A model generated the notes under the pieces. The model had not been told where the DNA came from. It did no database searches and saw only the letters and a list, made by a program, of their open reading frames with translations. From positions 2,969,269 to 3,033,268 of the forward strand of contig NC_057759.1 in assembly GCF_004010195.1 (NCBI RefSeq): DNA of 64,000 nt. Direction: 5' to 3'. Every line of letters starts with the position of its first letter. Within the stretch, counting starts at the first letter, position 1. This document shows positions 1 through 64,000 of the stretch, piece by piece. Position numbers and translations under genes: made by a program. This DNA comes from Chiloscyllium plagiosum. Its lineage: Eukaryota.

Positions 1-329
1 GAGATCCCAGCCACTTTGGGAAGTTGGGAAACTTTGCCGATATTCATTTGGCAGTACTGCACCCGAAAAATAAACTGACTGTGTTAGAGACTTCTCGTCT
101 CATACCAATCAGGACTGGAAAACAAGTATGCCAAAATTCAACATCTTAATCTGTCTGTGGACAAAGGTATTGGGAGTGGGGGCGAGGAGAGAGGGAGCGA
201 GAGACACAGAGCGCGAGAGCGATGGACAGAGTTAACATTGCTGATTATAAGCAACTAAATTTCTGGAGAAATTCAACTGGTATAGCAGCATCCATGGCAG
301 AGAGGAACAGCATTAACATATCGAGTCCA

Positions 330-1740
330 GTGACCCTTTATCATGGTTGACACTTAACTGTCCATTGAATTGGCCGAGCAAGTCAGTCAGTTGTATCTAT
401 TGGTATGAAATCTCAACAACGAAATGAAACTGGATGGATCACCTGGTATCACCAAGGAACCAAAAAAGACGATGGCGGAAACAGCCCTGCCAACACTGAA
501 AAGACCTCTTACTAACATCTGGGAGCTGGTGCCAAAATTGGAAGAGTCATCATCATACTCACTGAATCATGCACACAGACAATGTCCCAGACACCACTAT
601 CACCATCGTTGGATATGTCTTGTCACACAGCAGGAAAGACACAGCAGAGGTGGTCGTACAGTGGGATACACCCCAGAGGGAGTTACTCTACGAGTCTTCA
701 ACATTGACTTCGGACAGCATGCCGTCTCATGGCTTTAGGTTATACACGGGCAAGGAAACCTCCTGCTGATTATCACATATCATCCCTCCTCAGCTGATGA
801 ATCGCTAATCCTCCATTTTGAACAACACTCAGGAGGAGAACTGAGGATGGCAAAGGCACAAATTCTGGGTGGGGAATTTCATTGTCCACCACTAAGAGTG
901 GCTCAGTGGCAGCACTCCTAATCGAGCTGGTCGGGTCCTAAGGGACATAGCTGTTAGCATGGGCCTTTACCATGTGGAGTTAGCACCAACAAAAGGGAAA
1001 ACCAATCTGACATCATCCTTACCAACCTGCCAGCTGGAAATGCATCTGCCCATGATCGCATCTGTAAGACTGACCCCTGCGCAGTCATTGTGGAGATAGA
1101 CACCCATTAAAGTTCATTTCTGCCTGTTGGACATGGGCATCATTGGCTGGGCGCATCGTTTATTGTTCCCGTCCCTAGTTGCCCCCTTGCAAAAATGCTG
1201 TTAATCTGCCTTCATGAATCATTGCAGTCCACATGCTATTGGTATACTCACAATGCCCTTTGGGAGGAAATTTTAGGATTTTCAACATTGAAGGAATGGC
1301 CGATATATTTGCAAATCAGCATGGTTAGTGGTTTGGAGGGGAACTTGCAGGGGGTGGTGTTCTCAAATATTTGCCGACCGTGTCCTAACAGATGGAAGTG
1401 ATTGTATGTTTGGAAGGTTCTGCCGAAGGATTTTTTGTGAACTTTTGCAAAGCATCTTGTAGATGGTGCACACTGCTGCGAATGATCATTGATGGTAGAC
1501 CGAGTAGAGGTTTGTGAATGTGGTTTAAATCATGTGGGGGCTGCTTTGTCCCTGGAAGGCGCCGAGCTTCTCGAGTGTCATTGGAACTGCATCCAACCAG
1601 TTAAGTGAGGAATATTCCCTCACACTCCTGGCTTGTGCCTTGTCGATGGTGGGCAGTCTTTGGTGAGGAGAAAATCTGATCAATTGGCCGAGAGCAGTTT
1701 TTGCATTGGGCAGAAACAGCAAATTCATGCACTGCGGTGA
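330..1740. mobile_element. Degraded LINE fragments (endonuclease region on +, 3' end on -)
   Basis: Decayed APE-like coding stretch (ITYHPSSADES, DIILTNLP). A similar copy lies at about 38440-39100. Confidence 0.5.
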
Positions 1741-1802
1741 AGAGTGAAAGATTTCGCTAGAAGTTTTACTTATTAGAAATGACTAATATTGTTGTTCTAC
1801 AG

Positions 1803-2043
1803 GCCAATCCCCAGAGATTGTCATATCTAATTCTAGGGATGGAGTCATCAAAAAAGGGAGTAATTCACTCTGAAGGTCAGTGCAACAGCAGATTCCTCAA
1901 GGTTGGCTGTTACAAGAATAACTATTACAAGGTTAATGTTAACTACTTTTGAAGAAGCGCTGACAATAAAAGTGGAGGCTCTTACCAGTGTCAAATTGGG
2001 AACATATTTTCACACAGTGAAACTTTGGAAGTGGTGACTATTG
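1803..2043 (+). pseudogene. Decayed Ig (C2-type) domain exon, FCRL/PECAM-like gene relic
   Basis: Acceptor ttctacag|GC, phase 1. Reads GQSPEIVIS..VIKKGS/FTLK..YKNN..*..SGGSYQCQIG..SETLEVVTI then G|gt. Contains a frameshift and a stop. Confidence 0.6.
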
Positions 2044-2369
2044 GTATATAAATGTTGAGTCTTGATGTATGCTCTCTGTGTCGAACAATATTCCTTTTTG
2101 TAGAGAGAACCCAGAATGTATCGTTCTGCATGCTGTTCCATTTATTGAGTCCCAAGACGATACATGGAGGCTTTCCATCCCTCTTCCCAAGGGAGTGAAT
2201 TCTCGTGCTCCACAGATTTTAATGTAGACCGTCAGGGCCAGAAGAAATCAGAACAGGAGTAGGCCACTCGGCCCTTACACTATGCTCTGCCATTCATTCA
2301 GATATATGACTGATCTGGGGACTGGTTTTGGAACCAAGCTACTCCTCAGAGATTTCACCAATTTGCTGG

Positions 2370-3115
2370 GCACCATTGTAAACTGTGTCCCATCGCAAAC
2401 TGGGCCTGATCCTAAACTGGGCCTCACACTAAATTGGACCCCATCCTAAATTGGGATTCACCATTTAGCTTTCTGCGATCCAAAATTGGCCACTTTCGAA
2501 ACTGGGCTATGTTCCAAACTAAAGCACACCCCAAACTGGGCCACGTTCCAAACTGGGTCACATCCTGCACTGGGCTACATCTCGAAATTGTGCCACATCC
2601 TAAACAGGCCCTCATTCTAAACTGGGCGATATCCTAGCGTGGAATCCATCCTAAATTGGGACTCATAGTACACCTTGCCACATCCAAAACGGGGCTTCGT
2701 CCTAAACTGCCCACATCCTGAACTGGGCCTCATCATAAACTGGGCCTTATTATAAATTAGGCCTCACCCTAAACTGATTATAGACTGTGATACAACCTAA
2801 TCTTGGAAACATTCTACACTGGGCCACACCACAAGCTAGACCTCATCCTCAACTGGGCCACATTCTAAACTGGGTCACGTCCTAAATTGGCCCTCATCCT
2901 AAACTGGACAAGATTCTACGCTGGGAAACATCCTACACTGGTCCACATGCCAAATTAGAAGAGATCCTACAGTGGGCCACAGTGCAAACTGACTGCCATA
3001 AGAAACTATGATTCATCATACACTGGAGCACATCCTATACTGTACGTCACCCTACACTGGGCCTCAACGTACCCTGCCCCTCACCCTTCACTGGGCCTCC
3101 TCCTGCACTGGAGCA
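2370..3115. repeat. Degenerate ~19-bp minisatellite (catcctaaactgggcc(t/a)ca)
   Basis: Dozens of tandem diverged units. Confidence 0.9.
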
Positions 3116-3364
3116 TGTCCTTTCCATGTTACACTGTGTCAAATTCTGTCATTTACAGGGCTGCATTGTGCACTCTGTCTCATCCTAAACATTGCTGAGG
3201 GCCCAGCTGATTATGGAAGCAGTGTCAAACCAGTTTCACCATCTCCCACGGTTTGCTCACGGTTCCCAGTTACAATACAGAGAGGGAATTCCTATTGAAC
3301 TGCATCAATCAATCCTTTTCACTTCCAAGTTAATTTAGCTTTTTATTTGCTTTAGTGAGTGAGT

Positions 3365-4250
3365 CATCGAGTCATGGTCACGTACAGTACAGAAGGGACC
3401 CTTCACCCCATCGTCTCTGCACAGATCTGCCTATACTATTCACACTGTCCTGCACTGAGCTCACAGCCTTGAATGTTATGACTTTACAAATGGGTGACTG
3501 AGTGCATTTTAATGGTTGGGAAGTATCCCGCCTCCAATATCCTCAGTGGTAGTGCATTCCGGACCCTCCCACCCTCTGGATGAAGCTGTCCTCAAATCCC
3601 TCTCTGAACCTCCTGCTGTTCACTTTAAAATGATGCCTCTCCTTGTTATTGAACCTGCGACTAAAGGAAACAGCTACTTCCTATCCCCCCATATATGTCC
3701 TTCTTAATCTTACACATTTCTATCAGATTGCTCCTCAGGCTTCTCTGCTTCAAACTAAACAACCCGAGCCTATCCAGGCTCTCTTCATCACTGAAATGCT
3801 CTAATCCAGACAGTAGCCCGATGAATCTCTTCTGCACTCCCTTTAGTGTAATCACATCCTTCCTATAGAGCAAAATGTGTAACTGCGTACAGTGCTCCAG
3901 CTGTGGCCTGAACAAAGTCCTGTCCTGCTCTACCATCACCTCTCCACTTCTATAACCTACACTTTCACTGATAAAGACAAGTGTCCCTAATGTCTTCTTA
4001 ACTGCCCTATCAACCTGTCCTGAAACCTTTAGCGATTCGTGGACAAACACCCCAAGATCTCTCTGTTGCTCTTGAGCTTCCTAGTGTCTTTCCATTCATC
4101 AAGTACACCCTTTTTCCAAAATGCATCAGCTCCCATTAACCAGGTTTCAACTCCATGTGTCACTGACGTGCCCAACTGATCGATTCACCTCTAACCTAAC
4201 ACCTTACGCCTCACTGTCAACCACCTGGCCAGTCTTCATACCTTCTGCAT
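3365..4250 (-). mobile_element. CR1 LINE 3' fragment
   Basis: RPQLEHCTQ..RKDVITLKGVQKRF..LGLFSLKQRSLRSNLIE, the CR1 ORF2 C-terminus. Confidence 0.85.
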
Positions 4251-4855
4251 TATCGTTTGCATTTTATTAAAATTGATGATTAACTTGTTGCCTTGAAATT
4301 TCATCCCATTACATTTTAAGGTGTTTTTGGGCTGTATGTGATGCTAGCTAGGCCGGCACCTATTCCCCATCCCAAATTGTCCTGAGGGTAGTTAAGAATC
4401 AACTACATTGCTGTGGGTCTGGAGTAACATATCGGTCAGATTGGGTACTGTTGGGAGATTTCCTGCTCTAAAGGATAGCGGTGAACGGATGGTTTATTTT
4501 TTCCTGACAATCAGCAGGTAATTTACAATTACTTTTAAGTCCAGATTTTTGTTCATTGATCTCAAACTCTACCCCCTGCCATGGTTGGATTTGACCTCTC
4601 AGCATTGACCCTGTCAAGTCCTAACATATTTCAATTGGATCACCTCCCATTCTTCTAAACTCCAGTGAGTAAAATCCCAACTTCTGTAGTGTTTGCTCAC
4701 AAGACGGACCCTCAGTCACGAGGATAATCCCGGTGAACGTTATGTCAACTGCCTCCAATTACATGATACAAATGCACTAACACTTCCCTACCCTTATGCT
4801 GCAATCAGGGCTGATAAAGCTTGTCAGATCTTTCAAGTTATTATTCTTCTTGCAG

Positions 4856-5286
4856 CATTGGAAGTGACAGAACCCTGCTGCTTAGTGAAACCTCTGTTCT
4901 GAAATACTCCATGCACTCCTGGGGATCTGAAAGAGATTACACTTTCCTTTCGTATCTAAACAATTCCTTGATTGAAGAGGAACAAGAACTGGACTACACG
5001 ATAGCAAGGGTGAGATTTTCAGATGGAGCAAATTATCAATGTGAACAAAACCTGTTTTTCACGAAATGGACCTCACACAACGTACAAAGTTACAAATCAC
5101 ACGACTCCCTATTGTCCAACAGATTTATTTGGAAGCACTAGCTTTCGGAGGGCTGCTTCTTCATCAGACCATTCTTCCAAATAAACTTTTGGACTATAAC
5201 CTGGTATTGTGTGATTTTTAACTGTGTGCACCCCAGTCCAACATCAGTGTCTCCAAATAAAACGATGTAAGCATCTTGTGTTAGAT
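4856..5286 (+). pseudogene. Decayed Ig domain exon interrupted by a miniature palindromic element (~5087-5260)
   Basis: YTFLSYLNNSLIE..DYTIARVRFSDGANYQCE..KWTS gives the C, E and F strands with the D-x-x-x-Y-x-C motif. The first Cys is lost. 5' boundary uncertain. Confidence 0.6.
5087..5260. mobile_element. Miniature palindromic element (Penelope-derived type) with hammerhead-like core
   Basis: Inverted arms; same family as 58776-59009. Confidence 0.65.
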
Positions 5287-5444
5287 GGCTCAAAGGCAAA
5301 GGTGTCAATGTTGCTTCAAAAACCATTGCCAGCAGTTTTCCGAAGAATTTTGTGATCGTGCACTAGAAATTCCTCAAAGGTATCACGGTGTGATGTGTAA
5401 AAATAGATACAGTCCCCTTATTCAATGTTTTGGCAACATGACTA

Positions 5445-5640
5445 TTCTGAAGGTAGGACCACGGACGTTAATTCTGTTTCTCTTTCCACAGATGATGCCA
5501 GATCTGCTGAGATTTTCCAGTGTTTATAACCTGTAACATTAATTGTTTTCCTCTCTCTGTCTTTCTTCATAGATGCTGCTAGACCTGCTGAGTTTCTCCA
5601 GCACTTCCGGTGCTTTGTCTCAGATCTCCAGCATTCGTTG
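5445..5640 (+). mobile_element. Short interspersed element, Penelope-end-like family (tandem units)
   Basis: Motif tctccacagatgctgccagacctgctgag recurs near 180-340, 9390-9560, 17900-18035, 21960-22100 and 62440-62570. Confidence 0.6.
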
Positions 5641-5674
5641 TGTTTATGTTTCTGTGTAATTTGCTCTTTTGTAG

Positions 5675-5926
5675 ATCGCTGCTCTGACCCAAAGCTGCAA
5701 GCTGACCTCGACGTGGAAGTATCCATTGGTGAACACATTCTGTTTGATTGAACCCTTTCACGATGATCACTCCCGTTTTGCATATTTTACAAAAAAACTG
5801 CTCAGAGAAGAGCAGTTATACAACAGAGGAAGTAATATACCCCATTCTGGGACTTACCAATGTAAAGTCACCATCGTGACAGTAAACTGATTTAAAACAG
5901 CAACATGGTTCCCAACTCAATCAAAC
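5675..5926 (+). pseudogene. Decayed Ig domain exon, FCRL/PECAM-like
   Basis: Acceptor cttttgtag|AT and donor AAC|gtaagc. Reads DRCSDPKLQADLDVEVSIGEHILFD*..FYKKN../HSGTYQCKVT. Stops and frameshifts. Confidence 0.65.
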
Positions 5927-6359
5927 GTAAGCTACATCTCCATTTATTTCATTTTTTTCCCTGTTATTCAAATGGTTGAAAATGTAAGGGTTAATCAGCT
6001 CATCCTGTCATTGTCAGCATAGGACAATACAGTTTTTGTCTGCTTCTCTCTCTTGTTACTGAATTTGTTTACACGTATTTACTTGCGTCTTTAGTCGCTG
6101 GCCATACCTCGCCAGTTATCCACAATATCCTGCCGCTTTGCAATTTTATTTTGCCATTACCAATGTTTTCGCTTCCTGTGTCAGAATTTCCTGTAAAGAC
6201 TAAGAGTCATTTTCGTGTTGAATTAGCAACAGCCTCTGGCAGTTCAGAGGAACAGTTGGATCTTGGAGAGCAAGTCTACAAATCCCTGAAGGAGTCAGGA
6301 CAGGTTAATAAGGCAGATGAGACACATCCGTCCTGATGTCAGAACTATACAAGACCTGA

Positions 6360-6650
6360 TATCTGTCTCTGTCTCTATTCGTTTCCCTCTCTCTATCTCT
6401 CTCTACAACTGTTTGACTGTCCATGACTTGATTTAACTCTCTATGACTATGTCGATTAATCTCGATGATTGCGATTTTTTTGTCGCTCTCTGACTCTCAT
6501 GCCTCCATGTCGCATATCTCTCTCTATGTCTATGTCTCTCTCTGTTTCTCCCTGTCTCTCGATGACCCTCGCTGTCTGTTTCTGACTCTGTAAGTGTCTC
6601 CGTAACTCTCTCTGTGTGTCTCTATCTCTGTGTCTGTCTCTCTCTCTGAC
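6360..6650. repeat. Degenerate (TC)n/(TCTG)n simple repeat
   Basis: Direct inspection. Confidence 0.8.
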
Positions 6651-6731
6651 TGTATGGTAGAAATGAAACGTGTTGTTGAACACAACAATTCATGCTTTAG
6701 AAAAGTGCCTAACAGCTTGATTCAATCACAG

Positions 6732-6995
6732 GCATCCCTGTGTCAGTTCCAGAGCTGAGTGCCTACACTGAAAACGAGGTAGAGGAGGGATATGGTACCT
6801 TGTTAAGCTGTTCGACCCCAATTCAATATTTTTTTTCCAAGGATGGCAAGGCTATTTACTGGGAATACTCCAGCCACTCGAGAATCACACATGCAACCAT
6901 CAACATCAGCAAAACTCTAGAGGGCAATTATCACTGCTGTTTCTAACCAGGAAGGAGAATCTCTCCAGTACAGCAAATTCATCACCGTTTGATGA
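6732..6995 (+). pseudogene. Decayed Ig domain exon, FCRL/PECAM-like
   Basis: Acceptor cacag|GC, phase 1. GIPVSVPELSA..EVEEG..LLSCSTPIQYFFSKDGK..NISKTLEGNYHC, then after a frameshift VSNQEGESLQYSKFITV. Both Ig cysteines present. Confidence 0.72.
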
Positions 6996-7039
6996 TTAGT
7001 GATTTTCTAAGCAATGTTATATGAATCCAAATTATCGGA

Positions 7040-7760
7040 GCACTGGCGGTGCGTGCAGAGGGAGATTTGCCAGGATGTTGCCTTGGGGGCTGGAGAGTTT
7101 CGGTGATGGAGAGAGATTGGACACTCTGTGGTTATTTTCGTTTAGGGAAAGGAGACAGAGAGCGAGGGGGCATTGATTGAGATGTGTACAATAGTGAGGA
7201 GCTTAGATCAGGTAGACAGAAAGAAACATTTTCCCCTTGGTGGAAGGATCAATGACAAGGGGACGAGCGTGGATTGAAATTAAGGGGCAGGAGCGGGATG
7301 TGAAGAAAAGGATTTTCACCCAGAGGGCGGTGGGAATCGGGAACTCACTGCGTGTAAGAATAGGAGAATCAGAAACCGATTTCGATGTGCACTTCTACTG
7401 CCAAGATTAAATGGCCCTCGACATTTCACTTGTATTTTCCTGCAGAAATAGGGTCTTGGATAAGACAAATAGCCAAGGTCTTTTCCGCCGGGCAGGTAGT
7501 CCATAATTACAGGGCATTGATTTAAGGTGAGAGGGGAAAGTTTTAAAGGAGACCTAATGGACAACTTTTTCACACAAAAAGTGGTGTATGTATGGAATAA
7601 ACTACCAGAGGATCTGGTCAAAGAGTGAACAGTTGCAACATTTAAAAGATATTTGGACAGATGCATGGATAGGAAAGGTTTAGAGGGATATGGGTTCAGT
7701 TTGTAAGACCTGGTCCGGATTGACATGTTGGGCCTGTTTCGGTGCTGCATGATTCTTTGA
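7040..7760 (+). mobile_element. Two CR1 LINE 3' fragments
   Basis: gtgcagagggagatttgccaggatgttg and tttttcacacaaaaagtggtg..tggaa are typical CR1 3' ends. Confidence 0.7.
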
Positions 7761-7934
7761 ATCCAAGCGCTAGTAAAATGAGATTTGAGAAAAGGGAGAC
7801 CTTTGCTTTTGAACGGTATGGATTCAGTCGGCTGAAGGGACTTTTTCTATACTGTAGACCACTGAATCCACGATTCCATGTAAATCAATTCATCAAAAAA
7901 AGTTAGAAGCTTAGGCAATAGGAGTTGGATAAGT

Positions 7935-8850
7935 CCCATGGTCAACATCCTGGTTAATAGTGCGGTGAGGCTGGGGACAGTGAAGGTCTGTCCCAAGATG
8001 TTAATTGTGCGGGGGTTTGGGACAGCAAATATAACATCCAGAATCTTGATAGTAGGGTGAGGGTGGGTAGGTGACAGTGACCCACAGAATGTTGATAGTG
8101 GGGTATGGGTGAGGATAGTGAGAGTAACCCCCACGATGTTGATAGTGGGGTGGGGGTGGGGACAGTGATGGTAAGCCCCAGAATATTAAGCCCCAGGATC
8201 TTAATAGTGGGATGAGGGCGGGGACAGTGACGGTAACCCCCAAGATGTCGATAGAGGGTTGCCGATGAGGACAGTGACGGTAACCCCATGGATGTTGATG
8301 GTGGGGTGGGTGTGGGGCAGTGACAGTAAACCAGAGGATGTTGATAGTAGGGTGGGGGTGGGGAGGGTGACGTTAACACCCAGGATGTTGATCCTGGGGT
8401 GGGGGTGGCATTAATGATGGTATCCCCAGGATGTTGAAAATGGTATGGTGGTGGGGTCAGTGACGGTAAACCCCAGGATGTTGATAGTGGGGTGGAGATG
8501 GAGACAGTGAAGTTAAACCCAAGATGTTGATAATGGTGAGAGGGTGGGGACAGTTATGATAACTTCCAGGATGTTGATACAGGGATGAGGGTGAGGACAC
8601 AGTGACCGTATCCCCCAGAATGTTGAGAGTGGCGCGGAGGTGGGGATGGTGACGGTAAGCCCCAGGATGCTGAGAGTGGCGTGGGGATGGGGTCAGTGAT
8701 GGTAACCCCAGGATGTAGATAGTGGTGGGAGTGGGGAGAGTGATGTTATCCCCTAGGCTGTTGAGAGTGGCGTGGGATGGGGGTCACTGATGGTAAACCC
8801 CAGGATGTTGATAGTATGGGCGGGGGAGGGGGGGGGTAGGCTACAGTAAT
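7935..8850. repeat. G-rich ~46-47-bp minisatellite (ccccaggatgttgatagtggggtgggggtggggacagtgacggtaa)
   Basis: Roughly 19 tandem units, strongly G-skewed on the + strand. Confidence 0.92.
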
Positions 8851-9000
8851 GATAACATCATTGAAAGTCAAGAGAGCGATGGTTGGATGATGTACCCTTT
8901 GGCCATCCATAGTTCAAATACATCTTTCAAAGTGCGTTTTTCTTTTACAAGAGACGGAGATAACACCCAGAAAAAAGACAATTTCAGCACCTGATCTTTT

Positions 9001-9061
9001 ATGTCCTCTTTGTCTTCTTTTGTTCCAATTGCTGTTGCTGGGATTTGCCTCACTCACAAAG
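9001..9061 (+). pseudogene. Candidate signal-peptide exon of a single-V-domain receptor relic
   Basis: MSSLSSFVPIAVAGICLTHK + G|gc: phase 1, GC donor, about 200 nt upstream of a V-like exon. Confidence 0.4.
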
Positions 9062-9258
9062 GCAATAAAATGGAGGATCCGATTGGAAGTCGTCTCCTTC
9101 TAGAGTATGTATTGAGCCAATGTACAGGACCCGACTTTCAGAAAGCCCTAAACAGTGCCAGTGGGAATTATAACCTTAGCTCAGACAGGAAAGTTCTGGC
9201 TATTGAATCCGTCCAGTCTCAACACCAAGACTGATACCTGTTTGTCATAATAAACAAG

Positions 9259-10346
9259 GGTCCCACTGGAACAATATCTAATCTAACCAGCAATTCCATC
9301 GACCTCACAGTGCCAGGTAATCCATTCTTCATCTGTGATCCGTGCTTATTCTTCACTGGACTCGAGCTGAAGACGTGATATGACCACTCTAAAAAAATGT
9401 TGGAAAAACTCAGCAGATCGGGCAGCATCTGGAGAGACGACGAGAGAAACAGTTAACATTACATTTTAAAAACACAAAGTGCTGGAGAAAATCAGTAGGT
9501 CTGGCAACATCTTTAGAGAGCGAGAGAGAGAGTAACATCCTTTCTTTGATAAATGAGACCTTTTAGTAAGAGGATCCAAGTCCAGGAACAGGGATGTGTC
9601 GCTAAAATTGGAAAGGTGAGACCACGCCCTGGAGAACTCTGTGTGCAGTTTGGGATCTCTTCATGTGAGAAAGAATATTCTGGCAGCGGAGGGAATGTGG
9701 CAAACATTTTCTCAAATTGATTCCTGGGATGGCAGGACAGACAGGTGGAGAGAGATTGGATTGGTTAGGATTAGGAGTATATCCACTGGAGTTGAGAAGA
9801 ACGAGGATAGAAATCTGTTAGAAATCGAAAGAATTCGAATATGTACTAGACAGAGTACACACAGGGAGGATGCTCCTGATGGCTGGGTGGAGAGTCCAGG
9901 ACCAGGGACTGACAGTCTAACAGAGACAGACTAGGAGTGAGATGGGGAGTAATGTCTTCACCGAGAGAGTGGAGAGCCTGTGGAATTCTCTGCCACAGAA
10001 AGCAGTCAGGGCCAGAACACTCAATGTTGTACAGGAAGCAGTTGGATAGAGTTCTCAAGGATTGAACAGTGCGTGGGGAGACACAGGACCAAGTTGGATG
10101 TTCATCCGTGATTTCATTCAATGGGTGGAGCAGGCTGGTGGCGCCGAATAGCTTCCTGCTGATGCTATTTTCGATGTTTCTCTATGAATGGCCTAGTTGC
10201 CACTGACAAGTTGATGACAAATGGAAGTTTTGCGTTGATACATGTCAGCAGTGAAAATGAGGGGCAATCATGTATCATCGACAATTTGGAGTGATTGGGT
10301 TTTGAGCAATCTTTTGAGTTTATACCAATTCGTCTGGGTTGGATTG
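9259..10346 (+). pseudogene. Decayed V-type Ig exon split by SINE/CR1 insertions (~9390-10185)
   Basis: 5' half: TGTISNLT..LTVPGN..ICD..GLELKT*Y. 3' half: KLMTNGSFALIHVSSENEGQSCII..IRLGWI G|gt, resembling E/F/G strands. Confidence 0.45.
9560..10185 (+). mobile_element. CR1 LINE 3' fragment
   Basis: gtgagaccacgccctggagaactctgtgtgcagttt through tgtggaattctctgccacag to the tail. Confidence 0.7.
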
Positions 10347-11395
10347 GTGGGATGTTGTTAATGAGAGAGGCTGCTCAGAAACAGTGCTGTCACTGCGATG
10401 GTGAGGGTTCAGAGTGAATTTTACAGGCGCAAGCTTGTCCCGACAAATGGACGGGTGTTGGCAGGGGGTTGGGACAAAAGAGAACGGGAACACAGGGATT
10501 GGCGTTTGCTGAAAGAATGATTTTATTGACAGGAAATCCCTCTCTAAATCAAACATAGCGCTGAGATGGCAGTACTCATTGTCCCACTCTTTCTAGTATT
10601 TCTCTCCTCACATTGTTTCCCATTAAACTCCAGAACAGGAATAAAGGTGGGTGAGACACTTTGGCAGGTAATGCCAGTGATCATTCTCCAATCGGGACCC
10701 AATGTGAGTTTCAAACTAACATCACTCATGTAATGTTGATTTGAAATTGTGTGTGTGTAGTGCCATGTCCTCCTCTCTCCTCCCTCCACCACCAAAACTC
10801 TGTAGCAGCAGTCTGGGCCATCAACACAATGCACTGCATAAGTTCACCAAAGATTCTCAGAAAGCCCCTTTAAAACACGCGACCACTTTCATCTGGAATG
10901 GCAAAGGCAACAGATATTTGGGGCGCCATTATGAGCCACACACTGTCCTGACTTGGAAATATATCGTCTGTTCCTGCGGTCAACATGCTGGAATTCCCTC
11001 CATAGAAGTTTTGTGGATCTACCTACAGCACATGGACTGCAGCAGTTCCAGAATGCAGCTCCCCATTATCTTCTCACGGGGGCAACTTGGGATGGGGGTC
11101 AATAAACACGTCTGTTGTGAGAATGAAAAAGAAAAATTATGAAACACTGTGTAGAAAGGTGTTTTGTGAGGGTGTGGGCAGGGCGAATGACTGGCAGACA
11201 AATTTAAATGTGCTGACATACAAAGTAAATTGCTGTGGTCAGTGGATTGGTCAGCACAGATATAAGTGAAAGGTGATCATTCGAATAATTTTTGCTTGCA
11301 CATTAGTCAAAAAAACTAGACTTTATTTGCAAGCACGTGACAGGGAATACTTACAGGAAAACATTCCCATATTTTTTCTCTCTAATTTTCGCCAG

Positions 11396-11426
11396 CTGAT
11401 TCTTCCAGCAGTTCCCGACAACACAG
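11396..11426 (+). pseudogene. Micro-exon-like segment (Ser-rich stalk)
   Basis: Polypyrimidine tract + cag|CTGATTCTTCCAGCAGTTCCCGACAACACAG|gtaagt, with strong splice sites. Confidence 0.35.
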
Positions 11427-11619
11427 GTAAGTTAGTGAGGTTGAAGAATCTTCTAACAGCATTCAAACACAGTCCAAATGGGCTGAGAATCCCTCTGGGG
11501 TGCAAACACAGCCACTTTACATTTGTCAGACCAGTTGGGGCAAATGGACGTTTGTGCCTGGCTGTTTTGCGAATCTCAAGCCCAACAGTTCATATCGAGG
11601 ATACTCTCTAGGTTTCTGT

Positions 11620-12235
11620 TTGAGACTGAACTGTGTGTGGGTCAGTCCCAACAGTGGTGAGACTATCCATTGTATTGGAAGAATTGAAAAAGGCAATTCA
11701 TCTTGTGAATGGGAGAGAATCTTCAAAATGTATTGGTGCAGAAGGGTCTGCGTGTCCTTCTGCATGAATTTCAGAAAATAGTACACAGTTACAAACAGCA
11801 AGTAATAAGAAAAATAAAAAGAATGGGATATGCAAGTATTGAATTGTTATTGTCACTGTACAAGGTATTGGGGTTTCCACATCCGGAGAACTGCGTAGAG
11901 TTTTTGGTCTCCTTTCTTGAGAAGGGATGCAGTTGAATTGGAGGGAGTTCAGAGGAGATTCGATCATTTCCAGAGATGAACTTTTTGTTTTAGATCAGAT
12001 ATTGAGCAGGTTCTCTGGTGTTGCGCGAGAGGAGATTGAAGCGAGCGATATTGGATGCTAAAGGGGGAATTGACAAAGGAGATGGAAAGAGGCTGTTTTC
12101 TCATGTGGGAAGTGTAGAACAAGAGATGATCATTTCAGTTGAACGGGGTGAGGTAGTTTCAAAGTAGAGATAAGGAGGACGGAATTCTCTCCAATGAGGA
12201 GAGGTTGTGAGTCAGTGGAAACTCCCTCCCCCACC
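11620..12235 (+). mobile_element. CR1 LINE 3' fragment
   Basis: LLSLYKVLGFPHPENCVEF is a decayed LYKxLVRPHLEYCVQF motif. Confidence 0.7.
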
Positions 12236-12825
12236 CCATCAACTGCAGATGGAGTAGAAAATAAATGCTGACCTATTCAGTGAAGTCTATGTCCCAGGTG
12301 TGAATTAGGTGTTTTTAAAAGGCAGAATTACTTACAGAACTAGGTTGTAAAGGTTGAATGTCTGCGTACTGGACCTGCCTTTGTTTCTCTCCATAATTTT
12401 ATAAATATATCTCCGTATAAAAATATTAAAACTAAACACTGCATTTTCTTTTATATCAGCAAACCTACATGCAGAATGTGTGTCCTTATTGTGGCTCATC
12501 TTCACTTTTGTCTGTAAAACTGTTCTTGAGTTTCCAGTTACATGTCATTTAATACAACATTTTCCTCCTATGCTCAAATTTCCATTTCATGCTTGTAACA
12601 ATGTTCCAGTGAACGCACTCCAAATTGGTATAAAATAAATTATTAGTCTCTTTAGTTACTTTGTAATGATGAACACCTAATATTGAGTTCAAAACCTCCA
12701 GAACAAGTATATTGTCCTGTAGGTTATTACACTAACCATTGCCCTGGCTTCCATTCGGTGTTTTCATGGTGGCTTGATTTTTTTTCTCTCAACACAACAG
12801 ACTCCTTTATGCGTTTAACATTTAG

Positions 12826-12949
12826 CTTTTGCTTCGATGTCATAATTTGGATTTCGCATTTATATGATTGATGCGCCTGTGCATCCAGGTTTGCCGTTTC
12901 CTCTGGGCTATATTTTCTATCTCTATCTCTATCAGCAACATGAAAAAAA
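12826..12949 (+). pseudogene. Possible decayed transmembrane exon
   Basis: tttag|CT, phase 1. AFASMS*FGFRIYMIDAPVHPGLPFPLGYIFYLYLYQQHEKK: an eroded hydrophobic stretch followed by a charged segment. Confidence 0.3.
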
Positions 12950-14185
12950 GTCAATTCTGGTCCCTTCCAGTTTATAAGGTAATTTACAGATGATATAGAA
13001 AGTGGACTACTTTTCTTCACATACAGATGATAGCAGACTCGATGGGTTTCTCGGCATTAGGTTTTGCTGGTTTTTGTTAGCTGATTTCCAGCATCTGCAA
13101 TATATTGCATACCCATTCTGCAATACTTACGCTCATTCTGAGTGGAATCTCAAATGGATAGGAATTTGATTACCATTAAGAAGCTTTTGATCTAGCAATG
13201 CTAGTTCAGGATTAATAATTCCATTGCAAAGTGAAGTATACTGTTAGGCACTTAAAGTTTACGTTATGCAGAAGTATAAGAAGTATTGTTAGGCAGTGGA
13301 GTCAACAGTAGCATTAATGCTCATTTGGGAAGGAAACTGCTATTCTTACCTGGGCTGGACTCTAGATCGATGAAAGTATGGTTGACTCTTAGCTGTCTTT
13401 TGAAATTATTGTTACTTGCATTTCATTTTACAAATACGGTGAAAAATGTTGTTTAGTGTTGACACTCTTGACACCATCTTAATACACAGAAAATAAACCA
13501 AAACAAAGAACAAGAAACCAGAAAAATAAAACAATAAGGTTCATATTATAGGGTTTTTTTTTACCATAAATTTAGGTGGCATTTGGAACTGTTCCCTCTT
13601 GGAGTTTAGCAACAGACCTGGATCTGGGCTCCTCCACTGTGATGCCTAGAGTTCCTGCAGCTAAACCAACAATACAGCTGCAACTGCACTTCAACATGCT
13701 GCTGCCCCTGTTACATAGAGGCGCTACTCTGTTGTGTCAATTCGCCTCCACTAATGTTGTCACTGTTATGAGCTCACGCTGGGCCAACCTTGCTAACGCA
13801 GCTGCTGTTGAGTTCACAAGGTCTGCACTTGTATAAAAATTGCCATCTTTGTCATGTTCAGCACCCTGGACTAGCCTTAGGCCTGGAGTCTTATCTCAGG
13901 CTGCGAGCCTGGGCCAGCAGGTTAAGCCTGGGACCTTCTCATTGCTAATCCTCTGGAGTGAGCAATAAATACTGGCCTAGCCGGTGATATCCACATCCTG
14001 AAAATGAAAGCCAAGACTGAATAACAATCAGAAGCTTGATCTGATCACATTGAGTGTTACAGCAGCCTCCATGTGTCAAAACGTGTACTTCTACACGTAA
14101 TTCATATGTTTCGATCCAACTGAGTTGCACGAACATAATTGCATGTAAATGGTCAATCTACATGTTGATCCACAATCAAAGCTAT

Positions 14186-15090
14186 TTATTGTTGTTGACA
14201 TAACTTCCTGTTGAGCGTGAACAGGAATTTGAAACCATTCCTCAACTCCTCTCTGAATTTCCTTTGTGTCAATCCATAAATACAAGTGTTTGTGCAGGAA
14301 CTAAGAAGCTGCAACATAAAACCAAACTGTTGCATAATATATATGGGAGTGCTGTAATATTTGTCTTTGTAAAAAGTATTTACCACTGGCCATTTGATTG
14401 AATGCACAACATATACCATCCACAATATTATAAAATTAGCAGAAATAGTGAAAAGCAAAATCATAGATTTTCTGCGATTCTTGATCTCTGAATCATTCTG
14501 ACACTCAGTGCTTTTCAGAAGTATCTTACGGACTTGATTTGCTGTTAATATATGTCTGACAGTTAAAGTACTGAAAGACAAAATAAACAGGATTGGTAAT
14601 AGTGGTGTTATGGCGCTGTCAATACATTCAAATGCTGCCCATAAAGGCGAGGTGAGATAATCATGCGTCTGAACGCAATGCCACTGCACATTATCAATGA
14701 TAAAAGCTGGTGCAAACATAAAATAAAAGGGGATGGTCCTCAGGCAGCTCAACACAAATACAGTGAGAACAACCACAATTGCATTTCTCCTCGTGCAGTA
14801 TTTTGACTTAAACTTCTGAAAGCAAATTGCAACAAAGCGATCGAAAGTGAATACCACAGTAAACCATACAGAACAATCAACACATACAATATAGGTGACA
14901 AGGTTTACAGTGCACACTGGCATTAGAAAAAGGAAACTAATGGACATATGCATGATATTAATCCTGTATAATATCACATGGAGTACAACCACAGCAAGGT
15001 CCACGAGTGCCATTGCCAGAAGGTATGTAGTAATGCATTTGGAGAGACCACACTTGCCTCGTGCTAAGATCACAATTGCTGATAAATTAA
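14186..15090 (-). CDS. GPCR-1 coding exon 2: class A GPCR, GPR139/GPR142-like (TM1 end to C-terminus)
   Basis: Uninterrupted ORF with a 7TM pattern: VNLSAIVIL (TM1), LAMALVDL (TM2), TFDRFVAIC (DRY-like), ITPLLP (TM5), CTNTCIY (NPxxY variant), KFREEL (helix 8). Acceptor tttcttacag|TT at 15091. TAA stop at 14186-14188. Confidence 0.93.
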
Positions 15091-16137
15091 CTGTAAGAAA
15101 AAAGAAATGCAAAAATTACTCTGAGGGCATCATAGACTCTTTTGTTCTTTCAAAGAATCATCTGAATTAGCTTAATGGATTAAACTATGATATTTCTAGC
15201 TCTACTTGCAATATAAAATTGAATTTGGATATATTTCATGATCGTGTTGATGACTGGAACAAATTAACAGAGACAATTATTTAAATTTAAGTATGAATTG
15301 TATCAACAATTTTCATGATCAAAATAGAAGCGTGCAGCAATTTCAGTACATAGAACATATCAAGATCCCTTTATGTGCAAAAGGTCTGTGAAATGGTACT
15401 GTTCTTTTTGGTTATACTCCATGCATCTAGAAATGTTGCATTACTTTGCAAAGCTCATTGTATGTTAAACAAAATCCAGAATGATCTTCTGAGTGTTACA
15501 GCTCACAATGAGGTTAAATTTGCTGTTTTTGTGACAATGCACCTTTTACAAGCAAGATATTCACAGCTATAGATTCGATATCAACTGATCCGCATTTCAC
15601 ATAATGTGGAGTGCCATTTGAACATTTGAGCATGAACGTATCTGGAGCAACTAGAAATAGGAAATGTGCCTGCAGGCTTACATACATTTTCAATCAAGTG
15701 TTGTATAATCAAAATATTTCCACATATCTGAGTTCCTGATTTTCTGAAAGAGCATGACTTTATACTGCAAACGGGTTGACGACATTCAGATCAAAGAATG
15801 AAGTTAAATTTCACAATCGCTGACAGCTACCAGAAAGATCATTACAGCTAAGAGGAACGACCGAGTAACTTGAAGTAAAAAACGGATTGAAATAAGACAT
15901 TATGTGTCATAAAAAAAGCCTTAAACTACACATGCAACCCAACGAGTGACAGTTGGTCATTCCTTAATCTTAATTATTTCTGATCTCTCATATTGCAGGG
16001 ACAGTTTCCACCGAAACAGCATTGAACGTTGAAAATAAAGAACAAATGTTTTTGACACTGATATAACAGGACAGAAAAAATGAATACAAGGTAAACAATT
16101 ACTTTGCAACTTTTCTTGCCTTGCTTCAATAACTAAC

Positions 16138-16207
16138 CTGGAATACCAACTGCTGCCAGAACGGGATAGTAAATTAGCTCTATCTGATAAATTACAGGAT
16201 ATACCAT
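16138..16207 (-). CDS. GPCR-1 coding exon 1 (MVYPVIYQIELIYYPVLAAVGIP)
   Basis: ATG at 16207, 23 codons + 1 nt, donor CCAG|GTTAGT. Phase 1 joins exon 2 in frame (G+TT=Val), giving 324 aa with a complete TM1 (YYPVLAAVGIPVNL). Not in the ORF track in this frame. Confidence 0.88.
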
Positions 16208-16325
16208 GCCTCCACCTTGCAGAAATATTTTCGTTCTGCAAAATATTGTAATCTCGAACTGGAGAATATCGAAACATACACAGATACACTTTATAAATTG
16301 AATAGTTATACTTAAATGAGACCTT

Positions 16326-16333
16326 ATTTTATA
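16326..16333 (-). promoter_or_regulatory. Candidate TATA box of GPCR-1
   Basis: TATAAAAT on the minus strand about 120 nt upstream of the ATG. Motif only. Confidence 0.35.
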
Positions 16334-16439
16334 GAATTTGATAGCAGGTGTTAGTTATGGTCCAATAATTCATGTAATGAACTACCTATACTCTGTAGAT
16401 TCGAGTGTGATGTAATATAAGTGCAATATCTCAGCCTTA

Positions 16440-17280
16440 GATATACGCAAGGACTCTGACCCCCCACGCAAATCCCTTTGGCAAGGAGTTCCACAGACAC
16501 TCAACCCTCTGAGAGAAGAAATTCCTCCTCGACTCAGTCATCAATTCGCGCCTCTTTACTCTGAGACTGTTCCTTCAGGTCGTAGACCCAATAATGAGAA
16601 GGAAACATCCTCTCAACATTGACTCTGTCAAGCAGTTTAAAGGATAATATGACCATCAGGTATTGGACCTGAATTAGGCCATTTAGCCCATCCAGCATAC
16701 CCCACTATTCGGTCATGGCTGATATATTTCTCAACCCCATTCCATGTATCCCTCATCCCCTTACCAATCAAGAACCTATCTATATGCAATCAATTTTAAA
16801 GATATTTCACGACGTCTGCAGCAATCAGTTCCACAGATTCACCACCGTCTAACTGAAGAAATCCTCATCTCAGTTCTAAATTGTGGTCTTTTCATTCTGA
16901 GACTGTGCCCTCTGGTTCCAGTCTCTCATACTTGTGCAAACACCCCCATGGCCGCGGTATCCAGGCCTGTTATCATTGCCTAAGTTCAATCAGATCCCCT
17001 GCCTGATTCTTCTGAACTCCACGAAGTATAAACCCAGAGTCCTCATTTGCTTCTCAAATGAAAAGGCCTTCATCCCAGATTTGTTCTTGTGGACCCCCTC
17101 CAAGGCAGCACATCTTTCTTCAGATACAGGGCCCATAACCGCTCAAAATATTACAGATGTAGTCTGACCAGAATCTTAAGAAGCCACAGCAGTACATCCT
17201 TGCTTTTGTATTCTAACACTCCAAATGAAAGCTAACGTTGCATTTGCCTTCCTAACTACCAACTGAACCTATTTGTTAAG
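16440..17280 (-). mobile_element. CR1 LINE 3' fragments
   Basis: Homologous to 59280-60000. Confidence 0.7.
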
Positions 17281-19205
17281 CTATGTGTTTCAGATTTCTG
17301 TCTGTTCTCTCTATACAGGTAGTGTCACACCTGCTGTGTTTCTTTCATATTCTCTGTTATTGATTCTGATATTCAACAACCTGCAGGTCTTTTAAAAAAA
17401 TTATTGGCTTTGCCCATCATGTTTGAGACATTTCAACATTGCATTATTGTATTATATCCCTCAGGCCGAAATCAACAACTAATTGTTCAGAGATGAGAAC
17501 GTTACATGGTTAGTTTTAATCTGATATTTGACATTGTATATACAGTTATATATTAATACATCGTTATTTCGAGTATTTGTTCCTTATTGATTTTTATGTC
17601 TTGAATTCACATCATATCGGGAACACTTTTGAGCCAATATATGTCTTTATTTTCAGGACTGCACCCTCTGCAGTTCAAAGTATGCACAGCAAAGACATTG
17701 ATGGCATTTGTCAGTATACCACTAATGTTGTTGACAGATTATAACATTTTTCTTTGTGATTCTGAAAGTCATACACGTATACATGGCTTTAGTGGAGAAA
17801 TTCTAAACAATATTCCTGTTCACAGTATGATTGTACACTTTCTGTAAAGACAGAGCCACAACACTTGAAACAAGCATTGAAAAGAACTTTGATGCTGGTG
17901 TGGTGGATACTGCTGAGATCAAACAGCGAAAGAAAACAACACCAGAAAGTGCAGGAGAAACTCAGTATGTCTGGTAGCATCTGTGGAGAAAGAGAGTCTG
18001 TTAATGTTTCTATTCCAGTGACCCTTCTTCAGAACGGCTATCTAAAAGGTTGGCAGCAAAACACAATACACTACATTTGGGACACTGTATATACCATGCT
18101 GGAGACTCCCTTAAATGAAGTCCAACATATCATGTAGAAGCAACCATTTGAGATGATACCATTGCATTCAACTTTATCCAATTGTATCCTAAAATAAGTC
18201 AGAAATGTAATTGACAGAGCTATAACCCATTATTACAGCCTGATTTTCTAATACTGTGTTAGTGTGTTGGAGAAAAGAACTATCTCATTGAAAAGACCCA
18301 GTATCCTGGAATGAGTACTGTGTGGTGCCTTTTCCTCTCCATAAAAAAGAGAAAATCTGTGTACGTCATGTTGCTTTTCAGTCTCCATCGGGAAACTGGC
18401 TTGCACTGATTGGATAAAGATGCAGCTTATAGACCATGTTTGGAACTTGCACAGAATCCTTGATTGGACACATTCCATATGACAATAAGAAATAGAAACA
18501 GTAGTCGACCATTTGACCTCTCGAGCATACTCCACCATTCAATAGGATCGTGGTTGATCTGACATCCCTCAAATTCACTTTTCATGCAACCCTTGATTCT
18601 CAGATCAAAATGCCATCTGTCTCAGCCCTAAGTATACACAATGACTCCACCCACACACTCATTGCTCTGTGGCAAGGACAAAGACACTCAACATTCCGAG
18701 TGGTGAAATTCTTTTTCATCTCAGTCATACTCGCCCTTTGGGGGAATATTCTCTCAGCATTGAACCCATAAAGCCCATATTTGTTTCAATAAGAATACCA
18801 TCTCCACTGTTCTAAACTCCAGCGAATCGCATGCCAATCTGTTTAACTCAAAAGACAGTCCATCCGTCCCAGTGATCATTCTGGTCGACAGGTTATAGAT
18901 CCAATATTATTTGTCATCATTTAATAGACTGCAGGCGAGATAAGGGTGGTTTGCCCTAATGGCTGTGTGCCACACTGCTTGAGGACTCTCCTTCTCATAC
19001 CTCCCTCCTGTGAGCTGTGGTTGAACCACCGGAAGTCTGTTTCCAAAGTAAGAGTGGGGCTGCGGTTTCTTAAAACATTTTGAGTTTGTGTTTCAATCGC
19101 CGCCAAGTTTTAGTACACAGAAACAATTGCCAAAAGTAGATGCTGAGTCTCACTGCTTAAAGAAGTGCAGAGAAAATCTCAATTTCTGCCCTTCTTTTAT
19201 CCCAG

Positions 19206-20703
19206 GTGACAACGTCAATTTGATCTATCACATCATGACGGTTAGCAAGCGATTTTTAATCAAACTCAAATCACTTATTCCCTTGTAATGCAAAGCCTGA
19301 ACAGATTCTTTTGTAGAGAGAACAACCTCGGATACAGAATATGCTTGGAAGGTGAGGAACATGAGGGCAAGTATGGATTAATTAACAGAAAGAGTGACAT
19401 GGAGAAGGTTGCAGAAATTAAACGCAAAAACAGGGACATATGGGCAGATGGTGGCGAGATTGGGGGTAACGGCAATGAAATACAGAGGTAGAGGCAAACA
19501 TAGGAACCACATTGAGAAGTGAAGCAGACATAAAGTCGTAGAACATGGAAACAGACCCGCCATGGACCCTTCGTCCATGCCGGAGAATTTTCCGAAACTG
19601 AACTAGTTTCATTGATCTGTGTTTAATCCATACACCTCTAAATCTTGCCTATTTATGCACCAGTCCAAATGTATTTTAAATGTTGTAATTGTAACCAACT
19701 CTACCCGAATCCTCTGGCACCTCATCCCATATATGAACCAACCTCTTCTGGAAAATGTTGCTCCTCAGCTCCATTTTAAATCTTTCCCCTCTCACATTAC
19801 TTGCTGCCCTATACTTTGGACTCTCCAAAACTGGGGAAAAACGTTGGCCATTCTCCTCATCTATAACCCTCATGATTTTATAAAACACTATAAGTTTACC
19901 CCTCAGCCTCCGATGCTCCAGGGGAAAATGCCCAGTCTCTCCAGCCTCTGCTTGTAACTCAACCCTCTAATCCCAGTAACATCCTTTTTCCGCACCCTTT
20001 CTTGTTTAATAACAACTTTCCTATCGCAGTGCGATCAGAATTAAATGCAATATTCGAAAAAAATGCCTTATCAATGTCTTGTACAGCTGCAACATGACGT
20101 TCCAATTCAATGCTTTGTCAAATGAAGGCAATCGTGACAAATACGATCACCACCATGTCTACCTGCAATGTCACTTACAGGGAGCTATGTGCACCCCTAA
20201 GTCCCTCTCGTTGACAACACTTGACAAGAATGTACCATTAACTGTCTACGTCTTACCCCTAGTCTGCATTACCAAAATGCAACACCCTGCATTTAAAATC
20301 CATCTGCCATTCCTTGGCCCAGTTGTCCATCTTGGATAATCTTCTTCACAAATACTGCTAATTTTGCAATCGCAAACATACTAAGCATACCGTCTGTATT
20401 CTCATCCAAATTGAGAGACTGAAATGACAAAATAAAAAAAGAGTGTGGGATTGGTGAGAAAAATGTTGACAGGAAGCAAGAGGTTATGATAGACAGACAA
20501 TAAAAGCAAAACTTTCGAGAATGCGAACAATACAGATGTCATCGTATACTCGACAAAAAACAACACTTTCCATGTTGCTCAATGTGGAGGGCAAGCATTA
20601 CGATATGCACGACGACCAATGTGAGGGGTTAACTTACGCTGCCTTGACCATGGATGGTTTGAATCAAAGTCAATATGCCTCAGTCATCAGAGAAGAGACG
20701 TGA
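19206..20703 (+). pseudogene. Cytoplasmic-tail exons (19206-19240, 19317-19351, 20583-20703) of an ITIM-bearing receptor relic
   Basis: Two 35-nt AG/GT exons plus a terminal exon (acceptor reads AA) splice phase-compatibly (1-0-2) to GDNVNLIYHIMT-REQPRIQNMLG-S-VEGKHYDMHDDQCEGLTYAALTMDGLNQSQYASVIREET*. LTYAAL and SQYASV fit the ITIM consensus. Confidence 0.55.
19535..20420 (-). mobile_element. CR1 LINE 3' fragment
   Basis: FYKIMRVID..VRGERFK..FQKRLVHIWDEVPE. Confidence 0.75.
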
Positions 20704-21399
20704 AAACGTTACTTTTGCACCTCAACTCCACTGCACCATTGAAGTTTGCTTCTGCTATGTTGCTTGCTGAAGCTCAAAAGGTGAATTAATTCAACCCCAC
20801 CATTTCCCCTCTCAGTCAACTCATGTGGTGGAAATTTGCTCCTGCTTCCCTGAATCTCAATGTCAATTCGGAGCATTGTCAGGATTACAAATACAGCAAA
20901 CATTTCCCACTGAAGCCCTTTAGAGACCATTCAAAGGATAGGCCATGCTAGAGTACGAGAGAGATATTATTGAGATATTCATTTCTAATTAAAGAGTTGT
21001 TCGTGAACGTTTTATTATCAATCTTTTAAAAAGTCAAATCGATTCTAACAAAGTCCAATGTTGCGAAGATTTATGTATGCCAGATGATTGGGGAACTATT
21101 AAACACCAGAAAAGGTGAAAGCATGTAGATACTCAAGATATATACGGTAAAACAGACTAATGTCATCCTAAGCAAATATATAAATAAATAAAAGAGGTTA
21201 GAATGTCAGAGAATAAAAGTAGCTCATTCAAGTGGCTAATCTGTCAACTAACTTCATAGACCTACCTTTGGCGCCTCACTCCTTAAGATGTCTAGTTAAC
21301 AAAGAAGTATCTGTCTCCGATTTTAATCAAATAATTCATCCAGCATCCAATGTAGCTTGCGGAAGACAGTTTCATATCTCTCCCACACTTATTATGATG

Positions 21400-21715
21400 C
21401 GTACTTTCGATCCACTATTAATCCAGGGACCCAGGTAATATTCTGGGGTGCGAAGTTCAAATCTCCCGTGGCAGAGAGCGGAATTTGAATTCAGAGATAA
21501 CCTGGAATTAAGAGTGTAATCGTGATCATGAAACTGATGCAGATTGTCAGGAAAAATCGATCTGGTTCATCAAAGCCTTGAGAGACGAAAATCTATTGTC
21601 CTTTTTGGTATGGCCTACACGTGAACCCAGAACAACAGGGATGTGGTTGACAATGAGCTGCGAAGCCGAATGACCCTTCCACAGAACTCGAAGTATCTCG
21701 TAATGGGGAATGGAG
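21400..21715 (+). mobile_element. Deu-domain (SacSINE1-like) SINE
   Basis: Shares ggcctacacgtga..ccaga..atgtggttgac core and tRNA-like head with 54660-55140. Confidence 0.55.
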
Positions 21716-23389
21716 ATTGTGAAAAATAAATGGAGACAGTTCCCAGAAAGAGAGAAAAGGGCGTGGGCAGACAAACGGCTGATTAGTAGGAAACCAGAGA
21801 AGAGGAGAGGCTGGAGAAGGAGGAGGTAATAATGGATTGGCAGTGCTGAAGATAACTCATGCAGGCATTGCGGGTGGGGTTTAACATTTCCTGTCAACAA
21901 CTGTTAACATTCCATTGCTTTCCTCGTTAATTTATTTGGCACTGTCTTTATTTCTACCGTTCTGAAGAAGGAGTACTCGACTGGAAATGTTAACTCTGCT
22001 TTCGATCTCCACAGACGCTGCCAGACCTGCAGAGGTTCCTCAGTACTTTTTGATTTTGGAACAGTTTTCTGGCAGCCACAGCTCCTTGCCTTATTTTAGC
22101 ATCTCCACGTCTCTGTCTCTCTCTCCCCCCCCCCCCCCCGCCCAATGCCCAAACCGTTATTTAGGAATCAGAAAAGAATGGAAGACAGGAGTAGACCATT
22201 TAGTCCCTTGAACCTTCTACCATTCAATGAGATTTTGGCTGATCTGTAGCATAACTCCATATTGGAAATGTCTAACAAAAATGTATCTCTCTGAATGAAA
22301 ACGAATAACTGATCCAGCATCCTCTGCTGTTTGTGGAAGAGATTTCCAAACCTACACTACCATTTGTGTGGAGAAGTGCTACCTAACATCTCTCCTGAAT
22401 GGTCTGGAACTCATTCTCAGACTATGTTCTCCCTACTTCACGAATCTCCAAGCAATTGAAATAATTTCGAATAATCCATTCGTTTTTTTTTCTTGTTAAT
22501 ATCGTGATGACTTCAAACAGATCATCCCTTAACTTTCGATATTCTAGAGATAATATACACAATTTCTATAATCTCTCCTCATACCTAAAACTCTGAAGTT
22601 CAAGAAACGTTCGTGTGGACCTATGTTCTACTTCCAACACCCTCGCCCGCACCCCCAAACCAATCTGTCCTTCACAAGGAGTGTTGTCCAGATCTGCTCA
22701 AAGTGGATTCCAACCAGGGTGTTGTATAACTACAGCATAACTTCCTCAGCCTTGTATTATAGTACTCTCAATATAAAGGCCAGCATTCCGTTACCAGTCT
22801 TGACTATTTTGTTCCATGTGAATGATGATTGGGTATCTATGTCTTTATCAGACTGAGAAGCTGTACAAAGTAGCCACAAGGATCAGTACTGAATACAATT
22901 AACGTTATGAGCTGGATAAATGAACGTTGTACGTTGTAGCAAAAAGCTTTGTTCTTTACAAACTTGGTGGAAGCAACTAATTGCGGGCAGTTCACAAAGT
23001 TGGATCAATAAGTTGAAAATAGATTAAGTAAATGGGTAAGAAAATAACAGATTTAAAATGTGGAAAATGGGAGTACTCAATAAGACAGTAAAAATGAGCC
23101 ATCAGATATGATTTGGATGGGGTGTTAACTGAGATTTATTTCCATTCATGGAATCTAAATGTCACTGGATGGACTAAGAGTTATTGCCTGTCTCTAAATT
23201 CCCAGAGATAAGTTAAAAATCACTGTTCGTTATGTTTACTTTAGCAATCGAAAGTGATAGGAATATATCGCAGGGCAAGAGTTACCGCTGGGGAAAAAGC
23301 GATTATGGTACGATTAGGCGATATTTAGGATGTATTGGATGGGGAAGGAAACTGGAAGGGATGTGCATGATTGAAATGTGGAGTTTATT

Positions 23390-25865
23390 GACGAATGATC
23401 ATCATCAGCAAAAGCCTCACTTTTATCACCCTCTGTCCACACATCAATGAATTTAATACACGCTGTGACATTGAACACTTCTTCCATCGCCTCCACCTCC
23501 GTGCTCACTTTTACAATCAAGATTCCTGCCCACCTTCCGAGGACCCCTTCGCCCACCTCCAACACACTCCATCAACCTGGACACCCCACGCTGGCTATTA
23601 CCTACCCTTGATCTCTGCCAACAGCCACCGAGATATTAACTGCCTCAACCTGTCTACACCGCCCCCCCAACTCCAACCTCTCACCGTCACAACGCGCAGT
23701 CCTCCACTCCCTCTGCTCCAATCCCAACCTCACCATCAAACCAGCAGATAAAGAGATAAAGTGGTAGTTTGGCGCACTGACCTCTACACCGCGGAAGCCA
23801 GACGCCAACTCAAAGACACCTCCTCCTACCTCCCCCTCGATCATGACCCCACTCCCCATCACAAAATCATCATTTCCCAGACCATACAGAACCTCATCAC
23901 CTCAGGAGATCACCCACCCACAGCTTCCAACCCCATAGTCCGGGAACCTCGCACCGCCTGATCCTATCTCCTTCCCAAAATCTCCAAGCCTGACCACCCT
24001 GGCCGACCCATTGTCTCAGCCTGTTCCTGCCCCACTGAACTCATCTCCACCTACCTTGACACTATCCTATCCCCCCTAGAACTCCCCACATACGTTAGGG
24101 ACACCAAGCACGCCCTGCACCTCCTACAAGACTTCTGTTTCTCCGGCCCCCAACGCCTCACCTTCACCATGGATATGCAATCGCTCTACACCTCCATCCA
24201 CAATGACCAGGGCTTCAAAGCCCTCTGTTTCTTCCTCTCCCGACGTCTCCAACAGTACCCTTACACCGACACTCTCATTCGTTTGGCTGAACTTGTCCTC
24301 ACCTTAACAATTTTTCCTTTAAATCCTTCCACTTCCTCCAGACCAAAGGGGTAGCCATGGGCACCCGCGTGGTCCCCAGCTATGCCTGTCTCTTTGTTGG
24401 CTACGTTGAATAGTCCATCTCCTGTAGTTACACCGGCACCACTCCTATCTCTTCCTCTGCTGCATTGATGATTGCATTGGGACCACCTCGTACTCCCACG
24501 AGGAGGTTGAACAATTCATCAACTTCAGCAACACATTCCATCTCGACCTTAAATTCACCTGGACCTTCTCTGACACCTCCCTACCCTTCGTGGACCTCTC
24601 CATCTCCATTAATGACTACCGACTTGACAGTAACATTTGTTTACAAACTCACTGACTCCAACAGCTACCTGGATTAAACCTCTTCCCACCCTACCTCTTG
24701 CAAAAATGCCATCCCGTATTCCCGATTCCTCCGCCTCCACCGTATCTGCTCCCAGGAGGACCAGTTCCCCCACAGAACACACCAGATGGCCTCCTTCTTT
24801 AAAGACTGCAATTTCCCTTTCCACATGGTTAAAGATGCCCTCCAACGCACCTCGTCCACATCCCGCACCTCCGCCCTCAGACCCCACCCCTCCAACCGTA
24901 ACAAGGACAGACGCTCCGATGCTCATCTTCCACCCTACCAACCTTTGCATTAACCACAAAATCTGACGACATTTCCACCACCTCCACACGGACCCAAGGA
25001 TATATTTCCTTCCCCACTCATTTCCACTTTCTGCAAAGACCTTTCCCTCTGTGACTACCTGGTTAGGTTCACGCCCCCGTACAAACCACCCTCCCATCCT
25101 GGCACCTTCCCATGCCACAGCAGGAATTGCAAAACCTGCGCCCACACCTCCTCCATCACCTCATCCAAGGCCCCAAAGGAGACTTCCACATCCATCAAAG
25201 TTTCACCTGCACATCCACCCATATCATTTATTGTATCCATTGCTCCCGATGTGGTCTCCTCTACATTGGGGAGGCTGGATGCCTCCTCGCAGCGCGCTTC
25301 AGGGGACATCTCCGGGACACCCGCAACAATCAATCCCACTGCCCTGTGGCCCAACATTTCAACTGCCCCTCCCACTTTGTCGAGGACATGCAGGTCCTGA
25401 GATTCTTCCACCGCTGCTCCCTCATCACTCGATGCCTGGAGGAAGAACGCTTCATCTTCCACCTCAGGACACTTCGACCCCATGGCATCAATGTGGATTT
25501 CATCAGTTTCCTCATTTCCCCTTCCTCCACCTCACCCCCAGCTCCAACCTTCCAGCTCAGCACCGCCCTCATGACTTGTCCTACCTGCCTATCTTCCTTT
25601 CCACCAATCCATCCCACCCTCCTCTCTGACCTATCACCTCCATCTCCACCCCCATTCACCTATTGTACTCCATGCTACGTTCTTCCCATCCCCACCCCCT
25701 CTCATTTATCTATCCACTTTTCAGGCACTCTGCCTGTATTCCCGATGAAGGGCTTTTGCCCGAGCATCGATTTTCCTGCTTTTCAGACCCTGGCTGACCT
25801 TCTGTGCTTTTCCAGCACCACTCTAATCCAGACTCTGGTTTCCAGCATCTGCAATCCTTGTTTTG
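23390..25865 (+). mobile_element. Penelope-like retroelement (RT + GIY-YIG), frameshifted
   Basis: IKPADK, PGRPIVS, MDMQSLYTSI, GVAMGTR, CIDD; GIY-YIG IIYCIHCSRCGLLYIGE; hammerhead-like 3' repeat. Confidence 0.92.
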
Positions 25866-26436
25866 ACCTTTTACAATGAACAGCTAATGTGTGTCCTTGA
25901 TAAGTATGTACCTGTAAGACAGGGAGAAAGTGGTCGAGCGAGGGAGCTGTGGTTTACTAAAGAAGTTGAATCTCATGTCAAGAGAAAGATGAAGGCTTAT
26001 GTAAGGATGAGACGTAAAGGCGCAGTCAGGGCACTTGAGGGTTACAATTTAGCCAGGAGTGATCTAAAAAGAGAACTCAGAAGAGCCAGGAGGAGACACG
26101 AGAAGCCGTTGGTAGCTAGGAACAAGGAAAACCCTGAAGTTTTCATAGGTAAGTCAGGAATAAAAGGATGACTAGAGTAAGATTAGGGCCAATCAAGGAC
26201 AGTAGTGGGAAGTTATGTGTAGAGTCAGAGGAGATTGGAGAAGCGCTAAGTGAATATTTTTCGTCAGTATTCACAATGGAAAAAGACACTTTTGTCGAGG
26301 AGAAAATTGAGATACAGGCTACTGAATTAGACGGGGTTGAGTTTCACAGGCAGCGAAGAAGGCCAAATGGTATGTTGGTCTTCACTGGAGAGGTTTCAAG
26401 TACAGGAGCAGGGGTGTGTTGTTGAAATTATACAGG

Positions 26437-26619
26437 GGAGAAAGTGAGATCTGCAGATGCTGGAGATCAGAGCTGAAAATGTGTTGCTGGAACAGCGCAG
26501 CAGGTCAGGCAGCATCCAGGGAACAGGAGAATGACGTTTCAGGCTTCCTGAAGAAGGGCTTATGCCCGAAACATCGATTCTCCTGTTCCCTGCTGCGCTG
26601 TTCCAGCAACACATTTTCA
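26437..26619. mobile_element. Miniature inverted Penelope-end element with 13-bp target-site duplication
   Basis: gaaattatacagg flanks both sides (26424-26436 and 26620-26632). Internal inverted arms. Confidence 0.8.
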
Positions 26620-27454
26620 GAAATTATACAGGCGCATGGTGATGCCACACCTAGAATATTGTGGGTAGTTATGATCTCCTTTTCTGAGGAAGGATGCTCT
26701 TACCCTCAAAGGAGTTCAGCTAGGGTTTACCAGACTGATTCTGGGGAAGGCGGGACTGATGCATGAGAGGAGACTGAATAAGTTAGAATAGTTTTCACTT
26801 TAATTCAGACGAGTTGGGAAGGTAATCTTAAAGATACTTAGAAGACAGAGTAGATGCAGGGAGGATGCTTCTAATGGTGGGCGCATCCAGAACCAGGGGT
26901 TACAGTCTGAGGATTCAGGGTGGACGATTTTAAAAAGAGATGAGGAGCTATTTGTCAAACAAAAGCGTGGTGAGCCTGTGGAATTCATTAATAAAGGAAG
27001 CAGTTGATGCCAAAACATTGAATATATTGAAGAGTCACAAGATATAGCAATTAAGGTGGATGAGATCAAAGGTTGTGAGGAGAAAGCAGGATTCGGCTTT
27101 AGAATTGAACGATCTGCCAGGATCATGATACGTAGCTGGGCAGGCTGCTCCTCCTGTTCCTTTCTTCCATGTTTCTGTGTTTCCACTTGCACAACAATAA
27201 CTGTGCGAAAACTTTTGTTTTTCAGGAATGCCTCCCAGAAAGCTGGTCTCTCTCTTTCGGATTCTTTTGGCTTTGCAGCCATTCCAGTTGCTCCCAGGTA
27301 CTTAAGCCTCCGCTTTCCTAATGGCGAGGGTTAATTCCTTGGACCATTTGTCTCCCATCTTTGACAGCGTGAGGTCATGTCCATGTCATCTGGGTCATTT
27401 GTATCTGAATTCAATCCTCCTCCAATTTTTTATTTTTTTGTTTTGCTGGGACTG

Positions 27455-30370
27455 GATTTGAATTGAATTAAATTGAGTTGAATTCATTTTCACGTGTACC
27501 GAGGCACAGTGAAAAGCTTTGTCTTGCGAGTAATACGGGAAGATCACATAGCTGAACAGCATAGATAATTAAATACCCTATAATAGGTAAAGGGTGGCAA
27601 AACAAAAGCACAAGTACAGGCGAATGCTAAGAGCTTGTGAGTCCATTCAGTATTCAAACAACAATAAGCTAGAAGCTGTACCTTCTGTACCTTCTCCCCA
27701 ATGGTAAAAGTTGTAGAAAAGCACTGTCAGGGCTAGATGGACTTTTGAGTATGGTGGTGGCATTTCTTTGTTTGTGGACCGAGTAGATGGATTCTATAGA
27801 TGGGAGTTTTGCGTTTGTAATTGCCCAGGCCTAGTTCACCATTCTCTGTAATCCTCTCCGATCTTGAATGGTACAGTTGCCAGACGAGATAATGCTATAT
27901 CCAGACAGAATGCACTCGTTGACACACCTATAAAAGTTGGCAAGAATATTCACCGTCATGCAAAGTTTTCTCAGATGTCTGAGGTAGAAGAGACGTTGTT
28001 AGGCCTTTGTAAGCAATGCGTCTACATCAAGGGTCCAAGAAAGCTTGTTGTTGATAACCACTCTCACTCGTTCCACCTTTGTGCTGTTAATATGTAGTGG
28101 GTGGCATGAGTAACATCCCGCCGAAAGTCAATAATGAGTTCCTTGGTTTTGCTGGCATTGTGAGCTAGGTTGTTCTCAGTCTGCCATTTTTTCACGTCTT
28201 CCAACTCCCCTCTGGAGTTTATTTCGTTGCATCTGAGATTCGACCGAATATGGTGGAGTCATCAGCGAACTTGTAAACAGCAATGGTCTGGTATTTGGCG
28301 ACGCAGTCGAGTATACAAAGAGTACAGTAGGGGGATGAGCACGAATCCCTGGGGGGCACCAGTGTTGAGTGGAGTGCAGATGAAATAATATCCCCAAAGT
28401 TCACTGATTATGGCCTGTGGGTCAGGAAGCTGAGGATCAAGCTGTAGAAAGGGGGGCTTAGTCTGAGGTCACCTAGTTCAGTAATCAGTTTCGAGGGGAT
28501 AATAGTGTTGAATGCTTAACTGTAGTCAATGAGTAAGATTCTTACATAGCTATTCTTGGTGTCAAGATGTTCTAGGGAGGGGTGAACGGCAAGTGACATG
28601 TCTTCTGACGGGACTGTTTTGGTCTGATAGGCAAATTGGAGTGGGTCAAGAGTAGTGGGGATGCTGGAGTTGATTAATGCCATGACCAGCCTTTCAAACA
28701 TTTCAAGACCGCTGAAGTTAGGGCCAGTGGGGAGTAGACATTGAGGCATGTTGCATGAACCTTAAGCACAGGATGATGTTGGCCCTCTTGAAACAGACAG
28801 GGACAGTGGTTTGCTGCGGGGGAGAGGTTGAAGATGTCCGTGAAGACCACTGCCAGTTGATCTGCGCATGGTCTGAGTGCACGGGCTGGTACTCCATCTG
28901 GTCCCATCGCTTTCCTTGGATTCACATGAAGGCAAACTGATTTGACCTCTGAAGCAGTTGCTGTTGAGTTACGTTCGTCAGGACTTGTCAGTATAGGTGT
29001 GACCACTCTGCCGGAATTCTGCTTAAAGCGAGCATACAAGGCATTGAGACGATCTGTGGAGGGATGTGTCATTTTCTGATATCGAGCACTGTCTCTCTTT
29101 AGAACCTGGGATGTCATTCAGTTCTTGCCATAGTCGCCGAGTGTCTGTCGGGTCCTCTAGTTTGGACAGGTATTGGTCCTTGGCTGTCTTAAGGGTTCTG
29201 CGAATGTCATGCTTGGAGTCCTTATATTTGAGTGTGTCTCCTGATCTGAAGACTCACGCCTGGTTTTTAGCAGGTTCTGTATGCCCTGATTCATTCAGGG
29301 TTTCCTGTTAGGGAACACCCAAATTGACTTACTTGGTATGCAGCCCTCATTACATTTGCTGATAAAGTCTGTGACAGTGGTGGCGTACTGGTCCCAAGTA
29401 CCTGAACATGTCCCAATCAGTCAATTTCAGATTGCACCGCAGTTGATCCTGTGCCTCCTCCGATCAGCACAACAGCTGCATCCGCGAGAGGGTCTTCTGC
29501 TTGAGGTTTTGCCTGTAAGCCAGGAGATAAAACACAGCATTGTGTTTGGAGTTCCCGAAATGATGATAGGGGAACAGAGCGCTAGGCATCTTTCACAGAG
29601 ATGTACCAGTGGTCTAAAACGTTCGGTTCCTGGTGAGTGGGCGGTAATGTTCTGGTGTTAATCGGGCAACACCTTCCTGAGATTGGCTTGATTGAAGTCG
29701 CTAGTTACAATAAACAGGGCCTCGGTGTGTTCCGTCTCCAGGGTGTTAGTGGTGGAGTACAGCACATCCAGAGCTTCCTCGGCCTTTGCTTGTGGCGGTA
29801 TGTACACAGCAGTTTGTATGGTGGCGGTAAATTACCGTGGTTGATAGAAGGGGTGGCATTTCATGGTAAGGAATTCAAGGTTTAGGGAGCAGTGAATACC
29901 CAGGGTTGCAATGTCTGTGCACCACAACTTACTGATTAAAAAGCAAACCCCTCTAACCTTTGTCTTACTTGACTCTGTACGGTCCATGGGATGGATTGAA
30001 GAACCATCAGCCTGAAGTGCACAGTCGGTAATGGATGGGTTGACCAGGTTTCTGTGAAGCAGAGTGCGCAGCAGTCCTGCACCTTACATTGGAATCTGAG
30101 CCGTGTTCTGAGTTAGTCCATCTTGTTCTCAAGAGATTGTACTTTTGCAGAGATTGTACTTTTGCAAGGGGTAAGCTAGGAAGACGGGTCTTGAAACTAT
30201 GTAGTGTTTTGTGCTGCTTGGCCATTAAGGGGACTGAACAAGGCTCCTCATCATCCTTGAATTCAGAGGAGGATTCAGTTCTCTCTCTCTGTCTCGTATT
30301 TCACTTTCTAACTAGCTTAGTGAAGAGTACTGAGGTCTTCTACTGGGATCCTGGATGGTAGAGTTAGGAG
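27455..30370 (-). mobile_element. Rex1/Babar- or L2-clade LINE, near full length, decayed
   Basis: VNPRKAMGPDGVPARALRPCADQL, LDPLQFAY, YVRILLIDYS, KFADDST; (TTCAA)n-like tail near 27455-27485. Confidence 0.88.
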
Positions 30371-30374
30371 CGGC

Positions 30375-32163
30375 TGCTTGGGGAATCTCGATTCTTTTGT
30401 TGGGGGAATTTCTTCTGGTTTATCTTGCCTCTTTTTGGTTCATTTGAATATCTCGCAGACAGCATTTGATTGGCCTTTCAGCTCTGTCTTCTCCTTGTCA
30501 TGACTTATTTTGTTGATTATCTCATTGCAATTTTGGTAATGTTCCTTTAGGATGAGGGATCATCTTTCCACCAGTTTGAGGTTTGGGAGGATGATGATTT
30601 GCCATTGTGGTTTTCATATTTAACACAACACTTCTTTTCCTGTTTTTCCTTTCCGTCTGGCTTCTGCCAGGTTAAATAAATGACCACTGCTCTCCTTCAG
30701 GCTCACTGGAACTAGATTAGTTTCCCTCATTTCCCAGGACCCGCACCTTACCCAGGTCTTGCAGTGTCCGAGAGTCTGTAGGCAATAGAGTACTTGGATA
30801 TGGCAAGGGTGAAAGATTTTTCATTTCTAGAACTTTCCCTTTTCAGTCAATGTTTGTTTTATCATTTTAAGGTCTTCGCAAACAATTTTCAATTCTTTCT
30901 TTAGATTATTAATTTCCCGATCATGATTGAATTTGGCTAGAATCTCTTGTCCCTGTCCAATTTGTTGCATTATCAGCGAATGCATTTTTTATCAGATTGT
31001 TTTACCCCAAATATCATCCAGCGACCATTGGTGCTTGGGGATTTTATTCTCCTCATAGACTTTTGATAAAGGTTTTGAAAGATCAAATTGTTATGCAATG
31101 TATTCCTTTAATTTTTGGAGAACTTCCTTTAAAAATATGAGGTGGAAGCCTACCCTATTTTATCTGCTGACGGTAATTTGGATTGAGACATTGTTTCTGG
31201 AAATTTGCATGGACTCAGTGAACCACAGGCCAGAGTTCACATGCCCTCTCTGCCAGTTTCAGATGTCAGTTAGGAGACCACGAGCCGTATTCCACTCATC
31301 AACGGGTCTTGGGCCATTGGCTAGACATATCCCTTGGGTTGGGGGGAGGTACAGATTTATTGTTTGCTCCGACAAGTACAGATGTCTGTAAGTAAAATGG
31401 GCTCAAGTGCGAGATCGTGGACAAGTTACAAACTGTGTCAGACGTAGTGGATCTGGGTTTTCACTATCACCTGAAGACATTTAAACAGCCGACTATAGCT
31501 TATAGCTTTAAATTAAGGGGGGGTAGATATAGGACTGAAGTTAGGGGTAGGTTCTTCACTCAGCGAGTCGTAAGTTCATGGAATGCCCTGCCAGTAGCAG
31601 TGGTGGACTCTCCCTCTTTATGGGCATTTAAGCGGGCATTGGATAGGTATATGGAGGATAGTGGGTTAGTATAGGTTAGGTGGGCTTGGATCGGCGCAAC
31701 ATCGAGGGCCAAAGGGCCTGTACTGCGCTGTATTCTTCTATGTTCTATGTTCTATGTACTATGCCAAATTGTTGGGTTCCTAAGAACAAAAGAACGAGCC
31801 TGCGATCTTTTGAGATATCCGGCTTTATTTCTTCTTATATATAGACTACATTTATGCAAGTTGAGACCTCTGCAGCAACGGCTTTAATTATACATTTGTT
31901 TTCCTTGATCCTCCCAGAAACCGCAAAAATCAGTCAGTGTGTTCTGTTAGTCTACTTACTCGCAAGCTCTTCCTCACATTGTAACTCCAAGGTCTAAGCA
32001 ACAGGCTGTTTATCGCATATGTGTCTCATGTGAGCTCCAAATCGATTTTCAACCGCCTTTGCAAGTCAGGTCTTTGCAATAGCTGGGGCCTGGTATCCTC
32101 CATTTCCCTGAGGACTATGACTTGGGGCTGTATCTGTCTCTGTCCAGCTCCGCTTCTTCAACA
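30375..32163 (-). mobile_element. LTR retroelement/ERV 5' part: LTR (~31770-32163), tRNA-Ser-like PBS, leader and eroded gag-position sequence
   Basis: TGTTG...CAACA termini, internal TATATATAA and AATAAA. Removing a CR1 insertion restores TGGCATAGTCGGCTG 3 nt after the LTR. Confidence 0.6.
31497..31757 (+). mobile_element. Young 5'-truncated CR1 insertion with (TTCTATG)n tail and ACTAT TSD
   Basis: FKLRGGRYRTEVRGRFFTQRVVSSWNALP; actat at 31492-31496 and 31758-31762. Confidence 0.88.
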
Positions 32164-32189
32164 CAGAGACAAACAACAATGGGTAATCA

Positions 32190-35100
32190 AAAATGGGAAA
32201 AAATTTGGCTGTACCAGGCTGTTACTTTTTGAGTTAGTTTAGGAGTTGGAGGCGATTTCCTCGAATTCCAGGAATTGTTTTTGAACTTTGGAGAAAAAAT
32301 AAAAGTCAAAACAACAGCACTTTTAAAAGGGAGAGGATCAGTCAAATCAGCACATGGTGAGATCAATACAGGATAGAGGGAGCAAAAGAACACTGCAAAC
32401 TGACAGCAGTGAACCTGTGCAGTTTGCTGTTGATTCACATATCCCTGGACACCGGAGTGCATCTGAGAAAATTAACAAAGTGTGAAATTCACAACTGATC
32501 TTGGAGGAACCTGTTTGGGAGATGTCACAGCACTGAGACTGATAAGTGAATACTTTTAACTGTGGCCTTGGGGTCTTGCTGTAAGTGTGCAATAGTGAAT
32601 AGTGTGGGATCTTTCTTGACTATATGTTTTATTGAGATATGTCTATTGATTAAACTTAAAAATATAAGCCATAATTATTATGTTAGCCTGGACCAGTGTT
32701 TTGTAGAGGAATAAGACGGGGCTATTTTCAGGGCATGCTATTCGAAGAAGCAAAAATGTCCTCAGCTTTTCTCGTTGCATGTGGGAGTTGAGGGAGATTT
32801 TACGTGCGACCGAGTATTATATTTGCATTAAATGCCGTTCATTGTGAATCCTATCAGATCGAATGAAACTGTTGGAGCGGCAGTTAGGGGCAATGAGGAA
32901 TTTACAAGAGCAAGGGGATGTGATTGCTGACAGTTATAGGAAGACAGTAAAGTCGCAGATACAGTCACATGCATGGGTTAACTCAGAGAAGGTAAGAGAG
33001 GTAGGCAGGTAGTACAGGAGTCTTCTGTGGCTATCCCCATTTCAAACAGGTACGCTATTCTGGAAAATATAGGGGAGATGGATTCTCAGGGGAATGCAGC
33101 ACGAACTGGCAAGTTTCTGGTATCGAGACTGGCTGTAATGCAATGAGGGGCACGTCGGGTTCTTTTGTGTTCGGAGATCAATTGTGTTCGGAGACTCTCT
33201 AGTCCGAGGCACAGCCAGCAGCGAAGAATTAGAATGGTGTGTTACTTCTCTGGTGTCAGGATCAAGGATGCCTCAGAGACGGTGCGGAATGCTATCAAGA
33301 GGGAGACGTCCAGCAGGAGATCGTTCTACACATTGCAACCAACGACACAGGAAGGGAAATGGTTGAGATTCTGAAGGGATAATACGAAGAATTAGGCAGG
33401 ATTTTTTTAAAAAAAGGAGATCCTTGAGAGTAGTAATATCTGGATTACTCCCGGTGTTACGAACGAGTGAGGGTAGGAATAGAACGATAGAGCAGACGAA
33501 TGAATGGTTGAGGAGCTGATGTATGGGAGGATTCACATTTTTGGATCATTGGAGTCTCTTCTGGGGTAGAAGTGACCTCTACAAGAAAGACGACTTGCAC
33601 CTAAATTGTAGGGGGACTGATAGACTGGCAGGGAGGTTTGCAAAAGCTACTCAGGAAGATTTAAACTAGTAAGGTTGGGACCCAGGGAGATTGTGAGGAA
33701 AGAGATTAATCTGACATTGGTATAGCTGAGAAAAGAAGCAAGTCAAACAGTCAGGTCAGGCAGGGACAAAGCAAAGAACAAGGTAGGACTGATAAGTTAA
33801 ACGGTATTTATTTCGATGCAAGGGGCCTAACTGGAATGGCAGATGAACTCAGAACATGGACTGGGATATCATGCAATTACAGAAACATGGCTCAGTGATA
33901 GACAGGAACTGCAGTTTAATGTTCCAGGATACAAATGCTCCTGCAAGGATAGAAAGAGAGGCAAGATTCGATTAGATTCCCTACAGTGTGGAAACTGGCC
34001 CGGCGGCCCAACCAGTCCACACTGAATTGTAACCCACCCAGACGCATTTCCCTCTGACTAATTGACCTAACACTATGGGGCAATTTAGCATGGCTAATTT
34101 ACCTGACTTGCACATCTTTGGATTGTGGGAGAAAACCGGAGCACCCGGAGGCAACGCACGCAGACACAGGGGCAATGTGCAAACTCCACACAGACAGTCA
34201 TCTGACGCTGGAATCGAACCTGCGACCCGACTGTTTTGAGGCAGCAGTGCTAACCACTGAGCCACTGTGAGGATGGAGGTTGGTATTTGTGATAAGGAAT
34301 AGCATTACAGCTACACTGAGGGAGGATATTCCCTGAAACATATCGAGGGAACTTATTTGGGTGAAACTGAGAAATAAGAAAGGAATGATCACCTTATTGG
34401 GATTGCTGTATCGACCCCCTAACTGTCAGAGGGAAATTGAGAAACAAATTTGTAAGGAGATTTCAGTTATCTGTAAGAATAATAGAACGGTTGTGGTCGG
34501 GGATTTTAACTTCCCAAACATAGACTGGGACTGCCATAGTGTTAAGTGCTTAGATGGAGAGTATTTTGTTAAGGATATACAAGAAAATTTTCTGAGTCAG
34601 TGTGCAGATATACCTGCTAGAGAAAGCGCAAAACACACGATCTACTCTTTGGAAATAAGGCAGAACAGGTGACTGAGATGTCAGTGGGGGAGCACTTTGG
34701 GGCCAGAGACCGTAATTTATTAGTTTTAAAGAAGTGATGGAAAAATATTGACCAGATCTAAAAGTTGAAGTTCTTAATTAAAGAAAGGCCAATTTTGAAG
34801 GTATTATGCAATAACTTTCAAAAGTTGTTTGGGGCAAATGGCTGGAAAATGGGAAGACTTCAGAAATGACATAACAAGCTTGCAGAGATAGTATATTCCC
34901 GTTATGGTGATAGGAAAGTCTGGTAGGTATAGAGGATGTTGGATGACTAAAGAATTTGAAGTTTTGTTGAAGAAGCTGAAGGAAGCACATGTCAATTATA
35001 GACAGGATAGATGGAGTGAATCCTTAGAAGAGCATAAAGGCAGTAAGAGTATACTTAAGTGGCAAATCAGGAGGTCAAAAAAGGGACATGAGATCAATTT

Positions 35101-35855
35101 GGCAAATAGAGTTAAGGAGAATCCAAAGGGTTCCACAAATATATTCGGGTCAACAGGGTAACTCGGGAGAGAAAGGGCCCCTCAAAGATCAGCAAGGCGG
35201 CATCTGTGCAGAGCCACATGAGATTGGGAAGGTATTAAACGAGTAATTTGCGTCAGTGATTATTGTGGAAAAAGACATGGAAGATATAGAATGTCGGGAA
35301 ATATGTGGTGACATCATGGAAAATTTCCATATTACAGAGGAGGAAGTGATGGATGTCTTGAAAGACATTAAAGTATATCTCTACCCAGGACCTGATCAGG
35401 TGTACCTAGAACTCTGTGGGAAGCTAGGGAAGTAATTGTTGGGCTTCTTGCTGGGGTGTTTGTGTCATTGGTAGTCACAGATGAGGTGATGGAAGACTGG
35501 AAGTTGGCTAACTTGATGCCACTATTTCAGAAAAGTGGTAAGGATAAATGATGGAACTATAGACCAGTGAGCCTGATGTTGGTAGTGGGCAAGTTGTGCG
35601 AGGGAATCCTGAGGCACAGAATTTACTTGCATTTGGAAAGGCAAGAACAGATTAAGGATAGTTAGCATGGATTTGTGCATGGGAAATCATGTCGCACAAA
35701 CTTGACTGAGATTTTTGAAAAAGTAAAGAAGAGGATTGACGAGGCTGAGTGAAGACGTGATCTATATGGATTTCAATAAGGGAAACAAGGTTTGATCTCA
35801 TGGAATACAGGGAGATATAGCCATTTGGATACCGAACTGGCACAAAGGTAGAAGA
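32190..35855 (+). mobile_element. CR1 LINE with 5' UTR, esterase-type ORF1 and 5' part of ORF2, decayed
   Basis: ORF1 SGNH-like motifs GDSLVRG, HIATND, DDLHLN; ORF2 AITETW, YRPPN, VVGDFNFPNIDW, NYRPVSL. Confidence 0.88.
33966..34268 (-). mobile_element. tRNA-derived V-SINE (HE1-like) nested in CR1 ORF2
   Basis: A box gtggctcagtggttagc, B box ggttcgattcc, V-domain tgtgtggagtttgcacatt..ctccgggtgctccggttt. Confidence 0.88.
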
Positions 35856-36253
35856 ATTGAATTGAATTGAATCGAATTTATTGTCACATATACCGAAGCA
35901 CAAAGAAAAGCCTTGTCTTGCGAGCAACACAGGCAGATCACGAAATTAAGTAGCACAGATAAGTAAATAATAGGTAAAAGCGTCAAACGTCAAGACACAG
36001 AGACAGGCTAATATTAACAGTTTGTGAGTCCATTCAGTATTCTAACAACAACAGAGCAGAAACTGTTTCGAAACTAGCTGTTGCGTGTGTTCAGGTTTCT
36101 GTGCCTTCTCCCCAATGATAGAGGTTGTAGAAAAGCAACGATCTTTGAGAATGCTGGCGGCTTTTCCTCGACAATGGGTCTGATAGTTGGATTCTATAGG
36201 TGGGAAGTTAGCCTTTGCGACTGTCTGGGTCGAGTTCACCACTCTCTGTAATC
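35855..36253 (-). mobile_element. 5'-truncated Rex1/L2-like LINE 3' end overlapping the GPCR-2 C-terminus
   Basis: Homologous to 27455-27855; own frame LQRVVNSTQTVAKANFPPIES; (TTCAA)n tail. Confidence 0.85.
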
Positions 36254-37136
36254 ATCATTTGGGTAAAGGGATATTTCAGCACATTCTTCAGTTGCTGTCT
36301 GAACTTGGTTTGGGTCACGGCATAAATCGCGGTGTTTGTGCAGCAACTGAGGAGCTGCAGCATGAAACCCAACTCCTGCACAAAGTTCTCTAGATACACA
36401 GACTGATACCCAATATAATACATCCGTCTCCATATAGAATACACCATTAACGTTGACCATAATAGGATGAAATTGGTCGAGATCATAAACAATAAAGTGA
36501 TAGATTTTTCTCGTTTTCTAATTTCTGTGTCGGACTGAGTGTCCCCATTGGTGCAAGCCCGGAGTCTCCTGCGGGCTCTGCTGGTCACTAAAATGTGTCT
36601 GACGGTGAAAACATTGAGCAGCAGAATCAGAAGAAATGGGAGCGTTGGAGTTAGAATGTGGTGGAGAAACTCGATTGTGACCCAGAGACGGGAGAATGCA
36701 ACATGGCGTATTACCCAACACAACCAGGGGACGTTCCCCAGACGATACCGAGCTGTGAGCATAAAATACCAGAAAAAGTTCTTTAAGCAGCTCAGCACAG
36801 TCACTGTTCCCAGAACCACAGCTGCCATTTTCTCACTGCAGTATTTACTTTTCAGCTTCTGGCAACAAATAGCCACAAATCGATCAAAGGTGAAAGTGAC
36901 GGTGAACCAGACAGAACAGTCAATGGCTGCATAAAGCAGGACGGCATGGATATTACACACGGGGATGTCCAACAGGAAATAAAACTGTTCCCGATAAACA
37001 ATGGGAATGTGCCTCGAGAGCAGGTCAAGGATAATGACCAGTAGATCTGCCACTGCCATCGCCCCCAGGTAACGTCTAACACATGGAGACAATCCACAAT
37101 CTTTATAAAGCAGGACGTAGATCGTCACTATGTTAA
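36208..37136 (-). CDS. GPCR-2 coding exon 2: class A GPCR, GPR139/GPR142-like
   Basis: Uninterrupted 7TM ORF: VNIVTIYVL, AMAVADL, TFDRFVAIC, LTPTLP, CTNTAIY, KFRQQL. Acceptor ccttactcatag|TT at the same position and phase as in GPCR-1. The last 14 codons are LINE-derived. Confidence 0.92.
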
Positions 37137-37689
37137 CTATGAGTAAGGAAAACAAACAAATTATACATCAGCCTGGAGACAAAGTTACCAGTTTGATTGA
37201 GGACACAGTGAGATATACAAATTTGTCACTGTGTTCAGAGATTTCTTCCAATAATTGGAGCTAAAATAACAAACAGGGAAGTCTGAATTACTGAAAAAAA
37301 AAGTCTCAACAATCACTAGAAACCATCCCTTCCCAAACACACAAAGACACATCCATAAGAACAAATGGTTTCTAGAACATTCCCACACAGTCGATCTCTT
37401 GAGACCAGACACTGGTCACTTCTTCCCTGTTCTTAAAACGGAGGGTGAGAACGTTGCTAACCTGAAGGAATCTTTCCCAGATTCTTGATGAAAATGGAGG
37501 TTAGAAATTTCTGTCTTTTTGTCTCAAGTGTCGACAATCCTCTGTCGTGAAGGAATGGAAATGCAGGGAAAACTTAGTCACCCTGACTCAGCGGAATTTG
37601 AACCAGTGTCCCCTTTTCATTGGAACGGGATCTCTTCCCTCGGGATTGTATCTTTTGTTCAATTCACTGATTGCCAGCCATTCAAAATA

Positions 37690-37992
37690 ATACCAGGGAT
37701 AGAATGCTCCCTAAAACGTAAGTTATAGAATGTTCTGGGGAATATTGGTTATGAAAAGTTACGGGAAATGTTGGGTACAGAATGCTCTGGGGAATGTTAT
37801 TTATATAATGTTCCAGAGAATGTCAGTATTAGAATGTTCCAGAGAATTCAGTTAGAGAACATTCCACAGAATGGTGTTTATAGACCATTCTGGAACATGT
37901 CGGTTACAGAACGTTTCAGGGAATGTCGGTTATAGTACATTCAAGGGAATGTAGTTTATAGAACGTTCTGGGCAAAGTCAGCTATAGAATCT
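37690..37992. repeat. ~26-bp minisatellite (gttatagaatgttctggggaatgtcg)
   Basis: About 11 diverged tandem units. Confidence 0.85.
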
Positions 37993-39559
37993 GTTGGAGT
38001 CAAAAAGGCCCACATCACAAAGGCCCTTCTGCCCATTAGGTTTGGTGAGACCAAGTCAGCCTTACGGTGGGAATCTCTCCCCAAACTCAACTCAACTGAC
38101 ACTTTGCAACAAAACAGTACGGTTAAGATATTACCTTAAGTGTTTGATGAAAGATCCTGCCATTCCTCACCCCCACTTCATTTTCAATTTTGTGTAACAT
38201 TCACAAATATAAAATGTTCTGCATATTCGTTTCCCAATATCGCTCTGATCCATGTCTCTCATGCCACTAAATCATTTTCATTTTCCTCAGTGTGTGCACT
38301 GATTTCACCAGTCGGTTTTAAGTAGACAACACACATTGAGATCGAGTGCCTTTTATACAGCTTTTTAACCCATTACTCCATTTTCCATTGTCACCTTTAT
38401 TCCTCATATTGACCCGGACAGTAAACAGTGGACACTGTCATACTCACAGATTCAGTCTTGATGGCTAATGTTTCATGAAGCCCCATCACATTACCTGGGT
38501 ATATACTGTCCCACCGGCAGGACTGACCCACCAGTAGTTGGGGCATCGTGGGATACAAACGGGAAATGGGTTACCCTGGAATTGCCCAACATTGATTCCA
38601 CAACCCAGAAAATCTCATGGTAACAGTTCAAAGATGGTCACGAAAATCACCTGATGATTTACATCTGCAGCATTCCACACCACTCCTCCTGATAAATAAT
38701 TTCCCTTCAATGCTGAAAACAAACCGGAGGAAGCACTGACTTTGAAAAGAACACAGAACGTACTCTGCGTGTGGGACTTCAATGACCATCACCAAGAACG
38801 TCTCCACAGGCCCATCATTGACTGAGCAGGGCGAGGTATGAAATATACAACAGCCAGACTGTGGGAACTGATGAGGGAACCAACAAGAGTGAAACATTCT
38901 AAACAAATTACTTGTCACTTGCCCTTAAAGGTATCTGGAGGAGCACCCAGCACACAGTCCTAGCGGAGGGAAAGTCTCAGCCTCATATCGAAGATACCGT
39001 CAACGGTGTCATGTTTCACTACCTCCTGCGAAGTAGGACATCCTTCTAAAGGGCCGATCAAATAGAAACTGAACATCCATGAGGCAACGTGGGCTATCAG
39101 CAGCTGCAGCATCCAGGACTAGATATCTAACCAGCACTGGAAGCTATCCTGGTGACAGAAGTGCATTGATCTATAAACCCAGACTAGACATCTGTCCCGC
39201 ACTGCAGACCACGGCAGTGCACTGATGTTTAAACCTGAAACAAATATCCATCCAGCATGAGGAGCTGCATTATCTATAAAAGTCAACGAGATAGTCTGAC
39301 CCGTACAGGGAGCTGATCACCAGTGAATTGATCTGTTAACCTGGAAAAGTTCTCCTCCCAACAGGTCGAGCAATGTATGCCACCCCAGTAAAACTGTGTC
39401 AGATCACTGCCCAGCGTGGGGAAACATGCAGCCCATGTTGGACGTGAAATGATGTGCAGCTCTCATCCAATTACAGCTCCGTATCTCCATTGAGAGATCT
39501 GGGACATAAACAGAGAGGGGAAGACTGAGAGACAATATCATAGAAGCATGTGTTCACAG

Positions 39560-40830
39560 GTTTCATAATGCTGAAACAAAGACATTTCGATAGCATCCTG
39601 CAACTTGGTCCAGTTTTGCCAGGAATGATGGGTGAACGGAATGTTGGTGTGAGTTCAGATGGCGGAGAGTTTTAGATGAACATTTGTTCTGCAGCTTTGT
39701 AACTGGCAGTGGGGTCAGCAGAGTCATCGACTCATTGGGCTGCATCTAATAATTTGTCTCAGTGACATTTTCATTGAGTTTGAATGAGTTTGAAAACACA
39801 GAGATCGTTTGCACGAGGCTGAGCTAGTTTCCTGGTGCTATCTTATCGAATTCACTGCATTAACGACTTAGCGAACCCATGGTGGCCCTGTCTTTCAACG
39901 CCAGCCCGATTTTCCCACCCATCATGGCTGGATGTACTCACCATCGCTCGGATGCCCCTGGATATTCCGTGATGCTTTGCACTGGTGCCATCTTTAAAAG
40001 GACAATGAGCACACTGTTTATCTTTCTCAGTTCAGAACAGGCCTGCACAGTTTACCTCGAGCATGGCAGATAAGGGACAATCGCACTACGATTTGTCGGA
40101 AGGGGCACAGAGGTCCTGGTGGATGTGCTAGTACAAAGAAGGACCATTTTCTTACCAGAGGCGGCATGGCCTGAGCTCCCCACCCAGCTCAGTATTGTAT
40201 CTGTGGTCTGAAGAAATACTGGACAAACATCAATAACATTTCTCGCTCTGCCAGGATAAGTGTCACCGTATTCTCTCTGCTCTCTCACCCTCACTGTATA
40301 TCTATTATAGCACTTATCTTTGAACAAGATCCACCTCTCTCACTTCAGCATGCAACACGTTCCCGCTCTCTCTCCCTCCTCTATACCTCCACAAAAATAG
40401 CACTGCATGGATAAAACACTGTGGACTGACTCAATCTGGACACATCACCATTCTCCTCTCCCCACCTACATAAGCACTATCATCAGGGTCACCCACTCCC
40501 ACCCTCATGCCCTCCCTCCTTTTCTCCCATTCCGGGAGAAACAGCCTGTAATAGAACAGAAAAGGCTAAGCCGGGCAGTGAAATGTCTGATATTTGTTCC
40601 CGCCTCCCCCCACCCCTATGCCGCTATTTGGGGAGAACCATGGCATGAGCTGGAGAGGACGGAGACGACTCGTGTGGAGAACCTGAAATATCCACGTCGC
40701 ACTAACAGAACAAGGAGCAATGTTCGGAGAAGGGTAATTCTCACTTTGAACTCAATGTCAGTGCCGTTTCCCCTTGGCACAACTTAAAAGCCGCAACCAT
40801 GATGCCATTTCCCGCTTGCGATAAGCTGGT
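39560..40830 (-). pseudogene. Possible relic TM plus small cytoplasmic exons of a type I membrane protein
   Basis: VRITLLRTLLLVLLVRRGYFRFSTR near 40670-40750, followed by three short AG..GT-bounded segments near 40157-40208, 40056-40127 and 39941-39991. Confidence 0.25.
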
Positions 40831-41459
40831 ACAAATTGAGTCGCCATGGTCTCAGTAGGCAGGAGGGTGGGCTCACAACACATCATCACCTCCACCTCCT
40901 GGGAAGGGAGCACAGAGGCACCCTCCTACACATCCTCCTGTAAACAGTTCAGATACTGAAACTAATCTGCAATATTTACTGCTCTCCTTGCTTGTCCTGG
41001 CATCATCAATGATCTGTGTTCATATGCACAGCGTCCTCTGCTCCTACATCCTTGATATAACAGTACATCCTGTTTATATTGTTTTCACTGTTCTTCCCAA
41101 TAAAGTGTATCACCTCACACTGTTCTGCATTGATCCTCATCTCCCTTATAACCGAACACTACATCAACTTGTTGCTGACTTGTTGGAGTTCCGCACTCTT
41201 TTCTGCACACTGTACAATTCATCCAGGTTTGGTATCTGCAAGCGTTGAAATCGTCATAGGGACACACTCCACAGAAATACTGACACACTTAGTAGAATGA
41301 GAAAGTAAAATCTTGACAGACTGTCCACAGAGCAACAGACATACTGACACATACCAGACAGAGCGAGTGAAATATTGACAAAATGATCAAGGAGCAAAAT
41401 AATTCCTGGCAGATTGCCCATGTCTGTATGAATGACAATATATTTGTGTGTTTTTAAAG

Positions 41460-43800
41460 CTTTTGTGAAGATCTGTAGTTCTAGAGCTGTCTGCTTACAT
41501 TGTTGGTCTATTCGCTGAGCTGGTCAGTTTGTTGGCAGACGTTTTGTCCCCTTTTTAGATGACACCATCGGTGCTCTGTTACCTCATGTAAAGCACTGTT
41601 GTACTGTTCCACTTTGAATTGATGTGGTTTTATTTGAGATGTTTCCGGATGGTGCCTGTTAGGGTTTTCAATTGCAGTGGTTTGTATATCTGGTCCAGGT
41701 CAGTGTGATTGTTGCTGCAGTTCAGGGAAAGGTATCGTGCTTCCCTTTTTGTTCTTTGCTTGGCCTGTCCAGGTATCATTGTCTAATCCAATTCAAACTC
41801 ACAGTTCTTGCTGTCTGTGTTTGTGTGGATAGCAGAGAGAGCTGGTCTTGCTGACTGGTTGCTGGTTGTAACTCATGGATAAGGTTCGCTGTTTATCTGC
41901 GTGTATGTCCTACTCAGTGCTCATTGTAGTCCCTGCATGGGGTTTTGCAAATTACATTCGTCCTGCACATAGTGGGTATCAGGAGTTTTATTCTAGTAAA
42001 CAACTGTCTGAGTGGCGGTCGGATTGTGTGCTGTGAAGATGGTCAGAACTGTCTGGCTAATTCCTACATGCTTTTAATGTATGGAAGAGCAGCCAATGTG
42101 TTATGGGGTGTCTTGTCTTCTTCATGTTGCTTCTCTGCTACACATCGACTGACGAAGTTGTTATCTGGTTTTAGCAAAGACTTTGTATTGGTGTTCTTCT
42201 TCCTCTCTTCACAGTTCAGGGGTGCTGCAGTGTGTCGCTTCTCTCTTGAACACGTTCAAATGCAGCTTCTCTTGTGAGTCTTTGGGTCGTTGATTATCAG
42301 TATCTGTGGTCTTTCTGTGCACGTTTGTTTGACATTCATCATTCCTTTGCGGCCATTGCACCTAGGAATGGGAGTTGGTTTTTCTTCTCCTCCTCTCTGG
42401 AAAATCTGATTCCAGTGAAAACGCTGTGGATCTTCTGCTATGTTTCTCGATCTCAGCTCTTTGATTATCACAAAAGAATCATCAAGTTTCCTGACCCATA
42501 GTTAGGGTTTGATCTGTGGGAGAGCTATCTGTTTGAGGCTTCTCATTACTGCTTCAGCTATGTGCCCCGAGATTGGTAAACCCGTAGGCGTCCAATTGAT
42601 TTTCTCATATACCTGGTAATGAAGATAAAGACATAGGTCAAGTAGTTTTAAATGGTATCTTTATTGTTGAGTTCATATTCGTTTTGTCCAAGAGCTTTGC
42701 TACATTTACTTTGGCTAAAGTTATGTCAATTGAAGTAAAACGTGCTGTATTATCAAGTGAGACCATGACCTCACCTTTGTCCATATTCAGGTTCCTGATG
42801 TTTTCCAGAAATTCATTTGATGAGTCTAGAGAGTGTGAGCTCCACCAATAGTGTGTTGAAGCCCAACGCAGTAGTTCCTTGGCTTGTCTGTGCGTGAGGG
42901 TTCTCAGTTGGGAAACAATGTGTCTGAGGGATGTGTTTGGTTTATATACTTTTGGGAGTCTGTGGAATTGTGGTGTGTTCGTATTTTCTGATTTCTAACT
43001 TTGTACATCCATCTTCGTTATGAGTCCGCTCCTCTGTAGATTCTGTCGTGTGTTAATCCTGTTAACTATGACTGGTGTCGGGTCTGACTCCCTCTGTTGG
43101 TAGGTGTTGGTATCCATGCGCAGTTTCCCTGCCTTACATATGTCATCTGCTCTGACCATTACCACTGTCATTCGGCCTTTGTCAATTGGTATTATTTCTA
43201 TGTTTGTGTCATCTCTTATTCCTTGGAGGGCTTTACTTTCATTTATATTCAAGGTGTTTGTTGATCTTATTCTTGTCAGTGCGGGTACTATAATTTAACT
43301 GATGGTCTGCTGTTAAATGTGTTTGTTTTCAGAGTGCTTTGCAGTGCTTCTCGGAAGTCGGTCTGTCTTGCGTCCTTGTGGTTGCAATTGAGTCCTCTCA
43401 CTAGTACATTTTTCCACTTGTCTGACTGTTGTCTTTTTGAATGTTTCTCACACAGTTGTATATTAGTTTATCTTATTTGCTGTGGGTTAGTGTGGCAAGG
43501 TTTTTTTGTAGTGCGGTTCTTTTGTAGTGTGGTTCTGTTCTGTCCAATGGTAATTGCCTGGTCGAACGGCACAGCCCACTGCTGATTGTTTAAACTTAAA
43601 ATTAACGACTTTTGACACGTAGTTTCTCGTCTGCATCTGTGAAGTCTGTTGTGTTAGGAAACTTGTATCATCCTGTAGCCATTCTGTTTGACTGTCTCTT
43701 CAGCTTGTAGATTGTGGATTGATAGTTTGCAATTGACACTGAGTGGTAATAGCTGGTTTCATAAGCAACAGCGAAGAAAGTGGAGATGTTCTTGCTTGCT
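41460..43800 (-). mobile_element. Penelope-like element, second family, decayed
   Basis: IIPIDKGRMTVVM, TPTGLPISGHIAEAVM (GTPMGSP-like) and eroded GIY-YIG near 41900-41960; same family as 63365-64000. Confidence 0.8.
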
Positions 43801-44069
43801 TCAGTGTATCTCACCACTAGCTCCTTAAAGTTACCAACAACGAATTCCTGCTCATATCTGTAAGTCTGTGTTAGCCTTTATCTATGCGTGTGACGCGTCT
43901 GACAATCTCCGTGGTGTTAAAAGTGATGCACCACCCCCACCCCCAAGCAACAGCTGGACTTCACATCCTGCTGCATCTAACATGTTTGGAGAGTATAGTA
44001 CATCAGGGATTCAGTCTGGGAGGGAGAGAGGGAGAGAAGCAGCTCACAGCGCCATCCAAACTGACAACA

Positions 44070-44198
44070 AACACACGCACACACAGACACACACACGCGC
44101 ACACACGCACACACACCCATAGACACGCACACATACTCACAGAACCACACACAGACACAAACCCACAGACACACACACACACACACACACACACACAT
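44070..44198. repeat. (CA)n microsatellite
   Basis: Direct inspection. Confidence 0.95.
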
Positions 44199-44959
44199 CT
44201 AATAAAGGGAGGATTGGAATTGCACAAAGGCGCCCGAGAACGGAAAACGTTCATGTGGAAAAATGCAGCTCTCTCTGCAATGTGGAAATGATTTGGTTTT
44301 GAACATCATTTGTGTCACAGAATGTAAAAAGAGTGTTTCCACTGCAACTTTATAAAAGCAGCCTGAATGGACGATTTGGTTAGGAGATAAAATGAATTGT
44401 ATTGAACGTTCATTAACTTGCAATATTTTACAATTTCTTTTTAAGTGAGAAAGGATTGAAAAATCAGGAAATAGACACGACAGTGGTGAGTAAATTCTCA
44501 GCAGCAACATCACTAGGTCTTGGGCGAAAATGCTCTGTGCATCCAAAGGCATTCTTTGATGCATTTTCAAAAAACTAAAACCTGCCTGTTGTGCAGTGCT
44601 ACATACAAGCGAGCAGAGAGAGATATTGTACGATTCAAACACAACAGGGAGAGACGGGGCGTCAAGCGGGGATAGGCTTTGATCACAAATTCAATGGATT
44701 TACTCGAAAAATGACACAGACCTCATTGCATAAATATGCTGGCAAAGATACCCAGATACACAGACAAATACACCAATAGACACAACACATACATAAAGAA
44801 ATGCACACCGGTCTGGACACTAACACACAGACATGCCCACTCTGTCCGCTTTTCTGTTTTTTTTTCCATCTTCCCCCTACTTTCTTAAAATTACCTGATA
44901 AAGAGATGTCGTTGTGGGAAGCAGCTTCGATGGGGATTTGAGCAGTGTCTTCAGAAGCA

Positions 44960-45215
44960 GCGTGACTACAGCGAAGGCAGGCTTGTGAAGGCTGGAGTGG
45001 GCCCATGGATGCGACATGGCTTGGGCTGATTTAGCACGGAGTGGACCGCTGGCTGCAGCATGGCGTGGGTTGGTATAGGCTGCAGTAGGCAACTGCAGTG
45101 GCATAGCGTGGGTTGGCGTAGCCTGGCTTGGGCCCCAGGCAGTGGCATTGCATGGGTTAACGTACTCGAAGTGAGACAGTGGTGATGGCATGGCGTAGGC
45201 TGGTGTAGCCTGGAG
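44960..45215. repeat. Degenerate GC-rich tandem repeat (gcatggcgtgggttggcgtaggctg)
   Basis: Recurrent unit; gives the HAM/TPT repeats in ORF 44877-45251. Confidence 0.6.
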
Positions 45216-46890
45216 TGAGAATGTAGCAGCAGAGAAGGAAAAGTTGGACACTCTTTAAGTTTGTTGTATAAATTCTGAGTAAATGTAAATGCCGCCTGTG
45301 CATGGCAACCGTATGCACTTTTCACTGTATTTAATATTGAATACACGTGATAATAAACAATCAAATACAAAACAAAACACGCAAACTGAAACACATAGCA
45401 CACCCATACACCGAGAGAGAGAGCAGTGCCTTTATGGCAGAAATCGGTAAGTATTTCATTCATAGAGGCATCAGTAGTCAGTTGGAAAAAGCTGGAATGG
45501 CTTTTAGAATTATTTCAGCCCTGGTCAAACAGCACAGTACTCGTCATGTGCCAGTGGACTAATTCAGAACCAATTTCTTATGCTCTTATGACTTTGTTCA
45601 GTGAAGGCTGAATTTGGTATTTGATTGAAGAGTGGACATGTTTGAGGGGCTGAGTGATATCTATCTGGTCCTAATTGTGTTGTCATTTGAAAAGCGTGGT
45701 GAGGGGAACACGTTTTGAGAATAAGGCATACCTATTTCAGACTGAGAAGATGTGCCTTCATCTTTAGCATTGTGCGATCTGTGGTGTTCTCATTTTGAAG
45801 ATGCATTCAGGACTGGGTTAAAATAACATTCAAGGTTGGGTTCCAGAGAGCTCTTTTTTGCTCTTCGGATCCCCCTATTAAGTGCACTCCTACACGTTTT
45901 ATAGTCATCTAGGGATTCAGTTGAACAGTTCCACCTGCCAGCGATAGACGCATGGCCATCTAAATCCTTCTTATTCAGATACACACCCAGATGTCTCTTA
46001 AGTATTACAATTATACTCACCTGTACCAATTCCACTGGCAGCTCGTTTCATACATGCATGAAAAGGTTTCACCTCAAATCTTTGTTTTAAAACTTTACTC
46101 TTACTTGAAATCAATCCCTTCTAGTTCTGGACTGCTCCAGCCTAGGAAAATAACTTTGGCTGTTGACAGTGTCCTTGCCCCTCAGGGCCTCTTCAGACCT
46201 GAGGATGAGAGATGTCGGTATTGAACCATATAACATCTGAGAAGAGTACATCGGGGGCGTAGGTGACGGATGGGAGGCTAAAACGAAGTCAATGCATTCA
46301 TTTTAACTCAGATATTATAAACGCATGCATTTGTTGTACAGAAACTGTGCAGGCACATCCAAACGTGCCTTCAAATGATAAATTATAAATAATTTGTTAC
46401 GTGAAGCAGAGAACAGGGATATAATCATATCATCTAAAGAATGTTCAAGGAGACCTCACATAGTCCAGTTTGGTGGTCGGATAACATTCTTGGAAATTTT
46501 ACCTGAGAGAAGGAAAAACTTCGCATGTGTAAGAATCGACGGTCTATTGCTCTCTCCTTTCTTGTTTCTCTACGTAACAATATATGAGAGCTGCGGGATC
46601 CTTTCAAGAATAGAAAGAGGTTTGAAAAACTTTGTTCTCCCTTAATATCAGGGATGTGGCTCAGAGAACCATGGAATTTACAGTACAGAAGGATCCATCT
46701 TGTCTATGCCTCCTGATTAAGCTACCCAAAAAGCTGAATCATCTAGCTGTATCTCCGTAGCTTTTAAATTTATCACTCATCTGGTGCAGCGCCTTAACAC
46801 CCTTCAATACAATCATTTTTCCGAATACTTCCGCTTTAATAGTTATGCAGTTTAGCAATTTCTGCCGTTCCCCCAGTTCTCTTGTTTCAG

Positions 46891-47215
46891 GAAGGTTTTC
46901 TGTTCCATCCTGTATGTAGACACAATCAATGCATTCACCTCACTGGGCAGAGGGGGCCTCTGTCACCTCGTGATACATCAGAGATCGAAACTCTGACACA
47001 TGATTGATGTGTCACCCCATTCGGCCTGGAAAGTTCCAGAATCAAACAGGATTTTTTCGTATCAAGAGTGAGCCTCCAGGTTATGCTGAAGGAGGTGGCA
47101 CAGCTCGGTGAGTTTCTCATTGTTCAACCAGACTGTCTTTACATTTTACACTTGGAATAAATGCAACGTTTCAAATCCCAGAGAGGACACTGCCGTGCCC
47201 CGCTCCTCTCTGCTT
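46891..47215 (+). pseudogene. Decayed antigen-receptor-like V exon (IgL-sigma/TCR-gamma-like features)
   Basis: Acceptor cttgtttcag|GA, phase 1. M*TQS..AEGASVTS*Y..LMCHPIRPGK..GFF..PGYAEGGGTAR*..FTLGI, then after a frameshift EDTAV (47183-47197). Framework order LTQS / GxSVTLxC / WYxxxPGK / EDTAVYYC is preserved. Confidence 0.62.
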
Positions 47216-47293
47216 ACACAGCTTCCATTCTATCTAGTTTCTGCTCCATGTTTGAAGCCATGAAGTAGACCCAGATATATTGTAAATGCCGTG

Positions 47294-47340
47294 CCTATAC
47301 TTCTTCCAGAGTGGGTTCACCAGACCCTGTGGTCTCCCTG
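47294..47340 (+). pseudogene. Possible decayed J-like segment
   Basis: TAC TTC TTC CAG AGT GGG TTC ACC AGA ..GTG GTC resembles F-G-x-G-T-R-L-x-V, about 80 nt after the V end. Confidence 0.3.
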
Positions 47341-48358
47341 AATGAATGCAGCAGCAAACAACACAAACACAAGAAAGCCATCCACAGCATCCCCACTGGA
47401 TTACAATGACAGGAGAAAGTCAAATCCGTGTATACATGGCACACCTACTCAGTGTTGAAAATGACTGCCTATTCTATTTCTTTTCCTGGCTCCTAAACTG
47501 TTCCATCTCCACACAGTTCCAGTGACTTGAAATATAACAGTTCTCAATAGATTTATTTGACAATGCAACTGCACAATTTTCTGCACCTCAGTCACGCTAA
47601 CAGCAACATTACTGTTGCCAGTGGAGACGGTTGAATTAGGTATAGAAGCAATTGTCTATCAGTATGATCTCTAAAACATTAATTTATAGAACTATGTAAT
47701 GGCTCAGAGTCTGGATTCAAAACCGGCCACGGCACATGGTGGAATTCCAACAAATAAAGGGAACTTGAATTCTCAATTCTTCTTCAGCCAATAATATCTG
47801 GAGAACAGGAAGGATCTCAAGGTTTATTTGTAATATTCATAAATCTTGACAATGCGAATGGGGGGTGTTGGAGGGTAGGGTAGTTATGTTTGTGGATGAC
47901 ACAACAACTAGCTGGGTAGTTCACAGTGAGGAGGAATGTGTGAGGTTACCGGAGGATATGAACGGGTTGTTCAGATAGCCAGATCAATATGCAATGATAC
48001 TTAACACTGATAAATGTGAAGACAGGCTGGATTTGCACGCACTTTTCTGTGGAGCAGGGAAGATTGGCGCAGGATGCTGAGGGAGGTGCATTAGAGCAAT
48101 TAAGGTCTGGGCAGGGTGAACAGATAGCTAATGTTCCCCTTCAGCGAAGAGTCAAAAATAAGGGACACGCTTTTAAAGTAAGAGATGATAAATGATTTTT
48201 AGAAATGGTTTTGAACCCTGAGAGTGGTATGTGTCTGGAATGCACTACCTAAGAGGGAGTTTGAGACAGGTAACCTCACAAACTTTATCAACCACCTAGA
48301 TCAACACTATGTGATGCAGATTCCATCGACCTCTTCTTTATTATATGTTTCTATGTAG

Positions 48359-48600
48359 TACCAACCATGAAAGTTCTGATATGCCATGAAGCACTAAACA
48401 GTGGCTTCCGTTCTATTCCCTCAGCTGCGTTAATTAAATGGTTATACTGCAAATCAGCATCACTGCATGGAGTATCAGCACTTACTCAATCAAGGACAGT
48501 CCAGCATTTCTGAAAACATCCATGATCATTCACGTGCACAGTGCCAGAATCATCCAACAGTAGCAGCAACATTATTCTCGTATTGCTTCGATGACACCAA
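48359..48600 (+). pseudogene. Decayed C1-set Ig constant domain exon
   Basis: Acceptor ttctatgtag|TA, phase 1. PTMKVLI..EALNSG / LSCV / NGY / ISITAW / STYSI / SFTCTV occur in C1-set order across frameshifts, with an internal deletion. Confidence 0.58.
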
Positions 48601-48799
48601 CAATATTGTGGTTTTCCCTTCATTGTAATAAATATTCCAAGCTGGGATTTTAATTTTCCTACCAAAGACTGGCAGTGCCAGAGAGTTAAGGGTTTCAGAT
48701 CGGGTGAAATATGTTAAATGCTTTCAGTCAATTTAGCTCAAGTAACATATAGAGGATCCAAAGTGGGAAGGGGCTAAACTCAATCTACGCTTGGGGAAT

Positions 48800-51200
48800 A
48801 GAGCAGGACACATGACGGAGGTAACATTGGGTAGCACTTTGTGACCAGTGACCACAGTTCCAGTAATTGTAAAATAGTTCAGCTCTGCAACCTGTCTATG
48901 TGTCTCTGTAAACTGCAATATCCTTCAGCACTATCCACAACTCCACTGACCTTACTGTTATCTGCAAATTTACTTTCCACTCCATCTATGCCCTCATCCA
49001 GGTCATTTATAAAAATAACAACCAACAATGGCCCCAAAACAGATCTTTGCGGTTTATCACTAGTAACTGAACTCCAGGATGAAAATTTCCCATCAACCAC
49101 CACACTCGGTCTACGTTCAGCCAGCCAATATCTGATCCAAAATGCTAAATCAATCTCAATCCCTTTCCTCCGTAGTTTGAACCGTGGGGAACATTTACAA
49201 AGACCTTACTGAAATCTATATGCACAGCATCAACCGCTTTACCTCCATCCACCTTTTTGGTCACCTTCTCAAATAATTTAATAAGGTTTGAGAGGCACAA
49301 AACTATCCTTCACAAAAGCATGTTGACTATCCTGAGTCAACTTATTCATCTCTAATTGATAATAAATCCTCTGTCTTATAACCTTTTCCAACATTTTACC
49401 CTCAACCGAAGTAAGGCCCACTGGTCTATAATTACTAGGGTTGTTTCTACTTCCCTTCTTAAACAAGGGGACAACATTTCCTATATTCCAGTCTTCTGGC
49501 ACTATTCTTGTAGAAAATGATAACACAGAAATCAAAGCCAAAGCCTATGCAATCTCTTTACTGGCTTCCCAGAGAATCCTAGGATAAATGCCACCCGGCC
49601 CAGGGCACTTATCTGTTTTCACACATTCAAAACCTGCTAATACCTCCTCTTTGTGAACATCGATCCTGTTTAGTCCAGTAGACTGTATCTAATTATTCTC
49701 CTCGCAAACATTATCTTACAGGTGTGAATACTGACGAAAAATATTCATTTTGCATTTCCCTATCTCCTCAGACTCCACGCACAACTTCGCACCACTGTCC
49801 TCGATTGGCCCTAAACTTTCTCTCATCATTCTTCGATTCCTGAAATACTTAAAGAAAGCTTTAGATTTTCCTAGATCCTATCTGCCAACCATATTCTCCT
49901 CCTGGCTTTTCTTAGCTCTTTCTTTAGGTTCAAAGTTTAGGTGAATAACACGAGGCTTTCTTTAGGTCTTTCCTGGCTAGCTTGTAACTTTCAAATGCCC
50001 GAATTGAGCCTTAACGTCTCATTCGAACATAAGCCTCCTTTTTCCTCTTGATAAGAGATTCAACTTCTTTAGTAAACCACCGCTCTCTCGCTCAACCATT
50101 TCCTCCCTGCCTGACAGGTACGTACTTACCAAGAACACGAGGTAGCTGTTCCTTGACTCAACTCTACATTTGAAGTGTGCCCATCCACTATCCCCTTCCT
50201 ATTCACGTGAGAAAAAGAACAGGAAATAACATCAACACAGCAAATGACATCACCACAAGAAATGACATCACCAACCCCAGGAAACCTAAACACATAAACA
50301 GAAAGCGGGTCATGAACCCCAGTGCTTCACTGGAGGCTCTCTGATTATGTTACTGAGTATGGTGACACCATGTCTGACAACGAACCTTCCAGCTCAGTGA
50401 GCAAACGTGCAACCAGAACCTTAATGTGCGCTACACATTTTCTCAAAATTCGATAACCGAATTGTGGTCACCATCACAAAAGCGCTCACCTATCTCCAAA
50501 TCTAACACCTGACCAGGTTCATTACCAAATCCAATGTGGCCTCACCCCTTGTTAGCCTGTCTACGTACTGTGTCAGGAAACCATCAGATGCATATTGGAC
50601 AAAAACTGACACATCCAAACTACTCGAACTATCGCATTTCCAGTCAATATTTGGGAAGTTAAAGACCCCATTAAAAACATTACCCTATTACTCTAGCTCC
50701 TATACAGAATCTTTTTTTGCTATACTTTCCTCTACATCTCTGGAGCTATTCGGAGGATGATAGAAAGCTCTCAACAGGGTAACCTTTCCTTTCCTGTTTC
50801 TAACTTCAGCCCATACTACCTCATTAGACGAATCCTCAAATGTCCTTTCTGCCAGCGTAATACTGCCCGTGACTAATAGTGACCTTCCTCCCCCTCTTTT
50901 ACCATCTTCTCTCTTCTTACTGAGACATCTAAATCACAGGAACTGCAACAACCATTCCTGTCCCTGCGCTATCCATGTCTCCAAAATTGCCACAACATTT
51001 AATTACCAGGTACCAACCCATGTTGGAAGTTCACCCACCTTATTCCACATGCTCCTGGCGTAGACACACTTCGAACCACACTCCTGCCTGCCAGTGAACT
51101 CATACACAGATCTGGAAACCTTATTTCTGACCTCACTACTATTAACCTCCTGGACACTGGAACTACAGTTTGGTTTCCAATTCCCCTGCTGAATTAATAG
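48800..51200 (-). mobile_element. CR1 LINE ORF2 fragment with a nested short Penelope-end piece (~50210-50455)
   Basis: VPEDWNIGNVVPLFKKGSRNNPSNYRPVGLTS, PQRSVLGPLL..SKFADNSK, NARSMWNKV-like start. Confidence 0.88.
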
Positions 51201-52149
51201 GCCATGTAGCACCAGTACCTTGTTACACAGTAACATTATCAGTCTGATCAGCTTCCTTAAGCAAGTAACACAGGAAATGGGAGATTCACTGCAGTGGGGT
51301 ATACTGGAATAACACGAGGCTATTTAGCACCTCACGTTTGCCTTTCCATTCAGTAAAATCAGAGCTCATCTGCTTGACACCTCAAGTTCTCTTTCATGCC
51401 TAATTCCTTGCAGCCCTCAACTCTCTAATGTGTCAAAATGCATTTACACAACGCTCCCCCCAAATATTTCGGTGATGTAGTTCGACTAATTATCTGGGAT
51501 TAGAGTCCTACCAGTCACTACACTCTGAGAGAGGGAAGCACTCCCAACACATATGCCTTGAACTGTTGACATGAACAAATGCTATGAACACAGCATAAAA
51601 GTGACTGACCCTGATATCATGACGGTACTTGACTGAGCAAAGTGTCATGAAGTCTGAACGAAATTGATATTAATGAGACTCAGTTATAAACTTCCAACTA
51701 GTTAGGTAATCCAGGACACAATGTGATTGCTGGATATCAATCATCTCAGTCCATGGATATCTCTGTGGGCGATCCTCAGAGCAGCTTCCTCGGCACAAAC
51801 ATCTTCAGCTGTTTAATCAATACATTTCCCTCCATCATGTGAACAGAAGTGGAAATGTTCAGTGAAGATAGCACAATGTTCAGAATAATTTATCACCCAT
51901 TCAGAAGCTAAAGTATCAAAACCTGGACAACATTCAAGCTTGTGTTTTTAACGTGTAGGTAACATTCATGTAACAGCATTGCCAGATAGTGCACACTTCT
52001 AGGGTAAGAAAAGAAGAGCTCAGTCAGCATCTCAAACTGGTTTCACAAGAATATGAGAAAGCCATTAAGCCAAACGAGCTTATTGGATAAGAGGAGGCAC
52101 AGCCCATGCACTCTTTCCTGCCTGTTACACAGGAAGAGATAAAATTAAA

Positions 52150-53470
52150 CTGGAAATGTTGGAATTCAAAGTCGACAAACAGGAGGCTGGGAGAACACAC
52201 CAAGCCGAGAAGCATCAGGAGATTAGAAGTTAACAGCTTGTTTATAACCCTTCTTCAGTTCTGGAAGTGGGGGTGAAGGGAGCTGCAGATAACGAGGTAT
52301 AGGGAAGGGTGGAGCGGGGTGGTGAGGTGGGGGTAGGTGAACACAGATAAAGGGTACGACGTTTTTGGTTGATGGGAGGAATGAATCTGGTTGGTAGCTG
52401 GAAGAAAGAGTCTTTCTGAGGAATGGAAGGGAGGAGGGAGGGCAAAGGAAGGGAGGTTGTTTGAAAGTGGAGAATTCAATATTGAGTCGTTCTGACTGTA
52501 GGGTGCCCAGGCGGAAGATTGGGTGTTATTCATCCAATGTGCAGATTGAGTCGTTGTGGAGGCCAAGGGTGATCATGCCGGAAGGAGAGTGGGAAGGGGA
52601 ATTAAAATGGATGGTAATTGGAAGGTCCTGTCGGCCCCTGAGGATCTGGCTGCAAAGCTCAGTGAACCATTCACTAAGTTTACGTTCCATCTCCCTGATG
52701 TACAGAAAACCACATCAGGAGAATCAGATTCAGAAAACTATTTTGGATCCCACCACCTGTTACATCTTCCACGAGAACCATTCCCTTCGCCAGTCCTTGG
52801 TTTGTACCACAATCTCCTCCAGTTCCCCCAGGTACCTTGCACTGCCATCAGAAAAGATGCAGCACCTGCCGGTACATCACCCCCCTAAATTCCATCCAGG
52901 GCCTTAAACCTGCTTCCAGGTGAAACAGAAGTTCAGCTGCATCTCCTCAAAACTTGCTTACTGCATTCTGTGCTCCCAAGGTGGTCACAAGCCACATTGG
53001 GGTGATCGAATGTAAACTAAGTGCACGTTTTGCTGAGCATCGCAGATGGGCCCCTAGGGCCTGACTGAACCTCCACCAAGTGCCCATTTCATTTCACCCT
53101 CCCACTCTGTCTCTGACATGTCCTTTATTGATATAGTGAGACAGTCTGCAAGGTAGAGGAACAGCATCTTATCTTCTGACTGGGCAACCTACAGCACAGA
53201 GGACTCACCAGTGAGTTTTTCAGTTTGAAATAACCTGCCCAGCCATGCTCTAAATCCTTTTCCGTTCCCACCTCCTCTCTTCCATTCCACCAGATTCATT
53301 CATCCCATCGACCAACCTAGTTTTGCCCACCACTTGTGACCGCCTTGCCCGACTGCATCATTTTGCTGATCTCTGAACTATCCCTCTTCTCTCTTTATCT
53401 GAAGAATGATTATACCTGAAACATTGACTTCTCCATCTCCTGATGCTACCTGACTTCCAGCCTCCTGCTT
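52150..53470. mobile_element. Inverted pair of Penelope 3' fragments (minus ~52150-52740, plus ~52740-53470)
   Basis: Both arms carry GIY-YIG remnants and the same terminal repeat in opposite orientation. Confidence 0.7.
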
Positions 53471-53699
53471 GTCTACTATTACACAGGAAGACAAGTCTTG
53501 CCAGCATGTCACACTGGTAAACAGGAACCATGGGTCGTCCAATACTGTCGTTGAACCTCTTCCATGGGACCAGAAGAAGGACTTTCAGCCCCTCGAGAAT
53601 CTAACACATGGACAGCACAGGCCATTCAGCCCCGCAAATTTGATAAATAGGAATAGGAGAATGTCATTGATGCTTCAACACGACTAACCACTGAAGCAG

Positions 53700-53920
53700 A
53701 GATTGCACAGATAGACTGCTTCATGTTGTTCGTCCTGGTTCCATTTCTATTAACACACTCGTGTTACTTTAACGTGGTTTGCTGATGGTGAGGAGGGAAA
53801 GTGGACGGTTTGTGCTAAGTCTCAAGGGGACATCTTCCATCTCTGAGAAGACAGAGCAGTGTTCTGTACGGAGTTCAGATGCTCGTGGGAACGGCCAAAT
53901 CTTTCAGATTGTGGCTGCTG
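53700..53920 (+). pseudogene. Possible decayed V exon with in-exon J-like end
   Basis: Fragments HVVRPGS / RRESGRFVLSL / EDRAVFC (53847-53867) / GNGQIFQIVAA in V-then-J order across frameshifts. Confidence 0.35.
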
Positions 53921-54659
53921 ATAGATTTGTAAACAACATGATATTGCAGGGTCAGACACCAACAGCACATTGAGATGGCAAAAATTCATTCAATGCCAGG
54001 AACTCTCTTTCAACCCAAATCGGGGCTCCACAGACATACTTACACTTTCACTGAGTCATAGCGTCATACATCACGGAGACAGGAAGTTCAACCAAAGCTG
54101 ATCCATGCTGACCAAACTCTTCACCCACGCTCACCCCATTTCCCTACACTTGACCAATATCCATCTCAGGTTTTCTAATCCATGTGTTCGTCCAACTGAA
54201 AACACGCGTCACAGATTAAAAACTCATTCCCTTCAAGCTCTCCTCACTGTAGCATAATCGCAGGGATTAGTCTGGCAAAACTCCTTTACACTATCTCATT
54301 GTGGCAAGGAGATCATTTCTTACAAAGGAGAGAAATTCTGTACACAGAGTCTCAATAACACTTCACAACTGCAGGAAGGTGTCTTCACTCCTATAATCAT
54401 TTTGCAATGAAGAGCAGCCTACCATTTACTGTGCTGATTATCTGCCGTGAGTACAAATTCTGTTAGTGACTCATCACCAAAGACATCCAGCTTCTTTTCA
54501 CCAAGAACACTTCCCATCCTCTTACCTTCTACTAAATACAAAATGAGAAGGATGGCATTTTTTGCCAAATTCTTTTTATTTTACCTCGCGAACAGCTGTT
54601 CTTGAAGCACAGTCACGCCAAAAGTAGCATCATTATTACCAATGGAGGTGTATGGAGAT

Positions 54660-55140
54660 GCTGGGTAGGCGATGGCCTAGCGCTATTATCTCCAGAATAT
54701 TAATCCAGGGGGCCAGGTAATGACAGAGAGTCCGGATTTGAATCCTACCGTGTCAAACAGCGGAATTTGAGTCAATAAAATCTCAGGAATAAATAATCTA
54801 ATGAAACAATGAAGCCATTGTCGATTGTCAGAAAAATTTTACCTGGCACTCTAATGCCCTCAAGGGAAGGAATTCTGCCATCTTCACCTGGTCGGACTTA
54901 CGTGTGACTCCAGTCCCACAACAATGTGGTTGACTCTCAATTTCCCTTTGAAATGGCCAAGCCAGCCACTCAGTTATATCAATCACTACAAAATCTCAAA
55001 TAAGTGAAACCTGACTGACCTAAGCACTGACTAATTACAACCCAAGGATGGCAGTGATTCAGGAAAGTAGCGCACCAATACCTTCTCAAGGACAATGAGG
55101 AAAGAGAATTAAATGTTGGCCCAGCATCCCATTAATAAAT
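54660..55140 (+). mobile_element. Deu-domain (SacSINE1-like) SINE
   Basis: tRNA-like head and core gggaaggaattctgccatcttcacctggtc..gtgactccag..atgtggttgactct. Confidence 0.65.
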
Positions 55141-56341
55141 AAAAGAAGATGATCACACTCAGGGAAGAGAGACAAAGGGACATAACTTTAAAGAGGGATT
55201 TTGATATGTACCCTATATGAGTATGATATTTAGCAAAGTGCGAACATGAGAAAATAAATAATATTAACTTCGTATTTTATTTCCATTCCACCTATCAATC
55301 CTTTCTTTGCTCCTTCTTTTCTCTCTCTCTCTTTCTTCATCTATTCCACTCACACTTGCTCCCCTTCACAATCGACATCCCTGTCACAAACATTAATCAT
55401 ACCATTTCTTAACTGTGTTATGTTCTGATGTGTGGTCAGTGGACTTGAAATGTCAACTCTGTTTTTCTCTCGACCCAAGGCTGTAAAATTTGCGTTACTC
55501 TGGCATTTTCTCGTTCATATTGCTTCAGATCTCTAGCATCAATGTTTGTTTTTTTAAACCTTTAAGCTTGTTATATGGGATATCTGCATTTGTTGATCTC
55601 ATTAAATGCCATTTATCGTGAGGCCATTCCTCAAGGCACATTGTTGTGGGTCTGAAGTCAGTCTTAATTCAGACCAGGTGATAATGCTAGATTTCTTTAC
55701 CAAAGGACATGAGTGAATAAGATCAGCTTTTCGAGAAAATGCTGGTGGTTTTATGGTTGACATTAGTGAAATTCGTTTTTATTTCCAATTCCTGTCATTT
55801 ATTTGAAGATCTGACAGCATCAGTGGAAGGATGTGAAACACTATCTTTTGCTTAATCACCTGTGCTTGTGAATTACCTGTCTAGAGACGTTACTACTTTG
55901 ACTCAGTGCCCCTATCGTGAAGTTACTTTAGAAATGAGAAAAATATTTTGATTGAAACAATTGTAACTGGAAGAATGCTCAGAAGAGAGCTTTAACCGTA
56001 AAGTCTTAACTTTAACAAGGCATAGATAATGGCATGGCTTCAACTGCATTGACAGTGAGATGGGAACTGGGGATGTTTTGTAGACCTGATAGCTTTGGTA
56101 ATGGAGAGAATGCAGAGACGTAAATCAATTCAGGCTAAGGGCACTCGGGATTCTGAACAGTCTTGCTCTCAAATGCTTGTGAAGGCGGGGAATAGGGTCT
56201 GACATTTGGGTAATGAATTGAGTTTGCAATTGAAACTGAAGGAACTAGTTTCTGTCCTCGTCAAGTACAGATATCATAAATACCAATGAAGTTCAACATA
56301 GTTTATGTAATTAATAAATGGACAGAGATATAGAGACTTAC

Positions 56342-56474
56342 CAGGAACACCAACAATAGCGAGAATGGGATAGTAACCTGCTTGAATAATCCTCAGCACA
56401 CCTTCTATCCGGTATGGTAATATTGACCAAACAGAAGAGATTAAATATAGACCCCAGGATAAACTTCTTTCCAT
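56342..56474 (-). CDS. GPCR coding exon 1 (MERSLSWG...GYYPILAIVGVP), probable first coding exon of GPCR-2
   Basis: YYPILAIVGVP matches YYPVLAAVGIP of GPCR-1. Perfect donor CCTG|GTAAGT, phase 1, in frame with the acceptor at 37136 (353 aa). No other YYP-type exon was seen in between. An upstream acceptor (cccattgtag, 56576) suggests a 5' non-coding exon. Confidence 0.8.
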
Positions 56475-58775
56475 TGTTGTAATATTCCAGTCTACTGTTC
56501 ACAGGTTCTGATTGCTGCCATCCCTGTCTCTGCCGCTGCTGATTCTTCTTAATGTCGGAGTTCAAGCATCTGGTGCTACAATGGGATAAAACAGTGGAAA
56601 AAAAAATCCTTATTAAGAGAAGAGAGAAATCCTCCAGTGACACAGTTAGAATCCATGGAGACATATGGCAATCACAGTCACTGAACAAACAGTTCCAGTT
56701 AACCCGTTTTAAAACAACACGTTCAAATCACAATAAGAACTTGTCTGGATTGGATGTTGACATCGCTGGTCTTTAGTCTCATCTCCCATCACTAATGGCT
56801 CTAGCGAAGGTAGTTGTGAGGAAGAATGATGGATGTTGTCTTATTGCAGGCGAGATAATACTGTTGTGTTGTCCATGTGCAATGCTCTAACCTCCTTAAC
56901 TCCCATAGACATCCACTCCCCAATAAAAACACAATCAAGTTGTTGTTACTGTGCTGATTCCTCCTCTACTAGATCAGGCGCCAATCAACAGATTATCAGT
57001 GGGCACATTTGCCATGACCATACACGGGAAGTGTGGATTTGTCTGGACATTCGTCTTATTCCTCTAATTAGGCAATTTTATGTCTTCAAAACACAACACA
57101 CTTCAGCTTTCTTTATATGAAATCACAAGCATCAGAAGAGAGTTTATTAGTTTTAAAGTAGTAAAACGGGCATTTTGATGACTTCAGTCCAAAGGCAAAT
57201 GTGGAATGTCCTTGTGCAGGACAACCCATGGATTGCTTAATCAGGGACAGAATGAGTATGGCATTGGCTAAGAGACAGAAAGGAGTGGCTGTGGAGACCA
57301 GAGAGGAATACAGTAAGACCTCCTAGTTACGACTATTCCATCTCTGACAAACAGAATGAAATTCAATGCAAACCAAAGAACAAATGATATTTCGGGGATG
57401 GATGCCAAACAGCAATGTGCATACACCACGACAATTTTATATGTGATGTAGGGAATTATATTACATATAATCACAGGTCATACAGGTTTTAGATTGTTCC
57501 TTTCTGGACAAGATATTCAGAATTAACAACAGACACAGATAACAAAATGTGTAGAGTTACAAGGAGATCACAGTAGAGTAACAGTTGGGATGTACCTCAT
57601 TCCAAGCTAGTACAGAGATGATGGGCGGAGTGACCATCATCTTTGGTATAATTATTCTGAGAAATGTACGAAAAGCTTACAGAGCCTGAAGAGACAAGGT
57701 TATTCATCAAGGATACGGATGGTGTCCGCATCATTTAATTCCTGTTGTTTCATAAAAGATGGTGTCTCTAAAATGTCTTCCAAATCAAAATAAATTTGCT
57801 TATATTCGCACATTTAAGATGATATTGATAAGTGCATTTTTTGGGGGGGAACTTAAAGAAGAAACGTACTTCAGTGTAACACAAGTCTCACCGGCACAAG
57901 TACGTGGAACAGGAAATGAGCATATTTTCCAAATATAACGGGGTTCAACATGTCGTCCCATCAACAAAGTTAAAATATTAGAGATAATGGAAATCTGAAA
58001 TACAAGCACAAAATAGTGTAGAAATGCAACAGGAGAGGTTGTTCCTGCTCATACAAGGAACTAAAACAAGGGGGTTGGTGGGGAGAGGAGAGTGGACAGA
58101 TTTAAATTGATATGGAAACAAATGAGGGTCGGAATCAACATGAGAAATAAACCTTTTCAGCCAGCGAGTAGTTAGGGTGCAGAGTCCATTGCTTGAAAAT
58201 GTGGCAGAGACAGGTTCAATGCAGAAGAGGCGTTGGATGAAAATGGGCTGACATGTATATGGGAGGAAAGGCAGAAGGGAATACACTTCTGTCAAGCTGT
58301 GCAGAAAGATGCTGGTTTTAATCAATCGTAACATACCTGTACCATCTGACTGATACATTCAATTCTAAATATTCCTGGTGGAGTAGAGCTGTGGTTGACA
58401 AAGCTTTTGTGTTAGCTGTATATGTGTTGGACTATATTAGCTCACTGAAAGCATACAGCACATATAAAGGGAATGGTGAAGTTCAGTAAGGAATCCCATA
58501 ACACATTGAACAGCAGAGCAGAATCGATGGGCTGAATGACCTGATTCTGCTGCTATGTGCAGTAAACCACCAACGGATTGGACCCACCATTTATTGTTCC
58601 AAAGCCTAATTGTCCAAAAGGGAAGTTAGTGTCAACCACGTCGTTGAGGGTCTGAAGTCACGTGCACGTCCAGACTAGATAGGGAAGAAGATTTCTCTAC
58701 CTGAAGGACACCACTGAATCAGATTGCTTTTCATTCTGAGATATGTTATCACAGTTTTACACTCACTATTAGTAA

Positions 58776-59009
58776 AACAAAGTTAAAAATCTCACAACAC
58801 CAGGCTATGGTTCAACAGGTTAATTTGGAAGTGCAAGCTTTACAAATACTACTCCTTCATCAGGTAGCTAGAGGACCATTAGCTACCTGATGAATGAGCA
58901 GAGCTCTGAAAGCTTGTACTTTCAAATAAACCTGTTGGATTACAATCTGGTGTTATGAGAATTTGCAAATTTTTCCACCCCAGTCTAACACCAGCTCCCA
59001 CACTTTATG
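58776..59009. mobile_element. Miniature palindromic element with hammerhead-like cores and possible 7-bp TSD (ttagtaa)
   Basis: About 90-bp inverted arms centred near 58875. Confidence 0.75.
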
Positions 59010-60400
59010 TTAGTAAGATGATCGCCAAGTTTGTGGCTAACGTGAAAATAGATGGGAATGCGAGTGGTGAGCGTGCCATTAAGTGGGACACCGATGGAGT
59101 TAAGTGAATGGGCAAAAAGCTTTAACTTGTGGAAATATAAGGTGATGCAGGAAGAAAAGAGGAGTTGAAGATTATCTAAATAGAGAAAGATGGCAGAAAG
59201 CTATGAGTCTGAGGGATTTGACAGTCCTCATCCGTGAATCGCAAAATGATAGTGTTTAAATTCAGCAGGTAAGACCAGATCGTAAGATTTTGTAGCAGAT
59301 TTAGGGCCATTTGGTCTCCTCTGCCGTTCGATCATGGATAATATCTTTCTCAATCCTATTCTCCTGCTATCCCCCCATTACCATTGATCCCCTTATTAAT
59401 CAAAATCTATCCATCTTGGTCTTAAAGACGCTTAATGAGTTGGTCTCCACAACCCTCCATGGCAGTGAGTTTCACAGATTCATCACCTTTTGGCTGAAGA
59501 AATTCCTCCTCAACTCAGTTCTAAACGGTCATTCCTTCAATCCTCGTCTCCCCTTCTCGTGGAAACGTCTTCTTCATCCCACTCTATTCAGGCCTGTCAG
59601 TATTCTCTAATCTTCAATTTGATCTTTCTTCAAAACTTCATCAAGTACAGACCCAGAGTCCTCAACTGCACCTCAATTGACAAACCCTTCATCTCCCAGA
59701 TCATTCTTGTAAACCTCCATTGCACCTCCAAGCATGCTAGTGCATCCTTCCTTAGATACAGGGCCTAAAACTGCTCATAATATTTCAAATGCGGTCTGAC
59801 CAGAGCCTCATACATCATCAGCAGTATATCGCTGCTCTTGTATTCTAGCCCTCTTAAAATGAATGTTGACGTTGCGTTTGTTTTCCTCACTGCTGACTGA
59901 AACTGCCTGTTACTCTGAGGAGAATCTTGAACGAGAACTCCCAAAGTACTTTGTGTTTCAGATTTCCCTAGTCTTTCCCCAGGAAATCGTTTATGTTTCT
60001 TCCCACCAATGTGTATAGGGAAGGCAAATGGAATGTTGACCTTTATTTCAAAGTGAATGTAGTGTAAAAGTGGGGGTGTTTCTGCTAAAACTGTACAAGT
60101 CACTAGTCAGACCATGCCTTGGACAAGGTTTGGAGGACTCATATCTGAGGGAAGATAAGCTGGGTATTGGAGTCAATTCAGAGAAGGTATGATCCCAGCT
60201 ACGAACTAGGTTGGTCCTGTCCGATGAAGGAGTAGATTGGGACTGTCCTCATTGGAGTTTAGAAGAAGAGGCAACCTTATTGAAGATTCTTCGAGAGACT
60301 TAACAGGGGAGATTCAGAAAGAGACTTGGCCACTTCTATGAGTGAGTCTGGGATCAGCGGGGATCCCTGACTCACCCATACAAGAACAAAGGAACAAAGG
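59010..60400. mobile_element. CR1 fragments in both orientations
   Basis: MYEALVRPHLKYYEQF on the minus strand (59280-60000), flanked by plus-strand CR1 pieces. Confidence 0.75.
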
Positions 60401-60402
60401 AA

Positions 60403-61470
60403 GCACCGCCCGTTTCTACCTCCTGCCCAAAATCCACAAACCTGACTGCCCCGGACGACCCATCGTCTCAGCCTGCTCCTGCCCAACCGAACTCATCTCG
60501 GCATACCTCGACACGGTCCTGTCCCCATTAGTCCAAGAACTCCCCACCTACGTTCGTGACACCACCCACGCCCTCCACCTCCTCCAGGATTTCCGCTTCC
60601 CCGGTCCGCAATGCCTCATCTTCACCATGGACATCCAGTCCCTGTACACCTCCATCCCCCATCACGAAGGACTCAAAGCACTCCGCTTCTGCCTTTCCCG
60701 CCGTACCACCCAGTACCCTTCCACCGACACCCTCCTTCGACTGACCGAACTGGTCCTCACCCTGAACAACTTTTCTTTCCAATCCTCCCACTTTCTCCAA
60801 ACAAAAGGAGTAGCCATGGGCACCCGCATGGGCCCCAGCTATGCCTGCCACTTCGTAGGGTATGTGGAACAATCCATCTTCCGCAAATACACTGGCCCCA
60901 CCCCCCATCTCTTCCTTCGCTACATTGATGACTGTATCGGCGCTACCCCGTGCTCCCACGAGGAGGTTGAACAGCTCATCCACTACACTAACACCTTCCA
61001 CCCAGACCTCAAATTCACCTGGACAGTCTCGGACTCCTCCCTCCCCTTCCTAGACCTTTCTGTTTCTATCTCAGGCGACCGAATCAACACGGACATCTAC
61101 TACAAACCAACCGACCCCCACAGCTACCTGGACTACACCTCCTCCCATCCTGCCCCCTGTAAAAACGCCATCCCATTCTCCCAATTCCTTCGTCTCCGCC
61201 GCATCTGCTCCCAGGAGGACCAGTTCAAAATACGTACAACACAGATGGCCACCCTCTTCAAGGACCGCAAGTTCCTCCCCGACGTGGTCGACGGTGCCCT
61301 CCACCGCATCTCCTCCACTTCCCGCTCCCCCGCCCTTGAGCCCCGCCCCTCCAACCGCCACCAGGACAGAACCCCACTGGTCCTCACCTACCACCCCACC
61401 AATCTCCATGTACAGCGCATCATCCGCCGTCACTTCCGCCACCTCCAAACAGACCCCAGCACCAAGGATA
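60403..61470 (+). mobile_element. Young Penelope-like RT fragment with an unbroken frame (ORF 60342-61490)
   Basis: TARFYLLPKIHKPDCPGRPIVS, MDIQSLYTSIP, GVAMGTRMGPSYA, RYIDD, LPFLD, YYKPT; truncated at both ends. Confidence 0.95.
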
Positions 61471-61576
61471 TATGGAGGATAGTGGGTTAGTGTAGTTTAG
61501 GTGGGCTTGGATCGGCGCAACATCGAGGGCCCAAGGGCCTGTACTGCGCTGTATTCTTCTATGTTCTATGTTCTAT
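61466..61576 (+). mobile_element. CR1 3' tail fused to the Penelope fragment
   Basis: Nearly identical to 31647-31757, with a (TTCTATG)n tail. Confidence 0.85.
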
Positions 61577-61750
61577 GACATCTGGAAGAGGTAATAGATG
61601 TGTATAGTCTGCAAGATATTACACAATCCATGAGGAGTGACATCTGGAAGAGGTAATAGATGTGTAACTGCTGCAAGACATTTCACAGACTATCAGGAGT
61701 GACATCTGGAAGAGGTAGTAGACATGTATTGTCTGCAAGATATTACACAG
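61576..61750. repeat. 62-bp tandem repeat, ~2.8 copies
   Basis: tgacatctggaagaggta starts at 61576, 61638 and 61700. Confidence 0.9.
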
Positions 61751-61901
61751 AAGTCTTCTTCTTGGCCTCTCCGCCTCCATCCTACTCCGACCTATCACCC
61801 TCACCTTGACCTCTTTCCACCTATCACATTTCCAACTCCCCTCCTCCAAGTCCCTCCTCCCTACCTTTTATCTTCTCCTGCTGAACACTCTCTGCTCATT
61901 C

Positions 61902-61934
61902 CTGAAGAAGGGCCTGTGCCCGAAACGTCGAATC
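61902..61934 (+). ncRNA. Minimal hammerhead ribozyme motif in a Penelope terminal repeat (61750-62026)
   Basis: CUGAAGA-A-GGGC-cugu-GCCC-GAAA-CGUCG-AAUC: conserved core with an intact stem II. Confidence 0.6.
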
Positions 61935-62609
61935 TCCTGTTCCCTGGATGCTGTCTGACCTGCTGTGCTGTTCCAGCAATAAAGTTTCAACTTTGATCTC
62001 CAGCATCTGCAGACCTCACTTTCTCCAAGAATTTCTTCATGCCAAAGAAAACGAATCTGTGGACTTCTTTACAACAGAGGACAGTCGAGGCTGGATCATG
62101 AAATATATTCAAGGCTGAGATGTTTAAGCAGAAAGGTACATTGAGTGCTATCTGGGATAAAGTGGTGTTGAAGACAATTAGATCAGCTGCAATCTTGTTG
62201 AAAGGTGGAACAGAATCAATGGGCTGAATGGCCTAATTTTGCTCCTATAGTGGTACGGATTCCATTCCTAGAAGAAGTAATCTTGTGTTTCCTTTCTGAC
62301 AGAACGATGCAAAGTTATTTTGGAAAATGCTACCTCCAGGTTTCCTATTTGCTTGAACAACAGAGTACACAGTTTCACCAGAAGTGGAAGCTCTGACATC
62401 TGAAATGAAGAACATAACTTGTAAGGTTCAAAGGACAATATAATGCAGGACTCTGGAGATCTGAAAACAATACAGAGCACTGGAGAAACTCAGCAAGTCT
62501 GGCAGCGTCTGTGGAGTGAGAGAAAAAAAGCAGTGTTAATGTCTCAGGTCCAGTGTGAATGTCCACCAGAACTAAGGAGGGAGCGGTGTAAAGGTATTTG
62601 AATCCGTGC

Positions 62610-63362
62610 TCTGAACGATGAAAGATGAACATGTTCGACACCTTCTTAACCACCCTATCTACTTGTGACCTAAATTTCACAAAACTATGCAACCAAACCC
62701 CTCGGTCTCTCCGTTCATCAACAGCACACTGGCCCCTACTATTAAGTGCATACGTCCTGCCCTTGATTTTTTTTAACCGAAATGCTTGACCTCACATTTA
62801 CCTACCACTCCTCAATCCATTGACCAAATTGATCAAGACATTTTGGTAATCTTACATAACCTACTTCACTGCTGACTGCACCATCAATTTTGGTACTTTC
62901 CACAAATGTATGGACTATGCCTCCTAAAGCGTTTATATTAAACGTAGAACATAGAACAATACAGCGCAAAACAGTTCCTTCAGCTCCCGATGTTGCACGG
63001 ACATGTGAACTAATTTAAGCCCATCCCCCTCACTGTCCCATCCTCATCCATGCGCTTATCCAAGGATTGTTTAAATCGCCCTAATATGGCTGAGTGAACA
63101 ACATTGGGAGGCAGGGCATTCCACGCCCTTACCATTCTCTGAGTAAAGAACCTGCCTCTGTCATCTGTCTTAAATCTATCACCTCTTAATTTGTAGTTAT
63201 GCCCCCTCATACAAGCTGATGTCATCATCCTAGGAAAAAGACTTTCACTGTCTACCCTATCTAATCATCTGATCATGTTTCTATGTTGTATGTCTCTAGC
63301 AAATCCCCTCTTAGCCTTCTTCTTTCCAATGAGAACAGACTCAAGTTTCTCAGCCTTTCAAA
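62610..63362 (-). mobile_element. CR1 LINE 3' fragments
   Basis: RGHNYKLRGDRFKTDDRGRFFTQRMVRAWNALP; tail at about 62945. Confidence 0.85.
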
Positions 63363-63364
63363 GT

Positions 63365-64000
63365 TTGGGTGAAGATTTCTAGCTCGGGTGCTCGTTGTTG
63401 TGGTACTGTTCGCCGAGCTGGAAATTTTTGTTGCAAACGTTTCGTCCCCTGTCTAGGTGACATCCTCAGTGCTTGGGAGCCTCCTGTGAAGCGCTTCTGT
63501 GGTGTTTCCTCCGGCATTTATAGTGGCCTGTCCCTGCCGCTTCTGTTTGTCAGTTTCAGCTGTCTGCTGTAGTGGCCAGTATATTGGGTCCAGGTCGATG
63601 TGTTTGTTGATGGAGTTTGTGGATGAGTGCCATGCTTCTAGGAATTCCCTGGCTGTTCTTTGTTTGGCTTGCCCTATGATGGTAGTGTTGTCCCAGTCGA
63701 ATTCATGTTGCTTGTCGTCTGCGTGTGTGGCTACTAAGGATAGCTGGTCGTGGCGTTTCGTGGCTACTTGATGTTCATGGATGCGGATCGGTAGCTGTCA
63801 TCCTGTTTGTCCTATATAGTGTTTTGTGCAGCACTTGCATGGGATTTTGTACACTACATTAGTTTTGCTCATGCTGGATATCGGGTCCTTCGTTCTGGTA
63901 AGTTGTTGTCTGGGGGTGGCTGTTGGTTTGTGTGCTGTTATAAGTCCTAGTGGTCGCAGTAGTCTGGCTGTCAGTTCTGAAATGCTCCTGATGTATGGTA
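63365..64000 (-). mobile_element. Penelope-like element 3' part (GIY-YIG and terminal repeat), runs off the window
   Basis: KTNVVYKIPCKCCTKHYIGQTG..AREFLEAWHS; hammerhead motif CUGAGGA..GAAA at 63431-63469. Confidence 0.88.

Follow-up and report, generated by a model that had tools for sequence, protein, structure and literature searches.

Genes A and B, two open class A GPCR genes in a 64,000-nucleotide stretch of Chiloscyllium plagiosum DNA (hereafter the window), belong, as judged from their sequences, to two subfamilies of one large chondrichthyan receptor repertoire. Its best reading is as the product of repeated duplications of one single-copy GPR210-like orphan, which forms a side branch in the GPR139/FMRFamide-receptor group. 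The sequences show large copy number, lineage-specific blooms and an intact activation machinery, together with loss of the ancestral Arg6.51, pocket residues fixed within each subfamily and hypervariable outer loops. The family has been overlooked under the automatic label 'probable GPR139'. We found no account of this chondrichthyan receptor expansion in the literature, searched mostly in openly readable papers; the supplement of PMC8455134 contains one GPR142 line and no GPR139 and, like the supplements of PMC13188829 and PMC6504862, does not describe the expansion.

Both genes lie on the minus strand and encode proteins of 324 (A) and 353 (B) amino acids that are 45% identical. A preliminary description of this stretch had proposed two receptors with open frames and a common phase-1 intron in transmembrane helix 1 (TM1), and both proposals hold. 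Specifically, seven-transmembrane (7TM) open reading frames occupy 14186-15115 (A) and 36208-37167 (B) and match Pfam 7tm_1 (E=2.8e-17 and 3.3e-16 for the two frames), and a phase-1 GT..AG intron interrupts the same TM1 codon in each gene. The gene features are:

14186..15090, minus strand: gene A coding exon 2, with the remaining 7TM, helix 8 and the stop; protein of 324 aa, best relative Heterodontus (75% identical)
15091..16137, minus strand: gene A intron, GT..AG, phase 1, in TM1, 1,047 bp
16138..16207, minus strand: gene A coding exon 1, with the N-terminus and first half of TM1, 70 bp; best tblastn match from relatives 87% over 23 aa
36208..37136, minus strand: gene B coding exon 2; protein of 353 aa, best relatives carpet sharks (83-86% identical)
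37137..56341, minus strand: gene B intron, GT..AG, phase 1, at the same TM1 position as in A, 19,205 bp; junction inferred from homology
56342..56474, minus strand: gene B coding exon 1, 133 bp; tblastn E=6.9e-20
56475..56521, minus strand: disabled upstream N-terminal extension of gene B, with an out-of-frame ATG at 56521 and an in-frame TGA at 56501

The assignment of the far-off exon 1 to gene B is supported by its homology: the carpet-shark paralogs closest to it are also those closest to B exon 2. We looked for a decayed exon 1 near B exon 2 and found none there, and a reading of B as two half-genes was weighed against the fact that both exons fall in the same carpet-shark bloom. Because the out-of-frame ATG and the in-frame TGA disable the extension, B must start at its second Met; that ATG also opens a 9-codon uORF ahead of the gene. 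The segment disabled in B is kept, with an N-glycan sequon, in many relatives. Gene B has no N-glycan sequon at all, and this, together with the uORF, suggests that this copy may be weakly translated.

Both A and B have the activation motifs N1.50, D2.50, D-R at 3.49-3.50, P5.50, W6.48, N7.49/Y7.53 and the TM3-ECL2 cysteines, which hardly vary across 192 aligned family sequences. At conserved columns A and B show two departures each, an ordinary number (medians 1 and 2). The AlphaFold model of P0012, a close relative of B (81% identical), has a pLDDT of 87 and predicts a 7TM fold with helix 8, which VIA-align matches to class A receptors at Z 25.5-26.9. Motifs and modelled fold alike identify A and B as class A (rhodopsin) GPCRs. 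All of the shared motifs quoted in the preliminary description are found in the sequences. Its remark on a missing NPxxY was right in that the Pro-less NxxxY is real, but this is nothing special, as human GPR139 also lacks that Pro. The outer parts of A and B do diverge strongly, as had been claimed, with 51 of 146 residues identical there versus 93 of 165 in the inner parts (Fisher p=1.7e-4).

At E<=1e-10 the database searches with the two genes yield 1,929 and 2,070 proteins, figures that include many automatic predictions and that isoforms or haplotypes may inflate. All 234 named proteins among the 238 top matches are chondrichthyan (sharks, rays, chimaeras), and by a hand tally of the two top-match lists Heterodontus francisci alone contributes at least 86 distinct 90%-identity clusters (58+28) among the 238 matches listed. 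With some 2,000 relatives for each query, the proposed expansion of a cartilaginous-fish repertoire is borne out, and 1:1 orthology with few paralogs, which had been named as its refutation, does not describe these genes. Partial, chimeric and tandem-fragment models are frequent among the family matches. Partial representatives were excluded from the trees (57 of 150 kept), and IQ-TREE was run on 45 of the 99 sequences treed. A carpet-shark bloom gathers 45 of 46 sequences in one clade (FastTree 0.875), and a Heterodontus bloom groups 55 of 58, with support of only 0.2. Two Callorhinchus members are placed apart in the tree, and because they separate, the expansion is older than the chimaera split. 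These copy counts and lineage blooms are those of a birth-and-death multigene family.

The expanded family and the GPR210-like receptors, 29-33% identical to it, form one clade with support of 99.9/100 (IQ-TREE, 45 sequences, invertebrate root) that takes in the coelacanth-type group and a salamander receptor, P0333. The latter has the best non-shark score against the family profile (215 bits), and is a candidate 1:1 sister of the expanded clade, with support of 0.93 in FastTree but 43/86 in IQ-TREE. Rinne et al. 2019, who mention no shark (PMC6504862), gave the names GPR210A and GPR210B to orphan subtypes that are related to GPR139/142 and occur in coelacanth, gar and fishes; protein P0336 may be their GPR210B. 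The coelacanth-type group is its own clade (100/100) with shark members already inside; Scyliorhinus, for example, has a conserved-group member that is 66% identical to that of coelacanth and stands apart from the expanded clade. A and B were accordingly rejected as orthologs of that group.

The trees took in no GPR139/142 ortholog, and the family was compared with GPR139 by profile score: 67 bits for human GPR139 versus 166-215 for the salamander, coelacanth and single-copy shark receptors. Among solved structures GPR139 matches the family profile best (E=1.3e-17, 67 bits; the next reaches 53), and single A or B queries score only ~30 bits against GPR139/142. Because the nearest relatives are GPR210-like receptors, 'GPR139-like', the preliminary label, is only a distant one: the kinship is real, but the closest kin lie elsewhere. 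Orthology of A and B with GPR139/142 was rejected on these ~30 bits, on a structural identity of 21-22% (true orthologs are 70-96% identical), on the multi-copy state and on the Trp/Phe pocket, which is not kept. In GPR139 and GPR142 this pocket is F3x33, H5x43, W6x48, R6x51 and N7x38 (PMC5430874); the corresponding residues are Y, H, W, L and F in B and I, D, W, Y and F in A, so that R6x51 and N7x38 are missing in both and F3x33 and H5x43 in A. GPR139 and GPR142, receptors for L-Trp/L-Phe, are single-copy, whereas the expanded shark family is multi-copy and fast-evolving. Common to both are two coding exons (as reported for the GPR139 gene, PMC7318219), W6.48 and the Pro-less TM7 motif; an acid at 7.36 and H5.42 are common to GPR139/142 and gene B. 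Fold was rejected as a guide to family: GPR139 is outside the Foldseek top 50, VIA-align places it 42nd and 49th, a little more than 1 Z under the top, and because it is not singled out among near-equal class A matches, the fold carries no family information.

The transition to the expanded family is marked by the loss of one anchoring arginine. Arg6.51 is kept by 121 of 122 GPR210-like proteins but by 1 of the 43 family representatives and by none of 192 close matches, and 15 different residues occupy the position among the 43 representatives. The GPR210-like group has D7.36 in 120/122 and keeps an ECL3 D-R-x-D-Y motif (R, D and Y positions in 117-121 of 122), whereas the expanded family has lost both R6.51 and this motif. 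A related ICL1 Cys motif, C-x-[LM]-S, occurs in 78/120 GPR210-like receptors and NPxxY in 0/120, the Pro-less NxxxY taking its place. The origin of the repertoire can be traced to an orphan receptor that is conserved as a single copy and still present in sharks, fishes, amphibians and reptiles.

To compare rates within one bloom, we used 45 carpet-shark paralogs of gene B (median identity 84%; 18 are partial models). Sites in the fastest class, 5.9% of the total, evolve at 9.8x the average rate. Per site, changes reach 14.1 in ECL3, 11.8 in ECL2 and 8.5 in ECL1, versus 1.4 in TM3 and 1.2 in ICL1, and average 11.1 in the extracellular set (ECL1-3 with the extracellular ends of TM6/TM7) versus 2.4 in the intracellular loops and helix 8. 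All of the 20 fastest sites belong to the extracellular set (3.7 expected, p=8e-17); they map to the three extracellular loops and the outer end of TM6, and a single site can show as many as 14 residues. Seven polar pocket residues of the B group (D2.57, R2.61, H3.28, E5.39, H5.42, R6.59 and E7.36) are each kept in 44 of 45. The entropy alignment excluded 48 of the 238 matches, those outside 290-400 aa. At the amino-acid level, the ligand-facing surface has diversified as in chemosensory repertoires, in agreement with the conserved signalling face and variable ligand face proposed earlier. This split between fixed pocket and hypervariable loops singles out specific candidate ligand-contact residues.

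Whole-gene dN/dS is ~0.25 (dN 0.49; dS ~2.0, near saturation), which suggests purifying selection overall and is far from the value near 1 that had been named as a refutation; the amino-acid rates, the sole measure here, point to positive selection in the loops. No RNA data set was listed as containing exon 2 of B. RNA reads from four runs were aligned at 80% likeness to B exon 2 and its flanks. Nearly all of the aligned reads and contigs come from other paralogs or relatives, not from gene B (in run X21, 24 of 912 aligned reads were >=95% alike), and the 24 coding differences listed in relatives' reads divide into 12 synonymous and 12 nonsynonymous, which again favours purifying selection overall. 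Depth peaks in the 3' flanking repeat, exon 2 is shallow in both directions, and reads continue into the intron. Because the runs carry no tissue label, read depth is neutral for or against expression.

What might such receptors do? We tentatively favour, as a reading somewhat short of an even call, a birth-and-death repertoire that would sense foreign peptides and would most likely be chemosensory. Each subfamily would use its fixed polar pocket to grip a part that its peptide-like ligands have in common, and the hypervariable N-terminus and ECL1-3 sites would read the variable part, so that the paralogs would jointly cover many foreign peptides, which might be food, prey, microbial or conspecific cues. 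GPR139 signals through Gq/Gi, and by analogy the paralogs would signal through a common G protein, probably of these types. The most likely sites would be chemosensory epithelia of the nose, mouth/gill/skin and gut. Hypervariability of the loops rather than the pocket is equally compatible with pathogen-driven change. Against a chemosensory reading, a catshark 'brain & olfactory epithelium' library has no GPCR among its 50 most specific genes, and V2Rs count as the principal olfactory family in catshark (PMC11979771); neither observation speaks directly to a many-gene, low-expression family.

The OR, TAAR, V1R/ORA, V2R and T2R repertoires share with the shark family clustered paralogs, lineage-specific blooms and a conserved inner and variable outer face, and FPR and MRGPR are vertebrate sentinel GPCR repertoires with clustered paralogs, blooms and a variable outer face. 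By sequence the shark family lies outside all of these: a Pfam scan of both exon-2 products (E<=0.01) returned 7tm_1 alone and no OR, V1R, T2R or V2R profile, and the root is GPR210-like. According to PMC2576165, nematode srw receptors likewise expanded by birth and death out of the FMRFamide/myosuppressin-receptor group, with rapid gain and loss and no clear positive selection, and are proposed sensors of environmental peptides; they differ in phylum and have a separate origin. Srw is also the Pfam label found in some clusters of the shark family, at 16% in the top Atlas cluster. Published catshark repertoires are small, with 8 OR-type genes, 2-3 each of ORA/TAAR/TARL and 32+3 V2R-type (PMC11979771), and a 'relative paucity' of GPCRs in cartilaginous fishes is noted in PMC8455134. 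With at least 86 distinct members in one shark, the family would be larger than all of these repertoires (~35 V2R-type in catshark, PMC11979771). A possible but doubtful reading is a fifth family of vertebrate chemosensory receptors, so far unrecognised and the largest in sharks and rays: peptide-sensing, derived from a GPR210-like orphan, its fixed pocket ringed by antibody-like hypervariable loops, and sparsely expressed in olfactory, oral/skin or gut sensory cells. If true, this would help explain keen chemical senses despite the ~50 canonical olfactory-type receptor genes reported.

The main rival, rather unlikely in our estimate, is that the receptors act as immune or barrier sentinels: carried by leukocytes, mast-like cells or nociceptive endings, they would detect microbial or parasite peptides, with formyl-peptide receptors and MRGPRs as analogues. 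The loop-restricted rates of ~10x suit an arms race, and because MAS1 and its relatives are missing from cartilaginous fishes according to PMC8455134, the sentinel niche may be vacant; against this, the ancestry lies in the GPR139/FMRFamide-receptor group and not in the chemokine or FPR group. The genomic context includes a weak relic 9 kb from gene A:

4855..5130, plus strand: frameshifted Ig-superfamily-like exon relic, weakly Fc-receptor-like (Pfam Ig_3 E=0.17)

All 8 of its PDB matches are Fc-gamma receptors (best E=0.055). Of the decayed Ig neighbours described earlier, this one stands, weakly; 8990-9316 and 53700-53960, picked by eye, have no Ig support in PDB, Pfam or Atlas. The 17 other window ORFs searched gave no Ig match, and V-exon motif scans of the window found none, with RSS-like matches at 2978 and 44045; the window may hold further relics. 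None of the three candidates appears to resemble an antibody gene, and two of them fall outside 14186..56474. The Ig-relic context is statistically marginal and lends almost no support to an immune role.

An improbable alternative is that the fixed pocket of each subfamily serves a single common endogenous ligand, the loops diversifying only because pathogen proteins dock on them. The nearly invariant pocket and hypervariable loops of the B bloom fit this, but it leaves unexplained both the retention of dozens of open paralogs per genome and the change in pocket chemistry from one subfamily to another (position 6.51 carries 15 residues across the 43 representatives). Quite improbable is recognition of self, kin or mates, in which the receptors would co-evolve with polymorphic shark-made peptides of pheromonal or reproductive function; the repertoire does turn over lineage by lineage, and a parallel FMRFamide-receptor-like expansion in snails is tied to reproduction in PMC11589774. 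Very improbable is neutral bloat by a duplication-prone cassette with largely redundant copies: repeat-rich surroundings, the common partial, chimeric and tandem-fragment models, the lesions in the B upstream extension and a tandem array beside B exon 2 agree with it, but frames are open, conserved columns are retained at dN/dS ~0.25, and drift would not place 20/20 fastest sites extracellularly.

The repeats noted in the preliminary description are real but ordinary in extent: self-similar sequence makes up at least 22% of the window, and Penelope-like and other LINE-like fragments are present. Two lie close to the receptors:

23953..25879, plus strand: broken Penelope-like retroelement with RT plus GIY-YIG, between genes A and B
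37702..37986, minus strand: 26-bp tandem array of 11 units in the B intron, ~570 bp upstream of the exon 2 acceptor; the sole such array in the window

Two long minus-strand frames in the window (14186-15115 and 36208-37167) encode rhodopsin-class receptors, here genes A and B, and both frames start mid-TM1, directly after a splice acceptor. Each is completed by an upstream exon:

16207-16138, minus strand: first exon of gene A, joined to exon 2 by a GT..AG phase-1 splice
56474-56342, minus strand: first exon of gene B, joined to exon 2 by a GT..AG phase-1 splice

The spliced products are open (324 aa for A, 353 aa for B) and identical at 145/319 positions. All of the receptor motifs quoted in the preliminary description are found in A and B, and its view of both genes as intact holds, with no decay at conserved columns in either. 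From homology, we infer a 19.2-kb intron in gene B: exon 1 is matched by relatives (E=6.9e-20), the best matches of exon 1 and exon 2 are the same carpet-shark paralogs, and no closer exon 1 was found. Zebra, whale and bamboo sharks supply the closest relatives of B, at 83-86% identity, which makes a carpet-shark source for the window probable. A tandem array in this intron precedes exon 2 by about 570 bp:

37702-37986, minus strand: 26-bp tandem array, 11 units

A TATA-like site lies nearby at 38357. Neither first exon has an array of this kind upstream, and a sequence look-up with the array gave no match.

Many relatives of B carry an upstream N-terminal extension that is disabled in B by an out-of-frame ATG (56521) and a TGA (56501); as a result B is without an N-glycan sequon, and 26/74 related models also have no N-terminal sequon. 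B-type receptors bear, at the N-terminus, a 14-aa unit that includes an N-glycan sequon and varies in copy number (relatives P0005, P0015 and P0039), reaching about five copies in P0039; in B it is disabled at 56475-56521 on the minus strand. A and B also have a highly conserved intracellular cysteine cluster in ICL1, the end of TM3 and ICL2 (C58, C63, C135, C136 and C144 in B), for which lipidation or metal binding are guesses.

In a protein library clustered at 90%, B exon 2 matched 1,929 and A exon 2 matched 2,070 proteins at E<=1e-10; these counts are of clusters rather than curated genes, and may be raised by isoforms or haplotypes and lowered by merging of close paralogs. Among the 238 distinct matches listed, the 234 that are named all come from sharks or rays (21 species) and four are unnamed; Heterodontus francisci accounts for at least 86 by hand tally, and for most the automatic annotation reads ‘probable G-protein coupled receptor 139’. 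A profile built from 75 members recovered 139 representatives at E<=1e-30 from proteins clustered at 50%, and 19 of the 20 deep-branching representatives looked up are chondrichthyan, including two from Callorhinchus (the other is unnamed). In the tree of the B subfamily, 45/46 carpet-shark sequences fall in one clade (support 0.875), and a second, poorly supported grouping holds 55/58 Heterodontus sequences. These groupings point to birth-and-death evolution with lineage-specific blooms. By eye, four chimeric models (P0297, P0303, P0254 and P0357) combine a family member with integrin-alpha-like, sodium-channel-like, hemopexin-like and uromodulin/GP2-like exons. These partner exons are probably neighbours of other family clusters; human GPR139 adjoins GP2/UMOD.

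We considered A and B as GPR139 orthologs and rejected this, because each scores about 30 bits as a single query against human GPR139, whereas true GPR139 orthologs are reported to be 70-96% identical (PMC7318219). Against solved structures, human GPR139 is the top match of the family profile at 67 bits, but receptors from other lineages score far higher: 215 for one of salamander, 205 for one of coelacanth, 166-192 for shark receptors of single-copy type, 135 for amphioxus, 111-138 for anchovy, bichir and caecilian, and 106-112 for two unnamed invertebrate-like proteins. A conserved group is defined by the coelacanth protein, and most species in it (sharks, ray-finned fishes, amphibians, turtles and squamates) have a single entry; its best 120 matches include about 30 unnamed ones, and the named ones contain neither mammals nor birds. 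GPR139/142-related subtypes of this kind have been named GPR210A and GPR210B (Rinne et al. 2019), with no mention of sharks (PMC6504862). In an IQ-TREE tree of 45 sequences, built without GPR139 and GPR142, one clade (99.9/100) unites the expanded family with the salamander receptor and the coelacanth-type group. Within it, the latter group is a separate clade (100/100) with its own shark members; support for the expanded clade is 80.5/90, and the sister position of the salamander receptor is weak (43/86). No match from outside the chondrichthyans scores better than this conserved salamander receptor (P0333, P0385, P0388); position 6.51 is Lys in it, and it may represent a single-copy ortholog of the shark family that has survived. 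Two GPR210-like single-copy proteins, P0398 (Stegostoma) and P0496 (Hyla), carry annotations as TMEM183A isoforms, a hint that a GPR210-like gene lies beside or within TMEM183A at a position conserved in shark and frog.

According to one study, GPR139 requires F3x33, H5x43, W6x48 and N7x38, and R6x51 is the modelled anchor of the ligand’s polar group (PMC5430874). At these five positions (F3x33, H5x43, W6x48, N7x38, R6x51), the residues are, in that order, Y, H, W, F and L in gene B and I, D, W, F and Y in gene A. R6.51 is present in 121/122 GPR210-like proteins, as well as in the amphioxus, anchovy, bichir and caecilian receptors, but in only 1/43 expanded-family representatives and 0/192 close matches; the 43 representatives have 15 different residues there. 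Expansion thus appears to coincide with release of an ancestral ligand anchor. The activation machinery is intact in alignment, and the predicted model of a close relative of B has a standard class A fold (pLDDT 87, Z ~26).

A conserved signalling face and a variable ligand face had been proposed for these receptors, and this is borne out by both entropy and the location of the fastest sites. The outer face has an entropy of 1.84 bits against 1.01 on the inner face in the alignment of 192 sequences (p=1e-15), and the contrast is stronger among the 45 B sequences of the carpet-shark bloom, whose median identity is 84%. In this bloom, 71/291 sites never change, while the fastest 5.9% change at 9.8 times the mean rate; changes per site reach 14.1 in ECL3, 11.8 in ECL2 and 8.5 in ECL1, compared with 1.4 in TM3 and 1.2 in ICL1. 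The 20 fastest sites are all extracellular, in ECL1-3 and the outer ends of TM6 and TM7 (3.7 expected), and nine listed fast sites have 10-14 different residues each. Each of D2.57, R2.61, H3.28, E5.39, H5.42, R6.59 and E7.36 is retained in 44/45 sequences. Whole-gene dN/dS between A and B is ~0.25, with dS near saturation, and the 24 listed coding differences from relatives’ reads, which are a biased subset, comprise 12 synonymous and 12 nonsynonymous ones. Given a mean of about 0.3, the tenfold rate class would lie above neutrality, which points, at the level of amino-acid rates, to diversifying selection.

The repertoire thus shows signalling-competent architecture, a fixed pocket in each subfamily, hypervariable loops and rapid gene turnover. 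We propose that the fixed pocket would grip a chemical feature common to the ligands while the variable loops read the remainder, a design that would fit peptides better than single amino acids. The ligands would be foreign in source, because endogenous-peptide receptors stay stable and environmental sensors turn over; the same argument has been put forward for the srw genes of nematodes, whose origin lies in this receptor superfamily too (PMC2576165). We tentatively favour a role in chemosensory epithelia, although confidence in this site falls short of even. An immune sentinel repertoire is a rather unlikely reading of the same pattern. Pathogen escape is improbable, self or mate recognition slightly more so, and neutral bloat the most doubtful of all.

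A search limited to openly accessible literature found no description of the expanded shark family. The evolution section of a 2025 GPR139 review does not mention the expansion (PMC12208981), and two further papers describe GPCRs as scarce in cartilaginous fishes (whale shark; PMC8455134) and list chemosensory families that are all small (catshark; PMC11979771). RefSeq already contains the genes, though misleadingly named; what our analysis contributes is their GPR210-like root, the disappearance of Arg6.51 and the contrast between loops and pocket. The expansion is real and apparently undescribed so far, a sensor repertoire of the birth-and-death kind that grew from a new root.

The preliminary description placed the receptors in a block rich in transposable elements and Ig relics. 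Its Ig relics largely fell away, with two broken exons seen and marginal support for the first alone:

4855-5130, plus strand: broken Ig-superfamily-like exon, marginal support
8990-9316, plus strand: broken Ig-superfamily-like exon ending in a phase-1 donor, no database support

Both may derive from a single decayed gene of Fc-receptor- or CEACAM-like type. Among the features seen in the window, none resembles an antibody gene. C1-set-like motifs seen by eye at 53700-53960 (plus strand, opposite the B intron) had no Pfam or PDB support. The repeats are indeed plentiful, with at least 22% of the window self-similar:

2379-3111: 17-bp tandem array
7950-8831: 47/93-bp tandem array
23953-25879, plus strand: Penelope-like retroelement copy, 76% identical over 1,060 bp to the copy at 60342-61490
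60342-61490, plus strand: Penelope-like retroelement copy with a 382-aa RT frame still open
61576-61751: 62-bp tandem array
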